Assembly: GCA_945860575.1 (NCBI GenBank)
Contig: CAMAQQ010000001.1
Coordinates: 1-27,806, forward strand
Reading direction: 5' to 3'
From: Ferrithrix thermotolerans DSM 19514
GTDB lineage: Bacteria > Actinomycetota > Acidimicrobiia > Acidimicrobiales > Ilumatobacteraceae
Length of the DNA stretch: 27,806 nt
Shown: positions 1-27,806 of the stretch, one piece after another
How the letters are laid out: the number at the start of each line of letters is the position of its first letter
Position numbering within the stretch: the first letter of the stretch is position 1
Position numbers and translations under genes: made by a program
The notes under the pieces: model-generated
The model's input: only the letters and a program-made list of their open reading frames with translations
Database searches by the model: none
Told to the model about the DNA's origin: nothing

Positions 1-1160
1 CCAATGCCTTTGAAAGCATCAAGCGAGGCAGTGCCATCGTTTGATTTTTGTGCGGCAACCGTGACGACACTGAATGTGCCGACAACCAAAGCCGCATACA
101 GCACCACATAAACAGCAATTGCAGTCAAGCCGTCACCAACATCAGGCGATGCGCGATGTGACGATGCTTCTAAACCGACAAGAATAAAACCAGCATGACT
201 AATAGAAGAGTATGCGAGCATGCGCTTTACGTCGGTTTGCACTACGGCAACGACTGATCCAACGACAAGCGTCAGTGCTGACAATACAAAAACTGCCGGA
301 CCCCAATCATCGGCACGCGAAGGAAATGCAGTTACAAAAACTCGCACCAGCGCAACAAGCGCGGCGACTTTTCCGGCTGAAGCCATGAAGGCCGTAACCG
401 GAGTTGGTGAACCTTGATAAACATCTGGAGTCCAGGATTGAAATGGCACCAGAGAAACTTTGAAACCAAAACCAACGAGCATCAGGCCAACACCAAGAAG
501 CAACAAAGTGTCGTTGCGTGGAACGGTGATATAAGAATTAAGCGCCAAATTAATGTCAACCAAACGAGTAGTGCCCGTCGCACCGTAGGTAAGTGCGACA
601 CCATACAAAAAGAAAGCCGACGCGAAACCACCAAGGATGAAATATTTCAATCCGGCTTCCTGACTTTCTGCGCGTTTTCGATTGCTTGCAGCCAATAAGT
701 AAAGCGACAAACTAAGAGTTTCTAAACCAAGAAATAATACGATCAGGTCGTTTGCCGCAACCATCACGATTCCGCCGATTGCCGCAGTTAGATAGAGTGC
801 ATAAATCTCGGGCGTGTCGGTGTTTTCACCTGCCAGATAGTCGCTAGTCACCAGACTGACAAGCAACACCGCCGAACAAATTGCAATTGACGCCAGCACA
901 GCAAAATGGTCGAGGGCGAGAGCGCCACCGACAAGAAGTTTCGGACCAGAACTTGAAATATCACGCCATAAAAATATTGACACAATAATTGCGGCACTTG
1001 CCATTAACGCACTGGCTAATCCGTACCAACCACGTCGCCACTGCGGAGTCAATGAACCGACAAGCAAAAGAAACAATGCACCGAACAGCAAAACTAACAA
1101 CGGCGAAATTGAAAACCAATCAATTGCAGGGCCAACAAATTCCGGAATTTGATCGTTCAC
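1..1160 (-). CDS. nuoN: NADH-quinone oxidoreductase subunit N, 3' end cut by window edge
   Basis: Not in the ORF track. Hand translation from GTG 1160 (GTGA overlap with nuoM stop) stays open to base 1: MNDQIPEFVGPAIDW...LFLGLETLSLSLYLL...EAGLKYFILG...GFKVSLVPFQSWTPDVYQGSPTP...KRMLAYSSISHAG. Confidence 0.95.
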   Translation of the reverse strand, partial: MNDQIPEFVGPAIDWFSISPLLVLLFGALFLLLVGSLTPQWRRGWYGLASALMASAAIIVSIFLWRDISSSGPKLLVGGALALDHFAVLASIAICSAVLLVSLVTSDYLAGENTDTPEIYALYLTAAIGGIVMVAANDLIVLFLGLETLSLSLYLLAASNRKRAESQEAGLKYFILGGFASAFFLYGVALTYGATGTTRLVDINLALNSYITVPRNDTLLLLGVGLMLVGFGFKVSLVPFQSWTPDVYQGSPTPVTAFMASAGKVAALVALVRVFVTAFPSRADDWGPAVFVLSALTLVVGSVVAVVQTDVKRMLAYSSISHAGFILVGLEASSHRASPDVGDGLTAIAVYVVLYAALVVGTFSVVTVAAQKSNDGTASLDAFKGI

Positions 1161-2665
1161 TTGGTTTGTCCTTCTACATGCTCAATAAGTGCACCCACAC
1201 TTGGTTCAATTCTGTCGAGAATTGGTTTTGGATAAATACCAGATACGACGATGATCGCCACGAACACAGACATCAACAAACCCTCACGCAAGGTGAGTTC
1301 TTTAAAAGTTGAATTGGCTTCGTCTGGCTCACCATGAAATACGCGTTGATATGCCCACAACAAATAAAGTGCAGCAAGAACAACTCCGACAGTGGCGACC
1401 AGTGTCCACCAGCGGGCAGGACCAAATGATCCGATCAAAATCAAAAACTCGCCGACGAAACCATTGAGACCGGGCAAACCAACTGATGACAGCATGACCA
1501 CCGTGAACACACCAGCGAATATTGGCGCAACATGTTGAATGCCGCGTAACTCGGCGATCTCACGAGTATGGCGACGTTCGTAAATCATGCCGACAAGCAG
1601 AAACAACGCACCTGTTGAGACTCCATGATTGACCATTTGCATTACGGCGCCAGTCACAGCCTGCGAACTAAGGGCGAATGTACCAAGAACAATGAACCCG
1701 AGGTGAGCAACCGAAGAGTACGCCACAAGTCGTTTTAAATCGCGTTGCATCGTTGCGGCAATTGCGCCGTAAATGATTCCGATTACTGCCAGAGAAAATA
1801 TCGCCGGTCGCGCCCACATCGCAGCCTGTGGAAATAAATAAACTCCGAAGCGCAGGAAACCATAAGTTCCCATTTTGAGCAATACACCAGCAAGAATTAC
1901 CGAGCCCCCGGTCGGGGCTTGTGTGTGGGCATCGGGTAACCAGGTGTGAAATGGAAATAATGGAACCTTGACGGCGAAGGCAATCGCAAAAGATAAAAAT
2001 AGCCATCGAGCTGCATTTGTTGAGAACTTTGCACCTTCAGCGATTTTGACAAGATCGAATGTCACCACACCAAGGTCGCGCTGTGCAAGCGCAACTGTTG
2101 CGATGATTCCGATGAGCATGAAAGCCGAACCAGCCATTGTGTAGAGAAAGAACTTTGTTGCCGCATACACCCGTTGGTCGTAGCCCCAACCACCGATCAA
2201 GAAATACATCGGCACCAAAACAATTTCAAACATTACGAAGAATAAAAACAAGTCAAGCGACAAGAACGAACCCATTACCCCAGCTTGTAATAACAGCATC
2301 CAAGCAAAATAAGAAGTTTCATTGTGATGCGGGTCAATACCGACAATCACTAATGGAAACAAGATTCCGGTGAGCACTATCAAAAACAATGAGATGCCGT
2401 CCACCCCGAGATGCCAAGAGATTCCCCATTGGCTGATCCAAGCGTGCTGCGAGACGAACTGAAAACCCGCCTCACCAGTCTTGAACGCGGCCAGCAACCA
2501 CAGCGAAAGTGCTGCAGTTGAAACACTCGAAACTAATGCCGCTAATTTCATCCACTCTGGACGCGAACCACCGAGTAGCGCGACGACTACCGAACCGATT
2601 ACGGGCAATACTACGAGCAGGGTCAGAATTGGAAAGTTAAGTACTTCGGCGCTTGATGCGATCAC
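1157..2665 (-). CDS. nuoM: NADH-quinone oxidoreductase subunit M
   Basis: 502 aa, hydrophobic, FAVKVPLFPFHTWLPDAHTQAPT, GVLLKMGTYG, LKRLVAYSSVAHLG; lies between nuoL and nuoN. Confidence 0.97.
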   Translation of the reverse strand: MIASSAEVLNFPILTLLVVLPVIGSVVVALLGGSRPEWMKLAALVSSVSTAALSLWLLAAFKTGEAGFQFVSQHAWISQWGISWHLGVDGISLFLIVLTGILFPLVIVGIDPHHNETSYFAWMLLLQAGVMGSFLSLDLFLFFVMFEIVLVPMYFLIGGWGYDQRVYAATKFFLYTMAGSAFMLIGIIATVALAQRDLGVVTFDLVKIAEGAKFSTNAARWLFLSFAIAFAVKVPLFPFHTWLPDAHTQAPTGGSVILAGVLLKMGTYGFLRFGVYLFPQAAMWARPAIFSLAVIGIIYGAIAATMQRDLKRLVAYSSVAHLGFIVLGTFALSSQAVTGAVMQMVNHGVSTGALFLLVGMIYERRHTREIAELRGIQHVAPIFAGVFTVVMLSSVGLPGLNGFVGEFLILIGSFGPARWWTLVATVGVVLAALYLLWAYQRVFHGEPDEANSTFKELTLREGLLMSVFVAIIVVSGIYPKPILDRIEPSVGALIEHVEGQTK

Positions 2666-4575
2666 AACAGTGCTCCCCGCAAAAAGAACCAGGCCAAAAT
2701 AACAACTGCGCCAAGACTTATCAACAATGCGTACGCCCGAACGAAACCGCTTTGAGCCCGGCGCAATGATGTTGCGATATTTTGAATCAACTTGCCGACT
2801 CCGTTGACAACGCCATCAACGATGTTGGCGTCAATCCATGTGATTAAATTAAAAGTTCGTGCGCCAGGCCCAGCGATCAGACGGCTTGCGGCATTGTCGT
2901 AGTACCACGCTTGCTCTAGAACTTTGGGCTCAATTGGCTTGATCCATGATTTTGCATAAACCGCAATTGATGCCGCGATTCCGACCACTGCAACGACAAT
3001 CGCTACGACTAATAACAGATATTTATTTTGATAGGCCCATGTCTCACCAATGTGCGCTTCAGATTCTTCAACAACCGGTGCAAGCCAGCGTTCGAGAAAA
3101 TTAAAATTTTTGCCGAAAGGCAATTGCATTGCCCCACCGACTATGGATAAGCCAGACAATATGACTAGTGGCGTCAACATCACCCAACTGCTCTCATGAG
3201 GTGTCAAATCGCCGTGCGAACCGTGTTCAGCGCTGTGATCATTCCACTTTGCTTTGCCGTAAAACACCATGATTACTTGTCGTGTCATGTAGAACGCCGT
3301 CAATAGTGCCGTTATTAAACCAACAACATATAGCCCGCGATTATTTGCATAGACATAAAGCAAAATTTCATCTTTCGACCAGAAACCGGCAAACGGCGGC
3401 ACTCCTGCAATTGCTAGCCAGCCGATAATAAAAGTGAACGCGGTAACCGGCATGACTTTTCGTAGCGCTCCCATGCGACGCATATCTTGTTCATGATGCA
3501 TGCCGTGAATCACAGAACCTGAACCGAGAAACAACAACGCCTTGAAAAATGCGTGGGTCACCATGTGAAAAATTGCCGCGACATATGCACCAGAACCCAC
3601 TGCTAAAAACATGTAGCCCAACTGTGAAACGGTGCTGTAGGCGAGAACTTTTTTAATATCGTTTTGCGCAACGGCAACCGATGCTGCATAAAGCGCAGTA
3701 GCCGCGCCAACAACGGCGATCACTGTTGGCAACCATTCAAACGAAGCATGCAAAACAGGACTCATGCGAGTCATTAAAAACACACCCGATGTCACCATCG
3801 TTGCGGCATGGATCAACGCCGAAACCGGAGTCGGGCCTTCCATCGCGTCTGGCAGCCAAAGATAAAGCGGAAGTTGTGCACTCTTGCCGCAAGCACCGAC
3901 AAAAAGCAGGAGCCCAATTGCTGTTGCTGTTACTGCAGCCAGTTCACCACTATGAGCGGATTCGTTAATTGCGTGATATGAAAGAGTACCGAGACTATTG
4001 AATGCCAGAAACATCGCGGCCATCACACCGAAGTCGCCAATGCGATTGGTGACGAAAGCTTTTTTGCCGGCTACTGCAGCACTGTTACGGGTGTGCCAAA
4101 ATGAAATCAAGAAGTAACTGCAAGCGCCGACACCTTCCCATCCCAAGAACGTGACGAGTAGATTTTCGCCGAGAACAAGCATCAGCATGCTGAAAACGAA
4201 GAGATTCAAATACAAAAAGAATTTCGAGAACTTGGTATCACCGTGCATATAGCCAATTGCATAGAGATGAATCAAAGTTGAAATACCCGTGACAAATAAC
4301 GCCATCACAATGCTTAGTGGGTCTGCTAGAACAGCGAGATCAACTTGCAGTGAGCCGACTCGAATCCACGAGAACATCGTTGCAACATGACTGCGCTCTT
4401 CGGCAGGAAGACCCAGCATCTCAAAATAAGCCAGCACCGTCACAAGAAACGACGATGCTGTTGCGATTGTGGCGACCCAACCTGCGCGTGGGTCGCCAAG
4501 TTTGCGGCCCAAAATTAAATTAATTAAAGCCCCGGCAAGTGGCAGTACCGGTATCAGCCAAATCAAGTCGAGCAT
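2662..4575 (-). CDS. nuoL: NADH-quinone oxidoreductase subunit L
   Basis: 637 aa, GKSAQLPLYLWLPDAMEGPTPVSALIHAATMVTSG, IKKVLAYSTVSQLG, HAFFKALLFLGSGSVIH. Confidence 0.97.
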   Translation of the reverse strand: MLDLIWLIPVLPLAGALINLILGRKLGDPRAGWVATIATASSFLVTVLAYFEMLGLPAEERSHVATMFSWIRVGSLQVDLAVLADPLSIVMALFVTGISTLIHLYAIGYMHGDTKFSKFFLYLNLFVFSMLMLVLGENLLVTFLGWEGVGACSYFLISFWHTRNSAAVAGKKAFVTNRIGDFGVMAAMFLAFNSLGTLSYHAINESAHSGELAAVTATAIGLLLFVGACGKSAQLPLYLWLPDAMEGPTPVSALIHAATMVTSGVFLMTRMSPVLHASFEWLPTVIAVVGAATALYAASVAVAQNDIKKVLAYSTVSQLGYMFLAVGSGAYVAAIFHMVTHAFFKALLFLGSGSVIHGMHHEQDMRRMGALRKVMPVTAFTFIIGWLAIAGVPPFAGFWSKDEILLYVYANNRGLYVVGLITALLTAFYMTRQVIMVFYGKAKWNDHSAEHGSHGDLTPHESSWVMLTPLVILSGLSIVGGAMQLPFGKNFNFLERWLAPVVEESEAHIGETWAYQNKYLLLVVAIVVAVVGIAASIAVYAKSWIKPIEPKVLEQAWYYDNAASRLIAGPGARTFNLITWIDANIVDGVVNGVGKLIQNIATSLRRAQSGFVRAYALLISLGAVVILAWFFLRGALL

Positions 4576-4577
4576 GA

Positions 4578-4898
4578 CTAGCCCTTCAACTCGGCAAGAT
4601 CGTCGGCGGTAACCGAACTGCGATTGCGCATGATCGCCACGATGATGCCGAGTCCCACGACTACTTCAGCGGCGGCAACCACCATTACAAAAAATACGAT
4701 CGTCTGACCGTTGATGTCGTTTAGTTGTCGAGCCAAAGTAACGAAACTGAGATTCACTGCGTTGAGCATCAACTCGATACACATGAACATAACCAGCGGG
4801 TTGCGACGAACTAGAACTCCGAATGTTCCAATCCCAAAAAGCACGGCACTCAACACGAGATACCAAGATGCAGTTGGGGCCAGTGAGAGCGCGATCAT
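4578..4898 (-). CDS. nuoK: NADH-quinone oxidoreductase subunit K
   Basis: 106 aa, 3 [14 protein letters not shown] and [10 protein letters not shown] with both conserved Glu. Confidence 0.96.
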
Positions 4899-5443
4899 TT
4901 TGGATTCTCAGCCACTGAATTTTTGGTTCGTCGCGCTAGAAGCACAGTACCGACAACCGCAACAACTAACAGCACCGAAGTTACTTCGAATGCGACAACA
5001 TATTGAGAGAAAATAGATTGTGCGAGTTGCTTGGTGTTTGCGTCAGAATCATTGAGTAAATCCGGAATATTCAACCCCGCGCCACGTTCTTGCAACACGC
5101 CACTACCTGTCGCAAACGCGGCAACGAGTACCCCAATCAAGCCCAAACTGACGATCACTGCAAGTGGGCGTTGGGTTGTTAGCGGTTCGGTGCGAAGATT
5201 TTCAACTCGATCAACGCCCAACAACATGATCACGAACAAAAACAGCACGACGATGGCGCCGGCGTAAACGATTACTTGTACGGCGGCAAGAAAGTGTGCC
5301 TCTTGAATCACGAATAGAACCGCCACGCCAAAAAGTGTCAGCACAAGACTTAACGCCGCATGCACTGGGTGCTTTCGAATGATTACTCCGACTGCACCAA
5401 CTACAACCATCAATGCGGCGCAGCCAAAAACAAAGAGTTCCAT
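4895..5443 (-). CDS. nuoJ: NADH-quinone oxidoreductase subunit J
   Basis: 182 aa, [39 protein letters not shown]. Confidence 0.96.
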
Positions 5444-6076
5444 TTATTCGCTCTTATCTTCTGCAGGGCGGATGCCATAACCAAGTTCACCGCTCCAAGA
5501 CACGACGCCAGTGAAGTTCGCGTCACCCGATGCCGCAGTTGCTCGCATCCATCCTGAGGTGTTTTGATCTTCGCCTTCGCGCCAATCTTCCCACGCGAGC
5601 TGCTTAGGTTTTCCAGAGTTGTCGACGAGAAGTTCACTTTTCGTATAAATGGCATCTTGACGATTTGTGAATGAGAACTCAAAAAGTTTTGTTTCGGTAA
5701 TCGCTTCAGTTGGGCATGCCTCGACGCACAAATCACAATGAATGCAACGCAGGTAATTGATTTCATAAATCCAACCGAAGCGCTCTCCGGGTGAAGTCGG
5801 TTTCATAGGGTCGTTATCGGCCCCGCGAACATGAATGCACTTGGCTGGACAAACTGCGGCGCATAACTCACAGCCGATGCATTTTTCCATGCCGTCTTCA
5901 TATTTATTGAGAACATGACGACCATGTAGACGCTCTGGCTTCTCGAGCTTTTCGTCCATCTTGACTGCGCGTTTTTTGTTTCGCTGAAATACTCGACCAC
6001 CGGAGTATTGCGTTGTGACACGATTTTTTTTTCCGCGTTGACGAAGCGTAACTATGAACCCGCCGAGGTATCCCAT
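5444..6076 (-). CDS. nuoI: NADH-quinone oxidoreductase subunit I (210 aa, start moved to ATG 6076)
   Basis: [12 protein letters not shown] and [15 protein letters not shown] 6076 overlaps the nuoH stop (TAATG); the 6196 start in the track would lie inside nuoH. Confidence 0.95.
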
Positions 6077-7293
6077 TAGAACATTTGTCCTTGTGTCTCG
6101 CGTTGCCGCGCACTTTGAGTAAAGGCTGCTTGCAAAAGAAGATAGCCACCAACCATCACGACAATCGAGATCGATGTAACCAAAATAATATTCCAATCGT
6201 TTTGCCGAGCCATGCGTTGTGATGCCAACAACATGAACCAGCCAAGACCACCAGGGATAAGAACCTTCCAGCCGAGATCCATTAATTGGTCATAACGCAA
6301 ACGCGGAAGAGTCGCGCGGAACCAAATATATATATAGAGGAAGACAAGAACTTTGGCCAGCAGCCAAAGTGTGCCCTCAAGAGCGTTTGGAATCACCGGA
6401 ATATCGAGTACGAAGTTTCCGATTGCAATTGGTTGCGGACCGCCAAAGAACAGTGTGACGATAAGCGCCGACATAGTGACCGTATTCATAAATTCGGCAA
6501 GATAAAACAATGCAAATCGAATTGACGAATATTCTGTATTGAATCCGCCAACAAGTTCTTGCTCGGCTTCAACCAAATCAAATGGCGGACGGTTTAGCTC
6601 TGCCGTCGCAGCGATTAGAAAAATAATAAATGGCACGATGCCTGTTGAAATTACGTTCCACTGAGTAACTGTCTCCTGAGCCGCAACGATGCCACTCGTC
6701 GAAAGTGTGCCCGCGAGCAACAGCACACAAGCCAACGACAAACCGAGCGCCGCTTCATAACTCACCATTTGTGCCGATGCTCGAACAGAACCAATAAGTG
6801 GATATTTTGATCCACTTGACCAACCTGCGAGCATGATGCCGTAAACGGCAATCGACGAAATCGCGAGAGCGAACAGCACGCCAATTGGTGGATCAGCCAG
6901 TTGAACTTTTGTTACATGACCAAACCAAGTGACTTCACCACCGTTACCATCGCGGAAATCTCCTCCAAGTGGAATAATTGCAAACGCCAAAAACGCAGGT
7001 ACGAAAGACAAAAACGGCGCAAGTGCAAAAACAAAACGATCTGACCGATTTGGAATCAAATCTTCTTTAAAAAATAGTTTGATGCCGTCGGCCAGAGTTT
7101 GCATGATCCCGAACGGACCTGTTTTGTTTGGCCCGATACGATTTTGCATTCCGGCAATTGCCTTGCGCTCAAACCACACCATCAGCATTGTTGCCAGCAA
7201 CCCAACCACAAATACAACCACGACCTTTAACAGCACAATCAACAAAGGCACCCAAAGTATTTCATCTAGGAATAGAGCGTCCAGAGCGATCAC
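6076..7293 (-). CDS. nuoH: NADH-quinone oxidoreductase subunit H (405 aa, start moved to GTG 7293)
   Basis: [67 protein letters not shown]; GTGA overlap with nuoG stop. Confidence 0.96.
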
Positions 7294-9659
7294 TTGATTT
7301 GCTCGATTCGAACATCGATCACATCTGCCGCAATATTCAACAATGGACGAATATCTACATTTGTGTGGTTGTATGGCAACCAAGCGGTACCACGATTGAT
7401 TCCATTGTGAGCCCTGACTGGTAAAACAATATTTATTTCGTCAACACCAACCCGAATATTTGTGCCGTCTACGACACCGATTCGAGCAAGATCTAACGGG
7501 TGAACATAAATTGTTGATTCGGTGATTATCCCCACGAGTGAATTACTGGTGATAGTGGACTGGGCTGCGTCATACATTGTGCGAGACACAATTAGTCGAT
7601 AACTATATGAATTTCGGTCTACCAAAACTTTGGACCCACGAGAAATTGTCGCTGATGCTTCATGAACCATCAGCACGCCGTCGCTTTGAATCGCCGATTG
7701 ATTGTCACAAGAAGAAAACCCTGGGATTGCCGAAATCATTTTCTTGTGCAACTCGTCAAGACTTGATACGCCAAGATCTATTCCAAGGCTCAATCCAAGT
7801 TCGGCGGCGATCATCCAATCCGGGCGCGATGTGCCTCGTGGGGTGATCTGCTGTGAGACATTGCTGACGCGACCTTCGAGGTTCGTCGTTGTACCTTTTT
7901 TTTCGGCGAACGCCGCAGCCGGAAAAACAACATCTGCGTTTTCGTTGGCGCTCGTAACAAAAGTATCGATGCTGATGACACTTTTGATCTGCGATAGTGC
8001 TTGCTTGACGAGTATCGAATCGGCGACATCGGCGAGCGGATTTGCTCCCAGCAAAATTAGGCAATTAATTTTGCCAGCCGCGGCCTTCGTCAAGATATCA
8101 ATTGCATCACCAGAGTTTTGTTGCGGCGTAAGACCTACGGCCACTGCGCCACGAACATTGCCACGGCGTAAAACAGGAAGAATTTTTGCATTTGGAATTG
8201 CATGCAACAATTCTCCCAACGCATGTAAAGTGAATGCTTCGTTCTCGGCTAAATTTGCGCGACCTAGAACGACGACGACTTCACCTCGCGCGATTTGCTC
8301 TTTCATCTCTTGGGTTTCTAATGTCTCTCGCACAGTTTGGGCCTGATGGCCTGGTTCAAATGCGACGCTTCTCCACGCATATGGTGTCAAGCCGGAGTCA
8401 TGCGAAGAAAACTCAATAATTCGTGAATTGCGCTTTTGCGCTGCATCTCGAATTCTTAGATAAAGAACCGGCAGTTCTTCTTTGAGATCAGGAGCCAACA
8501 AAATGATCGTGCTGGCGGCACAAGTTTCATCGATTGTTGCTTGTGCAAGATTGAAAATTTCAGGTGTTAAACCATCACCGAGTTGCGAGTCGCGTTGATT
8601 AATCTTCAATTCATCGGCCAGCATTGCCCAGGCAAATGCGTCTTCGTTGGTGCCTCGCGCCCCACCAAGAATCGCCACAGAATCTGCGCCGTTTGTGAGT
8701 GCATGGCGAATTATTCTTGCCGCTGATTCAAGAGCGACCGACCAAGAACTCGGCACAAGACCCGCATCAGACTTGATTAACGGAGTAGTAAGACGCTCGG
8801 TCGAATTGACTGATTCAAAGTTGTAACGACCGCGATCACACAACCAGCCCCAGTTGACGGGGTCGATATCTACGCCCTGATATCGCACAAGTTCATCTCG
8901 GCTGCTTTGCACAACGATGCGACATCCGACCGAGCACGAGGTGCACGTAGTTTCAGTTTCATTCAAATCCCACGGACGGGCCTTGAATCGATATGGCTTT
9001 GCGGTCAACGCACCGACCGGGCAAATTTGCACTGTGTTGCCAGAAAAATAGCTGCTGAAAGGTTCTTCAGGAAATGTTAAAACCTGTGTGTCATTGCCGC
9101 GACTAGTGAACGAAATCAGTGGATCACCTGCAACTTCGTCGGCGAATCTCGTGCATCGATCGCACAAGATGCAACGCTCGCGATCAAGATAAACAATGTC
9201 ACTGATCGCAATTGGTTTTTCGTAGTGACGCTTTTCTTCGACGAACCGACTTTCACCTGGCCCGTGACTGAACGCCTGATCTTGCAACGGACATTCTCCG
9301 CCTTTATCGCAAACAGGGCAATCAAGCGGATGATTTGCGAGCAACAGCTCAAGCACACCTTCTTGCGCTTTTTTGACGGTGTCAGTTGCGGTGCGAACAA
9401 TTTGCCCTTCGGCAACTGGCGTCATACACGAAACAACCATCATTGGTCCGCGGGGTGTTTCAACTTCGACAAGACATTGTCGACACATGCCGACCGAACT
9501 CATGCGAGGGTGGTAACAAAATCTTGGAATGAAATCATCCGTGCGATCAGCAGCGGCGATAATCACCTCGCCCTTGCGGGCTAAAACCGGCTTGTCGTTG
9601 ATCGTGATGTTTACAACATTCGGGTCAACAACGACTTTTTCTGGATCAACAATCGTCAT
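7290..9659 (-). CDS. nuoG: NADH-quinone oxidoreductase subunit G
   Basis: 789 aa. Fe-S motifs FCYHP..GMCRQC, HPLDCPVCDKGGECPLQ, CILCDRCTRF..ICPVGAL and an N7-type CTSCSVGC..WLCDRGR. Confidence 0.97.
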   Translation of the reverse strand: MTIVDPEKVVVDPNVVNITINDKPVLARKGEVIIAAADRTDDFIPRFCYHPRMSSVGMCRQCLVEVETPRGPMMVVSCMTPVAEGQIVRTATDTVKKAQEGVLELLLANHPLDCPVCDKGGECPLQDQAFSHGPGESRFVEEKRHYEKPIAISDIVYLDRERCILCDRCTRFADEVAGDPLISFTSRGNDTQVLTFPEEPFSSYFSGNTVQICPVGALTAKPYRFKARPWDLNETETTCTSCSVGCRIVVQSSRDELVRYQGVDIDPVNWGWLCDRGRYNFESVNSTERLTTPLIKSDAGLVPSSWSVALESAARIIRHALTNGADSVAILGGARGTNEDAFAWAMLADELKINQRDSQLGDGLTPEIFNLAQATIDETCAASTIILLAPDLKEELPVLYLRIRDAAQKRNSRIIEFSSHDSGLTPYAWRSVAFEPGHQAQTVRETLETQEMKEQIARGEVVVVLGRANLAENEAFTLHALGELLHAIPNAKILPVLRRGNVRGAVAVGLTPQQNSGDAIDILTKAAAGKINCLILLGANPLADVADSILVKQALSQIKSVISIDTFVTSANENADVVFPAAAFAEKKGTTTNLEGRVSNVSQQITPRGTSRPDWMIAAELGLSLGIDLGVSSLDELHKKMISAIPGFSSCDNQSAIQSDGVLMVHEASATISRGSKVLVDRNSYSYRLIVSRTMYDAAQSTITSNSLVGIITESTIYVHPLDLARIGVVDGTNIRVGVDEINIVLPVRAHNGINRGTAWLPYNHTNVDIRPLLNIAADVIDVRIEQIK

Positions 9660-11083
9660 GACTTCGCCCCACTTGATAAAACATGATCCTTCGACACAAC
9701 CGCTGTGACGGGTATCGTCACACGCTTCGTGACTCGTGATTCAAATTCGCTTCTGAACAAAGTCAACGCAGAGTGAACCGGGGCAAAAGCCGACGGGCCG
9801 ACAAAGCAAATCGTCGTCATTTTGTACGGAAAAGGCACGGCAGTCAAACCTAGTTTTTCATTAGCGGCATGAGGAAAGGCACCGGGACAGATCATCGCAC
9901 CGACTTCAAGAAGTTGCTGCAGATCAGCATCAGTGCCGTTGCCGTCAACAATGCGACGCAAAATTCTTTCAAGCCATGTTCCACCTTCACGACATGGCGT
10001 GCACTTGCCACAAGATTCATGCGCATAAAAGTGTGTGAGGGTCAACGCGGCGGCAGGAATATCCGTCGTCTCATCCATCACCATCACTGCCCCAGAACCA
10101 AGCATTGAACCCGCCGGCCCAATCTGACTTGCTTCAAACGGTAAATCTAATTGGTCGGGCGTAAACCATGGAGCAGAACCCCCTCCTGGGACGAACGCTT
10201 TGAGTTTGTTGTCGTTTTTGATTCCGCCACAAAAATCTTCACCGAAAATAAGATCGCGAAATGTTGTCGTGCCGTTAATAATTTCAAAAACTCCCGGTCG
10301 CTTGACATGCCCAGAAACTGCAACCATCCGTGTGCCCGGTGATGTTTTGGTGCCGATCGCTGTGTAGGCCGCAACTCCGTTGCACAACAACCACGGTAAA
10401 TTTGCCAGAGTTTCAACATTGTTGACAATCGTCGGCTGACCATAGAGACCGTTTACTGCAGGAAAGAACGGCGGCTTCAAACGAGGCATGCCTCGGTTTC
10501 CTTCGAGACTTTCGATCAGTGCGGTTTCTTCTCCGACGACATACGCACCTGCGCCCCAATGCAAAATAATATCCACGGAAAATTTCGAGCCAAGAATATT
10601 TCTACCGACATAGCCAGCGGCGTATGCCTCATTCAACGCAGTCGCCACGCGCTCTTGGGCCAACGCCATTTCGCCCCTTATATATAGGAAGCATTGTGAC
10701 AACCCCGCGGCATAACACGCAATCAAACAACCCTCAATTAGTTGGTGTGGATCGCGCTCCATCAGCAATCTGTCTTTATAGGTTCCTGGTTCGCTCTCAT
10801 CACCATTGACAACTAGATATCGCGGCCACACCTGTTGCGGGGTTAGTCCCCACTTTGTTCCGGCAGGAAACCCTGCGCCACCGCGACCAAGCACAGTCGC
10901 ACTTTTTACGTCGTCATGAATTTCATTTGCTGGACGAGAAAGCGCTGCTCGCAAACCTTTGTAGCCGTCGGTCGCCAAGTAGCGCTCAATCGTAAACGAG
11001 TCGGCAAATTCAAATCGTGAGGTAACAATTTTTGGGCGGTCGCCCGACACGAAACCAGGAGCGTGTTTGAACGTCGTACTCAT
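9656..11083 (-). CDS. nuoF: NADH-quinone oxidoreductase subunit F (475 aa, start moved to ATG 11083)
   Basis: GRGGAGFPAGTKW, NGDESEPGTYKDR, GEETALIESLEG, ESCGKCTPCREG; ATGA overlap with nuoE stop. Confidence 0.97.
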   Translation of the reverse strand: MSTTFKHAPGFVSGDRPKIVTSRFEFADSFTIERYLATDGYKGLRAALSRPANEIHDDVKSATVLGRGGAGFPAGTKWGLTPQQVWPRYLVVNGDESEPGTYKDRLLMERDPHQLIEGCLIACYAAGLSQCFLYIRGEMALAQERVATALNEAYAAGYVGRNILGSKFSVDIILHWGAGAYVVGEETALIESLEGNRGMPRLKPPFFPAVNGLYGQPTIVNNVETLANLPWLLCNGVAAYTAIGTKTSPGTRMVAVSGHVKRPGVFEIINGTTTFRDLIFGEDFCGGIKNDNKLKAFVPGGGSAPWFTPDQLDLPFEASQIGPAGSMLGSGAVMVMDETTDIPAAALTLTHFYAHESCGKCTPCREGGTWLERILRRIVDGNGTDADLQQLLEVGAMICPGAFPHAANEKLGLTAVPFPYKMTTICFVGPSAFAPVHSALTLFRSEFESRVTKRVTIPVTAVVSKDHVLSSGAKS

Positions 11084-11694
11084 AATGCGGCCTTGCCGTT
11101 TAACCAAACTGGAGACTCGGTGACAAGTTCTGGAGCGACCGCGCCGACTGCACGATCAGCAGGAATTACTTGACGAACTTTCGACAACACCCCGTGCGCA
11201 GGAATCTCATCGTTTAGTTTTCCGTCTTGTAGGTCGTCAATTAGGTTGTCTAGATCTGCTGATGTAACTCTCAAGCGATAGCGATAATTAACTTGTAAAC
11301 ATGGGGCTTCGGTGCATGCCGCCTGGCATTCTGCATGAGCAAGGGTGAACATGCCATCTTGAGTTGTGCCACCTGCTTTGACCCCAAGTCGCTTTTCGGC
11401 GTGATGCATTAATTCTTCGGCACCCATCAAGGCACACGACATCGTTCCACAAATATTGATCAGATACTTTCCGATTGGTTCAAATCGAAACATTTCATAA
11501 AAAGAAGCCGTGCCATAAACCTCGGCAGAGGTGACACCGACAAGTTCACCAAGATGCACCATTGCTTCACGGCTGATGAAACCGGTTTGCTCCTGGGCGA
11601 GGTGCAACAACGGAATCAGGGCCGATTTTTGGCGCGGATATCGGGCGATGATCTCTTTGGCTAACACCAAATTTTTCTCAGTTAAACGACTCAT
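11080..11694 (-). CDS. nuoE: NADH-quinone oxidoreductase subunit E
   Basis: 204 aa, SALIPLLHLAQE, ASFYEMF, [2Fe-2S] ligands CGTMSC and CQAAC. Confidence 0.96.
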   Translation of the reverse strand: MSRLTEKNLVLAKEIIARYPRQKSALIPLLHLAQEQTGFISREAMVHLGELVGVTSAEVYGTASFYEMFRFEPIGKYLINICGTMSCALMGAEELMHHAEKRLGVKAGGTTQDGMFTLAHAECQAACTEAPCLQVNYRYRLRVTSADLDNLIDDLQDGKLNDEIPAHGVLSKVRQVIPADRAVGAVAPELVTESPVWLNGKAAL

Positions 11695-13046
11695 CGATCA
11701 ACTTCTCCAAGAACTGGGTCAACAGATGAAATTACGGCAACCGCATCAGCGATAAGTCCGCCATGCATCATCAACGGCATCGACTGAATGTTCACAAAAC
11801 TTGGCGCTCGCACATGCATTCGATACGGAGTTGATGAACCATCGCTGGCTATATAACAACCGATTTCACCCCGCGGACTTTCAATTGCAACATAAGCCTC
11901 GCCCTCAGGTACTTTGAAGCCTTCCGTGAAAATTTTGAAGTGGTGAATTAACGCTTCCATTGATTCGTCAATGCGTCCGCGCGGTGGCGGAGTAACTTTT
12001 TTGTCCTGAATTCGATAATCACCTTGCGGCATCCGATCTAAAATTTGTCGAACAATTCGCATCGACTCACGAATTTCATTGAGGCGAATCGAGTAACGAT
12101 CAAATGCATCGCCATAACTGCCGACAATTACATCAAACTCAACTTCTTCGTAACGCAAATATGGCAAATCTCGACGGAGATCCCAAGCCAAACCCGTGCT
12201 ACGCAATATCGGCCCAGTTGCACTTAAAGCAATTGCTTCGTCGCGAGTGATTACTCCGACACCTTGCAGCCGTTCGCGCCAGATCGGCTGACCAGTCATT
12301 AAAATTTCGTACTCGGCTAAACGCTCTGGCAATGCATCTAACAAGCCGAGCACATCGTCTCGCCACCCTGCCGGAAGATCTGCTGCGACCCCGCCTGGAC
12401 GAATGAAGTTGTGATTCATTCGTAATCCGGTGACTTTTTGGAAGAAGCGCAGAACTTCTTCACGCTCACGAAAACCGTAGAGCATCATCGAGACTGCGCC
12501 GATGTCCATGCCGTTAGTCGCCATAAACAATAAATGGCTGCTGATGCGATTTAGTTCTGAGAGCATCATTCGAATCCACACTGCTCGCTCTGGAATATCA
12601 CCATCGATACCGAGGAGTTTCTCTGTGGCCATCGAGAATACGAGTTCGTTATTTAGTGGCGATGCATAATCCATTCGCGTGACATTGGTGCCACCTTGCA
12701 TATATGTCAGCGACTCGCCGGTCTTTTCCATTCCGGTGTGCAAATAACCAATCACGGGCTTGCAACGTAAAACTGTTTCGCCTTTTAGCTCAAGCATCAA
12801 GCGCAACACTCCGTGCGTGCTTGGGTGTTGCGGGCCCATGTTGATGATCATGGTCTGATCTTCGCTTTGAGTGTCAGCCAGTGACGCAACCTGCGACTCA
12901 CTCATTCGCAAAACCGCACCAGACTCGCGAAGCACGGCCTTGACCGACATATCGGCACGCAATTGCAGTTCTTGACCACCCTCGGAGGTGCCGGCAGAAA
13001 TAATTTCCGTCGCGTTAATTTTGTTTAAGTTCTCCGTTGTCGTCAC
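11691..13046 (-). CDS. nuoD: NADH-quinone oxidoreductase subunit D (start probably GTG 13046)
   Basis: INMGPQHPSTHGVLRL, GYLHTGMEK, RMDY, ESPRGE, SSVDPVLGEVDR. GTG 13046 overlaps the nuoC stop; the exact start is uncertain. Confidence 0.96.
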   Translation of the reverse strand: MTTTENLNKINATEIISAGTSEGGQELQLRADMSVKAVLRESGAVLRMSESQVASLADTQSEDQTMIINMGPQHPSTHGVLRLMLELKGETVLRCKPVIGYLHTGMEKTGESLTYMQGGTNVTRMDYASPLNNELVFSMATEKLLGIDGDIPERAVWIRMMLSELNRISSHLLFMATNGMDIGAVSMMLYGFREREEVLRFFQKVTGLRMNHNFIRPGGVAADLPAGWRDDVLGLLDALPERLAEYEILMTGQPIWRERLQGVGVITRDEAIALSATGPILRSTGLAWDLRRDLPYLRYEEVEFDVIVGSYGDAFDRYSIRLNEIRESMRIVRQILDRMPQGDYRIQDKKVTPPPRGRIDESMEALIHHFKIFTEGFKVPEGEAYVAIESPRGEIGCYIASDGSSTPYRMHVRAPSFVNIQSMPLMMHGGLIADAVAVISSVDPVLGEVDR

Positions 13047-13510
13047 GAGGCCGCACCTTTGAACTGAACTGGAATGTTGCCTTGCGAGTAATCCTTGCGC
13101 AATGGAAACCCAATCCAATCTTCTGGCATCAAAATTCTCGTCAAATCTGGATGACCCGTGAATGTGATACCGAACATGTCATAGACCTCACGCTCCATCG
13201 CCTCTGTGCCCGGATAAATATCAAATGCCGAATCTATGGAAGTATCGGATTCAGAAATTTGCACGCGCAATCTGCATCGACGGCGCTGAGAAAGCGAAAG
13301 TAAATTAACGACGAGTTCAAAGCGTTCGAGTGTTATTCGACTGGCGACTTCGGCATCCAGTGGCCGACCAGGGTGTGTCAAGAAATCAACTGCAGTGAGA
13401 TCTGCACACATTTCGAAACCTTCACTGCGCAGCGCAGTAAGAGTTTTTATGTAGTCAGTTTTTGCGACGAAACGAACATCATCGGCGGCAAGACCAGCAG
13501 GTTGCGTCAT
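13043..13510 (-). CDS. nuoC: NADH-quinone oxidoreductase subunit C
   Basis: 155 aa, DLTAVD, EREVYDMFGITFTGHPDLTRILMPEDWIGFPLRKDY. Confidence 0.96.
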   Translation of the reverse strand: MTQPAGLAADDVRFVAKTDYIKTLTALRSEGFEMCADLTAVDFLTHPGRPLDAEVASRITLERFELVVNLLSLSQRRRCRLRVQISESDTSIDSAFDIYPGTEAMEREVYDMFGITFTGHPDLTRILMPEDWIGFPLRKDYSQGNIPVQFKGAAS

Positions 13511-13513
13511 TTT

Positions 13514-14098
13514 TCAACGTTTTCCGAGGATCACTGGAGTGATTGAGCCAGCAGGGATTTCTTGAATATGAACTTGGGCTCCGGCACCAGTTGATGCGCG
13601 ACGCTTCATGATCTCACCGTCTTCAATTAACTGATGCAAAGTTTCAATCGCATGAATCAAAGTTTCAGGAGTAGGTGGGCAACCCGGTGCATAGACATCA
13701 ACAGGTACTATCTGGTCGACACCCTGGACGATTGCATAGTTGTTGAACATTCCACCACTGCTGGCACAAACGCCCATTGAGATAACCCACTTGGGTTCCA
13801 TCATTTGGTCGTACACCTGTCGCAAGACTGGCGCCATCTTTTGACTGACGCGTCCAGCGACGATCATGATGTCTGCTTGACGCGGTGACGCCCGAAATAC
13901 TTCCATTCCGAAACGTGCCAAGTCATAGTGAGCGGTGCCTGACGCCATCATCTCAATTGCGCAACATGCCAAGCCGAAAGTTGCAGCCCAACTCGAGCGC
14001 GAGCGAGACCACTTAACGAGATCTTCTACACGGCCAGTGAGAAAATTATGTTCGAGACCACCTAGACCGTCGTCTAATACATCGCGAACTGTTCCCAT
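13514..14098 (-). CDS. nuoB: NADH-quinone oxidoreductase subunit B
   Basis: 194 aa, [40 protein letters not shown]. Confidence 0.97.
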
Positions 14099-14574
14099 TA
14101 GGACGAAACTTTTTCGGTTTGACGGCCGTCAAGGCCAACACGACGAATGGTTGTCGCTGTCGTACGCGATGCCGAGAAAATATCATCATCAATCGTCAGC
14201 AGTTGACGCGGCTTAGTTATCGGACCCCAATCAAGTGCGCCACGAGCGACAACATAAACGAATGCCACAAAAAACACCGCGCTAAACGCGACGAACTCCC
14301 AGAAACCATAAGTGCCAAGTTCAGCGCTGGCGACTGCGAAAGGATACGCAAAGATAATTTCAATATCAAACATGATGAACAACATCGCCACCACAAAGAA
14401 ACTCACCGGAAATCGTTCTGGTGCTTCTCGACTTGGAACGATTCCGCATTCGTATGGCGCTTCTTTGGCAGAGTTGGGTCGCCGTGGTGCCAATAATTTT
14501 GACGCGACTAAAGATCCTGCGCCAAATAAAATTGCGAGAATTGTCAGTACGACGATTGGAAGATACTGACCCAC
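14098..14574 (-). CDS. nuoA: NADH-quinone oxidoreductase subunit A
   Basis: 158 aa, [26 protein letters not shown] followed by a roughly 40-aa tail. Confidence 0.96.
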
Positions 14575-14577
14575 GTT

Positions 14578-15390
14578 TTATGCCTTTGCGGGCGACTGCT
14601 CGTTAAGATTCTGTCGCAAAGTCAAATCTCTTTGATGCAAGATACGACAGAGCAACAAGAAAATAATTGATGAGCCAATCGTTATAAAAATTGCAGGTTG
14701 GCGCTTGCTACCCAGATCCCGAATCATGTGAACATATCGGCGCGGTTGCGTTTCGTCAACTACTGGCTTAGCCGGCGCACGACCAGGCTCGGTGCGCTGG
14801 GGCAGAACTGGTGCTACTTCAACAAGCGCAAAATGAGGCTTATGAAAGAACGCGACAAAATCGAGCGACTCGTTTATTTTTGGCCAACGCTCTCCGCCCT
14901 TGTTATAGACAGCGAGTGAAATATATTCTCCCGCTTGGAGTTCTTCGGCTTCGCGCTGAATGATGTCATCAGAAGCAGCCACCGCTTGGCCACGACCGGT
15001 GTCAGACTCTGCCAGTAGCAACCAACCTTCAAGCTGAAGTGCTTTTGAAACCTCGGCTGAATCACTTTGCGCTGACCCGGTCAAAGTTAATGAGGACTCC
15101 AAAATTTCCGCGCCCTGCAATTGTGACGGCTCGCGCACGATCGTCACGGGTTCGGCGGGTTGCCATGTTGGTTCTCGACCTTTCAGACCAATGCCGTATG
15201 TCCACCAAATCGCTCCCATTGTCGCCATCCAGCCGAATAGTCCAGCGAGCACAATCAAAAAACCCAAGCGCGCACCCAAGTTGGTGCCGACTACTAAATA
15301 AGTGCCACCAATAAGAACACCGACAGCGATCGCGACGATAACAATGCCGCGTAATTCTGGCTCCCAGTTAATTGCAAGTAGTGACAACAT
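14578..15390 (-). CDS. Hypothetical membrane protein (two N-terminal TM, soluble domain, one C-terminal TM)
   Basis: 270-aa ORF with a 0-nt gap to the cytochrome c stop and 3 nt to nuoA. No family motif recognised. Confidence 0.88.
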   Translation of the reverse strand: MLSLLAINWEPELRGIVIVAIAVGVLIGGTYLVVGTNLGARLGFLIVLAGLFGWMATMGAIWWTYGIGLKGREPTWQPAEPVTIVREPSQLQGAEILESSLTLTGSAQSDSAEVSKALQLEGWLLLAESDTGRGQAVAASDDIIQREAEELQAGEYISLAVYNKGGERWPKINESLDFVAFFHKPHFALVEVAPVLPQRTEPGRAPAKPVVDETQPRRYVHMIRDLGSKRQPAIFITIGSSIIFLLLCRILHQRDLTLRQNLNEQSPAKA

Positions 15391-16431
15391 TTACAAACCT
15401 CTTACATAATCAATAACAGCAGCAATTTGCTCGTCGGTGAGCATTAACCCGAATGCAGGCATTCGACCTGAACCTTGACCTTGTTGCCCATATCTTTTGC
15501 CAAGTTCACTACCACCCTTGATGAACGCAATCATCTCGTCGCGTTGTGGAAACTGGCGAACGGCCGAACCGCCCGTGAGGTTTGGGCCAAGTGCTCCGCC
15601 GCCGGTGATTTGTGGTTCGCCATACGACCAACCCTTTGTATGGCAACGGGCGCACGAAAAGTTTCCGCTACCTAGATCTAAATTAAACAATGCCTCGCCA
15701 ATGGTGGCATAAGTTTTTGCTTTAACCAATCGCTCTGCTTCGGCTTGAATCTCTTGTTGTTTCTCTTCTGGCAGTTTTCCATTTTCGTCGCGCGGAATCT
15801 GAATACTCTTGACATAATCAAGAACGGTTTGAATCTGCTGCTCGTTCAAAGGCCCACCACCAACGAGGCCCCATGCAGACATCGGCGAGAACGGCCGACC
15901 ATAATTCAAAATAAATCGAAATTCTTCTTCGCTGTATCGATAATAAACCGTGTTTATCGCTGGTGCTTTCCAGTTGACTTGCTTGACCTCACCTGTATTC
16001 GGATCAGTGAGTGCATACGCCGCGACACCGCCACCACCCTTCATCCCCCCGTGGCATCCTGCGCAGTTATAACCACCATCTGAAGTAGTTGCGAATAAAC
16101 CGCTACCCCATTCTTCGAACTGGTGTTGAAATTCTTTTTCAGCACCGACCATTCGACCAGGCTCGAGAATCCAATAAAGAGGCAAAGCGATCGTGACTAT
16201 TGCAAGAAAGGCCAGTCCAATCAATTGGGTGCGCTCAATCTTTTCGCCCTCAAGACGTTCGTCGTCGTAATACGGTTTACGGTTCGCCGCAAGTTTTATT
16301 TCCGAACCAACTTCGCGTTTCGCCGAACGAATATTCGACAAACCATAGACAATCCAACCGAGTACAGATACGAGAAGAATTACCCAGGCGATCGTTGTTG
16401 TTGTGTCGGCGAGAACAACTGCGGCATTCAT
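15391..16431 (-). CDS. Membrane-anchored diheme cytochrome c of a Rieske/cytochrome b complex
   Basis: CAGCH (16051-16065) and CARCH (15640-15654), candidate distal Met in PMSAW and RMPAF, two N-terminal hydrophobic helices. Confidence 0.9.
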   Translation of the reverse strand: MNAAVVLADTTTTIAWVILLVSVLGWIVYGLSNIRSAKREVGSEIKLAANRKPYYDDERLEGEKIERTQLIGLAFLAIVTIALPLYWILEPGRMVGAEKEFQHQFEEWGSGLFATTSDGGYNCAGCHGGMKGGGGVAAYALTDPNTGEVKQVNWKAPAINTVYYRYSEEEFRFILNYGRPFSPMSAWGLVGGGPLNEQQIQTVLDYVKSIQIPRDENGKLPEEKQQEIQAEAERLVKAKTYATIGEALFNLDLGSGNFSCARCHTKGWSYGEPQITGGGALGPNLTGGSAVRQFPQRDEMIAFIKGGSELGKRYGQQGQGSGRMPAFGLMLTDEQIAAVIDYVRGL

Positions 16432-17280
16432 TTAGTGACTTCCCTCTGCGCCAACGCAGTTTGGTCCTTCGGCTTCTTGGCCCGTTGTGTTAGTTCCGAT
16501 TGGCGGACCACCAAAAACTGCACCGGTGTCAATAATCACCATCCCATTATTTACTGAAACTCCGAAACGATCCATTCCCCGTGGGGCGGGGCCACCTTTT
16601 TTCTCTCCCACACGGTTGTATTGCGAACCATGACACGGGCACTCGAACCACTGCGAAGTTTTGCATTCTGGGACTCGACAACCAAGATGCGGACACTTTT
16701 GATACAACGCGACGACGCCAGCATTCATTCCTGAAAAAACTGCACCCTGGCCTCCGTACGAGACTTCTGCTTTCGAAATCGCTTCCTTTGGATATTCAGT
16801 TATCCAAGAGCGCGCTTCGGGCAAATACAAAAAACCATCGGCAGCACGAATCTGGGCAACTACGTCTTCAATCTTGCCCGCGTTGATTTTCGACCCGAAG
16901 CCGCCTTCGGCACCTTTCCATAAAAATGCAATCAGAGCGGCCGCGAAACCGCCGAGGCTGGCACTCATCAGGGTTACTGTGGCGCGATTTAGAAATGCAC
17001 GCCGCGTTTCACCAAGTGCTTCAGCATCTGGTGCAACCCATGTTTCAATTGCGGGTGGTGGCATGACGGCTAGTGCATTGCGGCTTGCAACACCTTGATG
17101 CTCGGCCTCACGCGAGGAGTTGCGCGCGACTTTTGCAGCATTTCGATCTCGCTTACGAGTCTCACGCGACAGTGATCCAACACCTTTAATATCAGAGCGG
17201 CGTGAGGCAGTAAGCACAACGCCAAGACCAAGCACGGCGAGCACGGCGATCGCAATTGTGATGATTGAAGTTGAGTTCAT
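16432..17280 (-). CDS. petC: Rieske [2Fe-2S] subunit (PetC/QcrA-like)
   Basis: CPHLGC (16678-16695), CPCHGSQY (16618-16641), twin-arginine motif TRRAFL (16990-17007), KGGPAPRGM. Confidence 0.93.
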   Translation of the reverse strand: MNSTSIITIAIAVLAVLGLGVVLTASRRSDIKGVGSLSRETRKRDRNAAKVARNSSREAEHQGVASRNALAVMPPPAIETWVAPDAEALGETRRAFLNRATVTLMSASLGGFAAALIAFLWKGAEGGFGSKINAGKIEDVVAQIRAADGFLYLPEARSWITEYPKEAISKAEVSYGGQGAVFSGMNAGVVALYQKCPHLGCRVPECKTSQWFECPCHGSQYNRVGEKKGGPAPRGMDRFGVSVNNGMVIIDTGAVFGGPPIGTNTTGQEAEGPNCVGAEGSH

Positions 17281-17296
17281 TTAAGTAATAGTCCGA

Positions 17297-18034
17297 TCAC
17301 AATTCGAAGAAGATGCCTTCACGCCATGGGAAGACAAAGTTGAAACCAGGACCTCTAAAAAATGAACCAATAATTACAAGCACCGCCCAAAACATCAAAT
17401 GGACCGTCCACAAACTCGTCAAAAACTTTCGATCTTCGGGACGATTTGATTCATTGCGATCCAAATATGGCGCAAGCATCATTGCGATGATTCCCATTCC
17501 GGGAATTGTCACACCGGCAATCATCGGATGAAACATCGTCAACAGCTCTTGCAATCCAAGAAAGTACCAGGGTGCTTTTGATGGGTTCGGTGTTTGATTG
17601 AAGTTTGCCGCTTGCAACAACGGCGCGTTTACAAACCACGAAAACATAAATACAAATGCAGTACATGCGAGCGACGCAACAAACTCAACGCCCAACAAAT
17701 GTGGCCAAGTATGTACTTTGTCAACTGGAACCGCTTTAACATCTTGAATCGACCCTGATTTAACAACGGTCAGCAAACGCTGTGTATGTCCACCAGGTCC
17801 GGCTCCGTAAGGGATGCTTCCGTTTGTTGGCGCTCCCACGACAAGAGCACTGGGCTTTTCTGCCACAGCAACCGCACCACCTGCGGCTTTGCTTCGCTCA
17901 AGCAAATCAGCCGGAATTCGCGAACCTGCATCGCTACTCGCAGCAGTTGGTGCCGAAGCACCTGCTGCGTCAGCAGCAGCTTTTTCGCGCGCCTCTTGCG
18001 CCCGTTTAAGCAGATGTTCTGGAATGCCGGCCAT
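17297..18034 (-). CDS. petD: Cytochrome b C-terminal part / subunit IV-like protein (PetD-like)
   Basis: TWPHLL..ANFNQTPNPSKAPWYFLGLQELL aligns with the WP..ANP..TP..PEWY region of subunit IV; 3 TM; TGATG overlap with the cytochrome b gene. Confidence 0.87.
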   Translation of the reverse strand: MAGIPEHLLKRAQEAREKAAADAAGASAPTAASSDAGSRIPADLLERSKAAGGAVAVAEKPSALVVGAPTNGSIPYGAGPGGHTQRLLTVVKSGSIQDVKAVPVDKVHTWPHLLGVEFVASLACTAFVFMFSWFVNAPLLQAANFNQTPNPSKAPWYFLGLQELLTMFHPMIAGVTIPGMGIIAMMLAPYLDRNESNRPEDRKFLTSLWTVHLMFWAVLVIIGSFFRGPGFNFVFPWREGIFFEL

Positions 18035-18819
18035 CAGAGTGGTCCTGAGATTCCGCCGTCTTTACGCACGCGCCAGAAATGGATCGCGAGGAAGATGACA
18101 GTAACAAATGGGAAAAGTAAGACGTGCAACACATACCATCGCAGAAGAGTTTCTGGTCCGATCTCTACTCCGCCCAGCAAAACGAAACGAACTTGTGAAC
18201 CAATCACTGGCGAGTATCCCATCATGTTGGTACCCACCGCTACTGCCCATAGCGCAAGTTGATCCCATGGCAACAAGTATCCAGTGAACGAAAGCAGAAG
18301 AGTGAGTGTCAGCAATATTACGCCAATCACCCAGTTGAACTCACGAGGCGCTTTATACGCACCATGATAAAAAACACGAGCCATGTGTAAAAACACCGCC
18401 AACACCATCAAGTGCGCTCCCCATCGATGCATGTTTCTGACCATCAATCCAAACGTCACCGACGTGTGCAACGACTGAATGTCTTGCCAAGCATTGGCTG
18501 ATGTCGGACGATAGAAAAACATTAAGAAAATTCCGGTGATGGTAAGCAAGATGAATAAAAAGAAACTCAAGCCACCCAAGCACAGTGTGTAGCTGACTTT
18601 TACAGCGTGACGCTTTACTTTTACTGGATGCAAGTGATAGAGCACAGAGTTCATAACTACATACGAACGGTTTCTTGGTGAGTCTGAGTAACCCTTGCGG
18701 AATATCGATCCTGGTCGGAAGATTGAGTTCCACGCTTGGCTGCCCTGCAATGACTCATTTAATTTTGTTATGCGATCTTTGATCGTCAGACGAGATTTTT
18801 GTTCGAGCATTTGAACCAT
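18034..18819 (-). CDS. petB: Cytochrome b N-terminal part, cytochrome b6-like (PetB-like)
   Basis: TLCLGG, MHRWGAHLMVLAVFLHMARVF, GYLLPWDQLALWA, LHVLLFPFVTVIFLAIHF, and the C-terminus GISGPL found in cytochrome b6. Confidence 0.93.
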   Translation of the reverse strand: MVQMLEQKSRLTIKDRITKLNESLQGSQAWNSIFRPGSIFRKGYSDSPRNRSYVVMNSVLYHLHPVKVKRHAVKVSYTLCLGGLSFFLFILLTITGIFLMFFYRPTSANAWQDIQSLHTSVTFGLMVRNMHRWGAHLMVLAVFLHMARVFYHGAYKAPREFNWVIGVILLTLTLLLSFTGYLLPWDQLALWAVAVGTNMMGYSPVIGSQVRFVLLGGVEIGPETLLRWYVLHVLLFPFVTVIFLAIHFWRVRKDGGISGPL

Positions 18820-18837
18820 TTAATTTATTCTCCGTTC

Positions 18838-19251
18838 TTAAAATCGCATGCCATATGAATAGCCATGATTATTCGTTCGCATATGAGTTTCGCCAGTCGC
18901 TGGCGCAACGCCAACCTTGCCCAAGATAATTACTCCTGTTGGACATCGATCAACGCACAGCGCACAACGCGTGCAAACATCATCGTCAATAATAAACACA
19001 ACCTTGTCCGAAGGATCATCACCCGGCAACTCAGTGCCGTCAGCTTGTGTGATTGCTTCTGGCGAAACCATGAAGATGCACTTCCATGGGCAAATATCCA
19101 CGCATCCTTCGCACATAATGCACTCTGACTGATCAATATGTATGAATTGCTTTGGCTTGACTGCTTTGCTCAGGTATTCGGCATCAACCTCAACAAGTTG
19201 GTAGTCATCCGTATACGGCATCATCGGCGGGTTTGCGTCAGTTTTTGCCAT
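18838..19251 (-). CDS. 2x[4Fe-4S] dicluster ferredoxin-like protein
   Basis: CIMCEGCVDICP (19088-19122) and CTRCALCVDRCP (18940-18975); no TM or signal peptide evident. Confidence 0.92.
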   Translation of the reverse strand: MAKTDANPPMMPYTDDYQLVEVDAEYLSKAVKPKQFIHIDQSECIMCEGCVDICPWKCIFMVSPEAITQADGTELPGDDPSDKVVFIIDDDVCTRCALCVDRCPTGVIILGKVGVAPATGETHMRTNNHGYSYGMRF

Positions 19252-19254
19252 GGC

Positions 19255-19731
19255 TCAACTTCTCTTCACCAGTGGACGTCCGTAAGTTGAAGTTGCTACT
19301 TCTTTAGTAACTACTTCTCCACGCTTCTGCCACCACTTGAATAAATAAATCATCAGGCCGATGTAATAAACATGGATGACTACAACGATGATGTCGCGAA
19401 TTGCTTCGTAACTAATAACGATCGGAAAGCTTCCGCCAATCGTGTCTGACTTCAAAATATCAAATGGTCCGTAGACGAGTTTGTCTTTACGCCATCCAAG
19501 ATCTTTGTCGGCGTGGTCGATCCACTGGTGAGGCACAACACCAAACGCCAAAAACAAAACTGCAAAAACATAAGCGGCACCCAGCATCGCTTCGCCCCAA
19601 GTTGCTTTACGATCAAAACTTCGACGCTTGCCAATTGGAATTACAACAAGACTCATGAGTGTGGTCAGTACGAGCGAAAACAAGAATGCCTGATTCACTC
19701 CTGGCCACCTGAGAATGTCAATTGCGAGCAT
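19255..19731 (-). CDS. Hypothetical 3-TM membrane protein, first gene of the run
   Basis: 158 aa, ATG 19731, purine-rich GAGGAAAGG upstream, 3-nt gap to the ferredoxin. Confidence 0.87.
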   Translation of the reverse strand: MLAIDILRWPGVNQAFLFSLVLTTLMSLVVIPIGKRRSFDRKATWGEAMLGAAYVFAVLFLAFGVVPHQWIDHADKDLGWRKDKLVYGPFDILKSDTIGGSFPIVISYEAIRDIIVVVIHVYYIGLMIYLFKWWQKRGEVVTKEVATSTYGRPLVKRS

Positions 19732-19745
19732 TGGTTGAGGGCTTG

Positions 19746-19786
19746 CCTTTCCTCGTGAGAAACTGTTTTTAGCCTAGTCGTCACGA
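19746..19786 (-). promoter_or_regulatory. Candidate promoter (-10 TAGGCT at 19771-19776) and SD-like tract for the long respiratory run
   Basis: TANNNT hexamer 40 nt upstream of ATG 19731 and GAGGAAAGG at 19746-19754. No convincing -35. Confidence 0.4.
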
Positions 19787-19976
19787 TAATCCGACAGATA
19801 ATCAACACCAGTTTTTCGGTAAATATTGCATGGCTTTTTCGTCACTAAGTTTCACGAATGCTCAACGCAATATGAAATCGTCAATCTTGACGGGTGATGT
19901 CGCTGGCGTGGTTGTGCGCTAGTGAACTTCTCGCAACAGCCTGACTTGCGTCTAACCTGTTAGACGAAAGCAGTCA

Positions 19977-20030
19977 AGAACTAATTACCAGAAATTAATT
20001 ACGAGAATTTAACTACCAGAATTTTAAAAA
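19977..20030 (+). repeat. Degenerate 13-14-bp tandem direct repeat, about 3.5 copies
   Basis: AGAACTAATTACC / AGAAATTAATTACG / AGAATTTAACTACC / AGAATTTTAAAAA. Confidence 0.7.
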
Positions 20031-20048
20031 AGTGATCTGAGGAGCGCA

Positions 20049-20873
20049 GTGGCAGGAATACCCGAGCATCTACTTAAGCGTGCACAAGAAGCGCGTGACA
20101 AAGCAGCTGGTAAAGCACCCGCAGCAGATGCATCCGGCGACGCGACAAATCTTCCTGCAAAAACTTCTCAAGCCAAACCAACTCCGGCTCCACAAGTTGC
20201 AAGCGCTCCGCCACCGCCACCGCCAGATCCAAGTTATGTAGTTGCTGCAAAGACGCGAAAAAAAATTCCATTTTGGGCGATGGCTACTTTGAGTTTGTTG
20301 CCCCTTTGGGCGCTGCTGTATGTGCTCGCGATTCGCCCACAAGAAAGAACAGTCGAAGGACCACTTGCAGTGGGTGCTGGTGTCTACGGATCTTGTGCAG
20401 GTTGTCATGGAGCCAATGGCGCTGGTGGAGCCGGTCGAGTTTTATACCAAGGAGAAGTTCTGAAAACTTTTCCGAAAATCGAGGACATGCTTAATTTTGT
20501 CTACACAGGCTCGCAACAATATATTTCTGCGGGTCTAAAAATTTATGGCAACCCAGACCGTGAAGGTGGCGCACACGAATTGCTTTCATATAACGGCAAC
20601 CCAATGCCTCAGCAGGGCGAAAAATACAGCGGTGGTCTAACTGACGCGGAAATTCTTGGAGTCGTCTGCCATGAACGCTATGAATTGAGTGGCGCAGACT
20701 CTGAAAGCGAAACATGGAAAGCAGAATACGAACGCTGGTGTTCACCCGAATCAGAGATTTTTGCTGGTCTTGAAGCTGGCTCAGTTAACTTTGACAATCT
20801 TGCAGAGACTTACGCTTCAATGCCCGACGCCCCTGCACATGTCGGTACAGACCCTCGACCAACTGGCAAATAA
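20049..20873 (+). CDS. Membrane-anchored monoheme cytochrome c
   Basis: GTG start with TGAGGAG at 20038-20044, Ala/Pro-rich linker, one TM (IPFWAM..LYVLAI), CAGCH at 20394-20408, candidate Met in NPMPQQG. Confidence 0.9.
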   Translation: MAGIPEHLLKRAQEARDKAAGKAPAADASGDATNLPAKTSQAKPTPAPQVASAPPPPPPDPSYVVAAKTRKKIPFWAMATLSLLPLWALLYVLAIRPQERTVEGPLAVGAGVYGSCAGCHGANGAGGAGRVLYQGEVLKTFPKIEDMLNFVYTGSQQYISAGLKIYGNPDREGGAHELLSYNGNPMPQQGEKYSGGLTDAEILGVVCHERYELSGADSESETWKAEYERWCSPESEIFAGLEAGSVNFDNLAETYASMPDAPAHVGTDPRPTGK

Positions 20874-20964
20874 TTAATTAACTAGTTTTCGTTCGCCAAC
20901 AGCGAGCAACGTCACACTATTTACATCGTAGAACACGACTAAACCTGTTTAGCCTTGGACCTAG

Positions 20965-22260
20965 ATGCAAAATGAAACTGAACTAGCTCAAGACAATACT
21001 GGCGAAGTTCGAAAAGTGCTGCGCACAGAAGTGCTCGTAGTCGGCGGAGGACCCGCTGGTGCCGCCGCCGGATTTTGGCTGGCGCGGCTTGGTCACGACG
21101 TAGTTGTGATTGAACGCAAAAAATTTCCACGAGAAAAAACATGTGGCGATGGATTAACACCACGTGCAGTTAAAGAACTCGGCGACATGGGTCTTGGCGA
21201 TCAACTGTCGCAGTTTCATCGCTACGAAGGTCTTCGCGCAACAGCACATGGCAAAGCACTCGAATTGAAATGGCCGACTCATCCGATTTATCCGCAGTAT
21301 GGATACGTCGTGCGTCGGCGCGAACTTGACATGATGGTCGCACGAAACGCCCAAGATGCTGGAGCGAAACTTTTAGAAGAGCATGAAGCAATCGCACCAA
21401 TAATTGAAAGTGATTGTGTTCGTGGTGCAATGGTTACGAACAAAGTTGATGGGAGCACTATTGCAATTCATGCGCAATATGTGATTATCGCTGATGGTGC
21501 GAACTCGCGATTCGGTCGCGCAATCGGAACCTCACGTGAAAAATCATGGCCGTACGGTACGGCGATTCGTACTTATTGGAAGAGCCCGAGACACGACGAA
21601 CCGTGGATTGAATCTGCACTTGACGTAAAAGATCGCAATGGTAAGTCGATGCCCGGATACGGTTGGATATTTCCGGTCGGCGACGGCACCATAAATATCG
21701 GCGTCGGACTGTTATCAACTTTCAAAAACTTTAAAGATGTGAACACTTCTCATTTACTTGATTCGTATGCGTATATGGTTGCCGACCGCTGGGAGATCGA
21801 CCCAACTCAACCAGAGTGCAAGGCAACTAGTGGCAAGATTCCGATGGGTGGATCGGTCGGACCAAAAGTTGGCAACACACACATCGTTATCGGTGATGCG
21901 GCCGGCAGCGTCAATCCATTTAATGGCGAAGGAATCGACTACGCCTACGAGACTGCCCACATCGCTGCCGATGTTTTGCATGATGCGCTACTTGCCAATG
22001 ATTCGGAGATACTAAAGCGCTACGACCAAATAATTGAAGATGAATACGGACAATATTTCAAAGTTGCAAGATTATTTGCACGAATCATCGGTCGCCCAGT
22101 TTTGATGCGCGAACTATCTCGAGTTGGCATCAATAGTCGAACGCTCATGGAGTGGGTGCTACGGATCATGGCTAACTTATTGCGACCAGACGAACTTGGC
22201 CCAGCCGAGGCTGCCTATAAAGCCGCCGCGTTGATCGTGCGCACTATGCCCGATGCCTAG
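20965..22260 (+). CDS. menJ: Geranylgeranyl reductase family flavoprotein, menaquinone reductase MenJ-like
   Basis: VVGGGPAGAAA, REKTCGDGLTPRAV, IIADGANS, GYGWIFP, IGDAAGSVNPFNGEGIDYA. The family call is firm; MenJ substrate is inferred from context. Confidence 0.8.
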   Translation: MQNETELAQDNTGEVRKVLRTEVLVVGGGPAGAAAGFWLARLGHDVVVIERKKFPREKTCGDGLTPRAVKELGDMGLGDQLSQFHRYEGLRATAHGKALELKWPTHPIYPQYGYVVRRRELDMMVARNAQDAGAKLLEEHEAIAPIIESDCVRGAMVTNKVDGSTIAIHAQYVIIADGANSRFGRAIGTSREKSWPYGTAIRTYWKSPRHDEPWIESALDVKDRNGKSMPGYGWIFPVGDGTINIGVGLLSTFKNFKDVNTSHLLDSYAYMVADRWEIDPTQPECKATSGKIPMGGSVGPKVGNTHIVIGDAAGSVNPFNGEGIDYAYETAHIAADVLHDALLANDSEILKRYDQIIEDEYGQYFKVARLFARIIGRPVLMRELSRVGINSRTLMEWVLRIMANLLRPDELGPAEAAYKAAALIVRTMPDA

Positions 22261-22268
22261 TCAGTTGA

Positions 22269-22379
22269 TTATCTAACCGACTGTGAATCATTGATCTTTG
22301 AAAAAACCGAACGAACGAGCCACGCAAAGTCTTCAAACAAAGTATGCGAAATACGACCCCGCGAAATCGGCAATTTCAT
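22269..22379 (-). CDS. Possible 36-aa small ORF MKLPISRGRISHTLFEDFAWLVRSVFSKINDSQSVR
   Basis: Hand translation. ATGA overlap with the stop of 22376-23002; fills the gap to the convergent menJ-like stop. Confidence 0.3.
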   Translation of the reverse strand: MKLPISRGRISHTLFEDFAWLVRSVFSKINDSQSVR

Positions 22380-23002
22380 AGAACGCAGACTACTTCGTTG
22401 ACTTCATCGGTAATCAGATTCATCTTTGAAACGCTTTGGTTTGGCGAATAAATATTTATAAATTCGCGCAGACTAATTCGGCTCGCGCCGCTGTCATCGC
22501 GGCAAGTCTTGATCGTTGGCGATGCAAGTCGAACAATCCAACCGTTTGCCAAAACTCCTCGGTCACCGTCATCAAGCATGTCAACAAGACTTGGCAACTC
22601 AAGAAACCGAGTCGGCGTTGGGCCGTTTGCATTGACGATCGCAAACCACATCACCGAATCACCAAACATGTTCGCCAACATCACACACGACGACTGTTTC
22701 GTCACATCAGCGCAGTCAAGTTCGCCTGGTGTGCCAGACGCTATAAATATGTTCCGGCCGTCATCCAGACTTGCGGTTGCGTCACCCACCGTGCGACCAT
22801 TTTCAATTGATAATCCTTCAGCCGTAGAAAATGTTGAAACAACCGCGACAAGTTCGATATTTTTCTCAACTGAATCTTGCATCACTGCGGCATCTGATCC
22901 GCGACCAAAGCAGTCATTACACGAGATGGCAAACAAGAAAAAACCTGCGACTGTGAGTAACCCGAACGCAAGCCAAAGTCGCGAATTCAGTAACTGACGC
23001 AC
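22376..23002 (-). CDS. Hypothetical exported or membrane-anchored Cys-containing protein
   Basis: 208 aa, GTG start, N-terminal hydrophobic segment, six Cys; downstream of rex on the same strand. Confidence 0.78.
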   Translation of the reverse strand: MRQLLNSRLWLAFGLLTVAGFFLFAISCNDCFGRGSDAAVMQDSVEKNIELVAVVSTFSTAEGLSIENGRTVGDATASLDDGRNIFIASGTPGELDCADVTKQSSCVMLANMFGDSVMWFAIVNANGPTPTRFLELPSLVDMLDDGDRGVLANGWIVRLASPTIKTCRDDSGASRISLREFINIYSPNQSVSKMNLITDEVNEVVCVL

Positions 23003-23040
23003 TAGTTAATAATAGTGAGAATCAGCCAAATAGCTAAAAG

Positions 23041-23733
23041 TTAGCGAGCACCAGCGGTATTGAGTTGCGGTGCATTTTCGGATTTACCACCTGTTTCAAA
23101 TCTCATCTGCTCGAAGTAACTCAGGATCTGCAATTCAACCCCGAGATCTACATTGCGCACTGAAACACTGCTCGGCGTAGACAACACAACCGGAGCAAAG
23201 TTGAGAATAGAAGTGATGCCTGCGTCTAGAAGTGAGTCGGCTGCGGCCTGCGACGCGGCGGAAGAAGTCGTGATCACACCGATACTTATCTTCTCGTCTC
23301 TAACAATGTTTTTAAGATCGTTCACATCACCGACAGTCAGCGAACTTGTAGTTCGTCCAATTTTTTTTGGATCGTTGTCTACGATTGCAACTACCGGAAA
23401 GCCACGCGATAAAAAACCATCGAACTTCGCGAGTGCGCATCCCAAATTTCCGGCGCCGACAACCACTACATTCCATTCACGCATCAAACCAAGTTCTCGT
23501 TTAATTTGATGAGTCAGATATGTAACTTCGTATCCAACGCCTCGAGTGCCGTAACTTCCGAGGTACGAAAGATCTTTTCGCACCTTGGCTGCGTTGACTC
23601 CTGCGAGGGCGGCAAGTTCATCACTCGAAAATCGAAGAACATTTGTTGCCGCGAGGTTGTTAAGAATCTGCAAATAGATCGGCAAACGAGCAATTGCTGC
23701 GTCTGGGATTTTGCGTCGTTGAAGTTGCGTCAT
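23041..23733 (-). CDS. rex: Redox-sensing transcriptional repressor Rex
   Basis: IPDAAIARLPIYL, KVRKDLSYLGSYGTRGVGYEV, VVGAGNLG, ILNFAP. Confidence 0.97.
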   Translation of the reverse strand: MTQLQRRKIPDAAIARLPIYLQILNNLAATNVLRFSSDELAALAGVNAAKVRKDLSYLGSYGTRGVGYEVTYLTHQIKRELGLMREWNVVVVGAGNLGCALAKFDGFLSRGFPVVAIVDNDPKKIGRTTSSLTVGDVNDLKNIVRDEKISIGVITTSSAASQAAADSLLDAGITSILNFAPVVLSTPSSVSVRNVDLGVELQILSYFEQMRFETGGKSENAPQLNTAGAR

Positions 23734-23740
23734 GGTGTCT

Positions 23741-23746
23741 AGGGTA
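23741..23746 (-). promoter_or_regulatory. Candidate -10 (TACCCT) of a leaderless rex transcript
   Basis: TANNNT 7 nt before the rex ATG with no SD between them. Confidence 0.55.
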
Positions 23747-23751
23747 GGGCT

Positions 23752-23769
23752 TAGTGCATTAATTCACAA
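23752..23769. promoter_or_regulatory. Probable Rex operator
   Basis: Minus strand TTGTGAA-TTAA-TGCACTA, 12/14 to the Rex consensus TTGTGAA-N4-TTCACAA, directly upstream of rex. Confidence 0.75.
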
Positions 23770-23821
23770 AGTTAAACCGGTCTTTTAGTGTTTTGTCGGT
23801 CAAGACTTTTGTCACCAGAGT

Positions 23822-23827
23822 TATCGT
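23822..23827 (+). promoter_or_regulatory. Candidate -10 (TATCGT) of a leaderless transcript for the 7-TM gene
   Basis: TANNNT 6 nt before GTG 23834, no SD. Confidence 0.5.
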
Positions 23828-23833
23828 TCGGTA

Positions 23834-24613
23834 GTGCTAATTGCAGTCTTTACGGCCTCAGCCAATCAAATTAATGCAACGCTTGCGGGCGCAGCGACGC
23901 TGATTGCCTGCGCATTTGCGTTGCTCACCTTTGATCGATGGCAAATTCGTGGTCAGTCGCACGACTTGGCGTGGACAATCGCAATGAGTCTTTTTGCCGT
24001 GGGTTCGCTGGCATTGTGGTGGGCCGAGACAACTGGCTGGACACTATTTATATTCAAAATATTTTTCGTTTCGGGGGCAGTGCTAAATGTTGCATGGCTG
24101 GCACTAGGGACGATTTATTTGTTGACCAGCAAAACAACGGGCGACCGTGTTCGTAAATATCTGACAAGTCTGAGTACATTCTCGATTGGGGTCGTCTTGA
24201 TTGCGCCCGCGAAACGAGAGATAGTCGACGGCGAGTTTCCGTCGGCGCGGCAATTATTTGGTGTTACCCCACGAGTTCTTGCCGCAGTTGGCTCTGGTGT
24301 GCCCGCACTGATAATAATTTTTGGTGCACTGTGGTCGATCTTCAGGGTGATCCAAAAATCATCACCGACGATTTCGCAAAAAAATGTGCGCACCGTTAAG
24401 TCACCGAAACGGTTGGCGCTCGGAAATGTTCTTGTCGCAACGGGAACACTTGTGCTTTCAGCGAGTGGATCTTTTGCCGGTCGCCTCGGCAAAGATCGGG
24501 CGTTTGCCGTCACCTTATTAATTGGCTTATGTATTTTATTTTCAGGATTTTTGGTCGCCAGTAACTCGTCTCGTATAAATTCGAAAGATAACTCAGTTGC
24601 TCGCGATGGCTGA
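23834..24613 (+). CDS. Hypothetical polytopic membrane protein (about 7 TM), divergent from rex
   Basis: 259 aa with seven hydrophobic segments; no catalytic motif recognised. Confidence 0.85.
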   Translation: MLIAVFTASANQINATLAGAATLIACAFALLTFDRWQIRGQSHDLAWTIAMSLFAVGSLALWWAETTGWTLFIFKIFFVSGAVLNVAWLALGTIYLLTSKTTGDRVRKYLTSLSTFSIGVVLIAPAKREIVDGEFPSARQLFGVTPRVLAAVGSGVPALIIIFGALWSIFRVIQKSSPTISQKNVRTVKSPKRLALGNVLVATGTLVLSASGSFAGRLGKDRAFAVTLLIGLCILFSGFLVASNSSRINSKDNSVARDG

Positions 24614-24619
24614 AAAAAT

Positions 24620-24703
24620 TTAGCGAATTACAAGTGAGGCAATGCCCGCTGCAAAAATAACCAAAAGCAACAACGCAATCGTCAGAGTCGTCGCTGGTCG
24701 CAT
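24620..24703 (-). CDS. 27-aa single-TM small protein MRPATTLTIALLLLVIFAAGIASLVIR
   Basis: Hand translation, below the track cutoff. ATG 10 nt after the DUF62 stop with GAGA upstream; basic N-terminus plus uninterrupted hydrophobic helix. Confidence 0.65.
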   Translation of the reverse strand: MRPATTLTIALLLLVIFAAGIASLVIR

Positions 24704-24713
24704 TATCTCAAGA

Positions 24714-25613
24714 TTAACGAGTCGGACTTATTTTTACTGATGTAGTAACCGAGGTTGGGTCTTGGCGGTGCGAATCAGTTGGGGCCGAAAGAACGATCAA
24801 ATCCCCTTGCCCGATCTGAAGTTCGGTTGCTGCTGATCCACGATCTACGCACAACGAAAGCATCCCATAAGAGTCAATTACTAGTCCGATGCCACTACCA
24901 ATTTGGTCATAACTCCGAACAATTTTCAATGATCGCACGACAGGTTCACGAGATGCACTCGCGCCACTCAATAGAGAACCGATTTCAACGCGCACAACCG
25001 CGCCAAAATCAGTCACTTCGTCCGGTCCAATATTGAGTTGACAGTTGCCGAAGCGATCAACCCAGGTGACTTCGCCGTGCAACGATCCATTTTCTTCTCG
25101 TGGCAAAGGCACCACGCCAGGAAGCAACAATGCAGGATCGATCAACTCTCCGAGTTCACTCAGATCGACGCCGTTGCAAAGATGCGCGGCAACTGGTCCA
25201 AAAATATCTCGCCCAGCAAAAGTTTCGCCTGGTGCGACGAGATGATAATCAGTATTGGTCAGGCAAACTGCTCGTCCGGCACCACCGGCAAGTGCGATAG
25301 CCATCGCCAACAAACCGTTGTCTGGGCCAACAAAAACTCCTTTGCCATCTGCAACTTCAACTGCGATTGCCCGGCGAGTTGAGCCAACTCCTGGATCAAC
25401 AACTGCGAGCACAACACCGCTTGCGACATATGACACACATCGTGCAAGGCTCAGCGAACCGGCACGAACATCAAACGGCTCAATTTCGTGTGTTAAGTCA
25501 ACCACGCGACAACTCGGGGCGATTTCATAAATCACACTTTTGACGACGCCAACAAACTCATCGCGTGTTCCGTAGTCGGATAGGAACGAGATCGTCGAAT
25601 ATTTTTTTGTCAT
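24714..25613 (-). CDS. SAM hydrolase / SAM-dependent halogenase family protein (DUF62), 299 aa from ATG 25613
   Basis: ISFLSDYGTRDEFVGVVK, VVDLTHEIEPFDV, VVDPGVGSTRR, FVGPDNGLL, TFAGRDIF, WVDRFGNCQLNI. Confidence 0.92.
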   Translation of the reverse strand: MTKKYSTISFLSDYGTRDEFVGVVKSVIYEIAPSCRVVDLTHEIEPFDVRAGSLSLARCVSYVASGVVLAVVDPGVGSTRRAIAVEVADGKGVFVGPDNGLLAMAIALAGGAGRAVCLTNTDYHLVAPGETFAGRDIFGPVAAHLCNGVDLSELGELIDPALLLPGVVPLPREENGSLHGEVTWVDRFGNCQLNIGPDEVTDFGAVVRVEIGSLLSGASASREPVVRSLKIVRSYDQIGSGIGLVIDSYGMLSLCVDRGSAATELQIGQGDLIVLSAPTDSHRQDPTSVTTSVKISPTR

Positions 25614-25630
25614 CGGCGTCTCACGATACT

Positions 25631-25674
25631 GAGAAACGTAAGAGCCGGTGCCAACCCCCCGACGGCACCGGCTC
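25631..25674 (-). terminator. Perfect 11-bp hairpin with weak U tail; possible intrinsic terminator or attenuator
   Basis: GAGCCGGUGCC-(11-nt loop)-GGCACCGGCUC followed by UUACGUUUCUC, ending 28 nt before the DUF62 ATG. Confidence 0.55.
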
Positions 25675-25746
25675 AAACGGCGCAACTCTTGCGAGCGCGA
25701 CTCCCAGTTGGGGGGTTACCCCGCCCGGTGATCTTGCGACATTTCT
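25632..25746 (-). ncRNA. Candidate structured cis-regulatory RNA or sRNA, family not identified
   Basis: GC-rich island in an AT-rich spacer with three GNRA-capped hairpins on the minus strand and two mutually exclusive pairings (see findings). Confidence 0.5.
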
Positions 25747-25822
25747 ATTCTCACTTTAGACACGATTAACAGGTATCAAACAAATTTTGATAGAAATAAT
25801 CAACATTTAGGTACAGTCATAT

Positions 25823-26635
25823 CTATAGGCCAAGCTCTTTGCTTCGCGCGGTTGCTGCGTGTACCGCTGCTGAGATAATTTCTGCGAATTGCTTATTCTC
25901 AAGCGCGGCAATGCCTGCGGCCGTTGTACCATTCGGAGAAGTAACATTTTGTCGCAATTTTGCTGGACTCACATCACTTTGTGCCAGCAACGCTGATGAT
26001 CCGACCAAGAGTTGCCGAACTAGGTCATTGGCAACTTCGGCCGACAACCCTTGTTGCACGCCGGCATCAATTAATGCCTCGGCTAACAAGAAGATATACG
26101 CTGGGCCACTTCCAGATAAGCCGGTCACTGCATCAAGCAGATTTTCTTCAACTTCGACAACTTTGCCGACACTGAGAAGAATTTTTCTCGCCCACGAAAT
26201 CTGATCACTTGAACAGTTAGCACCAGCCGCCATCGCCGACGCACCCTGACCAATTAGCGCAGGAGTATTCGGCATGGCGCGCACAACCGAAATTGAATTT
26301 TGACATGCAATTTCAATTGATGCAATCGTTACTCCGGCGGCAATCGACAGCAACTGCTCAACGCCAAAATTTTTAAATGTTGAACAAATTTCAGAAACAT
26401 CATTAGGTTTCACTGCGATTATGACCGAATCACATTTCAACATTTGTTCTGAGATTTGTGTCTGCGGAAAATCTTTACGCAAAATTGCTCGCCGCTCGTC
26501 ATTGCTCTCAACAATCGCCAGTTCACTGGGCTTCAAAAAATTATTGGAGACCAACCCACGGGATAATGCAGCCCCCATATTGCCCCCGCCAACAATGACC
26601 AACGACGGGTTGCTCACGACAAGATCACCCTGCAC
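25823..26635 (-). CDS. proC: Pyrroline-5-carboxylate reductase
   Basis: IVGGGNMG, IIAVKP, LSIAAG, VRAMPNTPALIG, TGLSGSGPAY, VTSPNGTT. Confidence 0.97.
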   Translation of the reverse strand: MQGDLVVSNPSLVIVGGGNMGAALSRGLVSNNFLKPSELAIVESNDERRAILRKDFPQTQISEQMLKCDSVIIAVKPNDVSEICSTFKNFGVEQLLSIAAGVTIASIEIACQNSISVVRAMPNTPALIGQGASAMAAGANCSSDQISWARKILLSVGKVVEVEENLLDAVTGLSGSGPAYIFLLAEALIDAGVQQGLSAEVANDLVRQLLVGSSALLAQSDVSPAKLRQNVTSPNGTTAAGIAALENKQFAEIISAAVHAATARSKELGL

Positions 26636-26637
26636 AC

Positions 26638-26665
26638 GCTAATTAGCCTAATTAGGTTAATTAGC
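26638..26665. repeat. Three tandem copies (9-bp period) of the palindrome CTAATTAG
   Basis: CTAATTAG 26639-26646, CTAATTAG 26648-26655, TTAATTAG 26657-26664. Confidence 0.7.
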
Positions 26666-27199
26666 CGAGTTAGACGCACTCGAACCACCTAACGGCTTCC
26701 CCGACCGCTCAGTAATTCGAGTGCTACTGCGTTGTGTGCGCATGGCTTTTGCTTTGGCAAAGCCAATTTCTAGGAGGCTCCAAAAAAGTTGCTCAACCAC
26801 TGAATACATGGTGCCGATTGCACGATCTAGTTCTCTTTCGGCGAGAGCGGTAAGAACCAATTCGCCGCGAAGAAATATCGCATCTTCAACTCCGATTGAA
26901 AAATGAGCACCAACCAGTTTTTCGTTGCGACGCAAAATCGTCTCGTATAGAAGCTCAGCGTTTTGTTCTGGCGCAGGCATCACATAGGTCTCATAGCGCA
27001 AAGTTCTCTGACCGAGTGTCAACCAAATTGTCGTGAAATCTTTTTCTTCTCCACGCATTCTGATGAACCACCTAATTTCGTCACCTTCTGCACGGTCGAC
27101 TGCTTCGATGTTCGTATAGCTCGCTCGAATCCGCCCTAGCCATTCGTCGATTTGTCGCTCAACACGGGCGATCGCCGCGTCGTCGAATAAATCGCTCAC
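26657..27199 (-). CDS. YbjN-domain (type III secretion chaperone-like fold) protein, start probably GTG 27199
   Basis: RWFIRMRGEEKDFTTIWLTLGQRTLRYETYVMPAPE..LYETILRRN; next to mshA as is usual in Actinomycetota. Confidence 0.8.
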   Translation of the reverse strand: MSDLFDDAAIARVERQIDEWLGRIRASYTNIEAVDRAEGDEIRWFIRMRGEEKDFTTIWLTLGQRTLRYETYVMPAPEQNAELLYETILRRNEKLVGAHFSIGVEDAIFLRGELVLTALAERELDRAIGTMYSVVEQLFWSLLEIGFAKAKAMRTQRSSTRITERSGKPLGGSSASNSAN

Positions 27200-27203
27200 G
27201 AGA

Positions 27204-27806
27204 TTATGAGCAAGCAACCAATTGTCGCGCCTCAAGAGCGTCGTATACGCCGATCACGCTGGCTGCTGTCGAAGCCCAAGAATAATTTCTTGCGCGGTGA
27301 GCAGCATGGGTGCCCATTGAAAGACTCAAAATCGGATCGTCCAAAAGTCGACGCGTATAACCGGCGAAGGTTTCAACGTCACGATTTTTGACGACATAAC
27401 CAGTTCGTTCGTGCTCGACGAGATTCAAAAGTCCACCAACGGCACTCGCCACAACTGGGGTACCACACGCTGCGGCTTCAAGCGCCACGAGACCAAAACT
27501 TTCGCTGCGCGAAGGCACAAGAACAACATCTGCAGCGCGATAATAAGTAGACAACAAATGATGCGGTTGTGGCGCAACAAAATGCACGCGACCAGTTAGT
27601 CCAAGATCAACTATCAACCGTTGAACATGACTGGTCTCACTTGAACCAAATGTTCCACTTGCTCCACCGACGACCATTAGTTCTGCATCAGTGCGCTTGA
27701 GAGCCGCCAGAGTCTGCACTGCAACGTCAACACCTTTGAGTGGTTGTATCCGTCCGACAAATAACAACAACGGCTTGTTGCCCCATCCGAGCGCATGACG
27801 AGCACC
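27204..27806 (-). CDS. mshA: GT4 glycosyltransferase, D-inositol-3-phosphate glycosyltransferase MshA-like, 5' part outside window
   Basis: Frame open to base 27806 (GARHALGWGNKPLLLFVGRIQPLKG); YYRAADVVLVPSRSESFGLVALEAAACGTPVVASAVGGL; adjacent YbjN gene. Confidence 0.85.
   Translation of the reverse strand, partial: GARHALGWGNKPLLLFVGRIQPLKGVDVAVQTLAALKRTDAELMVVGGASGTFGSSETSHVQRLIVDLGLTGRVHFVAPQPHHLLSTYYRAADVVLVPSRSESFGLVALEAAACGTPVVASAVGGLLNLVEHERTGYVVKNRDVETFAGYTRRLLDDPILSLSMGTHAAHRARNYSWASTAASVIGVYDALEARQLVACS

Follow-up and report, generated by a model that had tools for sequence, protein, structure and literature searches.

The window, as the whole stretch of 27,806 nucleotides analysed here is called, carries 21 minus-strand genes that run from position 19731 to position 3 as one co-directional block (Table 1). 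The open reading frame listing and a start-codon scan give gaps identical to those reported in an earlier note on this DNA. The seven leading genes encode unk158, a ferredoxin, cytochrome b6, subunit IV, a Rieske protein, a dihaem cytochrome c and unk270, and the junctions between them measure 3, 18, −1, 16, 0 and 0 nt, with 3 nt between unk270 and nuoA. These genes are followed by those of the 14 NDH-1 subunits, nuoA-N, in canonical order and including the NADH module NuoEFG; from nuoA/B to nuoM/N the junctions are −1, 3, −4, −4, −4, −4, −4, −1, 0, −4, 2, −4 and −4 nt. Pfam and NCBIfam support all gene assignments in the block except unk158 and unk270, for which there is no match. Since nuoN runs past the contig end, only 13 of the 14 nuo genes are complete, and the statement of the earlier note that all of complex I is present holds for nuoA-M but not for the whole of nuoN. 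Its further statement, that there is no room for an internal promoter outside coding sequence, is correct, but a promoter could lie within a gene. The nuoA-N operons of Actinomycetota, e.g. that of Streptomyces, match the window in their 14 genes, in the order of these and in the overlaps at the junctions; in the window, however, no intergenic region is left for a separate nuoA promoter, and seven complex III genes precede nuoA.

Table 1. Genes and other features of the window.
Feature	Position	Strand	Basis or remark
unk158, 3-TM membrane protein, no known family	19255..19731	-	No Pfam or NCBIfam match
2x[4Fe-4S] ferredoxin, cytoplasmic, NuoI/polyferredoxin-like	18838..19251	-	Fer4 families
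Cytochrome b6, N-terminal four-helix half of split cytochrome b	18034..18819	-	PF00033, 157 bits; NF040969, 304 bits
Subunit IV, C-terminal half of cytochrome b	17297..18034	-	PF00032
Rieske [2Fe-2S] protein, N-terminal membrane anchors	16432..17280	-	PF00355
Dihaem cytochrome c, membrane-anchored, QcrC-like	15391..16431	-	Two cytochrome c domains
unk270, 3-TM protein, no known family	14578..15390	-	No Pfam match
nuoA-N (NDH-1)	3..14574	-	Pfam and NCBIfam
nuoA	14098..14574	-	
nuoB	13514..14098	-	
nuoC	13043..13510	-	
nuoD	11691..13046	-	
nuoE	11080..11694	-	
nuoF	9656..11083	-	
nuoG	7290..9659	-	
nuoH	6076..7293	-	
nuoI	5444..6076	-	
nuoJ	4895..5443	-	
nuoK	4578..4898	-	
nuoL	2662..4575	-	
nuoM	1157..2665	-	
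nuoN	3..1160	-	Cut by contig end
Divergent intergenic region	19732..20048	.	Presumed to hold the promoters for both the 21-gene block and the divergent cytochrome c gene
Monohaem cytochrome c, membrane-anchored, divergent	20049..20873	+	Conserved divergent neighbour in the order
Geranylgeranyl-reductase-like (GGR) flavoprotein, MenJ-like	20965..22260	+	
Rex redox-sensing repressor	23041..23733	-	Put_DNA-bind_N and CoA_binding domains

Cytochrome b is split between two genes that overlap by 1 nt, PF00033 matching the first and PF00032 the second. The translation of cytochrome b6 shows histidine ligands spaced H-x13-H in helix B and H-x14-H in helix D (NMH...FLH and VLH...AIH), and TLCLGG at residue 78 contains the CxGG motif of a predicted haem ci site; CLGG is present in cytochrome b6 of 60/60 related loci. 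Subunit IV carries an APWY Qo motif at residue 154, present in 57 of 58 related loci, and has a long cytoplasmic N-terminal extension in which a motif search identified two IPxxLLxR[SA] motifs. The boxes of the Rieske protein (CPHLGC and CPCHGS) fit CxHxGC and CxCH, and the haem-binding motifs of the dihaem cytochrome c are CAGCH and CARCH. Among solved relatives of cytochrome b6, the chloroplast and cyanobacterial proteins score best (170 bits), compared with about 85 bits for mycobacterial QcrB. For the QcrB family NF050120, whose cut-off is 500 bits, the score is only 117, the gene being split where QcrB would be long and unsplit, and the Rieske protein reaches 20.6 bits against the actinobacterial QcrA cut-off of 275. 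Cytochrome b6 also passes the NCBIfam cut-off for ExtP of the Geobacter ExtP/ExtQ system; because the Ext cluster encodes multihaem cytochromes and no ferredoxin (PMC5877670), this match is read as generic b6 likeness only.

The split cytochrome b (b6 plus subunit IV), the spacing of its haem ligands, the CxGG motif and the Rieske protein are all shared with the b6f complexes of cyanobacteria and chloroplasts and the b6c complexes of Firmicutes and heliobacteria (Bacillus QcrABC). The window differs from these in having APWY in place of PEWY or PDWY, in having a separate dihaem cytochrome c rather than cytochrome f or a fusion of subunit IV to cytochrome c, and in an operon of which a ferredoxin gene and two genes for membrane proteins of no known family are integral parts. 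An APWY clade of cytochrome b was defined by Kao and Hunte 2014 (PMC4122944), with no APWY enzyme characterised; five split actinobacterial cytochromes b, one of them from Ilumatobacter coccineum, cluster there in the PEWY-cyt c or the APWY clade. The clade has APWY and CxGG on a split cytochrome b in common with the window, but WCMGG is common in the clade where the window has CLGG, and the paper concerns cytochrome b alone, the ferredoxin, the two membrane proteins and the nuo fusion not being described in it. Literature searches found no paper on the ferredoxin subunit or the nuo fusion. The bcc complexes (QcrCAB) of Mycobacterium and Corynebacterium, which belong to the same phylum, also oxidize menaquinol and possess a dihaem QcrC-like cytochrome c; in contrast to QcrCAB of the CIII2CIV2 supercomplex, the cytochrome b of the window is split and b6-like, and its genes lie apart from those of the oxidase.

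The ferredoxin has two CxxCxxCxxxCP motifs, a ninth invariant cysteine and conserved N- and C-terminal extensions, and its translation contains no signal peptide or transmembrane (TM) segment. Its mean column identity across the class is 81%, as against 36% for unk158 and 34% for unk270, and its nearest solved chains are generic only. Of 301 genomes of the phylum scanned with a profile of the ferredoxin alignment, 124 contain it. The b6 module is present in all 60 diverse loci inspected, and in 59 of them the ferredoxin gene lies directly upstream of that for cytochrome b6; in one genome (G096) the ferredoxin is missing from the module. The gene for unk158 is the first of the module across the class. 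Its product has a conserved cytoplasmic tail (S-x-YGRPL), and the AF2 model (pLDDT 81) consists of three long helices with no significant PDB match in a fold search. unk270 begins with two TM helices and ends with a third, and between them lies an alpha/beta domain in the periplasm; it has 644 cluster representatives at E<=0.001, and Pfam matches nothing in any of 27 members. The model of unk270 (AF2 pLDDT 86.6) likewise has no significant PDB match, and its AFDB matches are unnamed orthologues. One AFDB match bears the label DUF3068, which was set aside, as no aligned member matched DUF3068 in Pfam at E<=1. An Atlas look-up returned hypothetical actinobacterial clusters only.

The metagenome-assembled genome (MAG) and five complete relatives each yield a single cytochrome b, and the b6 module appears to be the only complex III of this freshwater actinobacterium. 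In line with the earlier note, the qcr-like genes are separate from cta: a caa3 oxidase operon (COX2, COX1, COX3, COX4 and CtaG) is located on another contig (C25), with no qcr gene there. Cytochrome bd was not found in three relatives (G008, G019 and G003). The complex encoded by the module would be a menaquinol:cytochrome c reductase of the split-cytochrome-b, haem-ci (CLGG), APWY-Qo type, and presumably feeds this caa3 oxidase.

The association of the module with nuo depends on the lineage. Among the 80 nearest species, all 42 long loci keep the same gene order and a tight unk270-nuoA junction, with the aligned gene ends 6–101 nt apart, and in the taxonomic order to which the window belongs the fusion is found in 11 of 11 loci, drawn from six families. 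The conservation of gene order that the earlier note would lead one to expect is thus observed, and with 42/42 and 11/11 loci alike the arrangement is not due to chance. In seven other families of the class nuo is divergent, behind the GGR gene; in two it is co-directional but 360–440 nt away; in two more, rex and the GGR gene stand between the module and nuo; and four have the b6 module with no nuo within range. The ferredoxin-b6 core also occurs in 20 loci of other classes of Actinomycetota such as Nitriliruptoria, including Nitriliruptoraceae, Euzebya pacifica and Egibacteraceae, with no nuo within about 7–11 kb on either side. The tight fusion of nuoA-N is a trait of the window's order and not of the whole class. 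The ferredoxin, unk158 and unk270 accompany the Rieske and b6 genes where nuo is divergent, spaced or not nearby, and are therefore parts of the b6 module, the nuo fusion being later and lineage-specific. The proposal in the earlier note that they are dedicated subunits of a unit of complexes I and III is not supported by this distribution: no candidate linker is confined to loci that carry both complexes, and all three occur with the module where nuo is unlinked.

The most probable explanation of the locus, and one held with some confidence, is a respiratory super-operon in which nuoA-N stands behind an older seven-gene operon for the sole complex III, the ferredoxin, unk158 and unk270 being components of the b6 module. 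It would have arisen, in the window's order, when nuoA-N came to lie directly behind the older operon, and the three proteins would belong neither to complex I nor to a bridge between complexes I and III. One promoter in 19732-20048 would drive all 21 genes, with translational coupling, and would provide a co-ordinated supply of the segment of the chain from NADH to cytochrome c. Freshwater metatranscriptome contigs, 90–95% identical to the window, cover the b6 module and bridge most junctions, and one RNA-library contig from a close relative spans 14480-14691 and so crosses the unk270/nuoA junction; these are assembled contigs of related strains, from libraries that may hold DNA, and a contig over two genes is not proof of one transcript. 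No metatranscriptome contig aligned to 19612-19865. Co-transcription of the 21 genes is likely, because the junction is conserved and bridged by that contig, and the co-expression claimed in the earlier note is to that extent probable. An unlikely alternative is that there are two transcription units, nuoA-N being expressed mainly from a promoter inside unk270 or the cytochrome c gene, and that the fusion has little regulatory meaning. In its favour, the nuo genes of other orders, located behind the GGR gene, have a promoter of their own, and summed contig depth, a poor measure here, falls from 10–35 over the module to 0–13 over nuoA-D, which would fit attenuation or a separate, weaker nuo transcript. 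Sigma-70-like hexamers do lie inside unk270 (e.g. 14759-14731), at chance rate, but promoter-like sites are no commoner than in shuffled sequences (10 found, 9.8 expected); against two units, too, the short unk270/nuoA spacing is kept in every one of the 42 relatives, and an RNA-library contig bridges it. A physical supercomplex of complexes I and III, with unk270, unk158 and/or the ferredoxin as dedicated bridging subunits, is considered very unlikely. The fusion of module and nuo is tight and conserved, the two share a neighbourhood, in varying arrangement, across much of the class, and the ferredoxin is NuoI-like; against this, all three proteins are conserved at full length in orders with divergent or distant nuo (unk270 among them in orders with unfused nuo), the ferredoxin-b6 core of other classes has no nuo nearby, and adjacency of genes is no demonstration of physical contact.

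Reduction of a cytoplasmic acceptor by a low-potential branch has been proposed for the Rieske/cytochrome b complexes of anammox bacteria and for APWY-clade enzymes. In the anammox bacterium Kuenenia, work by Kartal et al. in 2013 is said to have described Rieske/cytochrome b complexes with an NAD(P)-oxidoreductase-like subunit. The window resembles these in that one cluster encodes both a Rieske/cytochrome b core and an additional cytoplasmic redox subunit, but it has no flavoprotein, NAD(P)-binding subunit or multihaem cytochromes, and its complex is the sole complex III of aerobes. That the b6 module is electron-bifurcating or runs in reverse, its low-potential branch (haem bL, bH, ci and FeS) reducing a cytoplasmic acceptor, is the least probable of the readings considered here. 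A cytoplasmic FeS subunit adjoins a haem-ci-type b6, and the APWY Qo motif has been suggested to mark reverse-running enzymes (PMC4122944). However, aerobic relatives that have caa3, and in which a search for cytochrome bd found nothing, show no cytochrome b other than that of the module, whose main task must therefore be quinol oxidation in the forward direction; the cluster encodes no flavin- or NAD(P)-binding subunit; and, on general bioenergetic grounds, electron transfer from menaquinol to a low-potential FeS centre against the membrane potential would be unfavourable.

For the super-operon, a place for the ferredoxin may be suggested solely from co-location and conservation. It would be situated on the cytoplasmic (n) side, adjoining the Qi site and haems bH and ci, and would link the Qi site electronically to a cytoplasmic redox partner; most likely it would let electrons enter that site or buffer them there. 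As a general donor, reduced ferredoxin supplied by 2-oxoacid:ferredoxin oxidoreductases was considered and rejected: POR_N has no match in G008 or G019, both of which keep the ferredoxin, so a simple input of PFOR-derived ferredoxin is not general. A bolder reading, speculative and rather doubtful, is that the ferredoxin is a permanent n-side subunit wiring haem ci and the Qi site to the cytoplasm, which would make the enzyme a ferredoxin- or low-potential-donor-linked quinone reductase built on a Q-cycle complex, made together and perhaps assembled together with complex I in the window's order. A ferredoxin-linked quinone reductase activity of b6f in cyclic electron flow has long been postulated and, to our knowledge, never isolated. 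Lakes, oceans, soils and activated sludge all harbour abundant Acidimicrobiia, and the b6 module appears to be their only complex III. A b6-type complex with a two-cluster ferredoxin beside a haem-ci-type cytochrome offers a tractable non-photosynthetic system that could reveal the purpose of haem ci and how an FeS carrier communicates with the Qi site, and in the operon fusion nature provides a clean case in which two respiratory complexes share one regime of transcription and translation.

The Streptomyces nuo operon is regulated by Rex, and the window likewise encodes rex nearby. In relatives, T[TC]GTG-N-TTCACGA occurs about 40–130 nt upstream of unk158 in 35 of 78 cases, as against 0.5% of shuffles, whereas in the window and its five nearest relatives the site scores 5–6 mismatches. 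The operator TTGTGAA-N4-TTCACAA was not found in 19732-20048 with up to three mismatches, nor was a looser core. The sole good candidate in the window, TAGTGCATTAATTCACAA at 23752-23769 (two mismatches), is upstream of rex itself, and control of the 21-gene operon by Rex was accordingly rejected. In the streamlined sub-lineage of the window, the Rex operator present at the head of the operon in many relatives has probably decayed, which would set the window apart from other actinobacterial nuo operons. On the other side of the divergent region, the GGR gene is the one that, by synteny, heads the nuo operon in orders with divergent nuo, and the divergent cytochrome c and subunit IV have matching N-termini (MAGIPEHLLKRAQEAR in the former).

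ORF listing and family scans of the window, which is the entire contig C1 of a metagenome-assembled genome (MAG) of 1.33 Mb that is 74% complete, place 21 minus-strand genes in unbroken succession from 19731 to 3. The names carried by nearly identical proteins and loci put this MAG with freshwater Ilumatobacteraceae-like Acidimicrobiia. A seven-gene module, which includes two membrane proteins of no known family (unk158 and unk270), leads directly into nuoA–nuoN. With each start taken as the codon closest to the upstream stop, the junctions measure 3, 18, -1, 16, 0, 0 and 3 nt from unk158 through unk270/nuoA, and -1, 3, -4, -4, -4, -4, -4, -1, 0, -4, 2, -4 and -4 nt from nuoA/B through nuoM/N. 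The tightly packed minus-strand block described in the earlier note is borne out by these analyses, with the caveat that nuoN is incomplete. At its C-terminus NuoA (158 aa) continues for about 40 residues (window 14098-14220) past its Pfam domain, which ends at residue 116.

Genes of the minus-strand block, with window coordinates.
Feature	Coordinates	Strand	Source
unk158	19255-19731	-	ORF listing
2x[4Fe-4S] ferredoxin	18838-19251	-	ORF listing, family scans
Cytochrome b6	18034-18819	-	ORF listing, family scans
Subunit IV	17297-18034	-	ORF listing, family scans
Rieske protein	16432-17280	-	ORF listing, family scans
Dihaem cytochrome c	15391-16431	-	ORF listing, family scans
unk270	14578-15390	-	ORF listing
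nuoA to nuoN	14574 down to 3	-	ORF listing, family scans; nuoN cut by contig end

The translated cytochrome b6 has the ligand spacing H-x13-H and H-x14-H and a TLCLGG motif of the CxGG type, the cysteine of which is the haem ci ligand in b6f and Firmicute enzymes. Subunit IV carries APWY as its Qo motif, the Rieske protein has the boxes CPHLGC and CPCHGS, and CxxCH occurs twice in the cytochrome c; among diverse loci, CLGG is present in 60 of 60 and APWY in 57 of 58. Solved chloroplast or cyanobacterial b6 scores 170 bits against the window protein and is much nearer than mycobacterial QcrB (about 85 bits), and the b6 and Rieske genes fall far short of the actinobacterial QcrB and QcrA NCBIfam models. 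The split cytochrome b of Ilumatobacter coccineum is one of five actinobacterial pairs listed by Kao and Hunte (PMC4122944), which group in the PEWY-cyt c clade or in the APWY clade; according to these authors no enzyme of the APWY clade has been characterised, and the accessory genes of the module are absent from their account. In the literature searched, these genes appear only under the name ‘complex III’ (e.g. PMC12008989) or as a cytochrome b clade (PMC4122944), and neither the ferredoxin subunit nor the nuo fusion was found described.

The ferredoxin contains two CxxCxxCxxxCP motifs, conserved N- and C-terminal extensions and a ninth invariant cysteine (residue 58, in CPWKC, i.e. CPW-x-C) after the first cluster motif, which is kept in every orthologue read across the phylum. 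Inspection of the sequence revealed neither a signal peptide nor a transmembrane segment, and among solved structures its closest relatives are polyferredoxin, NdhI and NuoI modules of a generic kind. Across the class Acidimicrobiia, orthologues are 65-82% identical to the window protein, and mean column identity is 81%, against 34-36% for unk158 and unk270; the ferredoxin ranks second in conservation among the module genes, as would fit an obligate subunit having many contacts. The two membrane proteins hit nothing in Pfam or NCBIfam, nor do the members of their alignments at up to E<=1. The AlphaFold models of both proteins are confident and depict unk158 as a three-helix membrane protein (pLDDT 81) and unk270 as a helical hairpin, a periplasmic domain of alpha/beta type and a helix at the C-terminus (pLDDT 86.6), and fold searches with both gave no significant match to a solved structure. 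unk270 was detected in 130 of the 151 genomes of the class sampled.

The ferredoxin profile matched at least 590 species genomes, from which the 80 nearest species were taken for comparison of gene order. The synteny survey shows the window's order to be conserved in all 42 of their loci of adequate length, with the aligned ends of unk270 and nuoA 6-101 nt apart. Forty further loci were picked across families of the class, and the direct fusion to nuo recurs in all 11 sampled from the window's own order (families f1, f2, f5, f6, f7 and f8). Elsewhere, nuo is divergent and lies behind a geranylgeranyl-reductase-like (GGR) gene (f11, f18, f21, f25, f27, f31, f34), is co-directional after 360-440 nt (f23, f30), or is separated from the module by rex and GGR (f10, f28); no nuo gene lies within range of the module locus in f12, f13, f14 and f16. 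The module is intact throughout these arrangements. The MenJ-like GGR gene (window 20965-22260) always lies next to the module in divergent orientation and opens the nuo operon in other orders, a pattern that hints at quinone tailoring linked to these complexes. Five public MAG records with this Acidimicrobiia locus (L057, L060, L090, L091, L103) are titled ‘Bifidobacterium breve’ or ‘Gammaproteobacteria bacterium’, apparently through mistaken taxonomic labels at source.

Within the phylum, the profile detected ferredoxin orthologues in 124 of the 301 genomes, a set that extends to many families beyond the class; this tally takes in four genomes flagged as unpublished (G151, G195, G233, G262), which supply none of the fetched loci and enter into no other result. 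All 20 loci from outside the class have the ferredoxin, b6, subunit IV, Rieske and dihaem cytochrome c genes, often followed by a short unk270-like protein, and none has nuo genes within about 7-11 kb on either side. Exact-match look-ups assign some to Nitriliruptoraceae, Euzebya pacifica and Egibacteraceae, where the proteins carry no annotation beyond ‘4Fe-4S binding protein’ or ‘hypothetical’. The ferredoxin gene adjoins b6 in 59 of 60 diverse loci; the exception, G096 (L042/L166), is without the module ferredoxin and carries a second, long cytochrome b. In two families of the same order (G047, L170; G029, L169) the module is wholly absent and a long cytochrome b is found instead.

The earlier note had suggested that the ferredoxin and, as dedicated subunits, the two membrane proteins might be parts of a joint complex I-III unit; they belong instead to the b6-type module and are present where nuo is unlinked. 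They are components of an old module that predates the nuo junction, and their distribution argues against a role as bridge subunits. The fusion with nuo came later, through a rearrangement that became fixed in a single order, and its probable effect is that the NADH-to-cytochrome c segment is synthesised in a co-ordinated way. The cta genes lie apart from those for complex III, in a caa3-type oxidase operon on another contig of the MAG (C25, L172 747-7008; COX2, COX1, COX3, COX4, CtaG) that has no qcr gene beside it. Its COX2 is fused to a cytochrome c domain, and its COX1 has a subunit IV-like tail; the locus also holds another, short COX3-like gene and, upstream of COX2, a 395-aa ORF that matches nothing in Pfam. 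A single cytochrome b was found in this MAG (74% complete), and five relatives with complete or near-complete genomes yielded exactly one apiece, always the module's gene. Of four relatives searched for cytochrome bd, only G014 has it, and none was found in the other three. These findings make the module the housekeeping quinol:cytochrome c reductase, and the enzyme must run forward, whatever other function it has.

With moderate confidence, the ferredoxin can be assigned to a docking place on the cytoplasmic side, close to haem bH, haem ci and the Qi site. Which way electrons flow through it is a matter of speculation: entry or buffering of electrons at Qi is favoured over quinol-driven reduction of a low-potential acceptor, because these aerobes have no other complex III and the cluster encodes neither a flavin nor an NAD(P) module. 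Two relatives that retain the ferredoxin yielded no POR-type enzyme, so a simple link to 2-oxoacid oxidation is not general. Four copies of a cytoplasmic peptide motif, IPxxLLxR[SA] (MAGIPEHLLKRAQEAR), are present in the MAG, and the motif may be a shared docking peptide. Two copies lie in the N-terminus of subunit IV (17917-18025), one at the N-terminus of cytochrome c274, a divergent membrane-anchored monohaem cytochrome c (20058), and the fourth at the C-terminus of a 160-aa protein (contig C96 851-1333, L171) with a weak match to Nfu_N, an Fe-S scaffold domain.

Four freshwater metatranscriptome runs yielded contigs 90-95% identical to the window stretch, which span most module junctions, and one, on 14480-14691, bridges unk270/nuoA. 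These assembled contigs of related strains, in which DNA carry-over is possible, hint at a single transcript; summed contig depth over nuoA-D is below that of the module. The frequency of promoter-like hexamers does not exceed that in shuffled sequence. Inside nuoA (14275-14293, minus strand) lies a hairpin that resembles a terminator (8 pairs, 5 of them G-C), with a T-run after it; it overlaps the codons for VAFSAVFFV and is probably fortuitous. Of 78 intergenic regions from relatives, 35 contain a Rex-like site (<=3 mismatches), usually at a distance of 40-130 nt upstream of unk158; among shuffled controls the rate is 0.5%. In the window and its five closest relatives, nothing better than remnants with 5-6 mismatches is present; those of the window, at 19753-19770 and 19910-19927, are counterparts of two operators in relatives, each with one half-site kept (TCGTGAG..., TTGTGCGC...) and the other mutated. 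This pattern suggests that Rex control has been lost in this streamlined sub-lineage. The rex gene itself is intact (23041-23733), and a Rex-like site with 2 mismatches lies upstream of it.

What the first reader, a model, noticed from the sequence alone, without database searches (positions are those of the whole stretch)
17882..18034. Same 20-aa N-terminal motif on subunit IV and on the divergent cytochrome c, conserved at protein level only
Seen: MAGIPEHLLKRAQEAREKAA (17975-18034, minus) and MAGIPEHLLKRAQEARDKAA (20049-20108, plus) are 19/20 identical, yet 13 of the 19 identical positions use different codons (including the ATG/GTG start). Subunit IV has a second degenerate copy, IPADLLERSKAA (17882-17917). 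In both proteins the motif precedes an Ala/Pro-rich linker and is predicted cytoplasmic. The rest of the two proteins is unrelated. Inference: selection maintains a portable docking or oligomerisation helix that tethers the mobile cytochrome to the complex or recruits both to a shared partner. I know no named family for it.
Basis: partly seen in the sequence, partly recalled or inferred. Interest (0 to 1): 0.78.

Follow-up and report, generated by a model that had tools for sequence, protein, structure and literature searches.

The report
Shared docking helix on respiratory proteins
Two unrelated respiratory membrane proteins, and a soluble protein elsewhere in this freshwater actinobacterial genome, carry the same short helix on floppy cytoplasmic tethers; it is the surviving core of an uncatalogued three-helix module found across the class Acidimicrobiia and most likely a docking tag whose partner is still unknown.

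Summary
Subunit IV (17975-18034, minus) and the divergent cytochrome c (20049-20108, plus) start with the same 20 residues: 19/20 amino acids but only 46/60 bases. Subunit IV has a second, weaker copy. A third carrier lies on another contig: a soluble Nfu_N-like protein with the motif at its C-terminus.

The motif is not a free-standing peptide. It is helix 2 of an unannotated 40-50-residue three-helix module (AlphaFold2 pLDDT 97.5). That module occurs in 1-7 tandem copies on flexible cytoplasmic tails. It was found in 172 of 200 good Acidimicrobiia genomes and not convincingly elsewhere in the phylum. The two motif-less genomes I checked also lack the b6c-type subunit IV.

Different lineages have attached it to different soluble proteins: the Nfu_N-like protein, a small beta protein, and the 2-oxoacid:ferredoxin oxidoreductase alpha subunit.

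Purifying selection at protein level is clear. Portability is shown. The binding partner is not: the one complex prediction gave no answer.

Pfam, NCBIfam, PDB and the literature searched hold no match. This scan has already reported the same module at least seven times on other Acidimicrobiia DNA. New here are the lineage-specific soluble carriers and the codon evidence.

The parts
17975..18034 (-). Motif copy 1, at the extreme N-terminus of subunit IV (residues 1-20)
   Evidence: Translation. HMM score 36 bits. AlphaFold2 on the full protein gives a helix at residues 6-24 with pLDDT 71-83.
17882..17917 (-). Motif copy 2 of subunit IV (residues 40-51, IPADLLERSKAA), degenerate in this genus
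   Evidence: Translation. HMM score 28-31 bits. Relatives read [SGP][RK]IPAHLLERS[KR]. Predicted helix at residues 42-50 with pLDDT about 53.
17918..17974 (-). Ala/Ser-rich linker 1 between the two copies (residues 21-39)
   Evidence: Column identity 0.41-0.44 against 0.87-0.90 for the motif. pLDDT is below 50 for residues 27-41.
17789..17881 (-). Linker 2 between copy 2 and the conserved HTQRLL segment (residues 52-82)
   Evidence: Column identity 0.53-0.64. pLDDT is below 50 for residues 51-98. Subunit IV length varies from 224 to 304 aa across relatives.
17297..18034 (-). Subunit IV gene of the b6c-type complex (245 aa). Its start overlaps the cytochrome b6 stop by one base.
   Evidence: ORF list. 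Pfam PF00032, 32.1 bits against a cut-off of 20.7.
20049..20108 (+). Motif at the N-terminus of the membrane-anchored mono-haem cytochrome c (GTG start)
   Evidence: Translation. HMM score 36-37 bits. M1, P5, E6, H7, L8, L9 and R11 are invariant in 28 orthologues whose mean column identity is only 36%.
20109..20264 (+). Ala/Pro-rich cytoplasmic linker of cytochrome c (residues 21-72)
   Evidence: Sequence. Column identity 0.55.
20265..20321 (+). Single membrane span of cytochrome c (residues 73-91)
   Evidence: Hydropathy scan. Four K/R in the 15 residues before the span and two after it.
20049..20873 (+). Cytochrome c gene (274 aa), divergent from the complex operon
   Evidence: ORF list. Pfam PF00034, 21.5 bits against a cut-off of 21.3, and a CxxCH motif. 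Adjacent and divergent to the operon in 40 related genomes.
14578..19731 (-). Context operon: 3-TM protein, 2x[4Fe-4S] ferredoxin, cytochrome b6, subunit IV, Rieske protein, di-haem cytochrome c and a 270-aa membrane protein. The gene set from the 3-TM protein to the di-haem cytochrome c recurs in the deep-branching loci examined across the class.
   Evidence: ORFs and Pfam. The same gene order appears in deep-branching lineages. The two motif-less genomes checked (G202, G252) gave no match to subunit IV.

Best explanation
The peptide is a portable cytoplasmic docking element. It is the surviving recognition helix (helix 2, with its I/V-P cap) of an Acidimicrobiia-specific three-helix module of about 45 residues.

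The module hangs on long, poorly conserved Ala/Pro/Glu-rich tethers. I propose that it brings its carriers to one common binding site associated with the ferredoxin-bearing b6c-type quinol:cytochrome c complex.

Carriers seen here or in relatives:
- subunit IV
- membrane-anchored c-type cytochromes
- an Nfu_N-like protein
- a small beta protein
- the alpha subunit of 2-oxoacid:ferredoxin oxidoreductase

Shown: the module exists and is predicted to fold. It is under strong purifying selection. It is always on predicted cytoplasmic tails. It has been acquired repeatedly by unrelated proteins. In the cases checked, its presence goes with that of the complex.

Inferred: that it works by protein-protein docking, and that the site is at or near the complex. 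The receptor is not identified.
For: 1. Selection. Fourteen distinct DNA versions in one genus encode the same subunit IV 20-mer. Orthologues differ at 2-14 of 60 bases, almost all of them silent. The two paralogous segments differ at 11-20 of 60 bases with fixed codon differences. Motif columns have identity 0.87, against 0.41-0.55 for linkers and 0.53 for the haem domain of cytochrome c.

2. Distribution. The motif is present in all 18 same-genus genomes and in 12 of 12 other families of the order. It is present in 172 of 200 high-quality class genomes. In a 300-genome draw from the phylum, no match better than E = 3e-4 lay outside the class, against 1e-5 to 1e-10 inside it. The best 80 loci in species genomes are nearly all labelled Acidimicrobiia. 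The two motif-less genomes checked gave no match to subunit IV or the Nfu_N-like protein.

3. Module. A 39-column profile finds 461 cluster representatives among 1.84 billion proteins, with 1-7 tandem copies each. AlphaFold2 on a 48-unit alignment gives three helices with pLDDT 97.5 and pTM 0.81. The window motif aligns to helix 2.

4. Portability. The Nfu_N-like domain occurs in 140 of 200 genomes, but its motif tail occurs only in the window's family, 24 of 24. The beta protein has the tail only in three other families. OFOR alpha has it at the N-terminus in at least five species genomes of one marine genus.

5. Helix plus disorder in the window's own subunit IV model.

6. Not a lipid-binding helix. 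The hydrophobic moment is 0.15-0.32 and mean hydrophobicity is negative for three of the four copies.
Against: - No partner has been found.
- The only complex prediction scored 0.00 and gave no verdict either way. It modelled ferredoxin, cytochrome b6 and subunit IV against residues 1-45 of cytochrome c.
- Arrays of up to seven copies on one protein are hard to reconcile with a single site on the carrier's own complex. They fit better with a multivalent hub or with module-module association.
- The link to the complex rests on co-occurrence among related genomes, which are not independent. Only two motif-less genomes were checked directly.
- There is no obvious reason why a membrane-anchored cytochrome c should share a cytoplasmic partner with a ferredoxin-dependent enzyme.
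Confidence: 0.5

Rival explanations
1. Homotypic zipper. The modules or helices bind one another, so carriers are tied directly to subunit IV and to each other with no separate receptor. Respiratory components and client enzymes would then cluster on the cytoplasmic face.
For: Every carrier has the same element, and subunit IV, the constant carrier, usually has two or more copies. In the window's order helices 1 and 3 are lost, which would expose the hydrophobic side of helix 2 (I, L, L, A, A), so it should need something to pack against. The variable residues just before the I/V-P (TE, VE, AE, AG) are usually the same on subunit IV and cytochrome c of one genome.
Against: Tandem arrays of up to seven copies would be expected to collapse on themselves. 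The three-helix unit is predicted as a closed monomeric bundle. Within-genome identity between the two tails (11.7 of 20) is barely above between-genome identity (10.8 of 20). The complex prediction included the subunit IV tails and gave no contact, which is not evidence either way.
Confidence: 0.2
2. Biogenesis or quality-control tag. The element is recognised by a chaperone, insertase, cofactor-delivery factor or protease during assembly or turnover of respiratory subunits, and is not a permanent dock.
For: On subunit IV and cytochrome c it sits directly after the initiator Met in all 40 genomes. One carrier weakly resembles an Fe-S scaffold domain: Nfu_N at 19 bits, below the cut-off.
Against: It also occurs at C-termini and as internal tandem repeats, up to seven per protein. 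That does not fit a co-translational or terminal signal. It is also present on complete soluble enzymes.
Confidence: 0.12
3. Nucleic-acid binding. The three-helix unit is a helix-turn-helix-like or ANTAR-like domain that ties carriers to DNA or RNA.
For: The pattern A-x-x-x-G-[MIV]-P-x-x-L-x-x-R resembles helix-turn-helix motifs. One multi-repeat protein collects sub-threshold hits to several HTH Pfam families. ANTAR RNA-binding domains are among the structural matches at Z 5.2-5.7. Many copies are basic.
Against: No match reaches significance. All Foldseek E-values are at least 0.6, and Z of 7.1 or less is in the range the tool itself calls a common arrangement for helical folds. hhalign against a MerR HTH gives 0.1% probability. 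The window's copies are net neutral (4 K/R against 4 D/E). In the marine lineage the tethers are strongly acidic.
Confidence: 0.07
4. Membrane-surface amphipathic helix that anchors or orients the tails on the lipid bilayer.
For: The helix has one small apolar face (I, L, L, A, A), and its membrane-protein carriers are already at the membrane.
Against: The hydrophobic moment is 0.15-0.32, mean hydrophobicity is negative for three of the four copies, and there are no aromatic residues. The full form is a closed three-helix bundle. The most conserved residues are polar (R, S, H, E).
Confidence: 0.04
5. No function of its own. The identity reflects recent gene conversion between two inverted 5' ends, or chance.
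For: In this genus the second half of the cytochrome c tail has become subunit IV-like, and both changed TE to AG. That is most simply explained by one old copying event.
Against: Fourteen of 60 bases differ, all at one base per codon, with codon differences fixed between paralogues across the genus. No DNA repeat is detectable. The motif is conserved class-wide on separate genes. Conversion could explain the spread of the sequence but not its maintenance.
Confidence: 0.02

Closest known systems
FtsZ C-terminal peptide on its disordered linker (own knowledge: D-[IV]-P-x-F-[LM]-[RK], binds FtsA, ZipA and SepF)
   Same: A short conserved helix-forming peptide at a protein terminus, after a long variable disordered linker. 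It has an [IV]-P start followed by hydrophobic then basic residues, and it works as a landing pad.
   Different: The pattern here is P-x-x-L-L-x-R, not P-x-F-L-R. The carriers are respiratory and metabolic proteins, not FtsZ. The element occurs at N-termini and in tandem, and it derives from a folded three-helix module.
Peripheral-subunit-binding domain (Pfam PF02817) on Ala/Pro-rich linkers of 2-oxoacid dehydrogenase E2 chains
   Same: A very small helical domain strung on Ala/Pro-rich flexible linkers that recruits partner enzymes to a core complex.
   Different: No sequence relation. Pfam scans give no hit. hhalign against this genome's own PSBD gives 0.3% probability. The module here has three helices rather than two, and the carriers are different.
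Rubisco-binding motif shared by many pyrenoid proteins of Chlamydomonas (own knowledge)
   Same: One short helical motif, in one to many copies, on functionally unrelated proteins including membrane proteins. It acts as an address tag for a common hub.
   Different: That system is eukaryotic, its sequence is unrelated, and its hub is known (the Rubisco small subunit). Here the hub is unknown.
Cytoplasmic-side accessory binding on cytochrome b6f: PetP in cyanobacteria (PMC9342900, title and abstract seen) and the stromal face in state transitions (bioRxiv 10.1101/2023.08.08.552398)
   Same: The n side of a b6-type complex serves as a docking platform for small regulatory proteins.
   Different: Those partners bind the folded face of the complex. 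No shared tethered tag is known there.
RodZ N-terminal helix-turn-helix (own knowledge: a cytoplasmic HTH on a membrane protein that binds MreB, not DNA)
   Same: A small helical HTH-like domain on the cytoplasmic tail of a membrane protein, used for protein binding.
   Different: No detectable homology. RodZ has a single copy and a different cellular system.
AROD domain of archaeal Rpa1 (PDB 8aaj, 8aa9), the best structural match
   Same: A three-helix bundle of the same size: 50 residues aligned, rmsd 1.9-2.0, Z 7.0-7.1.
   Different: Z is below the level the tool regards as meaningful for helical folds. Identity is 18%. The biology is unrelated.

Membership tests
Cytochrome b C-terminal / b6f subunit IV (Pfam PF00032) | Profile match above the gathering score over the three-helix membrane core | tested here: met
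   32.1 bits against a cut-off of 20.7, residues 143-224. The motif lies outside this domain.
Class I c-type cytochrome (Pfam PF00034) | CxxCH haem-binding motif and a profile match above the gathering score | tested here: met
   CAGCH is present. Score 21.5 bits against a cut-off of 21.3, only just above it. C116, C119 and H120 are invariant in 28 orthologues.
Peripheral-subunit-binding domain (PF02817) | Profile similarity to E3_binding | tested here: not met
   No Pfam hit on seven module-bearing proteins at E<=1 or on ten more at E<=0.1. hhalign of the module alignment against this genome's own PSBD gives probability 0.3%.
Helix-turn-helix DNA-binding domains (Pfam HTH families) | Profile match above the gathering score, or a significant structural match to an HTH domain | tested here: inconclusive
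   Only summed sub-threshold repeats on one protein (Xre-like-HTH and HTH_23, with no single stretch passing). hhalign against a MerR HTH gives 0.1%. Foldseek E-values are at least 0.6.
FtsZ C-terminal peptide | D-[IV]-P-x-F-[LM]-[RK] at the C-terminal end of FtsZ | tested here: not met
   Read directly from the sequence. The carriers are not FtsZ. The spacing is P-x-x-L-L-x-R. The position is N-terminal, internal or C-terminal.
Twin-arginine (Tat) signal peptide | [ST]-R-R-x-F-L-K followed by a hydrophobic h-region and a cleavage site at the N-terminus | tested here: not met
   No RR-x-F-L-K. The motif is followed by a polar Ala/Pro linker of 50 or more residues. It also occurs at C-termini of soluble proteins.
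ANTAR / AROD three-helix domains | A structural match clearly above background | tested here: inconclusive
   AROD scores Z 7.0-7.1 and ANTAR proteins Z 5.2-5.7. The tool notes that Z below about 8-13 for helical bundles may mean only a common arrangement.
Nfu_N scaffold domain (PF08712), for the third carrier | Profile match above the gathering score | tested here: not met
   19.1 bits against a cut-off of 27. No NCBIfam family. 'Nfu_N-like' is used here only as a label of resemblance.

The most novel reading that the evidence does not exclude
The module is a class-wide address tag that builds a cytoplasm-side hub on the ferredoxin-bearing b6c-type complex. It would tie membrane cytochromes and oxidase subunits into a supercomplex. 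It would also dock soluble ferredoxin-linked enzymes, such as 2-oxoacid:ferredoxin oxidoreductase, next to the complex's own ferredoxin subunit. Low-potential electrons could then enter the quinone pool at the n side (haem ci).
Probability: 0.15. Interest if true: 0.85.

Novelty: new variant of a known kind. Interest (0 to 1): 0.62.

Why it matters
Respiratory supercomplexes are normally thought to be held together by contacts within the membrane or on the periplasmic side.

A conserved, portable cytoplasmic tag is different. It is shared by a quinol oxidase subunit, its electron-accepting cytochromes and, in some lineages, soluble oxidoreductases. That would be a way of organising an electron-transport chain for which I found no description in the papers searched.

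Acidimicrobiia are abundant in lakes, oceans and soils and are mostly uncultured. This module marks their main complex III-type enzyme. It also gives a concrete handle, a 20-residue peptide or a 45-residue domain, for fishing out whatever the complex is connected to on the inside of the cell.

The fusion to a ferredoxin-reducing enzyme, next to an operon-encoded ferredoxin, makes a long-discussed idea directly testable: ferredoxin input at the n side of b6-type complexes.

Tried and rejected
- Complex prediction. Ferredoxin, cytochrome b6 and full subunit IV, each with a 28-row alignment, against residues 1-45 of cytochrome c. Score 0.00, no verdict. This is not evidence for or against binding.
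- Pfam on 17 module-bearing proteins, and NCBIfam on carriers and on one module array. No family covers the motif.
- PDB sequence search with the module profile. Only designed repeat proteins and chance stretches came back.
- Foldseek and VIA-align on the module model. No match above background.
- ESM Atlas on the Nfu_N-like protein, the beta protein and a repeat array. Only unnamed clusters, and the array model is of low confidence.
- Full-text search for four motif spellings. No papers. A search on Acidimicrobiia and b6 terms gave nothing on this class.
A viral-contig scan with the module profile found no relative. tblastn of the window peptide against 50,697 phage records found nothing. The short-motif alignment was too variable for the viral scan.
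- Look-up of a possible array-only protein, P0161. It is not on record, so I cannot say whether free-standing arrays exist.
- P0269, an apparent module-SDR fusion, lacks the first 90 or so SDR positions. I do not count it as a carrier.
- Membrane-binding helix: rejected on hydrophobic moment.
- RNA-level or DNA-repeat explanation: rejected.
The Nfu_N-like protein was therefore never folded.

Full report
THE OBSERVATION

Window 17975-18034 (minus) gives MAGIPEHLLKRAQEAREKAA. Window 20049-20108 (plus) gives the same 20-mer with D for E at position 17 and a GTG start. They share 46 of 60 bases. Fourteen codons differ, each at one base. Thirteen of these leave the residue unchanged and one gives E/D. 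The second copy in subunit IV, IPADLLERSKAA, is at 17882-17917.

The carriers are a 245-aa protein matching Pfam PF00032 (b6f subunit IV type) and a 274-aa protein with CxxCH that just passes PF00034. Subunit IV lies in a minus-strand run of genes: a 3-TM protein, a 2x[4Fe-4S] ferredoxin, cytochrome b6, subunit IV, a Rieske protein, a di-haem cytochrome c and a 270-aa membrane protein. The cytochrome c gene is divergent from this run.

Names given by sources to near-identical proteins place the organism among freshwater Ilumatobacteraceae/Acidimicrobiia MAGs. The assembly is 1.33 Mb in 197 contigs and 74% complete.

MORE THAN CHANCE, AND A THIRD CARRIER

A motif HMM run over all six-frame ORFs of the genome found four copies in three proteins at E<=1e-8. 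The next hit had E about 0.9. The third protein, on contig C96, is a soluble protein of about 154 aa. It weakly resembles the Nfu_N domain (19 bits, below the cut-off of 27). It carries LIPPHLLARSRAARSKAQAS as its last residues. So the peptide occurs at N-termini of membrane proteins and at the C-terminus of a soluble one.

SELECTION

In the genus, 14 distinct DNA versions encode the subunit IV start; 13 of them give the identical 20-mer and one gives a single change. Orthologous segments differ at 2-14 of 60 bases. The subunit IV and cytochrome c segments differ at 11-20, with codon choices fixed between them, for example GCC GGC ATT CCA against GCA GGA ATA CCC. There is therefore no ongoing gene conversion, and the DNA does not register as an inverted repeat.

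Along subunit IV the motif columns are as conserved as the membrane core (0.87 against 0.84 across the order), while the linkers are not (0.41-0.53). In cytochrome c the motif (0.87) is better conserved than the haem domain (0.53). M1, P5, E6, H7, L8, L9 and R11 are invariant alongside the CxxCH residues.

WHAT IS SHARED AND WHAT IS SPECIAL TO THIS GENUS

In 40 further genomes of the order, both genes start with x-E-[IV]-P-E-H-L-L-x-R. They then usually diverge. Subunit IV continues RAQAAREKAA, and cytochrome c continues RSRERRAALG. Mean identity between the two tails is 11.7 of 20 within a genome and 10.8 between genomes. The window's genus (18-19 of 20) and two other lineages (16 and 17) are outliers.

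In this genus both tails also changed TE to AG. I infer one old copying event, followed by silent divergence under purifying selection.

DISTRIBUTION

- The motif was found in all 18 same-genus genomes and in 12 of 12 other families of the order.
- It was found in 172 of 200 high-quality genomes of the class.
- In a 300-genome draw of the phylum, matches outside the class were all marginal (E 3e-4 or weaker).
- The two motif-less genomes of the order that I checked gave no match to subunit IV or the Nfu_N-like protein.
- The operon from the 3-TM protein to the di-haem cytochrome c is conserved in deep-branching lineages.
- A genome with two such clusters has the motif only on one.

THE MOTIF IS PART OF A MODULE

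In deep-branching and marine lineages the peptide continues as ...RSAEAKAKALGVPVEQVLAEMKG. Internal copies are preceded by a further helix.

A 39-column profile found 461 cluster representatives at E<=1e-3 among 1.84 billion proteins (189 at E<=1e-10), with one to seven tandem copies each. AlphaFold2 on an alignment of 48 units predicts three helices (residues 4-15, 19-33 and 37-47) with mean pLDDT 97.5 and pTM 0.81. The window's motif aligns to the turn plus helix 2.

In the window's order, helices 1 and 3 are gone from subunit IV copy 1 and from cytochrome c. In the window's own subunit IV model, residues 6-24 form a helix (pLDDT 71-83), residues 42-50 form a weaker one, and the linkers fall below 50. 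The piece that survives truncation is also the most conserved part of the full module (P, R, S and A invariant). I take this to mean that helix 2 carries the function.

WHO CARRIES IT

Membrane carriers:
- subunit IV and variant subunit IV-like proteins
- mono-haem cytochromes c next to the operon
- FixO-like and FixP-like cytochromes
- a polytopic protein in a cytochrome oxidase cluster
- proteins whose membrane part matches the window's 270-aa protein, BLASTP E = 2e-11

Soluble carriers are lineage-specific:
- The Nfu_N-like domain is in 140 of 200 class genomes, but its tail with the motif is only in the window's family, 24 of 24.
- A small beta-rich protein is in 43 of 200. It has the tail in three other families but not in the window's family.
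- In at least five species genomes of a marine genus with 1-Mb genomes, the alpha subunit of 2-oxoacid:ferredoxin oxidoreductase begins with the module and an acidic linker of variable length, ahead of a complete enzyme.

Repeated independent attachment to unrelated proteins is the strongest argument that the element works as a self-contained tag.

COMPARISON WITH WHAT IS KNOWN

- No Pfam or NCBIfam model covers it.
- The PDB holds no sequence relative.
- Four motif spellings occur in no paper of the library.
- Fold searches give only background-level matches: archaeal Rpa1 AROD at Z 7.1, ANTAR domains at Z 5.2-5.7, and designed helical repeats.
- hhalign against this genome's own peripheral-subunit-binding domain and against a MerR helix-turn-helix gives probabilities of 0.3% and 0.1%.

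In working principle the closest things I know are the FtsZ C-terminal peptide on its linker, the PSBD on Ala/Pro linkers, and the shared Rubisco-binding motif of pyrenoid proteins. It is a member of none of these.

MECHANISM

I commit to docking. The helix, on a flexible tether, binds a common site associated with the ferredoxin-bearing b6c-type complex (confidence 0.5).

The main rival is direct module-module association (0.2). It would explain why truncated helix 2, with an exposed apolar face, is viable. It fits less well with long arrays and with the closed bundle prediction.

A biogenesis or turnover tag (0.12) fits the position right after Met. It does not fit the internal and C-terminal copies.

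Nucleic-acid binding (0.07) is suggested by the HTH-like pattern. It is weakened by the neutral charge of the window's copies and by the acidic tethers.

Lipid binding (0.04) is weakened by a hydrophobic moment of 0.15-0.32.

The one complex prediction returned no verdict.

EXPRESSION

Freshwater metatranscriptome assemblies contain contigs 90-95% identical to the window. They span subunit IV including the motif, and the cytochrome c gene. This shows presence in RNA libraries of relatives, not proof of transcription.

EARLIER NOTES OF THIS SCAN

A word search, made after my own analysis, showed that the same element had been reported at least seven times on other Acidimicrobiia DNA. The readings were the same: an undescribed docking tag or three-helix module with an unknown partner.

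My results agree with them. They add the family-restricted tails on the Nfu_N-like and beta proteins, the OFOR alpha fusion in several genomes, and the codon-level evidence in this genus.

One note mentions phage proteins. Two searches here found none.

Another reports ongoing gene conversion in a marine relative. In this window conversion is not ongoing.

Noticed in passing
L001:1-711 (-) and L001:854-1315 (-), which is contig C96 of the window's genome: The Nfu_N-like gene is followed on the same strand by a MerR-type HTH plus B12-binding-domain regulator gene in at least nine genomes. That regulator looks like the light-sensing CarH/LitR kind, a domain reading made by eye and not scanned. 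A divergent acyl-CoA dehydrogenase gene is often next to the pair. It looks like a conserved gene pair of unknown meaning.
   Followed up: partly
L226-L230 (G347, G537, G545, G522, G515): In one marine genus with genomes of about 1 Mb, 2-oxoacid:ferredoxin oxidoreductase alpha carries the module plus an 85-100-residue E/P/V-rich acidic linker at its N-terminus. In G347 an acidic repeat extension also lies upstream of the beta subunit gene.
   Followed up: yes
window 20049 and orthologues: The cytochrome c gene starts with GTG or TTG in nearly all of 43 genomes, whereas subunit IV almost always starts with ATG. This may reflect a fixed difference in translation initiation strength between the two tagged proteins.
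   Followed up: no
window 18034: The subunit IV start codon shares one base with the cytochrome b6 stop codon (TGATG), which suggests translational coupling.
   Followed up: no
L078 (G189:C1:1454702-1458172): A deep-branching genome has a second, more divergent cluster of ferredoxin-like protein, cytochrome b6, subunit IV, Rieske protein and cytochrome c. Its subunit IV has no N-terminal extension and no motif.
   Followed up: partly
window 14578-15390 (-) and P0123, P0127: The first two membrane helices of the unassigned 270-aa protein at the end of the operon match proteins elsewhere that carry 3-7 copies of the module at their N-terminus (35% identity over 55 residues, E = 2e-11).
   Followed up: partly
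window 17944-18067: In two freshwater metatranscriptome assemblies the summed contig depth peaks two- to three-fold over the bin holding the motif and the b6/subunit IV junction. This is probably because many related organisms share that stretch.
   Followed up: no
G000:C23:112-261 (-): The window's genome also encodes the small beta-domain protein that carries the motif tail in other families. Here, and throughout this family, it has no tail, while the Nfu_N-like protein does.
   Followed up: partly

Follow-up and report, generated by a model that had tools for sequence, protein, structure and literature searches.

The textbook picture of actinobacterial respiration is the QcrCAB-aa3 supercomplex of mycobacteria and corynebacteria. 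In the menaquinol:cytochrome c reductase QcrABC of Bacillus/Firmicutes, haem ci has been shown biochemically. A further group of cytochrome b proteins, the APWY clade, includes Geobacter ExtO/ExtP/ExtQ and the Kuenenia Rieske/cytochrome b complexes, and reportedly coincides in part with what Baymann et al. 2012 called the 'additional' groups A1/A2. For Bacillus QcrB, Kao & Hunte 2014 (PMC4122944) cite the demonstration of covalent haem by Yu & Le Brun 1998; for members of the APWY clade they record no experiment. Kao & Hunte also list Ilumatobacter coccineum among the actinobacteria with a split cytochrome b, so that the split in this genus has already been reported; the motif suggests that they placed it in their APWY clade rather than in their other clade.

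The window analysed here, a stretch of 27,806 nucleotides, is from a freshwater Ilumatobacteraceae MAG of the class Acidimicrobiia (74% complete). On its minus strand, positions 18034-18819 encode a cytochrome b6-like subunit of 261 aa, identified by ORF call, Pfam (Cytochrome_B, E 7e-46) and NCBIfam, with a N-terminal extension of about 45 aa, four TM helices and four His haem ligands. A phmmer search of PDB chains returned cytochrome b6 as the best solved relative (6rqf_I, 170 bits, E 7.6e-49; then 1q90_B and 2zt9_A), with weaker matches to proteobacterial bc1 cytochrome b (~115 bits) and mycobacterial/corynebacterial QcrB (82-90 bits); these PDB bit scores are the measure of the relation to cyanobacterial b6, which has no row in the tree described below. 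Residues 75-261 align gap-free with b6 residues 30-215, placing H131, H145, H232 and H247 opposite b6 H86, H100, H187 and H202, and R252 opposite b6 R207. The four His ligands and R252 are invariant among 101 orthologues. Cys80, in the motif TLCLGG, stands opposite b6 Cys35 (FYCLGG) and is a candidate for a thioether link to haem ci. The sequence-only reading had equated this residue with Cys35 correctly but had misplaced its codon at 18581-18583; it occupies 18580-18582 (minus strand). The C-terminal GISGPL noted in the same reading was found directly before the stop (18037-18054, minus strand); cyanobacterial/plastid b6 and Bacilli QcrB end in exactly the same way. Among NCBIfam models, cytb_ExtP was passed with 303.9 bits (cut-off 290). 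The gene is almost certainly that of a b6-type complex III subunit.

Downstream, a subunit IV-like protein of 245 aa (17297-18034, minus strand; Pfam Cytochrom_B_C) has at its N-terminus a cytoplasmic extension of about 95 aa, which contains IPxHLLxR[SA] motifs, and then three TM helices. Its Qo-site motif is APWY (17564-17575, minus strand), in which Pro replaces the Glu/Asp of PEWY/PDWY, and 93 of the 96 orthologues of subunit IV have APWY as well. AlphaFold2 models, built from shallow alignments of close relatives and used for helix counting only, showed four long helices in the b6-like protein and three in subunit IV at low confidence (mean pLDDT 61 and 57). The stop of the b6 gene (TGA) and the start of the subunit IV gene (ATG) overlap by 1 nt in the sequence TGATG. 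Separate genes for the N- and C-terminal parts of cytochrome b, as proposed beforehand, are thus borne out by Pfam halves on two ORFs, the 1-nt overlap and a two-gene layout seen again in about 95 related loci. The window lies on one of the 197 contigs of a fragmented MAG, from which an assembly or frameshift artefact might be suspected, but the same stop/start junction and layout recur in these ~95 independent assemblies, closed genomes among them, the first gene ends exactly as b6 does, and the ~95-aa extension of subunit IV sits between the two cytochrome b halves. An artefact is excluded on these grounds.

The other way to dismiss the locus, that it holds a diverged canonical actinobacterial QcrB, was addressed with profile scores and phylogeny. 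The 261-aa protein, which is not a long unsplit one, scored 117 bits with the model bc1_QcrB_actin (NF050120), against a cut-off of 500. In a quick tree of 97 rows, canonical QcrB formed a clade of its own (support 98), and the window protein fell into an 84-row clade of APWY-type proteins (SH-aLRT support 95), in which the fused representatives carry APWYF or the near variants AAWYF, ATWYF and APWFF. An AU test on a reduced set of 35 rows rejected joining the window protein with canonical QcrB (delta lnL 82, p 3e-89). Nesting inside canonical QcrB, named in the sequence-only reading as the outcome that would count against it, was not seen, as tree and AU test both keep the protein outside; identity as canonical actinobacterial QcrB is excluded by these results and by the profile score. 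Artefact and diverged QcrB together retain practically no probability. By the Qo motif of its subunit IV and by its place in the tree, the protein belongs to the clade that Kao & Hunte 2014 named APWY, the tree used here being built from rows other than the sequences of the published tree.

Helix D spans His232 to His247 (18079-18126, minus strand; H-VLLFPFVTVIFLAI-H), and 14 residues lie between these haem ligands. This spacing, which had been offered as a b6 trait, is present and separates the protein from proteobacterial/mitochondrial bc1, but not from mycobacterial-type QcrB: the same number is found in four canonical QcrB proteins of Acidimicrobiia, which score above 650 bits with NF050120. 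The spacing therefore does not discriminate between the two actinobacterial types, and its use as a trait specific to haem ci has to be given up. Canonical QcrB of Mycobacterium and Corynebacterium (QcrCAB/bcc) shares with the window the phylum, menaquinol oxidation and a dihaem cytochrome c in addition to the spacing. It differs in being unsplit (~450-550 aa), in having SFMLGE instead of CxGG, and in an identity of 30-33%; its separate clade is shared with haloarchaeal NarC.

Other members of the APWY clade resemble the locus in the Qo motif, in a cytochrome b that in some members is split and carries CxGG, and in a high-potential-type Rieske protein, and the ExtP model is passed. They differ in the motif around the cysteine (clade-typical WCMGG versus LCLGG here), in the rarity of the GISGPL end (1 of 8 Cys-bearing representatives), in using multihaem cytochromes where a dihaem cytochrome c is encoded here, and in that the complex is one of several, against a sole, housekeeping complex III in this organism. 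Bacillus/Firmicutes QcrABC (b6c complex) is likewise from a menaquinone organism and agrees in the 14-residue spacing, in the lack of detected CCB genes, and in a trio of Cys in CxGG, GISGPL end and split gene; Bacilli QcrB gave 171 bits and 42-44% identity over 186-187 residues. Bacilli differ from the window in the motif at the ci position (VYCFGG), in the Qo motif PDWY and in the fusion of subunit IV to a monohaem cytochrome c. In the tree they do not join the clade of the window protein, and their operon has no ferredoxin gene. With PetB of cyanobacterial/plastid b6f, the Cys35, His ligand, Arg207 and C-terminal positions all align. Unlike PetB, the protein has the N-terminal extension and scored 210 bits with the NCBIfam b6 model PRK03735, below its cut-off of 325; the Qo motif is APWY rather than PEWY, subunit IV is too divergent for a PetD match by sequence, the operon has a dihaem cytochrome c, and the genome, 74% complete, gave no match over threshold to cytochrome f, CCB1 or CCB2/4.

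A single cytochrome b was found in the MAG, together with a haem-copper oxidase subunit I. As the MAG is incomplete, its organism may have a second cytochrome b; in the same family, genomes that are closed or 98-100% complete have the b6-like gene only. Of the earlier suggestion that qcrCAB is replaced or supplemented, replacement holds here. In a sample of 151 Acidimicrobiia genomes, cytochrome b was detected in 148 and canonical QcrB in only 22. The b6-type split form is the rule in this class, mycobacterial-type QcrB being an occasional extra, and the b6-type form is common elsewhere in the phylum too. The sequence-only reading was right that this actinobacterium has a non-canonical complex III with a split, b6-type cytochrome b, but the actinobacterial context that it had presented as odd is the standard one for the class.

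A large and environmentally abundant part of the phylum thus uses a b6-type enzyme in place of the mycobacterial one, so that assumptions about inhibitors, bioenergetics and annotation derived from Mycobacterium are not transferable to these organisms. They include the acIV lineage of fresh water, marine Acidimicrobiia and numerous further families that branch deeply. The point is not new to specialists. Its value lies in the cultured Ilumatobacter strains, a non-photosynthetic, non-Firmicute system in which simple biochemistry could show whether CxGG in the APWY clade binds haem ci and how such a haem would be attached without CCB.

The run of genes continues downstream of subunit IV with a Rieske iron-sulfur protein of 282 aa (16432-17280, minus strand), which has an internal RRAFL Tat motif and the boxes CPHLGC and CPCHGSQY, the latter a Ser/Tyr high-potential signature; among solved structures it is closest to the Kuenenia Rieske proteins 9rk4/9rk3, then to PetC. 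It is followed by a membrane-anchored dihaem cytochrome c of 346 aa (15391-16431, minus strand; CAGCH and CARCH), presumed to be the electron acceptor of the Rieske protein, for which no solved relative was obtained. All four core subunits were assigned by Pfam/NCBIfam. Upstream of the b6 gene, by 18 nt, lies the gene for a cytoplasmic 2x[4Fe-4S] ferredoxin-like protein of 137 aa (18838-19251, minus strand), which is kept class-wide. The operon is conserved, both in 80 loci of close relatives and in 20 loci sampled across the class.

From homology, these proteins would form a menaquinol:cytochrome c oxidoreductase composed of the b6-like protein, the three-helix APWY subunit IV, the Tat-exported Rieske protein and the membrane-anchored dihaem cytochrome c. 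We infer a Q cycle in the usual direction, in which menaquinol would be oxidised at a Qo site formed with subunit IV. The first electron would pass to the Rieske protein, then to cytochrome c and an aa3-type oxidase, and the second would cross the membrane from haem bL (H131/H232) to haem bH (H145/H247) and the cytoplasmic Qi site. By analogy with b6f and Bacillus QcrB, a third haem (ci/cn) adjoining bH is likely to be bound covalently to Cys80, probably by a single thioether. The gene was inherited within the class Acidimicrobiia. Taken as a whole, the statement that the gene encodes the b6-type half of cytochrome b in the one Rieske/cytochrome b complex of this organism, working by a Q cycle with haem ci on Cys80 and inherited within the class, is held to be probable, with moderate confidence.

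The part of this statement most open to challenge concerns the third haem. The same complex could run the same Q cycle with two b haems only, Cys80 being structural or a relic and menaquinone entering the Qi pocket directly; this is a serious but distinctly less probable account. Among 79 full-length 50%-cluster representatives of the wider clade, 15 have Cys at the ci position; in most of the nearest it is Gly (40) or Arg (10), although they agree with the window locus in the 14-residue spacing and in APWY. The traits do not move together, and their earlier treatment as a single haem ci package cannot be maintained. Cys is patchy on the tree (6 changes for 8 Cys-bearing rows), and a Cys-less sister form with the same gene neighbours occurs in four Acidimicrobiia loci. 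The residue ahead of Cys80 is Leu79, as in 97 of 101 orthologues, where a Tyr is conserved in all experimentally confirmed haem ci proteins (Kao & Hunte 2014, PMC4122944). Searches for CCB1 and CCB2/4 in the MAG and in 41 order-level genomes at least 95% complete were negative, which also fits two haems, but the two families were detected only in the Synechococcus control, and the result was just as negative for Bacillus subtilis, an organism that does attach haem ci; because of this negative control, CCB absence is weak evidence and cannot decide on haem ci, and in Bacillus the attachment proceeds without CCB (PMC5600118). Against this two-haem account, Cys80 is kept in 97 of 101 orthologues and is invariant, within a full CxGG motif, in the protein's own subclade (97/97), and R252 and the GISGPL end are common to b6 and Bacilli QcrB. 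In the same 79 representatives, none of the 15 Cys-bearing forms is fused to subunit IV, compared with 31 of 64 Cys-less ones, in line with the published proposal that haem cn is lost along with fusion (PMC5600118).

A departure from the plain Q cycle was also considered, in which the complex and the 2x[4Fe-4S] protein of the operon would link the low-potential chain (bL, bH, ci) to ferredoxin-level carriers, either through quinol-driven bifurcation, as proposed for anammox, or through ferredoxin-to-quinone input, as proposed for cyclic flow in b6f. The ferredoxin gene, besides its position, was present in 20 of 20 class-level loci, with 57-80% identity in Cys-type loci (48% in one), which exceeds that of the Rieske protein or cytochrome c. 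A high-potential Ser/Tyr Rieske protein in a menaquinone organism points the same way, as do its nearest solved relatives, those of Kuenenia, for which +303 and +335 mV and a modelled transfer from haem cN to [4Fe-4S] are on record, and the link of APWY to reverse operation (PMC4122944). However, an upstream ferredoxin-like gene also accompanies the Cys-less Acidimicrobiia loci (33-36% identity by tblastn, 25-31% by alignment), so that the pairing is independent of the ci cysteine. The organism is moreover an aerobe with complex I, an aa3-type oxidase and no other complex III, and would need the normal forward role in any case. The ferredoxin is at most a candidate subunit, and the prediction of a complex of the b6-like protein and subunit IV (residues 95-245) with it gave ipSAE values of 0.13 and 0.05, against a mark of 0.32, and was counted neither way. 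Coupling to ferredoxin is accordingly held to be improbable. It is equally improbable that the cytoplasmic 2x[4Fe-4S] protein makes contact with the complex at a haem ci on Cys80, which would turn the housekeeping complex III of Acidimicrobiia into a minimal natural form of a ferredoxin-coupled Rieske/cytochrome b complex, one that would deliver ferredoxin electrons into the quinone pool or reach ferredoxin-level potentials through quinol bifurcation; if true, it would provide a genetically tractable, non-photosynthetic test case for the long-debated function of haem ci.

No photosynthesis genes were among those identified in the window. A search for a Rex operator upstream of the operon gave, in the whole window, a sole match inside the nuo genes that was no better than chance. 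The first gene of the run (19255-19731, minus strand) encodes a 3-TM protein of 158 aa without a family in Pfam/NCBIfam and is syntenic. A membrane protein of 270 aa (14578-15390, minus strand), also without a family, is encoded between the cytochrome c gene and nuoA and is likewise syntenic.

The gene at 18034-18819 (minus strand) encodes a cytochrome b6-like subunit of 261 residues (Pfam Cytochrome_B, E 7e-46). Searches of all PDB chains returned cytochrome b6 as the top five matches (160-170 bits, E 1e-45 to 8e-49), with approximately 115 bits for proteobacterial cytochrome b and 82-90 bits for mycobacterial/corynebacterial QcrB. Residues 75-261 aligned to b6 without gaps. In this alignment Cys80 of the motif TLCLGG is the counterpart of b6 Cys35, as the sequence-only reading had recognised, the four b6 haem ligands are matched by H131, H145, H232 and H247, and b6 Arg207 by R252. 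Direct re-reading placed the Cys80 codon at 18580-18582 (minus strand), one base from the 18581-18583 originally reported, and gave H-VLLFPFVTVIFLAI-H for helix D. The separation into N- and C-terminal genes was also upheld: the C-terminal cytochrome b/PetD domain lies on a second ORF, subunit IV (17297-18034, minus strand; Pfam), whose ATG shares one base with the b6 TGA. This overlap marks the split as a designed junction with translational coupling rather than a frameshift.

Scores against NCBIfam models were used for classification. The protein scored 303.9 bits with cytb_ExtP, above the cut-off of 290, a model representing the Rieske/cytochrome b module of Geobacter ExtOPQ (PMC5877670), and fell below the cut-offs for cytochrome b6 (210 bits, cut-off 325) and actinobacterial QcrB (117 bits, cut-off 500). 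A quick IQ-TREE phylogeny of 97 rows was built from references, Acidimicrobiia sequences and 70 representatives of 50% clusters, the named references being taken from a plasmid collection (QcrB of Brevibacillus, Bacillus, Tsukamurella and Rhodococcus, Haloferax NarC, and sequences from Deinococcus, Rhizobium and Aureibacter). Canonical QcrB proteins, including four from Acidimicrobiia, formed one clade (SH-aLRT 98), joined by haloarchaeal NarC (100). The window protein fell within a separate clade of 84 rows (95). In this clade the fused proteins have APWYF or a close variant, Bacilli QcrB is placed outside it, and the Cys-type Acidimicrobiia formed a subclade within it (99). In an AU test on a 35-row subset, forcing this subclade onto canonical QcrB cost 82 log-likelihood units (p-AU 3e-89); the test was run after the tree had been seen, and the grouping tested was the one named in the sequence-only reading as contrary to its interpretation. 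Identities by BLAST, 42-44% with Bacilli QcrB against 30-33% with canonical QcrB, agree with this placement.

The host assembly, a 1.33-Mb MAG of 197 contigs estimated to be 74% complete, contains one cytochrome b and one haem-copper oxidase subunit I. Relatives sharing 82-99% identity with the b6-like protein were found in MAGs carrying the labels Ilumatobacteraceae, Acidimicrobiales or acIV. Among 151 sampled Acidimicrobiia genomes, each at least 85% complete, cytochrome b was present in 148 and the canonical actinobacterial QcrB model was passed in only 22, the remainder having only the b6-like form of about 260 residues. In four Ilumatobacteraceae genomes that are closed or 98-100% complete (G008, G014, G066 and G094), the single match is the b6-like gene. 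Across a phylum sample of 301 genomes, a b6/ExtP-like match at E ≤ 1e-40 was found in 177 and the ExtP cut-off was passed in 104, tallies that rest partly on ten unpublished genomes (G199, G393, G341, G227, G294, G183, G265, G318, G415 and G383) and that need the depositors' consent before publication. Given these class, family and phylum counts, the b6-type enzyme replaces qcrCAB in the host lineage and supplements it only in a minority. The initial observation is confirmed with two small corrections, and its interpretation was right in substance but wrong on the rarity of this form, which predominates in the class, and on the diagnostic value of the helix-D spacing.

As to which of the hallmarks actually DISCRIMINATE, the 14-residue helix-D spacing, although present, does not: it occurs in four canonical Acidimicrobiia QcrB proteins and in 71 of 79 full-length representatives, whatever the residue at the Cys position. 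The informative trait is the Cys, and it is patchy: the residue there is Cys in only 15 of the 79, Gly in 40 and Arg in 10. Fusion to subunit IV was seen in none of the 15 Cys-bearing representatives and in 31 of the 64 Cys-less ones. This fits Baymann et al. 2012, where Cys always accompanies a split cytochrome b, and Dibrova et al. 2017 (PMC5600118), who argue that fusion becomes favoured once haem cn is lost. The GISGPL end, re-read directly with the stop following, is common to the window protein, b6 and Bacilli QcrB and rare in other Cys-bearing representatives of the tree set (1/8).

Across 101 aligned orthologues, all four His are invariant, as are R252 and the first CxGG glycine, while 97 keep Cys80; of 96 subunit IV orthologues, 93 contain APWY. 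The four Cys-less orthologues (loci L091, L092, L095 and L105), at 51-58% identity, make up a subgroup of their own with SW[YF]LGV in place of the Cys motif, no GISGPL end, APWY kept and a ferredoxin-like gene upstream. They represent a second split type in Acidimicrobiia, in a clade of its own with Arg-type representatives, and both types appear to occur in some genomes. The ferredoxin-like neighbour of the Cys-less type carries an extra CxxC and lacks the TDANPPMP (N-terminal) and HGYxYGxR[FL] (C-terminal) extensions specific to the family of the window's ferredoxin-like protein.

Kao & Hunte 2014 (PMC4122944) listed five split pairs among 618 actinobacterial homologues, from Rubrobacter, Patulibacter, Conexibacter and Ilumatobacter coccineum, placed them in the PEWY-cyt c or APWY clades, and noted CxGG in the APWY clade, where haem ci was said to need experimental verification. 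Baymann et al. 2012 had already reported this combination of traits from Geobacter, Kuenenia, planctomycetes and others. The window protein belongs to a published kind with a putative haem ci; a literature search found no papers on the b6-type enzyme in Acidimicrobiia itself. Covalent haem ci on the b6-like protein is probable, since Cys is invariant in the subclade, CxGG is complete, the Arg is conserved, the link to the split is strict and Bacillus provides a precedent. The Leu preceding Cys80 counts against it, as proven haem-ci proteins invariably have Tyr there (Kao & Hunte 2014). Searches for CCB1 and CCB2/4 were negative in the host genome (74% complete) and in 41 order-level genomes (at least 95% complete); among the controls, Synechococcus alone was positive for both families and Bacillus subtilis was negative. 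According to Dibrova et al. 2017, no attachment system is known beyond oxygenic phototrophs.

The best-supported reading is that the complex would act as an ordinary Q-cycle menaquinol:cytochrome c oxidoreductase feeding an aa3-type oxidase. Coupling to a cytoplasmic ferredoxin, beyond a plain Q cycle, is a more adventurous and distinctly improbable proposal. It draws on a cytoplasmic dicluster ferredoxin, encoded 18 nt upstream of b6 and more conserved across the class than Rieske or cytochrome c, and on a Rieske protein with the Ser/Tyr high-potential signature (CPCHGSQY) in a menaquinone organism (I. coccineum carries annotated menaquinone biosynthesis). That protein's closest solved relatives are the Rieske proteins of Kuenenia, with measured potentials of +303 and +335 mV; modelling of their complexes has electrons passing from haem cN to a chain of cytoplasmic [4Fe-4S] clusters. 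However, the Cys-less subgroup likewise neighbours a ferredoxin-like gene, and the organism requires a normal complex III.

The minus-strand run comprises, in order, genes for a 158-aa membrane protein (ORF), the 137-aa 2x[4Fe-4S] ferredoxin-like protein (18838-19251), the b6-like protein, subunit IV, the Rieske protein, a dihaem cytochrome c and a 270-aa membrane protein (ORF). nuoA (14098-14577, minus strand) begins 3 nt past the last of these, followed by nuoB and, by ORF layout, more nuo genes up to the window edge, with Pfam checks limited to nuoA, nuoB and the final ORF (Proton_antipo_M). The genes for complexes III and I thus form a single unbroken run in the window, a junction that is not universal, as in several loci of the class nuoA/nuoB lie on the opposite side or not nearby. 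All 20 class-level loci keep ferredoxin, b6, subunit IV, Rieske and cytochrome c in this order, one of them ending with its contig just past b6, and the seven-gene order recurs in nearly all of 80 fetched loci with long enough flanks. At the related locus L070 only the cytochrome b query gave a match, the ten other operon and flanking proteins giving none; this locus may represent a stand-alone extra copy or a contig that has been rearranged.

A Rex-type redox-sensing repressor (23041-23733, minus strand; Put_DNA-bind_N and CoA_binding) is encoded some 3.3 kb away from where the operon starts, and a search of the operon's upstream region gave no convincing Rex operator. The geranylgeranyl-reductase-family flavoprotein gene at 20965-22260 (plus strand; FAD_binding_3, GGR_cat) adjoins the respiratory run here and in most related loci, and for this reason its product is a candidate menaquinone side-chain reductase. 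A monohaem cytochrome c gene is divergent from the run, and the same peptide, MAGIPEHLLKRAQEAR, opens both its product (20049-20108, plus strand) and subunit IV (17975-18034, minus strand). The motif IPxxLLxR[SA] occurs within the first 140 residues in 85/96 subunit IV orthologues, and in a predicted model of subunit IV the disordered cytoplasmic tail bears a helix.

What the first reader, a model, noticed from the sequence alone, without database searches (positions are those of the whole stretch)
25632..25746. Candidate two-state structured RNA leader upstream of the SAM-utilising gene
Seen on the minus strand: hairpins GUC-GCAA-GAU, GGG-GUAA-CCC and CUC-GCAA-GAG, all with GNRA loops on this strand only; a perfect 11-bp terminator-like stem (25642-25674) whose loop GUCGGGGGGUU is 10/11 complementary to upstream AACCCCCCAAC (25707-25717); and 5'/3' complementarity (AGAAAUGU..AAGA..CCGG with CCGG..UCUU-ACGUUUCU) that would form a long rod and destroy the terminator. 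Inference: antiterminator/terminator switch, pseudoknot or independent sRNA. I could not match it to SAM-I, -II, -IV, SAM/SAH or SAH riboswitch consensus, so it may be a new motif, plausibly sensing SAM or a related metabolite.
Basis: partly seen in the sequence, partly recalled or inferred. Interest (0 to 1): 0.72.

Follow-up and report, generated by a model that had tools for sequence, protein, structure and literature searches.

The report
Small RNA that replaced a regulator
This is probably not a SAM-sensing switch but an undescribed stand-alone small RNA gene, found in nearly every genome of a widespread actinobacterial family, that seems to be the surviving tail of a lost transcription-factor gene, with relatives that still show the ancestral arrangement.

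Summary
The structure is real; the riboswitch reading is not supported. 25746-25631(-) is a ~115-nt structured RNA gene, absent from Rfam, single-copy, between proC and a DUF62 gene in about 197 of 200 genomes (61/61 genera) of the family (Ilumatobacteraceae). It has its own conserved promoter and ends in a covarying 12-bp hairpin whose CGGGGGG loop is invariant. DUF62 has a separate -10 and no Shine-Dalgarno (50/58 genera), and the RNA stays put when DUF62 moves away. The C6:G6 'antiterminator' exists in only 3 of 61 genera and lies 6 kcal/mol above the ground state. In other Acidimicrobiales this spot holds an excisionase-type HTH gene (68/108 genomes); in this family it was found in 1/80. 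That genome, and two of a sister family, carry promoter-HTH-stop-hairpin, the latter with the same loop on a rewritten stem: the RNA looks like the HTH mRNA's 3' UTR left free-standing, as proposed for OxyS. Most likely it acts in trans through its G-loop (mirror of 6C RNA); no conserved target was found and expression could not be checked. The scan noted the element once before on another genome, also as a switch.

The parts
25823..26635 (-). proC (pyrroline-5-carboxylate reductase), upstream neighbour
   Evidence: TIGR00112, 265 bits over cut-off; within 400 nt upstream of the hairpin in 69 of 73 informative motif-first metagenome loci
25753..25781 (-). Predicted SigA-type promoter of the RNA: -10 TAAAGT 25758-25753 and -35 region about 25781-25774
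   Evidence: -10 invariant in the 28 full-length same-genus copies; family consensus YGTGAC-W-CTTTTC-W-CA, 15/16 nt, TA-N3-T in 51 of 61 genera with spacer never 14 or 17; this genus has diverged at -35; core also precedes the HTH gene in the intermediates. Not tested experimentally
25631..25746 (-). Free-standing structured RNA gene, about 115 nt here (81-199 nt in the family)
   Evidence: far better conserved than flanks in genus; single copy in own genome; no Rfam match; lengths from predicted starts; no conserved ORF
25731..25740 (-). P2, small 5' hairpin (GGUC-loop-GACC in 17 other genera; absent from minimal forms)
25704..25730 (-). P3 hairpin, with G4/C-tract tip; variable, absent from minimal forms
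   Evidence: compensatory change in two same-genus genomes keeps P3 and breaks the rod
25707..25717 (-). C6 tract complementary to the G6 loop (possible internal lock), only in genera g1, g39, g42
25679..25701 (-). P4 hairpin: conserved CGC/GCG base, variable upper stem, GNRA loop (GCAA, GAAA, GCGA, GAGA in this genus)
   Evidence: 97.7% of cells paired in 57 genera; never broken in 28 same-genus copies
25642..25674 (-). P5 terminal hairpin; 11-nt loop 25663-25653 with invariant C-G6
   Evidence: 12 pairs, 99.6% paired, 9 pairs with two-sided changes, 0/500 shuffles; loop positions 3-9 invariant in 61/61 genera (the search pattern favours this); G-U 32 vs A-C 2 fixes the strand
25631..25641 (-). 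U-rich tail (weak intrinsic terminator); about half of the genera have a GC-rich tail instead
25623..25628 (-). Separate -10 (TATCGT) of the DUF62 gene, 9 nt before its ATG; leaderless-type start
   Evidence: 50/58 genera, SD in 1/58; chance 4%
24714..25613 (-). DUF62 / SAM hydroxide adenosyltransferase-family gene, downstream neighbour, not the regulated unit
   Evidence: PF01887 and PF20257; NCBIfam (R)-SAM hydrolase models below cut-off

Best explanation
The element is an independent small non-coding RNA gene. Step 1 (strongly supported by comparison, not by transcript data): RNA polymerase starts at its own SigA-type promoter near 25746, makes a short RNA of variable 5' hairpins plus conserved P4 and P5, and stops after P5; DUF62 is transcribed separately as a leaderless mRNA. 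Step 2 (supported by living intermediates): P5 first arose in the 3' UTR of an excisionase-type HTH regulator mRNA in the ancestor of this family and a sister family; the HTH reading frame was then deleted in almost all of the family, joining the old promoter to the old 3' UTR. Step 3 (inferred): the business end is the exposed CGGGGGGU loop, which pairs in trans with C-rich single-stranded RNA (C-tracts beside ribosome-binding sites or C-rich hairpin loops), the mirror image of 6C RNA, giving stable chaperone-independent G-C helices and so post-transcriptional control under the signal that once drove the HTH gene. In three streamlined genera an internal C6 tract may act as a kinetic lock on the loop. 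My odds: step 1 about 0.88, step 2 about 0.8, step 3 about 0.55 given step 1.
For: Family-wide, mostly single-copy: 197/200 genomes, 138/139 near-complete ones, control pattern 8 hits. Covariation of P5 and invariance of its loop. Own promoter, unique in each genome. DUF62 has its own -10. RNA independent of either neighbour. HTH ortholog in 68/108 genomes of other families but 1/80 in this family; that genome has promoter-HTH-stop-hairpin. A model built without them finds, among 147 genomes of other families, only two of family f41, where the hit follows the HTH stop and keeps a loop identical to a family variant on a rewritten stem; the other 62 HTH loci lack it. f41 and this family fall in one starred clade, 96/93. 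Extra G6 loops arose in three lineages, as expected if loops are binding units. Precedents: OxyS from a peroxidase mRNA 3' end (10.1101/2021.10.18.464853); 6C acts by G-C pairing through loops without chaperones (PMC6486639).
Against: No conserved target: no enrichment of loop-complementary sites at start regions in this genome; no shared perfect 9-mer site among the sites inspected in five genera; the best site is limited to part of one genus; the dnaK-leader signal is weak and post hoc (p 0.03-0.07). The P5 stem is conserved in sequence within the family beyond what pairing needs, which may point to a protein. The position of the HTH-bearing genome inside the family is unresolved on a two-gene tree, so one or several losses are possible.
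Confidence: 0.55

Rival explanations
1. Independent RNA whose G6 hairpin is bound by a protein (decoy or scaffold, in the manner of CsrB/RsmZ sponges), not a base-pairing regulator.
For: Stem sequence next to the loop and the P4 base are nearly invariant inside the family; repeated gain of extra G6 loops; no conserved RNA target found.
Against: In family f41 the stem is rewritten while only the loop is kept; folding predicts part of the loop is paired, leaving about 5 G exposed, which fits a seed as well as a protein site. No candidate protein identified.
Confidence: 0.2
2. The loop is a Shine-Dalgarno mimic: it titrates a C-rich-loop sRNA (sponge) or the 16S anti-SD tail.
For: Loop pairs 7 bp with the anti-SD, -10.6 kcal/mol versus -11.6 for a canonical SD (16S tail from general knowledge); the ancestral HTH mRNA also has a conserved G-rich leader, so both ends could bind one C-rich RNA.
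Against: No 6C RNA found in five family genomes; no obvious C-loop sRNA among non-coding hairpins of this 74%-complete genome; a real SD mimic would tolerate A for G, yet G6 is invariant.
Confidence: 0.12
3. It is only the terminator or 3'-stabilising hairpin of the upstream operon (mshA-like, ybjN, proC), with a vestigial promoter.
For: Almost always directly after proC; P5 plus U tail looks like a terminator in about half of the genera.
Against: Terminator loops are not normally invariant; promoter box and spacing are strictly kept; promoter and RNA persist where proC is not upstream (4 loci); P4 is conserved.
Confidence: 0.08
4. One reading: SAM-related riboswitch or attenuator in which C6:G6 pairing and the rod prevent the terminator and switch on DUF62.
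For: Usually adjacent to DUF62; in this genus the rod is only 4-11 kcal/mol above the ground state and the C6:G6 helix is the best fold of nascent RNA until the 3' arm appears.
Against: C6 in 3/61 genera; no conserved alternative helix; rod pairs broken in 6, 2 and 23 of 28 same-genus copies while P2, P3, P4 are never broken; DUF62 has its own promoter; element uncoupled from DUF62 in many genomes; it arose downstream of an HTH gene; no aptamer-like conserved junction; no Rfam riboswitch match.
Confidence: 0.04

Closest known systems
OxyS (Enterobacteriaceae) as a route of origin; 10.1101/2021.10.18.464853
   Same: An sRNA that replaced a protein-coding gene in place, derives from that mRNA's 3' end and keeps the old promoter.
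   Different: No sequence relation; here the lost gene is a DNA-binding regulator, the element looks already complete in the 3' UTR of genomes that still carry the gene, and function and expression are untested.
6C RNA (Rfam RF01066; PMC6486639)
   Same: Actinobacterial small RNA built of stable hairpins with a homopolymer run of six in the loop; plausible G-C seed pairing without Hfq.
   Different: Run is G not C on the transcribed strand (G-U 32 vs A-C 2), one conserved loop rather than two or more, different locus, no match to the model.
3' UTR-derived sRNAs such as UhpU (PMC12704781, seen)
   Same: The ancestral form sits in the 3' UTR/terminator of an mRNA.
   Different: In nearly all of this family the host reading frame is gone, so the RNA is a primary free-standing transcript.
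SAM-I/II/IV/V/VI, SAM-SAH and SAH riboswitches
   Same: Structured RNA upstream of a SAM-metabolising gene, ending in a terminator-like hairpin.
   Different: No model match, no conserved aptamer core or switch helix, downstream gene has its own promoter, linkage not obligatory.
Rv0500A / BdtA-type excisionase-family HTH regulators (TIGR01764, PF12728)
   Same: The lost gene is a 63-aa stand-alone HTH_17 protein right after proC; Rv0500A is a DNA-binding repressor (PMC6375644).
   Different: Orthology to Rv0500A rests on my memory of its position next to proC and was not tested by sequence here; it scores below the BldC cut-off.

Membership tests
SAM/SAH riboswitch classes | Match to a curated aptamer covariance model | tested here: not met
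   No hit at gathering score in the window; none of the four hits up to E 10 is a riboswitch
Riboswitch / attenuator in general | Lies in the 5' UTR of, and is consistently linked to, functionally related genes | tested here: not met
   Followed by convergent genes, or by unrelated genes such as a racemase-like or acyl-CoA dehydrogenase-like frame (read from translation), in many genomes; DUF62 has its own -10
Riboswitch / attenuator in general | Conserved mutually exclusive helix that disrupts the terminator | tested here: not met
   0/60 genera with p<=0.05 for loop, 5' arm or tail, 4/60 for 3' arm; median cost of losing P5 12.6 kcal/mol
Riboswitch / attenuator in general | Ligand-dependent structural change | not testable with these tools
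   Needs in-line probing
6C RNA | Two hairpins with C-rich loops on the transcribed strand; RF01066 match | tested here: not met
   Strand fixed by wobble pairs, GNRA loops and promoter; no RF01066 match in five genomes
Ms1 RNA | RF02566 match, long rod with central bubble | tested here: not met
   No match at this locus or over cut-off in five genomes; rod not conserved
Bacterial small SRP RNA | RF00169 match; the one SRP RNA of the genome | tested here: not met
   A proper SRP RNA lies elsewhere in all five genomes tested
Free-standing trans-acting sRNA | Own promoter and own 3' end | tested here: met
   By conservation only; no transcript data
Free-standing trans-acting sRNA | No conserved reading frame | tested here: met
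   35/60 genera have no start codon near the predicted 5' end; frames differ in the rest
Free-standing trans-acting sRNA | Conserved mRNA targets of the seed | tested here: inconclusive
   Candidates only
Free-standing trans-acting sRNA | Expressed as a discrete RNA | not testable with these tools
sRNA born by gene erosion (OxyS route) | Occupies the place and promoter of a lost gene; ancestral relatives carry it in that gene's 3' end | tested here: met
   single origin not rejected (p-AU 0.28), not proven

The most novel reading that the evidence does not exclude
A core-genome regulatory RNA with a G-tract seed loop (a '6G' counterpart of 6C) that took over the promoter, and possibly part of the regulatory role, of a lost Rv0500A/BdtA-type transcription factor across a whole abundant bacterial family, with extant genomes preserving the before (3' UTR of the factor's mRNA) and after states, and with an internal C6 lock gained in streamlined lineages.
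Probability: 0.3. Interest if true: 0.8.

Novelty: new variant of a known kind. Interest (0 to 1): 0.62.

Why it matters
How sRNA genes arise is an open question with few traced cases, and those come from enterobacteria. Here an RNA missing from Rfam is kept in about 98% of a large actinobacterial family, including genome-streamlined members of 1.3-2 Mb, and both the ancestral (3' UTR of a regulator mRNA) and derived (free-standing) states are present in sequenced genomes, so the swap of a protein regulator for an RNA can be tested directly. A G-rich seed would also extend the chaperone-free G-C pairing logic known from 6C RNA. Practically, it stops a false SAM-riboswitch call and gives a 23-nt family marker.

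Tried and rejected
Rfam at gathering and E<=10: nothing relevant. 6C, Ms1 and SRP identities tested and rejected. Plus-strand reading (C6 loop, 6C-like) rejected by wobble asymmetry, GNRA loops and promoter position. Dispersed repeat rejected: single copy; not in viral contigs. Small peptide (an 8-codon frame exists here) rejected as unconserved. A family-wide antiterminator through upstream CACCGG-like or GACC motifs looked tempting by eye but did not beat shuffles. Target searches: perfect 9-mer sites in five genera, none shared among those inspected; start-region enrichment, none; an SD-adjacent C6 loop before a secreted neocarzinostatin-like protein gene, restricted to part of genus g1; dnaK leader, weak. 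Promoter box as a regulon site: further matches near control level, 15 versus 10. Phylum-wide model search found nothing outside the family in 147 genomes (strict filters). Literature searches found no description, which is not proof of absence.

Full report
Observation. The 11-bp hairpin at 25674-25642 dominates the ensemble; the alternative rod is a genuine fold but lies 6.4 kcal/mol higher. Rfam has nothing for it and it is single-copy in its genome.

Setting. The spacer lies between proC and a DUF62 gene in an Acidimicrobiales genome; a protein of the same genus clusters with one named from an Ilumatobacteraceae bacterium, so I use that family name. In same-genus genomes the ~115 nt are almost invariant while the flanks drift, with an invariant TAAAGT 7 nt upstream.

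Distribution. A 23-nt pattern for the terminal hairpin matches 197 of 200 family genomes and all 61 genera, nearly always once, with 8 control hits (at least one two-mismatch hit looks spurious). In other families of the order it gives only background hits, none at proC. It was not found in viral contigs or, with a covariance model, in 147 further genomes across the phylum.

Anatomy. One sequence per genus shows a core of P4 and P5. P5 has 12 pairs, 99.6% paired, nine with two-sided changes; slid registers fall to 30-50%. Loop positions 3-9 (C then six G) never vary, and G-U pairs outnumber A-C 32 to 2, which fixes the strand; part of this invariance is built into the search pattern, but loci found through the DUF62 protein show the same loop. 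The 5' part is modular: minimal RNAs of about 81-90 nt lack P2 and P3, others reach 199 nt. Upstream sits a conserved promoter-like unit in 51 of 61 genera with a spacer of only 15 or 16 nt before TA-N3-T; it is unique in each genome tested. No reading frame is conserved.

Why it is not a DUF62 switch. The C6 tract exists in three genera only. Across 60 genera the upstream part pairs with the loop, the 5' arm or the tail no better than shuffles. Within this genus substitutions break rod pairs but never P2, P3 or P4. DUF62 carries its own TA-N3-T 6-9 nt before the start and no Shine-Dalgarno in 50 of 58 genera, against 4% by chance. Where genes have been inserted, the RNA stays after proC 1.3-7.6 kb from DUF62, often facing a convergent or unrelated gene; in 80 motif-first metagenome loci neither neighbour is obligatory. 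What survives of the two-state idea is local: in three streamlined genera the C6 tract keeps a 7-bp complement to the loop and would form first during transcription, so it could gate the loop.

Origin. In other families the proC-DUF62 gap commonly holds a 63-aa excisionase-type HTH gene, found in 68 of 108 genomes outside the family but in 1 of 80 inside it; the other weak hits are distant HTH domains. That one genome, G090, reads promoter, G-rich leader, HTH, stop, small P4-like hairpin, P5. The covariance model, built without it, retrieves from 147 genomes of other families only two of family f41; there too the hit follows the HTH stop, with a loop identical to one family variant on a rewritten stem. 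The remaining 62 HTH loci have no such hairpin. On a ProC+DUF62 tree f41, f20 and this family form a starred clade and G090 sits in the unresolved base of the family; one origin of the RNA is not rejected. The simplest history is gain of the hairpin in the HTH 3' UTR, then loss of the reading frame, as described for OxyS (10.1101/2021.10.18.464853). That the HTH is an Rv0500A/BdtA ortholog is my recollection, not tested; Rv0500A is a DNA-binding repressor (PMC6375644).

Mechanism. The part kept across both families is the loop, and extra G6 loops appeared in three lineages. By analogy with 6C RNA, which pairs through C-rich loops without chaperones (PMC6486639), I think trans pairing with C-rich RNA is most likely. 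This is inference. Target hunts gave only leads: an SD-adjacent C6 loop in part of this genus and C-tracts in dnaK leaders, 23/30 versus 8/19 outside the family, p 0.03, post hoc and not phylogenetically independent; there is no genome-wide enrichment. Protein decoy and SD mimicry remain open. Expression could not be examined.

Verdict. A real, apparently undescribed, family-defining small RNA; not a member of 6C, Ms1, SRP or any riboswitch class tested. It is a new variant of a known kind (free-standing sRNA born from an mRNA 3' end), notable for the G-tract loop and the preserved intermediates. Interest 0.62.

Noticed in passing
L216:1470-1500, L295, L296 and other HTH loci: The HTH genes of Acidimicrobiales share a strongly conserved G-rich leader (GCGGAGA-GGGGUGAUUCC-like) in about half of 65 loci, longer than an ordinary Shine-Dalgarno; possibly a cis-element or a target of a C-rich sRNA.
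   Followed up: partly
window 25623-25613 and orthologs: DUF62 appears to be a leaderless or near-leaderless gene with its own -10 across the family; the annotated-looking upstream TTG at 25685 is probably not the start.
   Followed up: yes
L488 (G000:C45:3818-3950): dnaK promoter with a HAIR-like inverted repeat (HspR box, from general knowledge) and a leader hairpin with a C5 loop, seen also in genus g42.
   Followed up: partly
G000:C176:2856-2885 (L275): Conserved small hairpin with a C6 loop overlapping the ribosome-binding site of a secreted neocarzinostatin-like protein gene next to an aromatic amino-acid lyase gene; best loop-complementary start region in the genome, but limited to part of the genus.
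   Followed up: partly
L062, L064, L066 (genus g48); L212 (g35); L295 (f41): A second G6-loop hairpin upstream of P5, in place of P4.
   Followed up: partly
L135, L136, L155, L156, L208 (genus g53): An additional TTGTGAA-type palindrome-like box upstream of the RNA promoter; the family promoter box itself resembles CRP/Rex sites, and rex lies 2 kb downstream in the window (23041-23733).
   Followed up: no
L045 (family f20), L038, L047-L049, L054: Several families have proC abutting DUF62 with neither HTH gene nor RNA at the locus, i.e. independent losses without RNA replacement.
   Followed up: partly
window 23834-24613 (+) and 22376-23002 (-): Two open frames with no Pfam or NCBIfam match near rex; not examined.
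   Followed up: no
G000:C151:293: The loop 11-mer also occurs in the coding strand of an RNase E/G-like frame (read from translation), where it encodes a conserved peptide stretch; taken as coincidence.
   Followed up: no
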